Positions 1 to 64,000 of a stretch of 64,000 nt of DNA are shown one piece after another (the first letter of the stretch is position 1; each line of letters begins with the position of its first letter). The notes under the pieces are model-generated. The model had not been told where the DNA came from and did not search any database. It saw only the letters and a program-made list of their open reading frames with translations. The position numbers and the translations under genes were made by a program. Source of the stretch: Eledone cirrhosa (lineage: Eukaryota); NCBI GenBank assembly GCA_964016885.1, contig OZ024740.1:296236001-296300000 (forward strand). The letters run 5' to 3'.

Positions 1-394
1 CATTTTTTATTTGGGTGATCCATTTTTTATTTGGAGGATCCATTTTTTATTTGGGGGATCCATTTTTTATTTGGGTGATCCATTTTTTATTTGGGTGATC
101 CATTTTTTATTTGGGTGATCCATTTTTTATTTGGGTGATCCATTTTTTATTTGTGGGATCCTTTTTTTATTTGGGTGATCCATTTTTTATTTGGGTGATC
201 CATTTTTTATTTGAGTGATCCATTTTTTATTTGGGGGATCCATTTTTTATTTGGGTGATCCATTTTTATTTGGGGTATCCATTTTTTATTTGGTGGATCC
301 ATTTTTTATTTGGGTGATCCATTTTTTATTTGGGTGATCCATTTTTTATTTGAGTGATCCATTCTTTATTTGAGGGATCCATTTTTTATTTGGG

Positions 395-428
395 GGATCC
401 ATTTTTTATTTGATGGATCACCCAAATA
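395..428. other. Representative T-rich to A-rich inversion junction GGATCCATTTTTTATTTG|ATGGATC
   Basis: Seen at ~412, 1780, 2563, 3828, 4128, 5739, 6700 and elsewhere, and as the reverse complement GATCCAT|CAAAT at ~12330, 13884, 19337, 41995, 43529, 53347, 56087. Confidence 0.92.
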
Positions 429-1271
429 AAAAATGGATCCCCCAAATAAAAAGTGGATCACCCAAATAAAAAATGGATCCCCCAAATAAAAAATGGATCA
501 TCAAATAAAAAATGAATCACCCAAATAAAAAATGGATCACCCAAATAAAAAATGGATCACCCAAATAAAAAATGGATACCCCTAATAAAAAATGGATCAA
601 CCAAATAAAAAATGGATCACCCAAATAAAAAATGGATCCCCCAAATAAAAATTGGATCACCCAAATAAAAAATGGATCACCCAAATAAAAAATGGATCAC
701 CCAAATAAAAAATGGATCCCCCAAATAAAAAATGGATCACCCAAATAAAAAATGGATCACCCAAATAAAAAATGGATCACCCAAATAAAAAGTGGATCAC
801 CCAAATAAAAAATGGATCGCCCCAATAAAAAATGGATCCCCAAATAATAAATGGATCACCCAAATAAAAAATGGATCCCCCAAATAAAAAATGGATCCCC
901 CAAATAAAAAATGGATCACCCAAATAACAAATGGATCACCCAAATAAAAAATGGATCCCCCAAATAAAAAATGGATCACCCAAATAAAAAATGGATCACC
1001 CAAATAAAAAATGGATCACCCAAATAAAAAATGGATCACCCAAATAAAAAATGGATCGCCTAAATAAAAAATGGATCCCTCAAATAAAGAATAGATCACT
1101 CAAATAAAAAATGGATCACCCAAATAAAAAATGGATCCCCCAAATAAAAAATGGATCACCCAAATAAAAAATGGATCACCCCAATAAAAAATGGATCCCC
1201 CAAATAAAAAATGGATCACCCAAATAGATCACAAATAGATAATGGTTCCCCCAAATAAAAAATGGATCCGC

Positions 1272-1301
1272 CAAATAAAAAAGGGATCCATTTTTTATTT
1301 G
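1272..1301. other. Representative A-rich to T-rich inversion junction: quasi-palindrome CAAATAAAAAA-G-GGATCC-A-TTTTTTATTTG centred on GGATCC
   Basis: The arms are reverse complements with one mismatch flanking GGATCC. The same junction or its reverse complement accounts for about 38 of 45 such switches. Confidence 0.92.
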
Positions 1302-4300
1302 GGGGATCCATTTTTTATTTGGGTGATCCATTTTTTATTTGGGTGATCCATTTTTTATTTGGGGGATCCATTTTTTATTTGGGTGATCCATTTTTTATTT
1401 GGAGGATCCATTTTTTATTTGGGGGATCCATTTTTTATTTGGGTGATCCATTTTTTATTTGGGTGATCCATTTTTTATTTGGGTGATCCATTTTTTATTT
1501 GGGTGATCCATTTTTTATTTGTGGGATCCTTTTTTTATTTGGGTGATCCATTTTTTATTTGGGTGATCCATTTTTTATTTGAGTGATCCATTTTTTATTT
1601 GGGGGATCCATTTTTTATTTGGGTGATCCATTTTTATTTGGGGTATCCATTTTTTATTTGGTGGATCCATTTTTTATTTGGGTGATCCATTTTTTATTTG
1701 GGTGATCCATTTTTTATTTGAGTGATCCATTCTTTATTTGAGGGATCCATTTTTTATTTGGGGGATCCATTTTTTATTTGATGGATCACCCAAATAAAAA
1801 ATGGATCCCCCAAATAAAAAGTGGATCACCCAAATAAAAAATGGATCCCCCAAATAAAAAATGGATCATCAAATAAAAAATGAATCACCCAAATAAAAAA
1901 TGGATCACCCAAATAAAAAATGGATCACCCAAATAAAAAATGGATACCCCTAATAAAAAATGGATCAACCAAATAAAAAATGGATCACCCAAATAAAAAA
2001 TGGATCCCCCAAATAAAAATTGGATCACCCAAATAAAAAATGGATCACCCAAATAAAAAATGGATCACCCAAATAAAAAATGGATCCCCCAAATAAAAAA
2101 TGGATCACCCAAATAAAAAATGGATCACCCAAATAAAAAATGGATCACCCAAATAAAAAGTGGATCACCCAAATAAAAAATGGATCGCCCCAATAAAAAA
2201 TGGATCCCCAAATAATAAATGGATCACCCAAATAAAAAATGGATCCCCCAAATAAAAAATGGATCCCCCAAATAAAAAATGGATCACCCAAATAACAAAT
2301 GGATCACCCAAATAAAAAATGGATCCCCCAAATAAAAAATGGATCACCCAAATAAAAAATGGATCACCCAAATTTTTTATTTGGGTGATCCATTTTTTAT
2401 TTGGGGGATCCATTTTTTATTTGGGTGATCCATTTTTTATTTGGGTGATCCATTTTTTAATTGCGGGATCCATTTTTTATTTGGGTGATCCATTTTTTAT
2501 TTGAGTGATCCATTCTTTATTTGAGGGATCCATTTTTTATTTGGGGGATCCATTTTTTATTTGATGGATCACCCAAATAAAAAATGGATCAACCAAATAA
2601 AAAATTGTTCACCCAAATAAAAAATGGATCCCTTTTTTATTTAGCGGATCCATTTTTTTATTTCGGTGATCCATTTTTTATTTGGTGGATCCATTTTTAA
2701 TTTGGGGGAACCATTTTTTATTTGGGTGATCCATTTTTTATTTGGGGGATCCATTTTTTATTTGGGGGATCAATTTTTTATTTGGGTGATCCATTTTTCA
2801 TTTGGGTGATCCATTTTTTATTTGGTGATCCATTTTTTATTTGGGGGATCCATTTTTTATTTGGGTGATCGATTTTTTATTTGGGTGATCTATTTTTTAT
2901 TTGGGGTATCCATTTTTAATTTGGGTGATCAATTTTTTATTTGGGTGATCCATTTTTTATTTGGGTGATCCATTTTTTATTTGGATGATCCATTTTTTAT
3001 TTGGGGGATCCATTTTTTATTTGGGTGATCCATTTTTTATTTGGGGGATCCATTTTTTATTTGGGCGATCCATTTTTTATTTGGGGGATCCATTTTTTAT
3101 TTGGTGGATCCATTTTTTATTTGGGTGATGTAAAATAAAATAAAATAAAAAATGGATCCCCCAAATAAAAAATGGATCCCTCAAATAAAAAATGGATCAC
3201 CCAAATAAAAAATGGATCACCCAAATAAAAAATGGATCCCCCAAATACAAAATGGATCACCAAATAAAAAATGGATCACCCAAATAAAAAATGGATCCCC
3301 CAAATAAAAAATGGATCACCCAAATAAAAAATGGATCTCCCAAATACAAAATGGATCACCAAATATAAAATGGATCACCCAAATAAAAAATGGATCCTCC
3401 AAATAAAAAATGGATCACCCAAATAAAAAATGGATCACCCAAATAAAAAATGGATCGCCCAAATAAAAAATGGATCCAAAAAATAAAAATGGATCACCCA
3501 AACAAAAAATGGATCACCCAAATAAACACTGGATCCCCCAAATAAAAAATGGATTACCCAAATAAAAAATGGATCCCCCAAATAAAAAAGGGATCCATTT
3601 TTTATTTGGGTGATCCATTTTTTATTTGGGTGATCCATTTTTTATTTGGGCGATCCATTTTTTATTTGGGGGATACATTTTTTATTTGGGTGATCCATTT
3701 TTTATTTGGGTGATTCATTTTTTATTTGGGTGATCCATTTTTAATTTTTGGGATCCATTTTTTATTTGGTGGATCCATTTTTTATTTGGGTGATCCATTT
3801 TTTATTTGGGTGATCCATTTTTTATTTGATGGATCCCCAAATAGAAAATGGAACCCCCAAATAAAAAATGGATCCCCCAAATAAAAAATGGATCACCCAA
3901 ATAAAAAATGGATCCCCCAAATAAAAAATGGATCCCCCAAATAAAAAATGAATCCCTGAAATAAAAAATGGATCCCCCAAATAAAAAAGGGATGCATTTT
4001 TTATTTGGGTGATCCATTTTTTATTTGGGGGGATCCGTTTTTTATTTGGGCGATCCATTTTTTATTTGGGTGATCCATTTTTTATTTGAGGGATCCATTT
4101 TTTATTTGGGGGATCCATTTTTTATTTGATGGATCTCCCAAATAAAAAATGGATCATCCAAATAAAAAATGGATCCCCCAAATAAAAAATGGATCACCCA
4201 AATAAAAAATGGAACACCCAAATAAAAAATGGATCCCCCAAATAAAAAATGGATCCCCCAAATAAAAAATGGATCCCCAAAATAAAAAATGGATCACCCA

Positions 4301-5369
4301 AATAAAAAATGGAGCCCCCAAATAAAAAATGGATCACCCAAATTAAAACTGGTTCCCCCAAATAAAAAATGGATCACCCAAGTAAAAAATGGATCCCCCA
4401 AATAAAAAATGGATCCCCCAAATAAAAAATGGATCCCCCAAATAAAAAATGGATCACCCAAATAAAAAATGGATCCCCAAATAAAAAATGGATCCCCAAA
4501 TAAAAAATGGATCCTCCAAATAAAAAATGGATCACCCAAATAAAAAATGGATCACCCAAATAAAAAATGGATCACCCAAATAAAAAATGGATCGCCCAAA
4601 TAAAAAATGGATCCCCAAATAAAAAATGGATCACCCAAATAAAAAATGGATCCCCCAAATAAAAAATGGATCCCCCAAATAAAAAATGGATCACCCAAAT
4701 AAAAAATGGACCCCCAAATAAAAAATGGATCACCCAAATAACAAATGGAACACCCAAATAAAAAATGGATCCCCCAAATAAAAAATGGATCACCCAAATA
4801 AAAAATGGATCACCCAAATAAAAAATGGATCCTCCAAATAAAAAATGGATCACCCAAATAAAAAATGGATCCCCCAAATAAAAAATGGATCCCCCAAATA
4901 AAAAATGTATCACCCAAATAAAAACTGGATCACCCAAATAAAAACTGGATCAGCCAAATAAAAAATGGATCGCCCAAATAAAAAATGGATCCCCCAAATA
5001 AAAAATGGATCACCCAAATGAAAAATGAATCACCCAAATAAAAAATGGATCCCTCAAATAAAGAATGGATCACTCAAATAAAAAATGGATCACCCAAATA
5101 AAAAATGGATCCCCCAAATAAAAAATGGATCACCCAAATAAAAAATGGATCACCCAAATAAAAAATGGATCCCCCAAATAAAAAATGGATCACCCAAATA
5201 AAAAATGGATCCCCCAAATAAAAAAGGATCACCCAAATAAAAAATGGATCATTCAAATAAAAAATGGATCACCCAAATAAAAAATGGATCCCCCAAATAA
5301 AAAATGGATCACCCAAATAAAAAATAAATCACCCAAATAAAGAATGGATCACCCAAATAAAAAATGGAT

Positions 5370-8300
5370 CCCCCAAATAAAAAATGGATCACCCAAATAA
5401 AAAATGGATCCCTTTTTTATTTGGCGGATCCATTTTTTGGGGGGGATCCATTATCTATTTGGGTGATCCATTTTATGTTTGGGGGATCCAGTTTTTATTT
5501 GGGTGATCCATTTTTTATTTGGGGGATCCATTTTTTATTTGGGTGATCCATTTTTTATTTGGTGATCCATTTTTTATTTGGGGGATCCATTTTTATTTGG
5601 GTGATCCATTTTTTATTTGGTTGATCCATTTTTTATTAGAGGTATCCATTTTTAATTTGGGTGATCCATTTTTTATTTGTGTGATCCATTTTTTATATGA
5701 GGGATCCATTTTTTATTTGGGGGATCCATTTTTTATTTGATGGATGTCCCAAATAAAAAATGGATCACCCGAATAAAAAATGGATCCCCCAAATAAAAAA
5801 TGGATCCCCCAAATAAAAAATGGGTCCCCCAAATAAAAAATGGGTCACCCAAATAAAAAATGGATCACCCAAATAAAAAATGGATCGCCCAAATAAAAAA
5901 TGGATCCAAAAAATAAAAAATGGATCACCCAAATAAAAAATGGATCCCCCAAATAAAAAATGGATCCCCCAAATAAAAAATGGATCACCCAAATAAAAAA
6001 TGGGCCCCCCCCCAAAAAAAATGGATCACCCAAATAAAAAATGGATCACCCAAATAAAAAATGCATCCTCCAAATAAAAAATGGATCACCCAAATAAAAA
6101 ATGGATCCTCCAAATAAAAAATGGATCACCCAAATAAAAAATGGATCACCCAAATAAAAAATGGATCACCCAAATCAAAAATGGATCCCCCAAACAAAAA
6201 ATGGATCACCCAAATAAAAAATGGATCCCCCACATAAAAAATGGATCACCCAAATAAAAAATGAATCACCCAAATAAAAAATGGATCACCCAAATAAAAA
6301 ATGGATCCCCCAAATAAAAAATGGATCACCCAAATAAAAAAATGGATCACCCAAATAAAAAATGGATCCCTTTTTTATTTGGGGGATCCATTTTTTATTT
6401 GAAGGATCCATTTTTTATTTGGGTGATCCATTTTTTATTTGGGTGATCCATTTTTTATTTGGGTGATCCATTTTTTATTTGGGGGATCCATTTTTTATTT
6501 GGGGGATCCATTTTTTATTTGGGGGATCCATTTTTTATTTGGGTGATCCATTTTTTATTTGTGGGATCCATTTTATATTTGGGGGATCCATTTTTTATTT
6601 GGGGATCCATTTTTTATTTGGGTGATCCATTTTTTATTTGGGTGATCCATTTTTTATTTGAGGGATCCATTTTTTATTTGGGGGATCCATTTTTTATTTG
6701 ATGGATCTCCCAAATAAAAAATGGATCATCCAAATAAAAAATGGATCCCCCAAATAAAAAATGGATCACCCAAATAAAAAATGGAACACCCAAATAAAAA
6801 ATGGATCCCCCAAATAAAAAATGGATCCCCCAAATAAAAAATGGATCCCCGAAATAAAAAATGGATCACCCAAATAAAAAATGGAGCCCCCAAATAAAAA
6901 ATGGATCACCCAAATTAAAACTGGTTCCCCCAAATAAAAAATGGATCACCCAAGTAAAAAATGGATCCCCCAAATAAAAAATGGATCCCCCAAATAAAAA
7001 ATGGATCCTCCAAATAAAAAATGGATCACCCAAATAAAAAATGGATCCCCAAATAAAAAATGGATCCCCAAATAAAAAATGGATCCTCCAAATAAAAAAT
7101 GGATCACCCAAATAAAAAATGGATCACCCAAATAAAAAATGGATCACCCAAATAAAAAATGGATCGCCCAAATAAAAAATGGATCCCCAAATAAAAAATG
7201 GATCACCCAAATAAAAAATGGATCCCCCAAATAAAAAATGGATCCCCCAAATAAAAAATGGATCACCCAAATAAAAAATGGACCCCCAAATAAAAAATGG
7301 ATCACCCAAATAACAAATGGAACACCCAAATAAAAAATGGATCCCCCAAATAAAAAATGGATCACCCAAATAAAAAATGGATCACCCAAATAAAAAATGG
7401 ATCCTCCAAATAAAAAATGGATCACCCAAATAAAAAATGTATCACCCAAATAAAAACTGGATCACCCAAATAAAAACTGGATCAGCCAAATAAAAAATGG
7501 ATCGCCCAAATAAAAAATGGATCCCCCAAATAAAAAATGGATCACCCAAATGAAAAATGAATCACCCAAATAAAAAATGGATCCCTCAAATAAAGAATGG
7601 ATCACTCAAATAAAAAATGGATCACCCAAATAAAAAATGGATCCCCCAAATAAAAAATGGATCACCCAAATAAAAAATGGATCACCCAAATAAAAAATGG
7701 ATCCCCCAAATAAAAAATGGATCACCCAAATAAAAAATGGATCCCCCAAATAAAAAAGGATCACCCAAATAAAAAATGGATCATTCAAATAAAAAATGGA
7801 TCACCCAAATAAAAAATGGATCCCCCAAATAAAAAATGGATCACCCAAATAAAAAATAAATCACCCAAATAAAAAATGGATCACCCAAATAAAAAATTGA
7901 TCCCCCAAATAAAAAATGGATCACCCAAATAAAAAATGGATCACCCAAATATAATATGGATCCCCCAAATAAAAAATGGATCCCCCAAATAAAAAATGGA
8001 TCCCCCAAATAAAAAATGGATCCCCCAAATAAAAAATGGATCACCCAAATAAAAAATGGATCCCCAAATAAAAAATGGATCCCCAAATAAAAAATGGATC
8101 CTCCAAATAAAAAATGGATCACCCAAATAAAAAATGGATCACCCAAATAAAAAATGGATCACCCAAATAAAAAATGGATCGCCCAAATAAAAAATGGATC
8201 CCCAAATAAAAAATGGATCACCCAAATAAAAAATGGATCCCCCAAATAAAAAATGGATCCCCCAAATAAAAAATGGATCACCCAAATAAAAAATGGACCC

Positions 8301-11300
8301 CCAAATAAAAAATGGATCACCCAAATAACAAATGGAACACCCAAATAAAAAATGGATCCCCCAAATAAAAAATGGATCACCCAAATAAAAAATGGATCAC
8401 CCAAATAAAAAATGGATCCTCCAAATAAAAAATGGATCACCCAAATAAAAAATGTATCACCCAAATAAAAACTGGATCACCCAAATAAAAACTGGATCAG
8501 CCAAATAAAAAATGGATCGCCCAAATAAAAAATGGATCCCCCAAATAAAAAATGGATCACCCAAATGAAAAATGAATCACCCAAATAAAAAATGGATCCC
8601 TCAAATAAAGAATGGATCACTCAAATAAAAAATGGATCACCCAAATAAAAAATGGATCACCCAAATAAAAAATAAATCACCCAAATAAAAAATGGATCAC
8701 CCAAATAACAAATTGATCCCCCAAATAAAAAATGGATCACCCAAATAAAAAATGGATCACCCAAATAAAAAATGGATCCCTTTTTTATTTGGCGGATCCA
8801 TTTTTTTGGGGGGGATCCATTATCTATTTGGGTGATCCATTTTATGTTTGGGGGATCCAGTTTTTATTTGGGTGATCCATTTTTTATTTGGGGGATCCAT
8901 TTTTTATTTGGGTGATCCATTTTTTATTTGGTGATCCATTTTTTATTTGGGGGATCCATTTTTATTTGGGTGATCCATTTTTTATTTGGTTGATCCATTT
9001 ATTATTAGAGGTATCCATTTTTAATTTGGGTGATCCATTTTTTAATTGTGTGATCCATTTTTTATATGAGGGATCCATTTTTTATTTGGGGGATCCATTT
9101 TTTATTTGATGGATGTCCCAAATAAAAAATGGATCACCCGAATAAAAAATGGATCCCCCAAATAAAAAATGGATCCCCCAAATAAAAAATGGATCCCCCA
9201 AATAAAAAATGGGTCACCCAAATAAAAAATGGATCACCCAAATAAAAAATGGATCGCCCAAATAAAAAATGGATCCAAAAAATAAAAAATGGATCACCCA
9301 AATAAAAAATGGATCCCCCAAATAAAAAATGGATCCCCCAAATAAAAAATGGATCACCCAAATAAAAAATGGGCCCCCCCCAAAAAAAAATGGATCACCC
9401 AAATAAAAAATGGATCACCCAAATAAAAAATGCATCCTCCAAATAAAAAATGGATCACCCAAATAAAAAATGGATCCTCCAAATAAAAAATGGATCACCC
9501 AAATAAAAAATGGATCACCCAAATAAAAAATGGATCACCCAAATCAAAAATGGATCCCCCAAACAAAAAATGGATCACCCAAATAAAAAATGGATCCCCC
9601 ACATAAAAAATGGATCACCCAAATAAAAAATGAATCACCCAAATAAAAAATGGATCACCCAAATAAAAAATGGATCCCCCCAAAAAAAAATGGATCACCC
9701 AAATAAAAAAATGGATCACCCAAATAAAAAATGGATCCATTTTTTATTTGGGTGATCCATTTTTTATTTGGGTGATCCATTTTTTATTTGGGTGATCCAT
9801 TTTTTATTTGGGTGATCCATTTTTTATTTGGGGGATCCATTTTTTATTTGGGGGATCCATTTTTTATTTGGGGGATCCATTTTTTATTTGGGTGATCCAT
9901 TTTTTATTTGGGTGATCCATTTTTTATTTGTGGGATCCATTTTATATTTGGGGGATCCATTTTTTATTTGGGGATCCATTTTTTATTTGGGTGATCCATT
10001 TTTTATTTGGGTGATCCATTTTTTATTTGAGGGATCCATTTTTTATTTGGGGGATCCATTTTTTATTTGATGGATCTCCCAAATAAAAAATGGATCATCC
10101 AAATAAAAAATGGATCCCCCAAATAAAAAATGGATCACCCAAATAAAAAATGGAACACCCAAATAAAAAATGGATCCCCCAAATAAAAAATGGATCCCCC
10201 AAATAAAAAATGGATCCCCAAAATAAAAAATGGATCACCCAAATAAAAAATGGAGCCCCCAAATAAAAAATGGATCACCCAAATTAAAACTGGTTCCCCC
10301 AAATAAAAAATGGATCACCCAAGTAAAAAATGGATCCCCCAAATAAAAAATGGATCCCCCAAATAAAAAATGGATCCTCCAAATAAAAAATGGATCACCC
10401 AAATAAAAAATGGATCCCCAAATAAAAAATGGATCCCCAAATAAAAAATGGATCCTCCAAATAAAAAATGGATCACCCAAATAAAAAATGGATCACCCAA
10501 ATAAAAAATGGATCACCCAAATAAAAAATGGATCGCCCAAATAAAAAATGGATCCCCAAATAAAAAATGGATCACCCAAATAAAAAATGGATCCCCCAAA
10601 TAAAAAATGGATCCCCCAAATAAAAAATGGATCACCCAAATAAAAAATGGACCCCCAAATAAAAAATGGATCACCCAAATAACAAATGGAACACCCAAAT
10701 AAAAAATGGATCCCCCAAATAAAAAATGGATCACCCAAATAAAAAATGGATCACCCAAATAAAAAATGGATCCTCCAAATAAAAAATGGATCACCCAAAT
10801 AAAAAATGTATCACCCAAATAAAAACTGGATCACCCAAATAAAAACTGGATCAGCCAAATAAAAAATGGATCGCCCAAATAAAAAATGGATCCCCCAAAT
10901 AAAAAATGGATCACCCAAATGAAAAATGAATCACCCAAATAAAAAATGGATCCCTCAAATAAAGAATGGATCACTCAAATAAAAAATGGATCACCCAAAT
11001 AAAAAATGGATCCCCCAAATAAAAAATGGATCACCCAAATAAAAAATGGATCACCCAAATAAAAAATGGATCCCCCAAATAAAAAATGGATCACCCAAAT
11101 AAAAAATGGATCCCCCAAATAAAAAAGGATCACCCAAATAAAAAATGGATCATTCAAATAAAAAATGGATCACCCAAATAAAAAATGGATCCCCCAAATA
11201 AAAAATGGATCACCCAAATAAAAAATAAATCACCCAAATAAAAAATGGATCACCCAAATAAATAATTGATCCCCCAAATAAAAAATGGATCACCCAAATA

Positions 11301-12110
11301 AAAAATGGATCACCCAAATATAATATGGATCCCCCAAATAAAAAATGGATCCCCCAAATAAAAAATGGATCCCCCAAATAAAAAATGGATCCCCCAAATA
11401 AAAAATGGATCACCCAAATAAAAAATGGATCCCCAAATAAAAAATGGATCCCCAAATAAAAAATGGATCCTCCAAATAAAAAATGGATCACCCAAATAAA
11501 AAATGGATCACCCAAATAAAAAATGGATCACCCAAATAAAAAATGGATCGCCCAAATAAAAAATGGATCCCCAAATAAAAAATGGATCACCCAAATAAAA
11601 AATGGATCCCCCAAATAAAAAATGGATCCCCCAAATAAAAAATGGATCACCCAAATAAAAAATGGACCCCCAAATAAAAAATGGATCACCCAAATAACAA
11701 ATGGAACACCCAAATAAAAAATGGATCCCCCAAATAAAAAATGGATCACCCAAATAAAAAATGGATCACCCAAATAAAAAATGGATCCTCCAAATAAAAA
11801 ATGGATCACCCAAATAAAAAATGTATCACCCAAATAAAAACTGGATCACCCAAATAAAAACTGGATCAGCCAAATAAAAAATGGATCGCCCAAATAAAAA
11901 ATGGATCCCCCAAATAAAAAATGGATCACCCAAATGAAAAATGAATCACCCAAATAAAAAATGGATCCCTCAAATAAAGAATGGATCACTCAAATAAAAA
12001 ATGGATCACCCAAATAAAAAATGGATCACCCAAATAAAAAATAAATCACCCAAATAAAAAATGGATCACCCAAATAAAAAATTGATCCCCCAAATAAAAA
12101 ATGGATCACC
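5370..12110. repeat. Tandem duplication with 3369-bp period, each unit containing an internal 1015-bp tandem duplication
   Basis: Pseudo-ORF offsets 5519/8888, 6459/9828, 6866/10235 and 8139/11508 are all 3369. Offsets 7124/8139 and 10493/11508 are 1015. Marker AATAACAAATGGAACACCC at ~7310, 8325, 10679, 11694. Confidence 0.9.
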
Positions 12111-15100
12111 CAAATAAAAAATGAATCACCCAAATATAATATGGATCCCCCAAATAAAAAATGGATCCCCCAAATAAAAAATTGATCACCCAAATAAAAA
12201 ATGGATCCCCCAAATAAAAAAGGGATCCATTTTTTATATTGGTGATCCATTTTTTATTTGGGTGATCCATTCTTTATTTGGGGGATCAATTTTTTATTTG
12301 GGTGATCCATTTTTTATTTGGGAGATCCATCAAATAAAAAATGGATTCCCCAAATAAAAAATGGATCCCTCAAATAAAAAATGGATCACCCAAATAAAAA
12401 ATGGATCACCCAAATTAAAAATGGATACCCCTAATAAAAAATGGATCAACCAAATAAAAAATGGATCACCCAAATAAAAAATGGATCACCCAAATAAAAA
12501 ATGGATCCCCCAAATAAAAAATGGATCACCCAAATAAAAAATGGATCAGCCAAATAAAAAATGTATCCCCCAAATAAAAAATGGATCACCCAAATAAAAA
12601 ATGGATCACCTAAATAAAAAATGGATCACCCAAATGGAAAATGGATCACCCCCCAAAAAATGGACCGCCAAATAAAAAATGGATCCCCCAAATAAAAGAT
12701 GGATCACCCAAATAAAAAATGGATCCCCCAAATAAAAAATGGATCCCCCAAATAAAAAATGGATCACCCAAATAAAAAATGGATCACCCAAATATAAAAT
12801 GGATCCCCCAAATAAAAAATGGATCCCCCAAATAAAAAATGGATGCCCCAAATAAAAAATGGATCCACCAAATAAAAAATGGATCCCCCAAATAAAAAAT
12901 GGATCGCCCAAATAAAAAATGGATCCCCCAAATAAAAAATGGATCACCCAAATAAAAAATGGATCCCCCAAATAAAAAATGGATCACCCAAATAAAAAAT
13001 GGATCACCCAAATAAAAAATGGATCACCCAAATAAAAAATGGATCACCCAAATTAAAAATGGATACCCCAAATAAAAAATAGATCACCCAAATAAAAAAT
13101 CGATCACCCAAATAAAAAATGGATCCCCCAAATAAAAAATGGATCACCAAATAAAAAATGGATCACCCAAATAAAAAATGGATCACCCAAATAAAAAATT
13201 GATCCCCCAAATAAAAAATGGATCCCCCAAATAAAAAATGGATCACCCAAATAAAAAATGGATCCCCCAAATTAAAAATGGATCCACCAAATAAAAAATG
13301 GATCACCGAAATAAAAAATGGATCCGCTAAATAAAAAAGGGATCCATTTTTTATTTGGGTGAACAATTTTTATTTGGGTGATCCATTTTTTATTTGGGGG
13401 ATCCATTTTTTATTTGGGCGATCCATTTTTTATTTGGGGGATCCATTTTTTATTTGGGTGATCCATTTTTTATTTGGGTGATCCATTTTTTATTTGGGGG
13501 ATCCATTTTTTGTTTGGGCGATCCATTTTTTATTTGGGGGATCCATTTTTTATTTGGGCGATCCATTTTTATTTGGGTGATCCATTTTTTATTTGGGTGA
13601 TCCATTTTTTATTTGGGTGATCCATTTTTTATTTGGGGGATCCATTTTTTATTTGGGGGATCCATTTTTTATTTGGGGGATCCATTTTTTATTTGGGTGA
13701 TCCATTTTTTATTTGGGTGATCCATTTTTTATTTGGAGGATCTTTTTTTATTTGGGTGATCCATTTTTTATTTGGAGGATGCATTTTTTATTTGGGTGAT
13801 CCATTTTTTATTTGGGTGATCCATTTTTTATTTGGCGGATCCATTTTTTATTTGGGGGATCCATTTTTTATTTGGGAGATCCATCAAATAAAAAATGGAT
13901 CCCCCAAATAAAAAATGGATCCCTCAAATAAAAAATGGATCACCCAAATACAAAATGGATCACCCAAATGGAAAATGGATCACCCAAAAAAAAATGGACC
14001 CCCAAATAAAAAATGGATCCCCCAAATAAAAAATGGATCCACCAAATAAAAAATGGATCACCCAAATAAAAAATGGATCACCCAAATAAAAAATGGATCA
14101 CCCAAATAAAAAATAGATCCCCCCAAATAAAAAATGGATCACCCAAATAAAAAATGATCCTCCAAATAAAAAATGGATCCCCCAAATAAAAAATGGATCT
14201 CCCAAATAAAAAATGGATCCCCCAAATAAAAAATGGATCACCCAAATAAAAAATGGATCACCCAAATAAAAAATGGATCACCCAAATAAAAAATGGATCC
14301 CCCAAATAAAAAATGGATCAGCCAAATAAAAAATGGATCCCCCAAATAAAAAATGGATCATCCAAATAAAAAATGGATCATTCAAATAAAAAATGGATCA
14401 CCCAAATAAAAAATGGATCCCACAAATAAAAAATGGATCACCCAAATAAAAAATGGATCACCCAAATAAAAAATGGATCCTCCAAATAAAAAATGGATCA
14501 CCCAAATAAAAAATGGATCACCCAAATAAAAAATGAATCACCCAAATAAAAAATAGATCACCCAAATAAAAAATGGATCCCCCAAATAAAAAATGGATCA
14601 CCCAAATAAAAAATGGATCCCTTTTTTATTTGGCGGATCCATTTTTTATTTGGGGGATACATTATCTATTTGGGTGATCCATTTTTTATTTGGGGGATCC
14701 AGTTTTTATTTGGGTGATCCATTTTTTATTTGGGGGATCCATTTTTTATTTGGGTGATCCATTCTTTATATGGTGATCCGATTTTTATTTGGGGGATCCA
14801 TTTTTTATTTGATGGATCTCGCAAATAAAAAATGGATCACCCAAATAAAAAATGGATCCCCCAAATAAAAAATGGATCACCCAAATAAAAAATGGATCAC
14901 CCAAATAAAAAATGGATCCCCCAAATAAAGAATGGCTCACCCAAATAAAAAATGGATCACCCAAATAAAAAATGGATCCCCCAAATAAAAAATGGATCAC
15001 CCAAATAAAAAATGGATCAGCCAAATAAAAAATGGATCCCCCAAATAAAAAATGGATCCCCCAAATAAAAAATGGATCACCCAAATAAAAAATGGATCAC

Positions 15101-16139
15101 CCAAATAAAAAATGGATCACCCAAATCAAAAATGGATCCCCCAAACAAAAAATGGATCACCCAAATAAAAAATGGATCCCCCACATAAAAAATGGATCAC
15201 CCAAATAAAAAATGGATCACCCAAATAAAAAATGGATCACCCAAATAAAAAATGGATCCCCCAAATAAAAAATGGATCACCCAAATAAAAAAATGGATCA
15301 CCCAAATAAAAAATGGATCCCTTTTTTATTTGGGGGATCCATTTTTTATTTGAAGGATCCATTTTTTATTTGGGTGATCCATTTTTTATTTGGGTGATCC
15401 ATTTTTTATTTGGGTGATCCATTTTTTATTTGGGTGATCCATTTTTTATTTGGGGGATCCATTTTTTATGTGGGGGATCCATTTTTTATTTGGGTGATCC
15501 ATTTTTTATTTGGGTGATCCATTTTTTATTTGGGTGATCCATTTTTTATTTGTGGGATCCATTTTATATTTGGGGGATCCATTTTTTATTTGGGGATCCA
15601 TTTTTTATTTGGGTGATCCATTTTTTATTTGGGTGATCCATTTTTTATTTGAGGGATCCATTTTTTATTTGGGGGATCCATTTTTTATTTGATGGATCTC
15701 CCAAATAAAAAATGGATCATCCAAATATAAAATGGATCCCCCAAATAAAAAATGGATCACCCAAATAAAAAATGGAACACCCAAATAAAAAATGGATCCC
15801 CCAAATAAAAAATGGATCCCCCAAATAAAAAATGGATCCCCAAAATAAAAAATGGATCACCCAAATAAAAAATGGAGCCCCCAAATAAAAAATGGATCAA
15901 CCAAATTAAAACTGGTTCCCCCAAATAAAAAATGGATCACCCAAGTAAAAAATGGATCCCCCAAATAAAAAATGGATCCCCCAAATAAAAAATGGATCCC
16001 CCAAATAAAAAATGGATCACCCAAATAAAAAATGGATCCCCAAATAAAAAATGGATCCCCAAATAAAAAATGGATCCTCCAAATAAAAAATGGATCACCC
16101 AAATAAAAAATGGATCACCCAAATAAAAAATGGATCACC

Positions 16140-19100
16140 CAAATAAAAAATGGATCACCCAAATAAAAAATGGATCACCCCAATAAAAAATGGATCCCCC
16201 AAATAAAAAATGGATCACCCAAATAGATCACAAATAGATAATGGTTCCCCCAAATAAAAAATGGATCCGCCAAATAAAAAAGGGATCCATTTTTTATTTG
16301 GGGGATCCATTTTTTATTTGGGTGATCCATTTTTTATTTGGGTGATCCATTTTTTATTTGGGGGATCCATTTTTTATTTGGGTGATCCATTTTTTATTTG
16401 GGGGATCCATTTTTTATTTGGGGGATCCATTTTTTATTTGGGTGATCCATTTTTTATTTGGGTGATCCATTTTTTATTTGGGTGATCCATTTTTTATTTG
16501 GGTGATCCATTTTTTATTTGTGGGATCCTTTTTTTATTTGGGTGATCCATTTTTTATTTGGGTGATCCATTTTTTATTTGAGTGATCCATTTTTTATTTG
16601 GGGGATCCATTTTTTATTTGGGTGATCCATTTTTTATTTGGGGTATCCATTTTTTATTTGGTGGATCCATTTTTTATTTGGGTGATCCATTTTTTATTTG
16701 GGTGATCCATTTTTTATTTGAGTGATCCATTCTTTATTTGAGGGATCCATTTTTTATTTGGGGGATCCATTTTTTATTTGATGGATCACCCAAATAAAAA
16801 ATGGATCCCCCAAATAAAAAGTGGATCACCCAAATAAAAAATGGATCCCCCAAATAAAAAATGGATCATCAAATAAAAAATGAATCACCCAAATAAAAAA
16901 TGGATCACCCAAATAAAAAATGGATCACCCAAATAAAAAATGGATCACCCAAATAAAAAATGGATACCCCTAATAAAAAATGGATCAACCAAATAAAAAA
17001 TGGATCACCCAAATAAAAAATGGATCCCCCAAATAAAAATTGGATCACCCAAATAAAAAATGGATCACCCAAATAAAAAATGGATCACCCAAATAAAAAA
17101 TGGATCCCCCAAATAAAAAATGGATCACCCAAATAAAAAATGGATCACCCAAATAAAAAATGGATCACCCAAATAAAAAGTGGATCACCCAAATAAAAAA
17201 TGGATCGCCCAAATAAAAAATGGATCCCCAAATAATAAATGGATCACCCAAATAAAAAATGGATCCCCCAAATAAAAAATGGATCCCCCAAATAAAAAAT
17301 GGATCACCCAAATAACAAATGGATCACCCAAATAAAAAATGGATCCCCCAAATAAAAAATGGATCACCCAAATAAAAAATGGATCACCCAAATAAAAAAT
17401 GGATCACCCAAATAAAAAATGGATCACCCAAATAAAAAATGGATCGCCTAAATAAAAAATGGATCCCTCAAATAAAGAATAGATCACTCAAATAAAAAAT
17501 GGATCACCCAAATAAAAAATGGATCCCCCAAATAAAAAATGGATCACCCAAATAAAAAATGGATCACCCCAATAAAAAATGGATCCCCCAAATAAAAAAT
17601 GGATCACCCAAATAGATCACAAATAGATAATGGTTCCCCCAAATAAAAAATGGATCCGCCAAATAAAAAAGGGATCCATTTTTTATTTGGGGGATCCATT
17701 TTTTATTTGGGTGATCCATTTTTTATTTGGGGGATCCATTTTTTATTTGGGTGATCCATTTTTTATTTGGGGGATCCATTTTTTATTTGGGGGATCCATT
17801 TTTTATTTGGGTGATCCATTTTTTATTTGGGGGATCCATTTTTTATTTGGGTGATCCATTTTTTATTTGGGTGATCCATTTTTTATTTGGGTGATCCAAT
17901 TTTTATTTGGGTGATCCATTTTTTATTTGGGTGATCCATTTTTTATTTGTGGGATCCTTTTTTTATTTGGGTGATCCATTTTTTATTTGGGTGATCCATT
18001 TTTTATTTGAGTGATCCATTTTTTATTTGGGGGATCCATTTTTTATTTGGGTGATCCATTTTTATTTGGGGTATCCATTTTTTATTTGGTGGATCCATTT
18101 TTTATTTGGGTGATCCATTTTTTATTTGGGTGATCCATTTTTTATTTGAGTGATCCATTCTTTATTTGAGGGATCCATTTTTTATTTGGGGGATCCATTT
18201 TTTATTTGATGGATCACCCAAATAAAAAATGGATCCCCCAAATAAAAAGTGGATCACCCAAATAAAAAATGGATCCCCCAAATAAAAAATGGATCATCAA
18301 ATAAAAAATGAATCACCCAAATAAAAAATGGATCACCCAAATAAAAAATGGATCACCCAAATAAAAAATGGATACCCCTAATAAAAAATGGATCAACCAA
18401 ATAAAAAATGGATCACCCAAATAAAAAATGGATCCCCCAAATAAAAATTGGATCACCCAAATAAAAAATGGATCACCCAAATAAAAAATGGATCACCCAA
18501 ATAAAAAATGGATCCCCCAAATAAAAAATGGATCACCCAAATAAAAAATGGATCACCCAAATAAAAAATGGATCACCCAAATAAAAAGTGGATCACCCAA
18601 ATAAAAAATGGATCGCCCCAATAAAAAATGGATCCCCAAATAATAAATGGATCACCCAAATAAAAAATGGATCCCCCAAATAAAAAATGGATCCCCCAAA
18701 TAAAAAATGGATCACCCAAATAACAAATGGATCACCCAAATAAAAAATGGATCCCCCAAATAAAAAATGGATCACCCAAATAAAAAAATGGATCCACCAA
18801 ATAAAAAATGGATCGCCCAAATAAAAAATGGATCCAAAAAATTAAAAATGGATCACCCAAATAAAAAATGGATCACCCAAATAAATAATGGATCCCCCAA
18901 ATAAAAAATAGATCACCCAAATAAAAAATGGATACCCCAAATAAAAAATGGATCCCCCAAATAAAAAATGGATTACCCAAATAAAAAATGGATCACCCAA
19001 ATAAAAAATGGATCACCCAAATAAAAAATGGATCCCCCAAATAAAAAATGGATCACCCAAATAAAAAATGGATCACACAAATAAAAAATGGATCCCCCAA

Positions 19101-22100
19101 ATAAAAAATGGATCACCCAAATAAAAAAAGGATCCATTTTTTATTTGGGGGATCCATTTTTTATTTGGGTGATCCATTTTTTATTTGGGTGATCCATTTT
19201 TTATTTGGGGGATCCATTTTTTATTTGGGTGATCCATTTTTTATTTGTGGGATCCATTTTTTATTTGGGTGATCCATTTTTTATTTTGGGGATCCATTTT
19301 TTATTTGGTGGTTCCATTTTTTATTTGGGGGATCCATCAAATAAAAAATGGATCAGCCAAATAAAAAATGGATCACCCAAATAAAAAATGGATCCCCCAA
19401 ATAAAAAATGGATCACCCAAATAAAAAATGGACCACAAATAAAAAATGGATCCCCCAAATAAAAAATGGATCACCCAAATAAAAAATGGATCCCCCAAAT
19501 AAAAAATGGATCACCCAAATAAAAAATGGATCACCCAAATAAAAAATGGATCCCCCAAATAAGAATGGATCACTCAAATAAAAAAGGATCTATTTTTTAT
19601 TTGGGGGATCCATTTTTTATTTGGGTGATTCATTTTTTATTTGGGCGATCCATTTTTTATTTGGGTGATCCATTTTTTATTTGGGTGATCCATTTTTTAT
19701 TTGGGGGATCCTTTTTTTATTTGGGTGATCCATTTTTTATTTGGGTGATCCATTTTTTATTTGAGTGATCCATTTTTTATTTGGGGGATCCATTTTTTAT
19801 TTGGGTGATCCATTTTTTATTTGGGGTATCCATTTTTTATTTGGTGGACCCATTTTTTATTTGGGTGATCCATTTTTTATTTGGGTGATCCATTTTTTAT
19901 TTGAGTGATCCATTCTTTATTTGAGGGATCTATTTTTTATTTGGGGGATCCATTTTTTATTTGATGGATCACCCAAATAAAAAATGGATCCCCCAAATAA
20001 AAAGTGGATCACCCAAATAAAAAATGGATCCCCCAAATAAAAAATGGATCATCAAATAAAAAATGAATCACCCAAATAAAAAATGGATCACCCAAATAAA
20101 AAATCGATCACCCAAATAAAAAATGGATCACCCAAATAAAAAATGGATACCCCTAATAAAAAATGGATCAACCAAATAAAAAATGGATCACCCAAATAAA
20201 AAATGGATCCCCCAAATAAAAATTGGATCACCCAAATAAAAAATGGATCACCCAAATAAAAAATGGATCACCCAAATAAAAAATGGATCCCCCAAATAAA
20301 AAATGGATCACCCAAATAAAAAATGGATCACCCAAATAAAAAATGGATCACCCAAATAAAAAGTGGATCACCCAAATAAAAAATGGATCGCCCAAATAAA
20401 AAATGGATCCCCAAATAATAAATGGATCACCCAAATAAAAAATGGATCCCCCAAATAAAAAATGGATCCCCCAAATAAAAAATGGATCACCCAAATAACA
20501 AATGGATCACCCAAATAAAAAATGGATCCCCCAAATAAAAAATGGATCACCCAAATAAAAAATGGATCACCCAAATAAAAAATTGATCACCCAAATAAAA
20601 AATGGATCGCCCAAATAAAAAATGGATCCCTCAAATAAAGAATAGATCACTCAAATAAAAAATGGATCACCCAAATAAAAAATGGATCCCCCAAATAAAA
20701 AATGGATCACCCAAATAAAAAATGGATCACCCCAATAAAAAATGGATCCCCCAAATAAAAAATGGATCACCCAAATAGATCACAAATAGATAATGGTTCC
20801 CCCAAATAAAAAATGGATCCGCCAAATAAAAAAGGGATCCATTTTTTATTTGGGGGATCCATTTTTTATTTGGGTGATCCATTTTTTATTTGGGTGATCC
20901 ATTTTTTATTTGGGGGATCCATTTTTTATTTGGGTGATCCATTTTTTATTTGGGGGATCCATTTTTTATTTGGGGGATCCATTTTTTATTTGGGTGATCC
21001 ATTTTTTATTTGGGTGATCCATTTTTTATTTGGGTGATCCATTTTTTATTTGGGTGATCCATTTTTTATTTGTGGGATCCTTTTTTTATTTGGGTGATCC
21101 ATTTTTTATTTGGGTGATCCATTTTTTATTTGAGTGATCCATTTTTTATTTGGGGGATCCATTTTTTATTTGGGTGATCCATTTTTTATTTGGGGTATCC
21201 ATTTTTTATTTGGTGGATCCATTTTTTATTTGGGTGATCCATTTTTTATTTGGGTGATCCATTTTTTATTTGAGTGATCCATTCTTTATTTGAGGGATCC
21301 ATTTTTTATTTGGGGGATCCATTTTTTATTTGATGGATCACCCAAATAAAAAATGGATCCCCCAAATAAAAAGTGGATCACCCAAATAAAAAATGGATCC
21401 CCCAAATAAAAAATGGATCATCAAATAAAAAATGAATCACCCAAATAAAAAATGGATCACCCAAATAAAAAATGGATCACCCAAATAAAAAATGGATCAC
21501 CCAAATAAAAAATGGATACCCCTAATAAAAAATGGATCAACCAAATAAAAAATGGATCACCCAAATAAAAAATGGATCCCCCAAATAAAAATTGGATCAC
21601 CCAAATAAAAAATGGATCACCCAAATAAAAAATGGATCACCCAAATAAAAAATGGATCCCCCAAATAAAAAATGGATCACCCAAATAAAAAATGGATCAC
21701 CCAAATAAAAAATGGATCACCCAAATAAAAAGTGGATCACCCAAATAAAAAATGGATCGCCCAAATAAAAAATGGATCCCCAAATAATAAATGGATCACC
21801 CAAATAAAAAATGGATCCCCCAAATAAAAAATGGATCCCCCAAATAAAAAATGGATCACCCAAATAACAAATGGATCACCCAAATAAAAAATGGATCCCC
21901 CAAATAAAAAATGGATCACCCAAATAAAAAATGGATCACCCCAATAAAAAATGGATCCCCCAAATAAAAAATGGATCACCCAAATAGATCACAAATAGAT
22001 AATGGTTCCCCCAAATAAAAAATGGATCCGCCAAATAAAAAAGGGATCCATTTTTTATTTGGGGGATCCATTTTTTATTTGGGTGATCCATTTTTTATTT

Positions 22101-23140
22101 GGGTGATCCATTTTTTATTTGGGGGATCCATTTTTTATTTGGGTGATCCATTTTTTATTTGGGGGATCCATTTTTTATTTGGGGGATCCATTTTTTATTT
22201 GGGTGATCCATTTTTTATTTGGGTGATCCATTTTTTATTTGGGTGATCCATTTTTTATTTGGGTGATCCATTTTTTATTTGTGGGATCCTTTTTTTATTT
22301 GGGTGATCCATTTTTTATTTGGGTGATCCATTTTTTATTTGAGTGATCCATTTTTTATTTGGGGGATCCATTTTTTATTTGGGTGATCCATTTTTATTTG
22401 GGGTATCCATTTTTTATTTGGTGGATCCATTTTTTATTTGGGTGATCCATTTTTTATTTGGGTGATCCATTTTTTATTTGAGTGATCCATTCTTTATTTG
22501 AGGGATCCATTTTTTATTTGGGGGATCCATTTTTTATTTGATGGATCACCCAAATAAAAAATGGATCCCCCAAATAAAAAGTGGATCACCCAAATAAAAA
22601 ATGGATCCCCCAAATAAAAAATGGATCATCAAATAAAAAATGAATCACCCAAATAAAAAATGGATCACCCAAATAAAAAATGGATCACCCAAATAAAAAA
22701 TGGATACCCCTAATAAAAAATGGATCAACCAAATAAAAAATGGATCACCCAAATAAAAAATGGATCCCCCAAATAAAAATTGGATCACCCAAATAAAAAA
22801 TGGATCACCCAAATAAAAAATGGATCACCCAAATAAAAAATGGATCCCCCAAATAAAAAATGGATCACCCAAATAAAAAATGGATCACCCAAATAAAAAA
22901 TGGATCACCCAAATAAAAAGTGGATCACCCAAATAAAAAATGGATCGCCCCAATAAAAAATGGATCCCCAAATAATAAATGGATCACCCAAATAAAAAAT
23001 GGATCCCCCAAATAAAAAATGGATCCCCCAAATAAAAAATGGATCACCCAAATAACAAATGGATCACCCAAATAAAAAATGGATCCCCCAAATAAAAAAT
23101 GGATCACCCAAATAAAAAATGGATCACCCAAATAAAAAAT
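16140..23140. repeat. Cluster of about five further copies of the ~1.37-kb module, interrupted at ~18,780-19,700
   Basis: Marker AAATAGATCACAAATAGATAATGGTTCC at ~16221, 17611, 20773, 21982. Matching pseudo-ORF ends at 17185, 18593, 20368, 21737, 22925. Confidence 0.88.
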
Positions 23141-26100
23141 TTGGGTGATCCATTTTTTATTTGGGTGATCCATTTTTTATTTGGGGGATCCATTTTTTAT
23201 TTGGGTGATCCATTTTTTATTTGGGGGATCCATTTTTTATTTGGGTGATCCATTTTTTATTTGGGTGATCCATTTTTTAATTGCGGGATCCATTTTTTAT
23301 TTGGGTGATCCATTTTTTATTTGAGTGATCCATTCTTTATTTGAGGGATCCATTTTTTATTTGGGGGATCCATTTTTTATTTGATGGATCACCCAAATAA
23401 AAAATGGATCAACCAAATAAAAAATTGTTCACCCAAATAAAAAATGGATCCCTTTTTTATTTAGCGGATCCATTTTTTTATTTCGGTGATCCATTTTTTA
23501 TTTGGTGGATCCATTTTTAATTTGGGGGATCCATTTTTTATTTGGGTGATCCATTTTTTATTTGGGGGATCCATTTTTTATTTGGGGGATCAATTTTTTA
23601 TTTGGGTGATCCATTTTTCATTTGGGTGATCCATTTTTTATTTGGTGATCCATTTTTTATTTGGGGGATCCATTTTTTATTTGGGTGATCGATTTTTTAT
23701 TTGGGTGATCTATTTTTTATTTGGGGTATCCATTTTTAATTTGGGTGATCAATTTTTTATTTGGGTGATCCATTTTTTATTTGGGTGATCCATTTTTTAT
23801 TTGGATGATCCATTTTTTATTTGGGGGATCCATTTTTTATTTGGGTGATCCATTTTTTATTTGGGGGATCCATTTTTTATTTGGGCGATCCATTTTTTAT
23901 TTGGGGGATCCATTTTTTATTTGGTGGATCCATTTTTTATTTGGGTGATGTAAAATAAAATAAAATAAAAAATGGATCCCCCAAATAAAAAATGGATCCC
24001 TCAAATAAAAAATGGATCACCCAAATAAAAAATGGATCACCCAAATAAAAAATGGATCCCCCAAATACAAAATGGATCACCAAATAAAAAATGGATCACC
24101 CAAATAAAAAATGGATCCCCCAAATAAAAAATGGATCACCCAAATAAAAAATGGATCTCCCAAATACAAAATGGATCACCAAATATAAAATGGATCACCC
24201 AAATAAAAAATGGATCCTCCAAATAAAAAATGGATCACCCAAATAAAAAATGGATCACCCAAATAAAAAATGGATCGCCCAAATAAAAAATGGATCCAAA
24301 AAATAAAAATGGATCACCCAAACAAAAAATGGATCACCCAAATAAACACTGGATCCCCCAAATAAAAAATGGATTACCCAAATAAAAAATGGATCCCCCA
24401 AATAAAAAAGGGATCCATTTTTTATTTGGGTGATCCATTTTTTATTTGGGTGATCCATTTTTTATTTGGGCGATCCATTTTTTATTTGGGGGATACATTT
24501 TTTATTTGGGTGATCCATTTTTTATTTGGGTGATTCATTTTTTATTTGGGTGATCCATTTTTAATTTTTGGGATCCATTTTTTATTTGGTGGATCCATTT
24601 TTTATTTGGGTGATCCATTTTTTATTTGGGTGATCCATTTTTTATTTGATGGATCCCCAAATAGAAAATGGAACCCCCAAATAAAAAATGGATCCCCCAA
24701 ATAAAAAATGGATCACCCAAATAAAAAATGGATCCCCCAAATAAAAAATGGATCCCCCAAATAAAAAATGAATCCCTGAAATAAAAAATGGATCCCCCAA
24801 ATAAAAAAGGGATGCATTTTTTATTTGGGTGATCCATTTTTTATTTGGGGGGATCCGTTTTTTATTTGGGCGATCCATTTTTTATTTGGGTGATCCATTT
24901 TTTATTTGAGGGATCCATTTTTTATTTGGGGGATCCATTTTTTATTTGATGGATCTCCCAAATAAAAAATGGATCATCCAAATAAAAAATGGATCCCCCA
25001 AATAAAAAATGGATCACCCAAATAAAAAATGGAACACCCAAATAAAAAATGGATCCCCCAAATAAAAAATGGATCCCCCAAATAAAAAATGGATCCCCAA
25101 AATAAAAAATGGATCACCCAAATAAAAAATGGAGCCCCCAAATAAAAAATGGATCACCCAAATTAAAACTGGTTCCCCCAAATAAAAAATGGATCACCCA
25201 AGTAAAAAATGGATCCCCCAAATAAAAAATGGATCCCCCAAATAAAAAATGGATCCCCCAAATAAAAAATGGATCACCCAAATAAAAAATGGATCCCCAA
25301 ATAAAAAATGGATCCCCAAATAAAAAATGGATCCTCCAAATAAAAAATGGATCACCCAAATAAAAAATGGATCACCCAAATAAAAAATGGATCACCCAAA
25401 TAAAAAATGGATCGCCCAAATAAAAAATGGATCCCCAAATAAAAAATGGATCACCCAAATAAAAAATGGATCCCCCAAATAAAAAATGGATCCCCCAAAT
25501 AAAAAATGGATCACCCAAATAAAAAATGGACCCCCAAATAAAAAATGGATCACCCAAATAACAAAAATGGAACACCCAAATAAAAAATGGATCCCCCAAA
25601 TAAAAAATGGATCACCCAAATAAAAAATGGATCACCCAAATAAAAAATGGATCCTCCAAATAAAAAATGGATCACCCAAATAAAAAATGGATCCCCCAAA
25701 TAAAAAATGGATCCCCCAAATAAAAAATGTATCACCCAAATAAAAACTGGATCACCCAAATAAAAACTGGATCAGCCAAATAAAAAATGGATCGCCCAAA
25801 TAAAAAATGGATCCCCCAAATAAAAAATGGATCACCCAAATGAAAAATGAATCACCCAAATAAAAAATGGATCCCTCAAATAAAGAATGGATCACTCAAA
25901 TAAAAAATGGATCACCCAAATAAAAAATGGATCCCCCAAATAAAAAATGGATCACCCAAATAAAAAATGGATCACCCAAATAAAAAATGGATCCCCCAAA
26001 TAAAAAATGGATCACCCAAATAAAAAATGGATCCCCCAAATAAAAAAGGATCACCCAAATAAAAAATGGATCATTCAAATAAAAAATGGATCACCCAAAT

Positions 26101-29100
26101 AAAAAATGGATCCCCCAAATAAAAAATGGATCACCCAAATAAAAAATAAATCACCCAAATAAAGAATGGATCACCCAAATAAAAAATGGATCCCCCAAAT
26201 AAAAAATGGATCACCCAAATAAAAAATGGATCCCTTTTTTATTTGGCGGATCCATTTTTTTGGGGGGGGGATCCATTATCTATTTGGGTGATCCATTTTA
26301 TGTTTGGGGGATCCAGTTTTTATTTGGGTGATCCATTTTTTATTTGGGGGATCCATTTTTTATTTGGGTGATCCATTTTTTATTTGGTGATCCATTTTTT
26401 ATTTGGGGGATCCATTTTTATTTGGGTGATCCATTTTTTATTTGGTTGATCCATTTTTTATTAGAGGTATCCATTTTTAATTTGGGTGATCCATTTTTTA
26501 TTTGTGTGATCCATTTTTTATATGAGGGATCCATTTTTTATTTGGGGGATCCATTTTTTATTTGATGGATGTCCCAAATAAAAAATGGATCACCCGAATA
26601 AAAAATGGATCCCCCAAATAAAAAATGGATCCCCCAAATAAAAAATGGGTCCCCCAAATAAAAAATGGGTCACCCAAATAAAAAATGGATCACCCAAATA
26701 AAAAATGGATCGCCCAAATAAAAAATAGATCCAAAAAATAAAAAATGGATCACCCAAATAAAAAATGGATCCCCCAAATAAAAAATGGATCCCCCAAATA
26801 AAAAATGGATCACCCAAATAAAAAATGGGCCCCCCCCCCAAAAAAATGGATCACCCAAATAAAAAATGGATCACCCAAATAAAAAATGCATCCTCCAAAT
26901 AAAAAATGGATCACCCAAATAAAAAATGGATCCTCCAAATAAAAAATGGATCACCCAAATAAAAAATGGATCACCCAAATAAAAAATGGATCACCCAAAT
27001 CAAAAATGGATCCCCCAAACAAAAAATGGATCACCCAAATAAAAAATGGATCCCCCACATAAAAAATGGATCACCCAAATAAAAAATGAATCACCCAAAT
27101 AAAAAATGGATCACCCAAATAAAAAATGGATCCCCCAAATAAAAAATGGATCACCCAAATAAAAAAATGGATCACCCAAATAAAAAATGGATCCCTTTTT
27201 TATTTGGGGGATCCATTTTTTATTTGAAGGATCCATTTTTTATTTGGGTGATCCATTTTTTATTTGGGTGATCCATTTTTTATTTGGGTGATCCATTTTT
27301 TATTTGGGTGATCCATTTTTTATTTGGGGGATCCATTTTTTATTTGGGGGATCCATTTTTTATTTGGGTGATCCATTTTTTATTTGTGGGATCCATTTTA
27401 TATTTGGGGGATCCATTTTTTATTTGGGGATCCATTTTTTATTTGGGTGATCCATTTTTTATTTGGGTGATCCATTTTTTATTTGAGGGATCCATTTTTT
27501 ATTTGGGGGATCCATTTTTTATTTGATGGATCTCCCAAATAAAAAATGGATCATCCAAATAAAAAATGGATCCCCCAAATAAAAAATGGATCACCCAAAT
27601 AAAAAATGGAACACCCAAATAAAAAATGGATCCCCCAAATAAAAAATGGATCCCCCAAATAAAAAATGGATCCCCAAAATAAAAAATGGATCACCCAAAT
27701 AAAAAATGGAGCCCCCAAATAAAAAATGGATCACCCAAATTAAAACTGGTTCCCCCAAATAAAAAATGGATCACCCAAGTAAAAAATGGATCCCCCAAAT
27801 AAAAAATGGATCCCCCAAATAAAAAATGGATCCTCCAAATAAAAAATGGATCACCCAAATAAAAAATGGATCCCCAAATAAAAAATGGATCCCCAAATAA
27901 AAAATGGATCCTCCAAATAAAAAATGGATCACCCAAATAAAAAATGGATCACCCAAATAAAAAATGGATCACCCAAATAAAAAATGGATCGCCCAAATAA
28001 AAAATGGATCCCCAAATAAAAAATGGATCACCCAAATAAAAAATGGATCCCCCAAATAAAAAATGGATCCCCCAAATAAAAAATGGATCACCCAAATAAA
28101 AAATGGACCCCCAAATAAAAAATGGATCACCCAAATAACAAATGGAACACCCAAATAAAAAATGGATCCCCCAAATAAAAAATGGATCACCCAAATAAAA
28201 AATGGATCACCCAAATAAAAAATGGATCCTCCAAATAAAAAATGGATCACCCAAATAAAAAATGTATCACCCAAATAAAAACTGGATCACCCAAATAAAA
28301 ACTGGATCAGCCAAATAAAAAATGGATCGCCCAAATAAAAAATGGATCCCCCAAATAAAAAATGGATCACCCAAATGAAAAATGAATCACCCAAATAAAA
28401 AATGGATCCCTCAAATAAAGAATGGATCACTCAAATAAAAAATGGATCACCCAAATAAAAAATGGATCCCCCAAATAAAAAATGGATCACCCAAATAAAA
28501 AATGGATCACCCAAATAAAAAATGGATCCCCCAAATAAAAAATGGATCACCCAAATAAAAAATGGATCCCCCAAATAAAAAAGGATCACCCAAATAAAAA
28601 ATGGATCATTCAAATAAAAAATGGATCACCCAAATAAAAAATGGATCCCCCAAATAAAAAATGGATCACCCAAATAAAAAATAAATCACCCAAATAAAAA
28701 ATGGATCACCCAAATAAAAAATTGATCCCCCAAATAAAAAATGGATCACCCAAATAAAAAATGGATCACCCAAATATAATATGGATCCCCCAAATAAAAA
28801 ATGGATCCCCCAAATAAAAAATGGATCCCCCAAATAAAAAATGGATCCCCCAAATAAAAAATGGATCACCCAAATAAAAAATGGATCCCCAAATAAAAAA
28901 TGGATCCCCAAATAAAAAATGGATCCTCCAAATAAAAAATGGATCACCCAAATAAAAAATGGATCACCCAAATAAAAAATGGATCACCCAAATAAAAAAT
29001 GGATCGCCCAAATAAAAAATGGATCCCCAAATAAAAAATGGATCACCCAAATAAAAAATGGATCCCCCAAATAAAAAATGGATCCCCCAAATAAAAAATG

Positions 29101-30030
29101 GATCACCCAAATAAAAAATGGACCCCCAAATAAAAAATGGATCACCCAAATAACAAATGGAACACCCAAATAAAAAATGGATCCCCCAAATAAAAAATGG
29201 ATCACCCAAATAAAAAATGGGTCACCCAAATAAAAAATGGATCCTCCAAATAAAAAATGGATCACCCAAATAAAAAATGTATCACCCAAATAAAAACTGG
29301 ATCACCCAAATAAAAACTGGATCAGCCAAATAAAAAATGGATCGCCCAAATAAAAAATGGATCCCCCAAATAAAAAATGGATCACCCAAATGAAAAATGA
29401 ATCACCCAAATAAAAAATGGATCCCTCAAATAAAGAATGGATCACTCAAATAAAAAATGGATCACCCAAATAAAAAATGGATCACCCAAATAAAAAATAA
29501 ATCACCCAAATAAAAAATGGATCACCCAAATAAAAAATTGAGCCCCCAAATAAAAAATGGATCACCCAAATAAAAAATGGATCACCCAAATAAAAAATGG
29601 ATCCCTTTTTTATTTGGCGGATCCATTTTTTTTGGGGGGATCCATTATCTATTTGGGTGATCCATTTTATGTTTGGGGGATCCAGTTTTTATTTGGGTGA
29701 TCCATTTTTTATTTGGGGGATCCATTTTTTATTTGGGTGATCCATTTTTTATTTGGTGATCCATTTTTTATTTGGGGGATCCATTTTTATTTGGGTGATC
29801 CATTTTTTATTTGGTTGATCCATTTATTATTAGAGGTATCCATTTTTAATTTGGGTGATCCATTTTTTAATTGTGTGATCCATTTTTTATATGAGGGATC
29901 CATTTTTTATTTGGGGGATCCATTTTTTATTTGATGGATGTCCCAAATAAAAAATGGATCACCCGAATAAAAAATGGATCCCCCAAATAAAAAATGGATC
30001 CCCCAAATAAAAAATGGATCCCCCAAATAA
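21900..30030. repeat. About 8-kb direct copy of ~1,140-9,200 (offset ~20.8 kb), repeated again ~9.0 kb downstream
   Basis: Offsets 1262/22022 = 20760, 3435/24255 = 20820, 8888/29713 = 20825, 22022/31003 = 8981, 29713/38710 = 8997. The rare junction GATGTAAAATAAAATAAAATAAAAAA is at ~3127, 23947, 32928. Confidence 0.9.
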
Positions 30031-30165
30031 AAAATGGATCACCCAAATAAAAAATGGATCCCTCATATAAAAAATGGATCACACAATTAAAAAATGGATC
30101 ACCCAAATTAAAAATGGATACCTCTAATAATAAATGGATCAACCAAATAAAAAATGAATCACCCA
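29791..30165. repeat. Local inverted duplication (fold-back) with arms at ~29,791-29,915 and ~30,042-30,165
   Basis: The private variant series GGTTGATCCATTTATTATTAGAGGTATCC...TTAATTGTGTGATCC...TATATGAGGG is mirrored as CCCTCATATA...GGATCACACAATTAA...GGATACCTCTAATAATAAATGGATCAACC. ORFs 29713(+) and 29927..30166(-) share the same variant peptide. Confidence 0.92.
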
Positions 30166-30189
30166 AATAAAAAATGGATCACCCAAATA

Positions 30190-33100
30190 AAAAATGGATC
30201 CCCCAAATAAAAAATGGATCATCAAATAAAAAATGAATCACCCAAATAAAAAATGGATCACCCAAATAAAAAATGGATCACCCAAATAAAAAATGGATCA
30301 CCCAAATAAAAAATGGATACCCCTAATAAAAAATGGATCAACCAAATAAAAAATGGATCACCCAAATAAAAAATGGATCCCCCAAATAAAAATTGGATCA
30401 CCCAAATAAAAAATGGATCACCCAAATAAAAAATGGATCACCCAAATAAAAAATGGATCCCCCAAATAAAAAATGGATCACCCAAATAAAAAATGGATCA
30501 CCCAAATAAAAAATGGATCACCCAAATAAAAAGTGGATCACCCAAATAAAAAATGGATCGCCCAAATAAAAAATGGATCCCCAAATAATAAATGGATCAC
30601 CCAAATAAAAAATGGATCCCCCAAATAAAAAATGGATCCCCCAAATAAAAAATGGATCACCCAAATAACAAATGGATCACCCAAATAAAAAATGGATCCC
30701 CCAAATAAAAAATGGATCACCCAAATAAAAAATGGATCACCCAAATAAAAAATGGATCACCCAAATAAAAAATGGATCACCCAAATAAAAAATGGATCGC
30801 CTAAATAAAAAATGGATCCCTCAAATAAAGAATAGATCACTCAAATAAAAAATGGATCACCCAAATAAAAAATGGATCCCCCAAATAAAAAATGGATCAC
30901 CCAAATAAAAAATGGATCACCCCAATAAAAAATGGATCCCCCAAATAAAAAATGGATCACCCAAATAGATCACAAATAGATAATGGTTCCCCCAAATAAA
31001 AAATGGATCCGCCAAATAAAAAAGGGATCCATTTTTTATTTGGGGGATCCATTTTTTATTTGGGTGATCCATTTTTTATTTGGGTGATCCATTTTTTATT
31101 TGGGGGATCCATTTTTTATTTGGGTGATCCATTTTTTATTTGGGGGATCCATTTTTTATTTGGGGGATCCATTTTTTATTTGGGTGATCCATTTTTTATT
31201 TGGGTGATCCATTTTTTATTTGGGTGATCCATTTTTTATTTGGGTGATCCATTTTTTATTTGTGGGATCCTTTTTTTATTTGGGTGATCCATTTTTTATT
31301 TGGGTGATCCATTTTTTATTTGAGTGATCCATTTTTTATTTGGGGGATCCATTTTTTATTTGGGTGATCCATTTTTATTTGGGGTATCCATTTTTTATTT
31401 GGTGGATCCATTTTTTATTTGGGTGATCCATTTTTTATTTGGGTGATCCATTTTTTATTTGAGTGATCCATTCTTTATTTGAGGGATCCATTTTTTATTT
31501 GGGGGATCCATTTTTTATTTGATGGATCACCCAAATAAAAAATGGATCCCCCAAATAAAAAGTGGATCACCCAAATAAAAAATGGATCCCCCAAATAAAA
31601 AATGGATCATCAAATAAAAAATGAATCACCCAAATAAAAAATGGATCACCCAAATAAAAAATGGATCACCCAAATAAAAAATGGATACCCCTAATAAAAA
31701 ATGGATCAACCAAATAAAAAATGGATCACCCAAATAAAAAATGGATCCCCCAAATAAAAATTGGATCACCCAAATAAAAAATGGATCACCCAAATAAAAA
31801 ATGGATCACCCAAATAAAAAATGGATCCCCCAAATAAAAAATGGATCACCCAAATAAAAAATGGATCACCCAAATAAAAAATGGATCACCCAAATAAAAA
31901 GTGGATCACCCAAATAAAAAATGGATCGCCCCAATAAAAAATGGATCCCCAAATAATAAATGGATCACCCAAATAAAAAATGGATCCCCCAAATAAAAAA
32001 TGGATCCCCCAAATAAAAAATGGATCACCCAAATAACAAATGGATCACCCAAATAAAAAATGGATCCCCCAAATAAAAAATGGATCACCCAAATAAAAAA
32101 TGGATCACCCAAATAAAAAATTTGGGTGATCCATTTTTTATTTGGGTGATCCATTTTTTATTTGGGGGATCCATTTTTTATTTGGGTGATCCATTTTTTA
32201 TTTGGGGGATCCATTTTTTATTTGGGTGATCCATTTTTTATTTGGGTGATCCATTTTTTAATTGCGGGATCCATTTTTTATTTGGGTGATCCATTTTTTA
32301 TTTGAGTGATCCATTCTTTATTTGAGGGATCCATTTTTTATTTGGGGGATCCATTTTTTATTTGATGGATCACCCAAATAAAAAATGGATCAACCAAATA
32401 AAAAATTGTTCACCCAAATAAAAAATGGATCCCTTTTTTATTTAGCGGATCCATTTTTTTATTTCGGTGATCCATTTTTTATTTGGTGGATCCATTTTTA
32501 ATTTGGGGGATCCATTTTTTATTTGGGTGATCCATTTTTTATTTGGGGGATCCATTTTTTATTTGGGGGATCAATTTTTTATTTGGGTGATCCATTTTTC
32601 ATTTGGGTGATCCATTTTTTATTTGGTGATCCATTTTTTATTTGGGGGATCCATTTTTTATTTGGGTGATCGATTTTTTATTTGGGTGATCTATTTTTTA
32701 TTTGGGGTATCCATTTTTAATTTGGGTGATCAATTTTTTATTTGGGTGATCCATTTTTTATTTGGGTGATCCATTTTTTATTTGGATGATCCATTTTTTA
32801 TTTGGGGGATCCATTTTTTATTTGGGTGATCCATTTTTTATTTGGGGGATCCATTTTTTATTTGGGCGATCCATTTTTTATTTGGGGGATCCATTTTTTA
32901 TTTGGTGGATCCATTTTTTATTTGGGTGATGTAAAATAAAATAAAATAAAAAATGGATCCCCCAAATAAAAAATGGATCCCTCAAATAAAAAATGGATCA
33001 CCCAAATAAAAAATGGATCACCCAAATAAAAAATGGATCCCCCAAATACAAAATGGATCACCAAATAAAAAATGGATCACCCAAATAAAAAATGGATCCC

Positions 33101-36100
33101 CCAAATAAAAAATGGATCACCCAAATAAAAAATGGATCTCCCAAATACAAAATGGATCACCAAATATAAAATGGATCACCCAAATAAAAAATGGATCCTC
33201 CAAATAAAAAATGGATCACCCAAATAAAAAATGGATCACCCAAATAAAAAATGGATCGCCCAAATAAAAAATGGATCCAAAAAATAAAAATGGATCACCC
33301 AAACAAAAAATGGATCACCCAAATAAACACTGGATCCCCCAAATAAAAAATGGATTACCCAAATAAAAAATGGATCCCTTTTTTATTTGGGTGATCCATT
33401 TTTTATTTGGGGGATCCATTTTTTATTTGGGTGATCCATTTTTTATTTGTGTGATCCATTTTTTATTTGGGCGATCCATTTTTTATTTGGGGGATACATT
33501 TTTTATTTGGGTGATCCATTTTTTATTTGGGTGATTCATTTTTTATTTGGGTGATCCATTTTTAATTTTTGGGATCCATTTTTTATTTGGTGGATCCATT
33601 TTTTATTTGGGTGATCCATTTTTTATTTGGGTGATCCATTTTTTATTTGATGGATCCCCAAATAGAAAATGGAACCCCCAAATAAAAAATGGATCCCCCA
33701 AATAAAAAATGGATCACCCAAATAAAAAATGGATCCCCCAAATAAAAAATGGATCCCCCAAATAAAAAATGAATCCCTGAAATAAAAAATGGATCCCCCA
33801 AATAAAAAAGGGATGCATTTTTTATTTGGGTGATCCATTTTTTATTTGGGGGGATCCGTTTTTTATTTGGGCGATCCATTTTTTATTTGGGTGATCCATT
33901 TTTTATTTGAGGGATCCATTTTTTATTTGGGGGATCCATTTTTTATTTGATGGATCTCCCAAATAAAAAATGGATCATCCAAATAAAAAATGGATCCCCC
34001 AAATAAAAAATGGATCACCCAAATAAAAAATGGAACACCCAAATAAAAAATGGATCCCCCAAATAAAAAATGGATCCCCCAAATAAAAAATGGATCCCCA
34101 AAATAAAAAATGGATCACCCAAATAAAAAATGGAGCCCCCAAATAAAAAATGGATCACCCAAATTAAAACTGGTTCCCCCAAATAAAAAATGGATCACCC
34201 AAGTAAAAAATGGATCCCCCAAATAAAAAATGGATCCCCCAAATAAAAAATGGATCCCCCAAATAAAAAATGGATCACCCAAATAAAAAATGGATCCCCA
34301 AATAAAAAATGGATCCCCAAATAAAAAATGGATCCTCCAAATAAAAAATGGATCACCCAAATAAAAAATGGATCACCCAAATAAAAAATGGATCACCCAA
34401 ATAAAAAATGGATCGCCCAAATAAAAAATGGATCCCCAAATAAAAAATGGATCACCCAAATAAAAAATGGATCCCCCAAATAAAAAATGGATCCCCCAAA
34501 TAAAAAATGGATCACCCAAATAAAAAATGGACCCCCAAATAAAAAATGGATCACCCAAATAACAAATGGAACACCCAAATAAAAAATGGATCCCCCAAAT
34601 AAAAAATGGATCACCCAAATAAAAAATGGATCACCCAAATAAAAAATGGATCCTCCAAATAAAAAATGGATCACCCAAATAAAAAATGGATCCCCCAAAT
34701 AAAAAATGGATCCCCCAAATAAAAAATGTATCACCCAAATAAAAACTGGATCACCCAAATAAAAACTGGATCAGCCAAATAAAAAATGGATCGCCCAAAT
34801 AAAAAATGGATCCCCCAAATAAAAAATGGATCACCCAAATGAAAAATGAATCACCCAAATAAAAAATGGATCCCTCAAATAAAGAATGGATCACTCAAAT
34901 AAAAAATGGATCACCCAAATAAAAAATGGATCCCCCAAATAAAAAATGGATCACCCAAATAAAAAATGGATCACCCAAATAAAAAATGGATCCCCCAAAT
35001 AAAAAATGGATCACCCAAATAAAAAATGGATCCCCCAAATAAAAAAGGATCACCCAAATAAAAAATGGATCATTCAAATAAAAAATGGATCACCCAAATA
35101 AAAAATGGATCCCCCAAATAAAAAATGGATCACCCAAATAAAAAATAAATCACCCAAATAAAGAATGGATCACCCAAATAAAAAATGGATCCCCCAAATA
35201 AAAAATGGATCACCCAAATAAAAAATGGATCCCTTTTTTATTTGGCGGATCCATTTTTTGGGGGGGGATCCATTATCTATTTGGGTGATCCATTTTATGT
35301 TTGGGGGATCCAGTTTTTATTTGGGTGATCCATTTTTTATTTGGGGGATCCATTTTTTATTTGGGTGATCCATTTTTTATTTGGTGATCCATTTTTTATT
35401 TGGGGGATCCATTTTTATTTGGGTGATCCATTTTTTATTTGGTTGATCCATTTTTTATTAGAGGTATCCATTTTTAATTTGGGTGATCCATTTTTTATTT
35501 GTGTGATCCATTTTTTATATGAGGGATCCATTTTTTATTTGGGGGATCCATTTTTTATTTGATGGATGTCCCAAATAAAAAATGGATCACCCGAATAAAA
35601 AATGGATCCCCCAAATAAAAAATGGATCCCCCAAATAAAAAATGGGTCCCCTAAATAAAAAATGGGTCACCCAAATAAAAAATGGATCACCCAAATAAAA
35701 AATGGATCGCCCAAATAAAAAATGGATCCAAAAAATAAAAAATGGATCACCCAAATAAAAAATGGATCCCCCAAATAAAAAATGGATCCCCCAAATAAAA
35801 AATGGATCACCCAAATAAAAAATGGGCCCCCCCCAAAAAAAAATGGATCACCCAAATAAAAAATGGATCACCCAAATAAAAAATGCATCCTCCAAATAAA
35901 AAATGGATCACCCAAATAAAAAATGGATCCTCCAAATAAAAAATGGATCACCCAAATAAAAAATGGATCACCCAAATAAAAAATGGATCACCCAAATCAA
36001 AAATGGATCCCCCAAACAAAAAATGGATCACCCAAATAAAAAATGGATCCCCCACATAAAAAATGGATCACCCAAATAAAAAATGAATCACCCAAATAAA

Positions 36101-39100
36101 AAATGGATCACCCAAATAAAAAATGGATCCCCCAAATAAAAAATGGATCACCCAAATAAAAAAATGGATCACCCAAATAAAAAATGGATCCCTTTTTTAT
36201 TTGGGGGATCCATTTTTTATTTGAAGGATCCATTTTTTATTTGGGTGATCCATTTTTTATTTGGGTGATCCATTTTTTATTTGGGTGATCCATTTTTTAT
36301 TTGGGTGATCCATTTTTTATTTGGGGGATCCATTTTTTATTTGGGGGATCCATTTTTTATTTGGGTGATCCATTTTTTATTTGTGGGATCCATTTTATAT
36401 TTGGGGGATCCATTTTTTATTTGGGGATCCATTTTTTATTTGGGTGATCCATTTTTTATTTGGGTGATCCATTTTTTATTTGAGGGATCCATTTTTTATT
36501 TGGGGGATCCATTTTTTATTTGATGGATCTCCCAAATAAAAAATGGATCATCCAAATAAAAAATGGATCCCCCAAATAAAAAATGGATCACCCAAATAAA
36601 AAATGGAACACCCAAATAAAAAATGGATCCCCCAAATAAAAAATGGATCCCCCAAATAAAAAATGGATCCCCAAAATAAAAAATGGATCACCCAAATAAA
36701 AAATGGAGCCCCCAAATAAAAAATGGATCACCCAAATTAAAACTGGTTGCCCCAAATAAAAAATGGATCACCCAAGTAAAAAATGGATCCCCCAAATAAA
36801 AAATGGATCCCCCAAATAAAAAATGGATCCTCCAAATAAAAAATGGATCACCCAAATAAAAAATGGATCCCCAAATAAAAAATGGATCCCCAAATAAAAA
36901 ATGGATCCTCCAAATAAAAAATGGATCACCCAAATAAAAAATGGATCACCCAAATAAAAAATGGATCACCCAAATAAAAAATGGATCGCCCAAATAAAAA
37001 ATGGATCCCCAAATAAAAAATGGATCACCCAAATAAAAAATGGATCCCCCAAATAAAAAATGGATCCCCCAAATAAAAAATGGATCACCCAAATAAAAAA
37101 TGGACCCCCAAATAAAAAATGGATCACCCAAATAACAAATGGAACACCCAAATAAAAAATGGATCCCCCAAATAAAAAATGGATCACCCAAATAAAAAAT
37201 GGATCACCCAAATAAAAAATGGATCCTCCAAATAAAAAATGGATCACCCAAATAAAAAATGTATCACCCAAATAAAAACTGGATCACCCAAATAAAAACT
37301 GGATCAGCCAAATAAAAAATGGATCGCCCAAATAAAAAATGGATCCCCCAAATAAAAAATGGATCACCCAAATGAAAAATGAATCACCCAAATAAAAAAT
37401 GGATCCCTCAAATAAAGAATGGATCACTCAAATAAAAAATGGATCACCCAAATAAAAAATGGATCCCCCAAATAAAAAATGGATCACCCAAATAAAAAAT
37501 GGATCACCCAAATAAAAAATGGATCCCCCAAATAAAAAATGGATCACCCAAATAAAAAATGGATCCCCCAAATAAAAAAGGATCACCCAAATAAAAAATG
37601 GATCATTCAAATAAAAAATGGATCACCCAAATAAAAAATGGATCCCCCAAATAAAAAATGGATCACCCAAATAAAAAATAAATCACCCAAATAAAAAATG
37701 GATCACCCAAATAAAAAATTGATCCCCCAAATAAAAAATGGATCACCCAAATAAAAAATGGATCACCCAAATATAATATGGATCCCCCAAATAAAAAATG
37801 GATCCCCCAAATAAAAAATGGATCCCCCAAATAAAAAATGGATCCCCCAAATAAAAAATGGATCACCCAAATAAAAAATGGATCCCCAAATAAAAAATGG
37901 ATCCCCAAATAAAAAATGGATCCTCCAAATAAAAAATGGATCACCCAAATAAAAAATGGATCACCCAAATAAAAAATGGATCACCCAAATAAAAAATGGA
38001 TCGCCCAAATAAAAAATGGATCCCCAAATAAAAAATGGATCACCCAAATAAAAAATGGATCCCCCAAATAAAAAATGGATCCCCCAAATAAAAAATGGAT
38101 CACCCAAATAAAAAATGGACCCCCAAATAAAAAATGGATCACCCAAATAACAAATGGAACACCCAAATAAAAAATGGATCCCCCAAATAAAAAATGGATC
38201 ACCCAAATAAAAAATGGATCACCCAAATAAAAAATGGATCCTCCAAATAAAAAATGGATCACCCAAATAAAAAATGTATCACCCAAATAAAAACTGGATC
38301 ACCCAAATAAAAACTGGATCAGCCAAATAAAAAATGGATCGCCCAAATAAAAAATGGATCCCCCAAATAAAAAATGGATCACCCAAATGAAAAATGAATC
38401 ACCCAAATAAAAAATGGATCCCTCAAATAAAGAATGGATCACTCAAATAAAAAATGGATCACCCAAATAAAAAATGGATCACCCAAATAAAAAATAAATC
38501 ACCCAAATAAAAAATGGATCACCCAAATAAAAAATTGATCCCCCAAATAAAAAATGGATCACCCAAATAAAAAATGGATCACCCAAATAAAAAATGGATC
38601 CCTTTTTTATTTGGCGGATCCATTTTTTTGGGGGGGATCCATTATCTATTTGGGTGATCCATTTTATGTTTGGGGGATCCAGTTTTTATTTGGGTGATCC
38701 ATTTTTTATTTGGGGGATCCATTTTTTATTTGGGTGATCCATTTTTTATTTGGTGATCCATTTTTTATTTGGGGGATCCATTTTTATTTGGGTGATCCAT
38801 TTTTTATTTGGTTGATCCATTTATTATTAGAGGTATCCATTTTTAATTTGGGTGATCCATTTTTTAATTGTGTGATCCATTTTTTATATGAGGGATCCAT
38901 TTTTTATTTGGGGGATCCATTTTTTATTTGATGGATGTCCCAAATAAAAAATGGATCACCCGAATAAAAAATGGATCCCCCAAATAAAAAATGGATCCCC
39001 CAAATAAAAAATGGATCCCCCAAATAAAAAATGGGTCACCCAAATAAAAAATGGATCACCCAAATAAAAAATGGATCGCCCAAATAAAAAATGGATCCAA

Positions 39101-42100
39101 AAAATAAAAAATGGATCACCCAAATAAAAAATGGATCCCCCAAATAAAAAATGGATCCCCCAAATAAAAAATGGATCACCCAAATAAAAAATGGGCCCCC
39201 CCCCCAAAAAAAATGGATCACCCAAATAAAAAATGGATCACCCAAATAAAAAATGCATCCTCCAAATAAAAAATGGATCACCCAAATAAAAAATGGATCC
39301 TCCAAATAAAAAATGGATCACCCAAATAAAAAATGGATCACCCAAATAAAAAATGGATCACCCAAATCAAAAATGGATCCCCCAAACAAAAAATGGATCA
39401 CCCAAATAAAAAATGGATCCCCCACATAAAAAATGGATCACCCAAATAAAAAATGAATCACCCAAATAAAAAATGGATCACCCAAATAAAAAATGGATCC
39501 CCCCAAAAAAAAATGGATCACCCAAATAAAAAAATGGATCACCCAAATAAAAAATGGATCCATTTTTTATTTGGGTGATCCATTTTTTATTTGGGTGATC
39601 CATTTTTTATTTGGGTGATCCATTTTTTATTTGGGTGATCCATTTTTTATTTGGGGGATCCATTTTTTATTTGGGGGATCCATTTTTTATTTGGGGGATC
39701 CATTTTTTATTTGGGTGATCCATTTTTTATTTGGGTGATCCATTTTTTATTTGTGGGATCCATTTTATATTTGGGGGATCCATTTTTTATTTGGGGATCC
39801 ATTTTTTATTTGGGTGATCCATTTTTTATTTGGGTGATCCATTTTTTATTTGAGGGATCCATTTTTTATTTGGGGGATCCATTTTTTATTTGATGGATCT
39901 CCCAAATAAAAAATGGATCATCTAAATAAAAAATGGATCCCCCAAATAAAAAATGGATCACCCAAATAAAAAATGGAACACCCAAATAAAAAATGGATCC
40001 CCCAAATAAAAAATGGATCCCCCAAATAAAAAATGGATCCCCAAAATAAAAAATGGATCACCCAAATAAAAAATGGAGCCCCCAAATAAAAAATGGATCA
40101 CCCAAATTAAAACTGGTTCCCCCAAATAAAAAATGGATCACCCAAGTAAAAAATGGATCCCCCAAATAAAAAATGGATCCCCCAAATAAAAAATGGATCC
40201 TCCAAATAAAAAATGGATCACCCAAATAAAAAATGGATCCCCAAATAAAAAATGGATCCCCAAATAAAAAATGGATCCTCCAAATAAAAAATGGATCACC
40301 CAAATAAAAAATGGATCACCCAAATAAAAAATGGATCACCCAAATAAAAAATGGATCGCCCAAATAAAAAATGGATCCCCAAATAAAAAATGGATCACCC
40401 AAATAAAAAATGGATCCCCCAAATAAAAAATGGATCCCCCAAATAAAAAATGGATCACCCAAATAACAAATGGAACACCCAAATAAAAAATGGATCCCCC
40501 AAATAAAAAATGGATCACCCAAATAAAAAATGGATCACCCAAATAAAAAATGGATCCTCCAAATAAAAAATGGATCACCCAAATAAAAAATGTATCACCC
40601 AAATAAAAACTGGATCACCCAAATAAAAACTGGATCAGCCAAATAAAAAATGGATCGCCCAAATAAAAAATGGATCCCCCAAATAAAAAATGGATCACCC
40701 AAATGAAAAATGAATCACCCAAATAAAAAATGGATCCCTCAAATAAAGAATGGATCACTCAAATAAAAAATGGATCACCCAAATAAAAAATGGATCCCCC
40801 AAATAAAAAATGGATCACCCAAATAAAAAATGGATCACCCAAATAAAAAATGGATCCCCCAAATAAAAAATGGATCACCCAAATAAAAAATAAATCACCC
40901 AAATAAAAAATGGATCACCCAAATAAATAATTGATCCCCCAAATAAAAAATGGATCACCCAAATAAAAAATGGATCACCCAAATATAATATGGATCCCCC
41001 AAATAAAAAATGGATCCCCCAAATAAAAAATGGATCCCCCAAATAAAAAATGGATCCCCCAAATAAAAAATGGATCACCCAAATAAAAAATGGATCCCCA
41101 AATAAAAAATGGATCCCCAAATAAAAAATGGATCACCCAAATAAAAAATGGATCACCCAAATAAAAAATGGATCACCCAAATAAAAAATGGATCACCCAA
41201 ATAAAAAATGGATCGCCCAAATAAAAAATGGATCCCCAAATAAAAAATGGATCACCCAAATAAAAAATGGATCCCCCAAATAAAAAATGGATCCCCCAAA
41301 TAAAAAATGGATCACCCAAATAAAAAATGGACCCCCAAATAAAAAATGGATCACCCAAATAACAAATGGAACACCCAAATAAAAAATGGATCCCCCAAAT
41401 AAAAAATGGATCACCCAAATAAAAAATGGATCACCCAAATAAAAAATGGATCCTCCAAATAAAAAATGGATCACCCAAATAAAAAATGTATCACCCAAAT
41501 AAAAACTGGATCACCCAAATAAAAACTGGATCAGCCAAATAAAAAATGGATCGCCCAAATAAAAAATGGATCCCCCAAATAAAAAATGGATCACCCAAAT
41601 GAAAAATGAATCACCCAAATAAAAAATGGATCCCTCAAATAAAGAATGGATCACTCAAATAAAAAATGGATCACCCAAATAAAAAATGGATCACCCAAAT
41701 AAAAAATAAATCACCCAAATAAAAAATGGATCACCCAAATAAAAAATTGATCCCCCAAATAAAAAATGGATCACCCAAATAAAAAATGGATCACCCAAAT
41801 ATAATATGGATCCCCCAAATAAAAAATGGATCCCCCAAATAAAAAATTGATCACCCAAATAAAAAATGGATCCCCCAAATAAAAAAGGGATCCATTTTTT
41901 ATTTGGGTGATCCATTTTTTATTTGGGTGATCCATTCTTTATTTGGGGGATCAATTTTTTATTTGGGTGATCCATTTTTTATTTGGGAGATCCATCAAAT
42001 AAAAAATGGATTCCCCAAATAAAAAATGGATCCCTCAAATAAAAAATGGATCACCCAAATTAAAAATGGATACCCCTAATAAAAAATGGATCAACCAAAT

Positions 42101-45100
42101 AAAAAATGGATCACCCAAATAAAAAATGGATCACCCAAATAAAAAATGGATCCCCCAAATAAAAAATGGATCACCCAAATAAAAAATGGATCAGCCAAAT
42201 AAAAAATGTATCCCCCAAATAAAAAATGGATCACCCAAATAAAAAATGGATCACCTAAATAAAAAATGGATCACCCAAATGGAAAATGGATCACCCCCCA
42301 AAAAATGGACCGCCAAATAAAAAATGGATCCCCCAAATAAAAGATGGATCACCCAAATAAAAAATGGATCCCCCAAATAAAAAATGGATCCCCCAAATAA
42401 AAAATGGATCACCCAAATAAAAAATGGATCACCCAAATATAAAATGGATCCCCCAAATAAAAAATGGATCCCCCAAATAAAAAATGGATGCCCCAAATAA
42501 AAAATGGATCCACCAAATAAAAAATGGATCCCCCAAATAAAAAATGGATCGCCCAAATAAAAAATGGATCCCCCAAATAAAAAATGGATCACCCAAATAA
42601 AAAATGGATCCCCCAAATAAAAAATGGATCACCCAAATAAAAAATGGATCACCCAAATAAAAAATGGATCACCCAAATAAAAAATGGATCACCCAAATTA
42701 AAAATGGATACCCCAAATAAAAAATAGATCACCCAAATAAAAAATCGATCACCCAAATAAAAAATGGATCCCCCAAATAAAAAATGGATCACCAAATAAA
42801 AAATGGATCACCCAAATAAAAAATGGATCACCCAAATAAAAAATTGATCCCCCAAATAAAAAATGGATCCCCCAAATAAAAAATGGATCACCCAAATAAA
42901 AAATGGATCCCCCAAATTAAAAATGGATCCACCAAATAAAAAATGGATCACCGAAATAAAAAATGGATCCGCTAAATAAAAAAGGGATCCATTTTTTATT
43001 TGGGTGAACAATTTTTATTTGGGTGATCCATTTTTTATTTGGGGGATCCATTTTTTATTTGGGCGATCCATTTTTTATTTGGGGGATCCATTTTTTATTT
43101 GGGTGATCCATTTTTTATTTGGGTGATCCATTTTTTATTTGGGGGATCCATTTTTTGTTTGGGCGATCCATTTTTTATTTGGGGGATCCATTTTTTATTT
43201 GGGCGATCCATTTTTATTTGGGTGATCCATTTTTTATTTGGGTGATCCATTTTTTATTTGGGTGATCCATTTTTTATTTGGGGGATCCATTTTTTATTTG
43301 GGGGATCCATTTTTTATTTGGGGGATCCATTTTTTATTTGGGTGATCCATTTTTTATTTGGGTGATCCATTTTTTATTTGGAGGATCTTTTTTTATTTGG
43401 GTGATCCATTTTTTATTTGGAGGATGCATTTTTTATTTGGGTGATCCATTTTTTATTTGGGTGATCCATTTTTTATTTGGCGGATCCATTTTTTATTTGG
43501 GGGATCCATTTTTTATTTGGGAGATCCATCAAATAAAAAATGGATCCCCCAAATAAAAAATGGATCCCTCAAATAAAAAATGGATCACCCAAATACAAAA
43601 TGGATCACCCAAATGGAAAATGGATCACCCAAAAAAAAATGGACCCCCAAATAAAAAATGGATCCCCCAAATAAAAAATGGATCCACCAAATAAAAAATC
43701 GATCACCCAAATAAAAAATGGATCACCCAAATAAAAAATGGATCACCCAAATAAAAAATAGATCCCCCCAAATAAAAAATGGATCACCCAAATAAAAAAT
43801 GATCCTCCAAATAAAAAATGGATCCCCCAAATAAAAAATGGATCTCCCAAATAAAAAATGGATCCCCCAAATAAAAAATGGATCACCCAAATAAAAAATG
43901 GATCACCCAAATAAAAAATGGATCACCCAAATAAAAAATGGATCCCCCAAATAAAAAATGGATCAGCCAAATAAAAAATGGATCCCCCAAATAAAAAATG
44001 GATCATCCAAATAAAAAATGGATCATTCAAATAAAAAATGGATCACCCAAATAAAAAATGGATCCCACAAATAAAAAATGGATCACCCAAATAAAAAATG
44101 GATCACCCAAATAAAAAATGGATCCTCCAAATAAAAAATGGATCACCCAAATAAAAAATGGATCACCCAAATAAAAAATGAATCACCCAAATAAAAAATA
44201 GATCACCCAAATAAAAAATGGATCCCCCAAATAAAAAATGGATCACCCAAATAAAAAATGGATCCCTTTTTTATTTGGCGGATCCATTTTTTATTTGGGG
44301 GATACATTATCTATTTGGGTGATCCATTTTTTATTTGGGGGATCCAGTTTTTATTTGGGTGATCCATTTTTTATTTGGGGGATCCATTTTTTATTTGGGT
44401 GATCCATTCTTTATATGGTGATCCGATTTTTATTTGGGGGATCCATTTTTTATTTGATGGATCTCGCAAATAAAAAATGGATCACCCAAATAAAAAATGG
44501 ATCCCCCAAATAAAAAATGGATCACCCAAATAAAAAATGGATCACCCAAATAAAAAATGGATCCCCCAAATAAAGAATGGCTCACCCAAATAAAAAATGG
44601 ATCACCCAAATAAAAAATGGATCCCCCAAATAAAAAATGGATCACCCAAATAAAAAATGGATCAGCCAAATAAAAAATGGATCCCCCAAATAAAAAATGG
44701 ATCCCCCAAATAAAAAATGGATCACCCAAATAAAAAATGGATCACCCAAATAAAAAATGGATCACCCAAATCAAAAATGGATCCCCCAAACAAAAAATGG
44801 ATCACCCAAATAAAAAATGGATCCCCCACATAAAAAATGGATCACCCAAATAAAAAATGGATCACCCAAATAAAAAATGGATCACCCAAATAAAAAATGG
44901 ATCCCCCAAATAAAAAATGGATCACCCAAATAAAAAAATGGATCACCCAAATAAAAAATGGATCCCTTTTTTATTTGGGGGATCCATTTTTTATTTGAAG
45001 GATCCATTTTTTATTTGGGTGATCCATTTTTTATTTGGGTGATCCATTTTTTATTTGGGTGATCCATTTTTTATTTGGGTGATCCATTTTTTATTTGGGG

Positions 45101-45790
45101 GATCCATTTTTTATGTGGGGGATCCATTTTTTATTTGGGTGAACCATTTTTTATTTGGGTGATCCATTTTTTATTTGGGTGATCCATTTTTTATTTGTGG
45201 GATCCATTTTATATTTGGGGGATCCATTTTTTATTTGGGGATCCATTTTTTATTTGGGTGATCCATTTTTTATTTGGGTGATCCATTTTTTATTTGAGGG
45301 ATCCATTTTTTATTTGGGGGATCCATTTTTTATTTGATGGATCTCCCAAATAAAAAATGGATCATCCAAATATAAAATGGATCCCCCAAATAAAAAATGG
45401 ATCACCCAAATAAAAAATGGAACACCCAAATAAAAAATGGATCCCCCAAATAAAAAATGGATCCCCCAAATAAAAAATGGATCCCCAAAATAAAAAATGG
45501 ATCACCCAAATAAAAAATGGAGCCCCCAAATAAAAAATGGATCAACCAAATTAAAACTGGTTCCCCCAAATAAAAAATGGATCACCCAAGTAAAAAATGG
45601 ATCCCCCAAATAAAAAATGGATCCCCCAAATAAAAAATGGATCCCCCAAATAAAAAATGGATCACCCAAATAAAAAATGGATCCCCAAATAAAAAATGGA
45701 TCCCCAAATAAAAAATGGATCCTCCAAATAAAAAATGGATCACCCAAATAAAAAATGGATCACCCAAATAAAAAATGGATCACCCAAATA
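30190..45790. repeat. About 15.6-kb direct copy of ~450-16,140 (offset ~29.6-29.8 kb)
   Basis: Colinear pseudo-ORF pairs 797/30538, 3802/33623, 8888/38710, 12606/42251, 13633/43278, 14785/44430, 15857/45502. Differences are mostly whole-monomer indels. Confidence 0.9.
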
Positions 45791-48249
45791 AAAAATGGAT
45801 CGCCCAAATAAAAAATGGATCCCCAAATAAAAAATGGATCACCCAAATAAAAAATGGATCCCCCAAATAAAAAATGGATCCCCCAAATAAAAAATGGATC
45901 ACCCAAATAAAAAATGGACCCCCAAATAAAAAATGGATCACCCAAATAACAAATGGAACACCCAAATAAAAAATGGATCCCCCAAATAAAAAATGGATCA
46001 CCCAAATAAAAAATGGATCACCCAAATAAAAAATGGATCCTCCAAATAAAAAATGGATCACCCAAATAAAAAATGTATCACCCAAATAAAAACTGGATCA
46101 CCCAAATAAAAACTGGATCAGCCAAATAAAAAATGGATCGCCCAAATAAAAAATGGATCCCCCAAATAAAAAATGGATCACCCAAATGAAAAATGAATCA
46201 CCCAAATAAAAAATGGATCCCTCAAATAAAGAATGGATCACTCAAATAAAAAATGGATCACCCAAATAAAAAATGGATCCCCCAAATAAAAAATGGATCA
46301 CCCAAATAAAAAATGGATCACCCAAATAAAAAATGGATCCCCCAAATAAAAAATGGATCACCCAAATAAAAAATGGATCCCCCAAATAAAAAAGGATCAC
46401 CCAAATAAAAAATGGATCATTCAAATAAAAAATGGATCACCCAAATAAAAAATGGATCCCCCAAATAAAAAATGGATCTCCCAAATAAAAAATAAATCAC
46501 CCAAATAAAAAATGGATCACCCAAATAAAAAATTGATCCCCCAAATAAAAAATGGATCACCCAAATAAAAAATGGATCACCCAAATATAATATGGATCCC
46601 CCAAATAAAAAATGGATCCCCCAAATAAAAAATGGATCCCCCAAATAAAAAATGGATCCCCCAAATAAAAAATGGATCACCCAAATAAAAAATGGATCCC
46701 CAAATAAAAAATGGATCCCCAAATAAAAAATGGATCCTCCAAATAAAAAATGGATCACCCAAATAAAAAATGGATCACCCAAATAAAAAATGGATCACCC
46801 AAATAAAAAATGGATCGCCCAAATAAAAAATGGATCCCCAAATAAAAAATGGATCACCCAAATAAAAAATGGATCCCCCAAATAAAAAATGGATCCCCCA
46901 AATAAAAAATGGATCACCCAAATAAAAAATGGACCCCCAAATAAAAAATGGATCACCCAAATAACAAATGGAACACCCAAATAAAAAATGGATCCCCCAA
47001 ATAAAAAATGGATCACCCAAATAAAAAATGGATCACCCAAATAAAAAATGGATCCTCCAAATAAAAAATGGATCACCCAAATAAAAAATGTATCACCCAA
47101 ATAAAAACTGGATCACCCAAATAAAAACTGGATCAGCCAAATAAAAAATGGATCGCCCAAATAAAAAATGGATCCCCCAAATAAAAAATGGATCACCCAA
47201 ATGAAAAATGAATCACCCAAATAAAAAATGGATCCCTCAAATAAAGAATGGATCACTCAAATAAAAAATGGATCACCCAAATAAAAAATGGATCACCCAA
47301 ATAAAAAATAAATCACCCAAATAAAAAATGGATCACCCAAATAAAAAATTGATCCCCCAAATAAAAAATGGATCACCCAAATAAAAAATGGATCACCCAA
47401 ATAAAAAATGGATCCCTTTTTTATTTGGCGGATCCATTTTTTGGGGGGGGATCCATTATCTATTTGGGTGATCCATTTTATGTTTGGGGGATCCAGTTTT
47501 TATTTGGGTGATCCATTTTTTATTTGGGGGATCCATTTTTTATTTGGGTGATCCATTTTTTATTTGGTGATCCATTTTTTATTTGGGGGATCCATTTTTA
47601 TTTGGGTGATCCATTTTTTATTTGGTTGATCCATTTATTATTAGAGGTATCCATTTTTAATTTGGGTGATCCATTTTTTATTTGTGTGATCCATTTTTTA
47701 TATGAGGGATCCATTTTTTATTTGGGGGATCCATTTTTTATTTGATGGATGTCCCAAATAAAAAATGGATCACCCGAATAAAAAATGGATCCCCCAAATA
47801 AAAAATGGATCCCCCAAATAAAAAATGGATCCCCCAAATAAAAAATGGGTCACCCAAATAAAAAATGGATCACCCAAATAAAAAATGGATCGCCCAAATA
47901 AAAAATGGATCCAAAAAATAAAAAATGGATCACCCAAATAAAAAATGGATCCCCCAAATAAAAAATGGATCCCCCAAATAAAAAATGGATCACCCAAATA
48001 AAAAATGGGCCCCCCCCCCAAAAAAAATGGATCACCCAAATAAAAAATGGATCACCCAAATAAAAAATGCATCCTCCAAATAAAAAATGGATCACCCAAA
48101 TAAAAAATGGATCCTCCAAATAAAAAATGGATCACCCAAATAAAAAATGGATCACCCAAATAAAAAATGGATCACCCAAATCAAAAATGGATCCCCCAAA
48201 CAAAAAATGGATCACCCAAATAAAAAATGGATCCCCCACATAAAAAATG

Positions 48250-51200
48250 GATCACCCAAATAAAAAATGAATCACCCAAATAAAAAATGGATCACCCAAA
48301 TAAAAAATGGATCCCCCCAAAAAAAAATGGATCACCCAAATAAAAAAATGGATCACCCAAATAAAAAATGGATCCCTTTTTTATTTGGGGGATCCATTTT
48401 TTATTTGAAGGATCCATTTTTTATTTGGGTGATCCATTTTTTATTTGGGTGATCCATTTTTTATTTGGGTGATCCATTTTTTATTTGGGTGATCCATTTT
48501 TTATTTGGGGGATCCATTTTTTATTTGGGGGATCCATTTTTTATTTGGGGGATCCATTTTTTATTTGGGTGATCCATTTTTTATTTGGGTGATCCATTTT
48601 TTATTTGTGGGATCCATTTTATATTTGGGGGATCCATTTTTTATTTGGGGATCCATTTTTTATTTGGGTGATCCATTTTTTATTTGGGTGATCCATTTTT
48701 TATTTGAGGGATCCATTTTTTATTTGGGGGATCCATTTTTTATTTGATGGATCTCCCAAATAAAAAATGGATCATCCAAATAAAAAATGGATCCCCCAAA
48801 TAAAAAATGGATCACCCAAATAAAAAATGGAACACCCAAATAAAAAATGGATCCCCCAAATAAAAAATGGATCCCCCAAATAAAAATGGATCCCCAAAAT
48901 AAAAAATGGATCACCCAAATAAAAAATGGAGCCCCCAAATAAAAAATGGATCACCCAAATTAAAACTGGTTCCCCCAAATAAAAAATGGATCACCCAAGT
49001 AAAAAATGGATCCCCCAAATAAAAAATGGATCCCCCAAATAAAAAATGGATCCTCCAAATAAAAAATGCATCACCCAAATAAAAAATGGATCCCCAAATA
49101 AAAAATGGATCCCCAAATAAAAAATGGATCCTCCAAATAAAAAATGGATCACCCAAATAAAAAATGGATCACCCAAATAAAAAATGGATCACCCAAATAA
49201 AAAATGGATCGCCCAAATAAAAAATGGATCCCCAAATAAAAAATGGATCACCCAAATAAAAAATGGATCCCCCAAATAAAAAATGGATCCCCCAAATAAA
49301 AAATGGATCACCCAAATAAAAAATGGACCCCCAAATAAAAAATGGATCACCCAAATAACAAATGGAACACCCAAATAAAAAATGGATCCCCCAAATAAAA
49401 AATGGATCACCCAAATAAAAAATGGATCACCCAAATAAAAAATGGATCCTCCAAATAAAAAATGGATCACCCAAATAAAAAATGTATCACCCAAATAAAA
49501 ACTGGATCACCCAAATAAAAACTGGATCAGCCAAATAAAAAATGTATCGCCCAAATAAAAAATGGATCCCCCAAATAAAAAATGGATCACCCAAATGAAA
49601 AATGAATCACCCAAATAAAAAATGGATCCCTCAAATAAAGAATGGATCACTCAAATAAAAAATGGATCACCCAAATAAAAAATGGATCCCCCAAATAAAA
49701 AATGGATCACCCAAATAAAAAATGGATCACCCAAATAAAAAATGGATCCCCCAAATAAAAAATGGATCACCCAAATAAAAAATGGATCCCCCAAATAAAA
49801 AAGGATCACCCAAATAAAAAATGGATCATTCAAATAAAAAATGGATCACCCAAATAAAAAATGGATCCCCCAAATAAAAAATGGATCACCCAAATAAAAA
49901 ATAAATCACCCAAATAAAAAATGGATCACCCAAATAAATAATTGATCCCCCAAATAAAAAATGGATCACCCAAATAAAAAATGGATCACCCAAATATAAT
50001 ATGGATCCCCCAAATAAAAAATGGATCCCCCAAATAAAAAATGGATCCCCCAAATAAAAAATGGATCCCCCAAATAAAAAATGGATCACCCAAATAAAAA
50101 ATGGATCCCCAAATAAAAAATGGATCCCCAAATAAAAAATGGATCCTCCAAATAAAAAATGGATCACCCAAATAAAAAATGGATCACCCAAATAAAAAAT
50201 GGATCACCCAAATAAAAAATGGATCGCCCAAATAAAAAATGGATCCCCAAATAAAAAATGGATCACCCAAATAAAAAATGGATCCCCCAAATAAAAAATG
50301 GATCCCCCAAATAAAAAATGGATCACCCAAATAAAAAATGGACCCCCAAATAAAAAATGGATCACCCAAATAACAAATGGAACACCCAAATAAAAAATGG
50401 ATCCCCCAAATAAAAAATGGATCACCCAAATAAAAAATGGATCACCCAAATAAAAAATGGATCCTCCAAATAAAAAATGGATCACCCAAATAAAAAATGT
50501 ATCACCCAAATAAAAACTGGATCACCCAAATAAAAACTGGATCAGCCAAATAAAAAATGGATCGCCCAAATAAAAAATGGATCCCCCAAATAAAAAATGG
50601 ATCACCCAAATAAAAAATGAATCACCCAAATAAAAAATGGATCACCCAAATAAAAAATGGATCCCCCCCAAAAAAAATGGATCACCCAAATAAAAAAATG
50701 GATCACCCAAATAAAAAATGGATCCCTTTTTTATTTGGGGGATCCATTTTTTATTTGAAGGATCCATTTTTTATTTGGGTGATCCATTTTTTATTTGGGT
50801 GATCCATTTTTTATTTGGGTGATCCATTTTTTATTTGGGTGATCCATTTTTTATTTGGGGGATCCATTTTTTATTTGGGGGATCCATTTTTTATTTGGGG
50901 GATCCATTTTTTATTTGGGTGATCCATTTTTTATTTGGGTGATCCATTTTTTATTTGTGGGATCCATTTTATATTTGGGGGATCCATTTTTTATTTGGGG
51001 ATCCATTTTTTATTTGGGTGATCCATTTTTTATTTGGGTGATCCATTTTTTATTTGAGGGATCCATTTTTTATTTGGGGGATCCATTTTTTATTTGATGG
51101 ATCTCCCAAATAAAAAATGGATCATCCAAATAAAAAATGGATCCCCCAAATAAAAAATGGATCACCCAAATAAAAAATGGAACACCCAAATAAAAAATGG

Positions 51201-52950
51201 ATCCCCCAAATAAAAAATGGATCCCCCAAATAAAAAATGGATCCCCAAAATAAAAAATGGATCACCCAAATAAAAAATGGAGCCCCCAAATAAAAAATGG
51301 ATCACCCAAATTAAAACTGGTTCCCCCAAATAAAAAATGGATCACCCAAGTAAAAAATGGATCCCCCAAATAAAAAATGGATCCCCCAAATAAAAAATGG
51401 ATCCTCCAAATAAAAAATGCATCACCCAAATAAAAAATGGATCCCCAAATAAAAAATGGATCCCCAAATAAAAAATGGATCCTCCAAATAAAAAATGGAT
51501 CACCCAAATAAAAAATGGATCACCCAAATAAAAAATGGATCACCCAAATAAAAAATGGATCGCCCAAATAAAAAATGGATCCCCAAATAAAAAATGGATC
51601 ACCCAAATAAAAAATGGATCCCCCAAATAAAAAATGGATCCCCCAAATAAAAAATGGATCACCCAAATAAAAAATGGACCCCCAAATAAAAAATGGATCA
51701 CCCAAATAACAAATGGAACACCCAAATAAAAAATGGATCCCCCAAATAAAAAATGGATCACCCAAATAAAAAATGGATCACCCAAATAAAAAATGGATCC
51801 TCCAAATAAAAAATGGATCACCCAAATAAAAAATGTATCACCCAAATAAAAACTGGATCACCCAAATAAAAACTGGATCAGCCAAATAAAAAATGTATCG
51901 CCCAAATAAAAAATGGATCCCCCAAATAAAAAATGGATCACCCAAATGAAAAATGAATCACCCAAATAAAAAATGGATCCCTCAAATAAAGAATGGATCA
52001 CTCAAATAAAAAATGGATCACCCAAATAAAAAATGGATCCCCCAAATAAAAAATGGATCACCCAAATAAAAAATGGATCACCCAAATAAAAAATGGATCC
52101 CCCAAATAAAAAATGGATCACCCAAATAAAAAATGGATCCCCCAAATAAAAAAGGATCACCCAAATAAAAAATGGATCATTCAAATAAAAAATGGATCAC
52201 CCAAATAAAAAATGGATCCCCCAAATAAAAAATGGATCACCCAAATAAAAAATAAATCACCCAAATAAAAAATGGATCACCCAAATAAATAATTGATCCC
52301 CCAAATAAAAAATGGATCACCCAAATAAAAAATGGATCACCCAAATATAATATGGATCCCCCAAATAAAAAATGGATCCCCCAAATAAAAAATGGATCCC
52401 CCAAATAAAAAATGGATCCCCCAAATAAAAAATGGATCACCCAAATAAAAAATGGATCCCCAAATAAAAAATGGATCCCCAAATAAAAAATGGATCCTCC
52501 AAATAAAAAATGGATCACCCAAATAAAAAATGGATCACCCAAATAAAAAATGGATCACCCAAATAAAAAATGGATCGCCCAAATAAAAAATGGATCCCCA
52601 AATAAAAAATGGATCACCCAAATAAAAAATGGATCCCCCAAATAAAAAATGGATCCCCCAAATAAAAAATGGATCACCCAAATAAAAAATGGACCCCCAA
52701 ATAAAAAATGGATCACCCAAATAACAAATGGAACACCCAAATAAAAAATGGATCCCCCAAATAAAAAATGGATCACCCAAATAAAAAATGGATCACCCAA
52801 ATAAAAAATGGATCCTCCAAATAAAAAATGGATCACCCAAATAAAAAATGTATCACCCAAATAAAAACTGGATCACCCAAATAAAAACTGGATCAGCCAA
52901 ATAAAAAATGGATCGCCCAAATAAAAAATGGATCCCCCAAATAAAAAATG
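48250..52950. repeat. Tandem duplication with ~2350-bp period
   Basis: Offsets 48505/50855, 48911/51262, 50184/52535. Private variants ATGCATCACCC (~49066/51417) and ATGTATCGCC (~49542/51893) are shared by these two copies. Confidence 0.88.
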
Positions 52951-55900
52951 GATCACCCAAATGAAAAATGAATCACCCAAATAAAAAATGGATCCCTCAA
53001 ATAAAGAATGGATCACTCAAATAAAAAATGGATCACCCAAATAAAAAATGGATCACCCAAATAAAAAATAAATCACCCAAATAAAAAATGGATCACCCAA
53101 ATAAAAAATTGATCCCCCAAATAAAAAATGGATCACCCAAATAAAAAATGGATCACCCAAATATAATATGGATCCCCCAAATAAAAAATGGATCCCCCAA
53201 ATAAAAAATTGATCACCCAAATAAAAAATGGATCCCCCAAATAAAAAAGGGATCCATTTTTTATTTGGGTGATCCATTTTTTATTTGGGTGATCCATTCT
53301 TTATTTGGGGGATCAATTTTTTATTTGGGTGATCCATTTTTTATTTGGGAGATCCATCAAATAAAAAATGGATTCCCCAAATAAAAAATGGATCCCTCAA
53401 ATAAAAAATGGATCACCCAAATAAAAAATGGATCACCCAAATTAAAAATGGATACCCCTAATAAAAAATGGATCAACCAAATAAAAAATGGATCACCCAA
53501 ATAAAAAATGGATCACCCAAATAAAAAATGGATCCCCCAAATAAAAAATGGATCACCCAAATAAAAAATGGATCAGCCAAATAAAAAATGTATCCCCCAA
53601 ATAAAAAATGGATCACCCAAATAAAAAATGGATCACCTAAATAAAAAATGGATCACCCAAATGGAAAATGGATCACCCCCCAAAAAATGGACCGCCAAAT
53701 AAAAAATGGATCCCCCAAATAAAAGATGGATCACCCAAATAAAAAATGGATCCCCCAAATAAAAAATGGATCCCCCAAATAAAAAATGGATCACCCAAAT
53801 AAAAAATGGATCACCCAAATATAAAATGGATCCCCCAAATAAAAAATGGATCCCCCAAATAAAAAATGGATGCCCCAAATAAAAAATGGATCCACCAAAT
53901 AAAAAATGGATCCCCCAAATAAAAAATGGATCGCCCAAATAAAAAATGGATCCCCCAAATAAAAAATGGATCACCCAAATAAAAAATGGATCCCCCAAAT
54001 AAAAAATGGATCACCCAAATAAAAAATGGATCACCCAAATAAAAAATGGATCACCCAAATAAAAAATGGATCACCCAAATTAAAAATGGATACCCCAAAT
54101 AAAAAATAGATCACCCAAATAAAAAATCGATCACCCAAATAAAAAATGGATCCCCCAAATAAAAAATGGATCACCAAATAAAAAATGGATCACCCAAATA
54201 AAAAATGGATCACCCAAATAAAAAATTGATCCCCCAAATAAAAAATGGATCCCCCAAATAAAAAATGGATCACCCAAATAAAAAATGGATCGCCCAAATA
54301 AAAAATGGATCCCCAAATAAAAAATGGATCACCCAAATAAAAAATGGATCCCCCAAATAAAAAATGGATCCCCCAAATAAAAAATGGATCACCCAAATAA
54401 AAAATGGACCCCCAAATAAAAAATGGATCACCCAAATAACAAATGGAACACCCAAATAAAAAATGGATCCCCCAAATAAAAAATGGATCACCCAAATAAA
54501 AAATGGATCACCCAAATAAAAAATGGATCCTCCAAATAAAAAATGGATCACCCAAATAAAAAATGTATCACCCAAATAAAAACTGGATCACCCAAATAAA
54601 AACTGGATCAGCCAAATAAAAAATGGATCGCCCAAATAAAAAATGGATCCCCCAAATAAAAAATGGATCACCCAAATGAAAAATGAATCACCCAAATAAA
54701 AAATGGATCCCTCAAATAAAGAATGGATCACTCAAATAAAAAATGGATCACCCAAATAAAAAATGGATCCCCCAAATAAAAAATGGATCACCCAAATAAA
54801 AAATGGATCACCCAAATAAAAAATGGATCCCCCAAATAAAAAATGGATCACCCAAATAAAAAATGGATCCCCCAAATAAAAAAGGATCACCCAAATAAAA
54901 AATGGATCATTCAAATAAAAAATGGATCACCCAAATAAAAAATGGATCCCCCAAATAAAAAATGGATCACCCAAATAAAAAATAAATCACCCAAATAAAA
55001 AATGGATCACCCAAATAAAAAATTGATCCCCCAAATAAAAAATGGATCACCCAAATAAAAAATGGATCACCCAAATATAATATGGATCCCCCAAATAAAA
55101 AATGGATCCCCCAAATAAAAAATGGATCCCCCAAATAAAAAATGGATCCCCCAAATAAAAAATGGATCACCCAAATAAAAAATGGATCCCCAAATAAAAA
55201 ATGGATCCCCAAATAAAAAATGGATCCTCCAAATAAAAAATGGATCACCCAAATAAAAAATGGATCACCCAAATAAAAAATGGATCACCCAAATAAAAAA
55301 TGGATCGCCCAAATAAAAAATGGATCCCCAAATAAAAAATGGATCACCCAAATAAAAAATGGATCCCCCAAATAAAAAATGGATCCCCCAAATAAAAAAT
55401 GGATCACCCAAATAAAAAATGGACCCCCAAATAAAAAATGGATCACCCAAATAACAAATGGAACACCCAAATAAAAAATGGATCCCCCAAATAAAAAATG
55501 GATCACCCAAATAAAAAATGGATCACCCAAATAAAAAATGGATCCTCCAAATAAAAAATGGATCACCCAAATAAAAAATGTATCACCCAAATAAAAACTG
55601 GATCACCCAAATAAAAACTGGATCAGCCAAATAAAAAATGGATCGCCCAAATAAAAAATGGATCCCCCAAATAAAAAATGGATCACCCAAATGAAAAATG
55701 AATCACCCAAATAAAAAATGGATCCCTCAAATAAAGAATGGATCACTCAAATAAAAAATGGATCACCCAAATAAAAAATGGATCACCCAAATAAAAAATA
55801 AATCACCCAAATAAAAAATGGATCACCCAAATAAAAAATTGATCCCCCAAATAAAAAATGGATCACCCAAATAAAAAATGGATCACCCAAATATAATATG

Positions 55901-57010
55901 GATCCCCCAAATAAAAAATGGATCCCCCAAATAAAAAATTGATCACCCAAATAAAAAATGGATCCCCCAAATAAAAAAGGGATCCATTTTTTATTTGGGT
56001 GATCCATTTTTTATTTGGGTGATCCATTCTTTATTTGGGGGATCAATTTTTTATTTGGGTGATCCATTTTTTATTTGGGAGATCCATCAAATAAAAAATG
56101 GATTCCCCAAATAAAAAATGGATCCCTCAAATAAAAAATGGATCACCCAAATAAAAAATGGATCACCCAAATTAAAAATGGATACCCCTAATAAAAAATG
56201 GATCAACCAAATAAAAAATGGATCACCCAAATAAAAAATGGATCACCCAAATAAAAAATGGATCCCCCAAATAAAAAATGGATCACCCAAATAAAAAATG
56301 GATCAGCCAAATAAAAAATGTATCCCCCAAATAAAAAATGGATCACCCAAATAAAAAATGGATCACCTAAATAAAAAATGGATCACCCAAATGGAAAATG
56401 GATCACCCCCCAAAAAATGGACCGCCAAATAAAAAATGGATCCCCCAAATAAAAGATGGATCACCCAAATAAAAAATGGATCCCCCAAATAAAAAATGGA
56501 TCCCCCAAATAAAAAATGGATCACCCAAATAAAAAATGGATCACCCAAATATAAAATGGATCCCCCAAATAAAAAATGGATCCCCCAAATAAAAAATGGA
56601 TGCCCCAAATAAAAAATGGATCCACCAAATAAAAAATGGATCCCCCAAATAAAAAATGGATCGCCCAAATAAAAAATGGATCCCCCAAATAAAAAATGGA
56701 TCACCCAAATAAAAAATGGATCCCCCAAATAAAAAATGGATCACCCAAATAAAAAATGGATCACCCAAATAAAAAATGGATCACCCAAATAAAAAATGGA
56801 TCACCCAAATTAAAAATGGATACCCCAAATAAAAAATAGATCACCCAAATAAAAAATCGATCACCCAAATAAAAAATGGATCCCCCAAATAAAAAATGGA
56901 TCACCAAATAAAAAATGGATCACCCAAATAAAAAATGGATCACCCAAATAAAAAATTGATCCCCCAAATAAAAAATGGATCCCCCAAATAAAAAATGGAT
57001 CACCCAAATA
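51540..57010. repeat. Tandem duplication with 2730-bp period
   Basis: Offsets 52002/54732, 53053/55783 and 53633/56363 are all 2730. The internal breakpoint is near 54,270. Confidence 0.88.
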
Positions 57011-57099
57011 AAAAATGGATCCCCCAAATTAAAAATGGATCCACCAAATAAAAAATGGATCACCGAAATAAAAAATGGATCCGCTAAATAAAAAAGGGA

Positions 57100-60000
57100 T
57101 CCATTTTTTATTTGGGTGAACAATTTTTATTTGGGTGATCCATTTTTTATTTGGGGGATCCATTTTTTATTTGGGCGATCCATTTTTTATTTGGGGGATC
57201 CATTTTTTATTTGGGTGATCCATTTTTTATTTGGGTGATCCATTTTTTATTTGGGGGATCCATTTTTTATTTGGGTGATCCATTTTTTATTTGGGGGATC
57301 CATTTTTTATTTGGGCGATCCATTTTTTATTTGGGGGATCCATTTTTTATTTGGGTGATCCATTTTTTATTTGTTGGATCCATTTTTTATTTGGGGGATC
57401 CATTTTTTATTTGGGGGTTCCATTTTTTATTTGGGGGATCCATTTTACATTTGGGTGATCCATTTTTTATTTGGGTGACCCATTTTTTATTCGGGGGATC
57501 CATTTTTTATTTGGGGGATCCATTTTTTATTTGGGGGTTCCATTTTTTATTTGGGTGATCCATTTTTTATTTGGGGGATCCATTTTTTATTTAGGTGATC
57601 CATTTTTTAGTTGGGTGATCCATTTTTTATTTGTGTGATCCATTTTTTATTTGGGGGATCCATTTTTTATTTGGGGGTTCCATTTTTGATTTGGGTGATC
57701 CATTTTTTATTTGGGGGATCCATTTTTTATTTAGGTGATCCATTTTTTAGTTGCGTGATCCATTTTTATTTGGGGGATCCATTTTTTATTTGTGTGATCC
57801 ATTTTTTATTTGGCGGATCCATTTTTTATTTGGGGGATCCATTTTTTATTTGGGGATCCATTTTTTATTTAGGTGATCCATTTTTTAGTTGGGTGATCCA
57901 TTTTTATTTGGGGAATCCATTTTTTATTTGTGTGATCCATTTTTTATTTGGCGGATCCATTTTTATTTGGGGGATCCATTTTTTATTTGTGTGATCCATT
58001 TTTTATTTGGCAGATACATTTTTTATTTGGGGGAACCATTTTTTATTTGGGTGATCCATTTTTTATTTGGGGGATCCATTTTTTATTTGGGTGATACATT
58101 TTTTATTTGGGGGATCCATTTTTTATTTGGGTGATCCATTTTTTATTTGGGTGATCCATTTTTTATTTGGGAGATCCATTTTTTATTTTGGTGACCCATT
58201 TTTTATTTTGGTGACCCATTTTTTATTTTGGTGATCCATTTTTTATTTGTTGGATCCATTTTTTATTTGGGGGATCTATTTTTATTTGGGGGACCCTATT
58301 TTCATTTGGGGGATCCATTTTACATTTGGGTATTCCATTTTACATTTGGGTGATCCATTTTTTATTTGGGTGATCCATTTTTTATTTGGTGGATCCATTT
58401 TTTATTTGGGGTATCCATTTTTTATTTGGGTGATCCATTTTTTATTTGGGGGATCCATTTTTTATTTGGGTGATCCATTTTTTATTTGGGTGATCCATTT
58501 TTTATTTGGGTGATCCATTTTTTATTTGTTGGATCCATTTTTTATTTGGGGGATCTATTTTTTATTTGGGGGTTCCATTTTTTATTTGGGGGATCCATTT
58601 TACATTTGGGTGATCCATTTTTTATTTGGGTGATCCATTTTTTATGTGGGTGATCCATTTTTTATTTGGGTGATCCAGTTTTTGTTTGGGTGATCCATTT
58701 TTTATTTGGGGGATCCATTTTTTATTTGGGTGATCCATTTTTTATTTGTTGGATCCATTTTTTATTTGGGGGATCCATTTTTTATTTGGGGGATCCATTT
58801 TTTATTTGGGGGATCCATTTTTTATTTGGGGGATCCATTTTTTATTTGGGGGATCCATTTTTTATTTGGGTGATCCATTTTTTATTTGGGGGATCCATTT
58901 TTTATTTAGCTGATCCATTTTTTAGTTGGGTGATCCATTTTTATTTGGGGGATCCATTTTTTATTTGTGTGATCCATTTTTTATTTGGCGGATCCATTTT
59001 TATTTGGGGGATCCATTTTTTATTTGTGTGATCCATTTTTTATTTGGCAGATCCATTTTTTATTTGTGGGATCCATTTTTTATTTGGGTGATCCATTTTT
59101 TATTTGGGGGATCCATTTTTTATTTGGGTGATCCATTTTTTATTTGGGGGATCCATTTTTTATTTGGGTGATCCATTTTTTATTTGGGTGATCCATATTT
59201 TATTTGGGTGATCCATTTTTTATTTGGGGGATCCATTTTTTATTTAGGTGATCCAATTTTTTATTTGGGTGATCCATTTTTTATTTGGGTGATCCATTTT
59301 TTATTTGGGTGATCCATTTTTTATTTGGGGGATCCATTTTTTATTTGGGTGATCCATTTTTGATTTGGGTGATCCATTTTTTATTTGGGGGATCCATTTT
59401 TTATTTGGGTGATCCATTTTTTATTTGGGGGATCCATTTTTTATTTGGGAGATCCATTTTTGATTTGGGTGATCCATTTTTTATTTGGGTGATTCATTTT
59501 TTATTTGTTGGATCCATTTTTTATTTGCGGGATCCATTTTTATTTGGGGGACCCTATTTTTATTTGGGGGATCCATTTTACATTTGGGTAATCCATTTTT
59601 TATTTGGGTGATCCATTTTTTATTTGGTGGATCCATTTTTTATTTGGGGTATCCATTTTTTATTTGGGTGATCCATTCTTTATTTGGGTGATCCATTTTT
59701 TATTTGGGTGATCCATTTTTTATTTGTTGGATCCATTTTTTATTTGGGGGATCCATTTTTTATTTGGGGGTTCCATTTTTTATTTGGGGGATCCATTTTA
59801 AATTTGGGTGATCCATTTTTTATTTGGGTGATCCATTTTTTATTTGGGGGATCCATTTTTTATTTGGGTGATCCATTTTTTATTTGGGTGATCCAGTTTT
59901 TGTTTGGGTGATCCATTTTTTATTTGGGGTATCCATTTTTTATTTGGGTGATCCATTTTTTATTTGTTGGATCCATTTTTTATTTCGGGGATCCATATTT

Positions 60001-63000
60001 TATTTGGGGGTTCCATTTTTTATTTGGGGGATCCATTTTACATTTGGGTGATCCATTTTTTATTTGGGTGATCCATTTTTTATTTGGGGGATCCATTTTT
60101 TATTTGGGGGATCCATTTTTTATTTGGGGGTTCCATTTTTTATTTGGGTGATCCATTTTTTATTTGGGGGATCCATTTTTTATTTAGGTGATCCATTTTT
60201 TAGTTGGGTGATCCATTTTTATTTGGGGGATCCATTTTTTATTTGTGTGATCCATTTTTTATTTGGCGGATCCATTTTTTATTTGGAGGATCCATTTTTT
60301 ATTTGGGGATCCATTTTTTATTTAGGTGATCCATTTTTTAGTTGGGTGATCCATTTTTATTTGGGGGATCCATTTTTTATTTGTGTGATCCATTTTTTAT
60401 TTGGCGGATCCATTTTTATTTGGGGGATCCATTTTTTATTTGTGTGATACATTTTTTATTTGGCAGATCCATTTTTTATTTGGGGGAAGCATTTTTTATT
60501 TGGGTGATCCATTTTTTATTTGGCGGATCCATTTTTTATTTGGGTGATACATTTTTTATTTGGGGGATCCATTTTTTATTTGGGTGATCCATTTTTTATT
60601 TGGGTGATCCATTTTTGATTTGGGTGATCCATTTTTTATTTGGGGGATCCATTTTTTATTTGGGTGATCCATTTTTTATTTGGGTGATCCATTTTTTATT
60701 TGGGAGATCCATTTTTTATTTTGGTGACCCATTTTTTATTTTGGTGATCCATTTTTTATTTGTTGGATCCATTTTTGATTTGGGGGATCTATTTTTATTT
60801 GGGGGACCCTATTTTTATTTGGGGGATCCATTTTACATTTGGGTGATCCATTTTTTATTTGGGTGATCCATTTTTTATTTGGTGGATCCATTTTTTATTT
60901 GGGGTATCCATTTTTTATTTGGGTGATCCATTTTTTATTTGGGGGATCCATTTTTTATTTGGGTGATCCATTTTTTATTTGGGTGATCCATTTTTTATTT
61001 GGGTGATCCATTTTTTATTTGTTGGATCCATTTTTTATTTGGGGGATCCATTTTTTATTTGGGGGTTCCATTTTTTATTTGGGGGATCCATTTTACATTT
61101 GGGTGATCCATTTTTTATTTGGGTGATCCATTTTTTATTTGGGGGATCCATTTTTTAGTTGGGTGATCCATTTTTTATTTGGGTGATCCAGTTTTTGTTT
61201 GGGTGATCCATTTTTTATTTGGGGGATCCATTTTTTATTTGGGTGATCCATTTTTTATTTGTTGGATCCATTTTTTATTTGGGGGATCCATTTTTTATTT
61301 GGGGGATCCATTTTTTATTTGGGTGATCCATTTTTTATTTGGGGGATCCATTTTTTATTTAGGTGATCCATTTTTTAGTTGGGTGATCCATTTTTTTGGG
61401 GGGGGGGGATCCATTTTTTATTTGTGTCATCCATTTTTTATTTGGCGGATCCATTTTTATTTGGGGGATCCATTTTTTATTTGTGTGATCCATTTTTTAT
61501 TTGGCAGATCCATTTTTTATTTGGGGGATCCATTTTTTATTTGGGTGATCCATTTTTTATTTGGGGGATCCATTTTTATTTGGGTGATCCATTTTTTATT
61601 TGGGTGATCCAGTTTTTGTTTGGGTGATCCATTTTTTATTTGGGGGATCCATTTTTTATTTGGGTGATCCATTTTTTATTTGTTGGATCCATTTTTTATT
61701 TGGGGGATCCATTTTTTATTTGGGGGTTCCATTTTTTATTTGGGGGATCCATTTTACATTTGGGTGATCCATTTTTTATTTGGGTGATCCATTTTTTATT
61801 TGGGGGATCCATTTTTTATTTAGGGGATCCATTTTTTATTTGGGGGTTCCATTTTTTATTTGGGTGATCCATTTTTTATTTGGGGGATCCATTTTTTATT
61901 TAGGTGATCCATTTTTTAGTTGGGTGATCCATTTATATTTGGGGGATCCATTTTTTATTTGTGTGATCCATTTTTTATTTGGCGGATCCATTTTTTATTT
62001 GGGGATCCATTTTTTATTTGGGGATCCATTTTTTATTTAGGTGATCCATTTTTTAGTTGGGTGATCCATTTTTATTTGGGGGATCCATTTTTTATTTGTG
62101 TGATCCATTTTTTATTTGGCGTATCCATTTTTATTTGGGGGATCCATTTTTTATTTGTGTGATCCATTTTTTATTTGGCAGATCCATTTTTTATTTGGGG
62201 GATCCATTTTTTATTTGGGTGATCCATTTTTTATTTGGGGGATCCATTTTTTAATTTGGGTGATACATTTTTTATTTGGGGGATCCATTTTTTATTTGGG
62301 TGATCCATTTTTTATTTGGGTGATCCATATTTTATTTGGGTGATCCATTTTTTATTTGGGGGATCCATTTTTTATTTGGGTGATCCAATTTTTTATTTGG
62401 GTGATCCATTTTTTATTTGGGTGATCCATTTTTTATTTGGGTGATCCATTTTTTATTTGGGGGATCCATTTTTTATTTGGGTGATCCATTTTTGATTTGG
62501 GTGATCCATTTTTTATTTGGGGGATCCATTTTTTATTTGGGTGATCCATTTTTTATTTGGGGGATCCATTTTTTATTTGGGAGATCCATTTTTGATTTGG
62601 GTGATCCATTTTTTATTTGGGTGATTCATTTTTTATTTGTTGGATCCATTTTTTATTTGGGGGATCCATTTTTATTTGGGGGACCCTATTTTTATTTGGG
62701 GGATCCATTTTACATTTGGGTGATCCATTTTTTATTTGGGTGATCCATTTTTTATTTGGTGGATCCATTTTTTATTTGGGGTATCCATTTTTTATTTGGG
62801 TGATCCATTTTTTATTTGGGGGATCCATTTTTTATTTGGGTTATCCATTTTTTATTTGGGTGATCCATTTTTTATTTGGGTGATCCATTTTTTATTTGTT
62901 GGATCCATTTTTTATTTGGGGGATCCATTTTTTATTTGGGGGTTCCATTTTTTATTTGGGGGATCCATTTTACATTTGGGTGATCCATTTTTTATTTGGG

Positions 63001-64000
63001 TGATCCATTTTTTATTTGGGGGATTCATTTTTTATTTGGGTGATCCATTTTTTATTTGGGTGATCCAGTTTTTGTTTGGGTGATCCATTTTTTATTTGGG
63101 GGATCCATTTTTTATTTGGGTGATCCATTTTTTATTTGTTGGATCCATTTTTTATTTGGGGGATCCATTTTTTATTTGGGGGTTCCATTTTTTATTTGGG
63201 GGATCCATTTTACATTTGGGTGATCCATTTTTTATTTGGGTGACCCATTTTTTATTCGGGGGATCCATTTTTTATTTGGGGGATCCATTTTTTATTTGGG
63301 GGTTCCATTTTTTTATTTGGGTGATCCATTTTTTATTTGGGGGATCCATTTTTTATTTAGGTGATCCATTTTTTAGTTGGGTGATCCATTTTTTATTTGT
63401 GTGATCCATTTTTTATTTGGGGGATCCATTTTTTATTTGGGGGTTCCATTTTTTATTTGGGTGATCCATTTTTTATTTGGGGGATCGATTTTTTATTTGG
63501 GGGTTCCATTTTTTATTTGGGGGATCCATTTTACATTTGGGTGATCCATTTTTTATTTGGGTGATCCATTTTTTATTTGGGGGATCCATTTTTTATTTGG
63601 GTGATCCATTTTTTATTTGGGTGATCCAGTTTTTGTTTGGGTGATCCATTTTTTATTTGGGGGATCCATTTTTTATTTGGGTGATCCATTTTTTATTTGT
63701 TGGATCCATTTTTTATTTGGGGGATCCATTTTTTATTTGGGGGTTCCATTTTTTATTTGGGGGATCCATTTTACATTTGGGTGATCCATTTTTTATTTGG
63801 GTGACCCATTTTTTATTCGGGGGTTCCATTTTTTATTTGGGGGATCCATTTTTTATTTGGGGGTTCCATTTTTTATTTGGGTGATCCATTTTTTATTTGG
63901 GGGATCCATTTTTTATTTAGGTGATCCATTTTTTAGTTGGGTGATCCATTTTTTATTTGTGTGATCCATTTTTTATTTGGGGGATCCATTTTTTATTTGG
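57100..64000 (+). repeat. Single-orientation satellite domain with a distinct monomer-variant set
   Basis: 6.9 kb of T-rich monomers with no switch. Recurrent variants TTTGTTGGATCC, GGGGGTTCC, TTTTACATTT, TTTAGGTGATC, TTTTAGTTGGG, CCAGTTTTTGTTT, GGCAGAT and GGGACCCTATT are absent or rare in 1-57,100. Confidence 0.93.

What the first reader, a model, noticed from the sequence alone, without database searches (positions are those of the whole stretch)
1..57099. Satellite with about 90 strand inversions in 57 kb, roughly one every 0.6 kb
Seen: the 20-mer alternates orientation about 90 times, so the region is a chain of imperfect palindromes with arms of hundreds of bp. Established: satellite arrays are typically head-to-tail with infrequent inversions, and long closely spaced inverted repeats form hairpins or cruciforms and are unstable. 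Inference: here the inversions are part of the amplified unit and are maintained, giving a fold-back-competent satellite. It could extrude cruciforms, or yield long hairpin dsRNA from one transcript as a possible siRNA/heterochromatin trigger. This is the best candidate for an undescribed system in the window, and it is structural rather than protein-coding.
Basis: partly seen in the sequence, partly recalled or inferred. Interest (0 to 1): 0.75.

Follow-up and report, generated by a model that had tools for sequence, protein, structure and literature searches.

The report
Satellite crowded with copied inversions
A 20-letter DNA repeat reverses direction 90 times in 57 kb, but 84 of the 90 turns are copies of just two turning points, likely left by one old tiny inversion and then multiplied by ordinary duplication, so this is likely a record of repeat turnover rather than a purpose-built hairpin device.

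Summary
Confirmed: a 20-bp satellite switches strand 90 times in window 413-57,096. 84 of the 90 switches belong to two junction families, J1 and J2; both pivot on the monomer's own GATC and keep the 20-bp register. Across three full C1 arrays and 20 other samples, 996 of 1,029 switches are J1/J2. Facing arms are not mirror copies (0.914 vs 0.919 for random monomers); the junctions sit in multi-kb direct duplicates 0.1-0.2% apart. J2 occurs in raw reads of three samples from a second study. A young 2.8-kb inverted duplication 190 kb downstream enters and leaves through older inverted islands, so old inversions likely seed new ones. Against function: 13 of 13 samples of a ~1.1-Mb C5 array have no switch, and junction cores are no more conserved than their flanks. 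Hairpins are predicted; no RNA data were available. Closest known: Tribolium macro-dyad symmetries; this is a denser variant. The scan noted this before at the paralogous array 16.6 Mb away.

The parts
1..64000 (.). 20-bp satellite array, monomer GATCCATTTTTTATTTGGG(T/G), with a palindromic GATC/GGATCC core; no ORF of 100 aa or more from ATG
413..57096 (.). Mixed-orientation zone with 90 strand switches; continues upstream of the window
4119..4148 (+). Example of J1 (T-to-A switch): TTTG-ATGGATCnCC-CAAA, centred on GATC with a 10-nt interrupted centre; 35 copies in this orientation and 7 reversed (e.g. 12,331; 13,885)
6352..6381 (+). Example of J2 (A-to-T switch): A6-TGGATCCC-T6, centred on GGATCC with one mismatch; J2 family 42 copies (20 this way, 18 reversed, 2 perfect-centred at 9,733 and 39,556, 2 variants)
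23057..23215 (.). J4: the only long near-perfect palindrome (77-bp exact arms, 5-nt spacer); identical copy at about 32,040-32,196
2300..2440 (.). Copy of the J4 site lacking 60 bp across the palindrome centre; a fourth copy 5 kb upstream of the window (L010:4925) lacks 188 bp
3120..3145 (+). J3: rare off-register T-to-A junction; 3 copies (3,133; 23,953; 32,934)
2372..15691 (+). 13.3-kb block of 22 arms duplicated head-to-tail at 32,120-45,336 (0.13% substitutions plus whole-monomer indels); its first 6.4 kb also at 23,139-29,605
57096..64000 (+). Start of the T-strand domain; unidirectional here, with 40-80-bp inverted islands from about 5 kb past the window's end

Best explanation
This is a subfamily of an ordinary 20-bp satellite in which two strand-switch junctions, likely born in one small in-register inversion at the monomer's own GGATCC, were copied hundreds of times as likely passengers of ordinary direct duplication. 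Steps: (1) Founding (inferred): two template switches or a break-and-join at GGATCC cores a few monomers apart made J1 and J2, which are reciprocal to within one base and keep the 20-bp register. (2) Amplification (shown): blocks of 1-13 kb carrying the junctions were duplicated head-to-tail and gained or lost whole monomers. (3) Self-seeding (structure shown at one site outside the window, mechanism inferred): once both orientations lie close together, a strand can cross into an opposite-facing monomer by homology, producing new inverted blocks and reversed junction copies without a new junction sequence. (4) Filtering (inferred, weak): interrupted centres and 8% arm divergence likely make J1/J2 tolerable, whereas a long perfect centre is unstable. 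No function is needed to explain the pattern.
For: 84 of 90 window junctions and 996 of 1,029 in three C1 arrays plus 20 C5/C195 samples are J1 or J2 family (family sums are mine from the table). GATC spacing across junctions is 0 mod 20 in 77 of 90, 19 in 7, and off-register only at the 6 J3/J4 junctions. Exact direct repeats of 500 bp or more cover 88% of 1-57,095. Eight duplicate pairs differ by 0-0.21% substitutions, with indels that include 20, 39, 119 and 180 bp. Facing arms are no more alike than random monomers. The same two junctions occur at 279.5-279.7 Mb, at 295.3 Mb, on C5 (diverged) and on C195. At C1:296,491,7xx-296,497,5xx an inverted copy with exact stretches of 1,375 and 1,336 bp ends on the right in the tail of an old island (that tail occurs 15 times in the array). 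On the left it starts through a J1 carrying a rare marker shared with the island that ends the same block. Junction cores vary like their arms in distinct haplotypes: J1 1.7% vs 1.6%, J2 4.2% vs 3.5%. The three C1 arrays hold 6,998 of 23,953 exact dimers but 364 of 390 J1, 148 of 156 J2 and 106 of 107 perfect-J2 matches. 13 of 13 10-kb samples over C5:64.50-65.62 Mb have no switch although the monomer keeps GATC. J4, with 77-bp exact arms, shows three different centres in four copies.
Against: The founding event is not observed; one versus two founders cannot be separated. J2 could also be a plain crossover at GATC with a monomer variant (GATCCC...) that is common in the unidirectional C5 array. 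Perfect-centred J2 is frequent (187 of 487 A-to-T junctions in the three C1 arrays; 107 exact sites genome-wide), so perfect centres are not simply purged. 164 of those 187 border islands of 100 bp or less, which fits filtering but equally fits shared descent. A near-perfect T-to-A crossover exists in 2 copies at 295.34 Mb although the exact pattern has 0 matches. The direction of change at J4 (deletion versus expansion) is not polarised. About 33 junctions of some six other types show that new junctions do arise. No recent mirror duplication lies inside the window itself. Equal core and arm variation would not exclude selection on orientation alone.
Confidence: 0.8

Rival explanations
1. The junction-rich arrays are kept by selection because they fold back: hairpin RNA feeding small-RNA silencing, or hairpin/cruciform DNA organising (peri)centromeric chromatin.
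For: All eight 300-nt junction-centred sequences tested are predicted to fold 85-95% paired (DNA -124 to -158 kcal/mol, 2-4 perfect runs of 19 bp or more). Four unidirectional controls give -14 to -21 with no such run. 61% of 21-mers in 1-57,095 have an exact reverse complement within 2 kb, against 0% in 59,100-64,000. Authors propose such roles for Tribolium and Chionographis arrays (passages).
Against: Fold-back potential follows automatically from any inversion in a homogeneous satellite. There is no extra conservation at the loops, arm lengths are unconstrained, switch density varies from 0 to 26 per 10 kb, and the bulk of the family shows no switch where sampled. The Tribolium papers present function as a hypothesis.
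Confidence: 0.09
2. J1 and J2 are recurrent hotspots: the GGATCC core, or an enzyme acting on it, produces the same junctions independently again and again.
For: 84 of 90 switches pivot on GATC. A 67-kb sister satellite next to the array, whose monomer lacks GATC, has 0 switches. Perfect-centred J2 and the 2 near-perfect T-to-A junctions could be fresh crossovers at the core.
Against: J1 carries a fixed, asymmetric 3-base offset that a crossover inside the core would not give (exact perfect form 0 vs J1 390). Junction flanks fall into a few shared haplotypes. The GATC-bearing C5 array has no switch in 130 kb sampled. The sister array is one lineage, so its zero is a single observation.
Confidence: 0.07
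3. The density or order of switches is an assembly or library artefact (fold-back chimeras, mis-joined or duplicated haplotypes).
For: Long-range order was not checked in long reads. The arrays at 295.3 Mb and 296.15-296.24 Mb are close paralogs (exact matches up to 1,552 bp), each ending at a 200-N gap.
Against: Fold-back chimeras would give mirror-identical arms, which are not seen. Duplicates differ by distinct substitutions. J2 is crossed by 6 of 22, 4 of 11 and 3 of 13 laid reads in three samples of a second study. J1-crossing contigs in run X1 have depth up to about 1,100. There is no N in the window.
Confidence: 0.04

Closest known systems
Macro-dyad symmetries of Tribolium madens TmSat1/TmSat2 (PMC13081366) and T. 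freemani TfSat01/TfSat03 (PMC12581902); passages read
   Same: Inverted subarrays of one satellite; a few conserved inversion-site types in many copies at several loci; no foreign sequence at the turn; unequal arms; a cassette with a second satellite; function only hypothesised.
   Different: There, arrays mostly have two subarrays of several to tens of kb, and monomers of roughly 100 bp or more (sizes partly recalled) with truncated or degenerate monomers at the turn, in putative (peri)centromeres of all or most chromosomes. Here the monomer is 20 bp, there are hundreds of switches per array at 0.6-0.9 kb spacing, turns are in register on the monomer's own palindrome, and most of the family is unidirectional where sampled. 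The T. madens paper states such symmetries were documented only in Tribolium.
Chio1/Chio2 (23 and 28 bp) of Chionographis japonica (PMC10264360, passages; PMC12722358, passages)
   Same: Very short monomer with internal dyads; arrays are mixtures of forward and reverse blocks ('frequently alternating orientation').
   Different: Chio is CENH3-bound, about 16-17% of the genome and on all chromosomes; the passages read give no junction sequences or spacing. The present family is about 2 Mb (my estimate, under 0.1% of the assembly), and its chromatin is unknown.
Human HSat3B5 (chr9) and beta-satellite arrays (bioRxiv 10.1101/2021.07.12.452052, passages)
   Same: Satellite arrays with over 200 inversion breakpoints.
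   Different: Those arrays are multi-megabase (recalled), so density is far lower than the roughly 1,600 switches per Mb in this window.
Template-switch inverted duplications (ODIRA, PMC10766183: search listing only; inverted triplication models recalled)
   Same: An inverted copy flanked by direct repeats whose ends lie in short inverted homologies, as at C1:296.49 Mb.
   Different: Here the inverted homologies are satellite monomers themselves, so the ends leave no new junction; the pathway was not tested.

Membership tests
Macro-dyad satellite arrays (Tribolium type) | One satellite in inverted subarrays with no foreign sequence at the turn | tested here: met
Macro-dyad satellite arrays (Tribolium type) | Few conserved inversion-site types in many copies at several loci | tested here: met
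   996 of 1,029 in two families, on C1, C5 and C195
Macro-dyad satellite arrays (Tribolium type) | Mostly two subarrays per array, arms of several to tens of kb | tested here: not met
   91 blocks in 64 kb, medians 329 and 710 bp
Macro-dyad satellite arrays (Tribolium type) | Major satellite of putative (peri)centromeres on most chromosomes | tested here: inconclusive
   Seen on C1, C5 and C195 only (one search lists 68 marker hits); neighbours are other satellites; centromere position unknown
Fold-back inverted duplication / true palindrome | Arms are mirror copies, more alike than background | tested here: not met
   0.914 vs 0.919 in the window; met only at J4 (77 bp) and, outside the window, at C1:296.49 Mb and 279.67 Mb
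Hairpin-RNA (endo-siRNA) locus | Transcript crossing the inversion, and phased small RNAs from it | not testable with these tools
   No RNA run was available for laying
Hairpin-RNA (endo-siRNA) locus | Long duplex predicted on fold-back | tested here: met
   8 of 8 junctions vs 0 of 4 controls
Centromeric satellite | CENP-A binding | not testable with these tools
   No ChIP data
Foldback transposon / MITE array | Discrete element of fixed structure with terminal inverted repeats and target-site duplications | tested here: not met
   Blocks vary from 69 to 2,621 bp, with no unique termini or non-satellite sequence in the window

The most novel reading that the evidence does not exclude
A self-seeding inversion ratchet has turned part of one satellite family into a lattice of hundreds of fold-back sites per array, and the host now uses these arrays as a hairpin-RNA or DNA-hairpin platform for heterochromatin, while the unidirectional C5 array of the same monomer cannot serve this role. 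That would give a natural same-sequence, different-architecture test of whether satellite orientation matters.
Probability: 0.1. Interest if true: 0.75.

Novelty: new variant of a known kind. Interest (0 to 1): 0.4.

Why it matters
It extends conserved, amplified satellite inversion sites beyond Tribolium, at roughly ten times finer spacing. It also offers a neutral explanation for them: identical junctions can reflect descent, and old inverted islands can seed new inversions without a new junction. Conserved inversion sites have been read as hints of function, so this is a useful caution. The genome also holds built-in controls: the same monomer as junction-rich arrays (C1), as a roughly 1.1-Mb array without switches where sampled (C5), and as a GATC-less sister array. 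These allow a direct test of whether orientation changes transcription, small RNAs, fragility or chromatin. Inverted repeats of similar identity and spacer are fragile in yeast (PMC10164571, passages), so their persistence at this density is worth measuring.

Tried and rejected
Mirror-duplication origin of the window's arms: rejected. The token search found only one older inverted homology, 12,862-13,344 against 23,447-23,930 and its copy, 19 of 23 units. Ligation chimera at GATC: rejected, because the junctions carry fixed offsets and variants and recur inside duplicated blocks. Coding potential: no ORF of 100 aa or more. rDNA or structured-RNA context: no Rfam match in 10 flanking loci, 100 kb. 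Expression: no RNA holder listed; this says nothing about transcription. The first junction-conservation test double-counted reversed junctions and was discarded; one search replaces it. Strict purge of perfect centres: not upheld. The GATC core as sufficient cause: not upheld. Literature: nine searches. The 19-letter monomer stretch had 0 hits in main texts, and no cephalopod satellite paper describing this family was listed. Supplements, Dfam, Repbase and nt were not searched, so a prior description there is not excluded. PMC7004042 (passages) gave nothing on dense switches. PMC8091179 (passages) reports inversions but in a LINE/SSR mosaic. PMC13652916 (abstract) describes a different, 200-kb-scale design. 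The 'near' look-up of earlier findings returned nothing.
Full report
OBSERVATION. The window is one 20-bp satellite, GATCCATTTTTTATTTGGG(T/G) on what I call the T strand. A two-strand decomposition finds 90 switches between 413 and 57,096 for every penalty tried, and a k-mer method agrees. T blocks have median 329 bp and A blocks 710 bp. The window is G000:C1:296,236,001-296,300,000 in a 3.0-Gb assembly. The host is probably an octopod cephalopod. That rests on my recalled likeness of a SINE-like flank sequence and on an earlier scan note, not on a test.

JUNCTIONS. Of 45 T-to-A switches, 42 are one junction, J1 (35 one way, 7 reverse-complemented), and 3 are J3. Of 45 A-to-T switches, 42 are the J2 family and 3 are J4. 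J1 and J2 both pivot on the monomer's GATC, and GATC spacing across the switch is 0 mod 20 in 77 of 90, 19 in 7, and off-register only at J3/J4. By inspection, J1 and J2 are the two ends of a single in-register inversion to within one base (inference). I extended the catalogue to the three C1 arrays I fetched (279.46-279.71, 295.27-295.38 and 296.14-296.69 Mb; the start of the 295 array was not fetched) and 20 samples from C5 and C195. Of 1,029 switches, 520 of 539 T-to-A are J1 family and 476 of 490 A-to-T are J2 family, counting 1-bp indel and point variants (sums mine). The other 33 fall into some six rare types.

HOW THEY MULTIPLIED. Facing arms are no more alike than random monomers (0.914 vs 0.919), and the longest exact inverted match in the window is 158 bp. 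Exact direct matches reach 2,529 bp, and those of 500 bp or more cover 88% of 1-57,095. Eight duplicate pairs of 1-7 kb differ by 0-0.21% substitutions plus indels, many of whole monomers. The switches are therefore copies carried inside young direct duplications, and the opposite-facing arms are older.

SELF-SEEDING. Downstream of 57,096 the array is T-strand with 40-80-bp inverted islands bounded by J1 and a perfect-centred J2. At C1:296,491,7xx-296,497,5xx a block of these islands has been copied backwards, with exact stretches of 1,375 and 1,336 bp. Its right end runs into the tail of an old island, a sequence present 15 times in the array. Its left end starts through a J1 carrying a rare marker shared with the island that ends the same block. 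No new junction was made. A similar young mirror copy (2,238 bp exact) lies at 279.67 Mb; I did not dissect its ends. The inference is that opposite-facing monomers provide homology for template switching or recombination, which also explains why J1 and J2 occur in both orientations. Earlier scan notes proposed this for the paralogous array and for another satellite; I tested it here at one site.

REAL OR ARTEFACT. On a 50-base J2 stretch, 6 of 22, 4 of 11 and 3 of 13 laid reads from three RAD samples of a second study run across the junction, in both directions. On a 70-base J1 stretch, depth right of the junction is about 32, 20 and 19 against 156, 116 and 102 on the left. Some of this could be ordinary reverse-strand reads, and 17 loose-end rows were not shown. 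Contigs of run X1 cross J1 (one exact 42-mer at depth 1,092). Limits: short, probably amplified reads; no contig has 31 letters on both sides; X1 may be the assembly's own sample; RAD reads may come from the paralogous cassette zones. The junction types are real in other individuals; the window's long-range order is unverified.

FUNCTION. Eight junction-centred 300-mers are predicted to fold into long hairpins as DNA or RNA, and four unidirectional controls do not. This follows from any inversion in a 92%-homogeneous repeat. Against maintenance: junction cores vary as much as adjacent arms (J1 22/1,312 vs 83/5,084 sites; J2 51/1,218 vs 181/5,220), and switch density runs from 0 to 26 per 10 kb. 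The three C1 arrays hold 29% of exact dimers (6,998 of 23,953) but 364 of 390 J1 matches. The rest lies mainly on C5 and C195. There, 13 of 13 samples over C5:64.50-65.62 Mb had no switch; among the other 7 samples three had 2 switches each, three had none, and one was a different repeat. An unsampled switch must lie between 64.39 and 64.50 Mb. An adjoining 67-kb sister satellite without GATC has none, but the C5 array shows that GATC alone is not enough.

STABILITY. In yeast, spacer length, arm divergence and a mismatch near the centre reduce the fragility of inverted repeats (PMC10164571, passages). J1 and J2 have interrupted 10- and 8-nt centres and short exact arms (medians 16 and 12 bp). 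The one long near-perfect palindrome, J4, has three different centres in four copies, two of them shorter by 60 and 188 bp. Against a simple purge: perfect-centred J2 has 107 exact sites, though 164 of 187 border islands of 100 bp or less, and two near-perfect T-to-A junctions exist. These associations are confounded by shared descent.

COMPARISON. It works like the macro-dyad satellite arrays of Tribolium, with few conserved inversion sites in many copies (PMC13081366, PMC12581902; passages). It fails their two-arm, multi-kb pattern, so I file it as a variant, not a member. Mixed-orientation arrays of 23/28-bp monomers are known from Chionographis (PMC10264360, PMC12722358; passages), and human arrays with over 200 breakpoints from 10.1101/2021.07.12.452052 (passages). 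The monomer was not found in the searched main texts (related searches). I read no supplements; satellite consensus tables there could hold it.

VERDICT. The feature is real, unusually dense and well explained by clonal amplification of two junctions plus self-seeding (0.8). Function is untested and unlikely to be needed (0.09). The scan had already noted the same family and reading at the paralogous array. Interest 0.4.

Noticed in passing
L002:8225-10000 and L003-L008 (C1:296.154-296.206 Mb); also L036-L038, L059, L086-L092 (295.27-295.37 Mb): Composite cassette of roughly 1.8-4 kb: a 22-bp repeat, about 5 copies of a 15-bp repeat, then a fixed 102-bp T block, J1 and further blocks of the 20-mer; 16 and 21 cassette starts. 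Resembles the two-satellite cassettes of Tribolium.
   Followed up: partly
L074-L081 (C1:296,571,8xx-296,638,850): 67-kb, more diverged and GC-richer sister satellite (commonest unit differs from the 20-mer at 3 positions and lacks GATC), joined in the same orientation, with no strand switch. C5:64.35-64.39 Mb (L101-L104) looks like a mixture of both types by GC and GATC count.
   Followed up: partly
L057:1-10000 (C1:279.700 Mb): The paralogous array ends in a 196-bp satellite, and the join falls on a GATC shared by both repeats. By monomer length it is a candidate centromeric repeat (guess).
   Followed up: no
L021-L022 (C1:279.46-279.476 Mb): A 19-bp satellite borders the left end of the paralogous array.
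   Followed up: no
C1:295.27-295.37 Mb versus 296.154-296.236 Mb: Close direct paralogs (exact matches up to 1,552 bp), each ending at a 200-N gap: a real duplication or two haplotypes placed in tandem.
   Followed up: partly
C1:279.68-279.70 Mb versus 296.30-296.57 Mb: The right end of the 279-Mb array is an inverted paralog of the island domain downstream of the window (exact matches up to 1,239 bp), 16.6 Mb apart: a possible trace of a large inversion or long-range conversion.
   Followed up: partly
window 1222-1250 and copies: Two shortened, degenerate monomers (13-bp GATC spacing) just before J2, a marker of one duplicated module.
   Followed up: no
window junctions J1 and J2: The A6/T6 tracts are 20 bp apart within blocks but 26 bp apart across J1 and 14 bp across J2, so any A-tract curvature would change phase by about half a turn at each switch (inference, not modelled).
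   Followed up: no
L081:862-9668 (C1:296.64-296.65 Mb): ORF fragments that look, by recalled motifs, like LINE reverse transcriptase, endonuclease and a GIY-YIG domain, right after the sister satellite; not scanned against Pfam.
   Followed up: no
L118 (C5:65.65 Mb): An AT-rich short tandem repeat of about 10 bp (GC 0.19) follows the C5 array.
   Followed up: no
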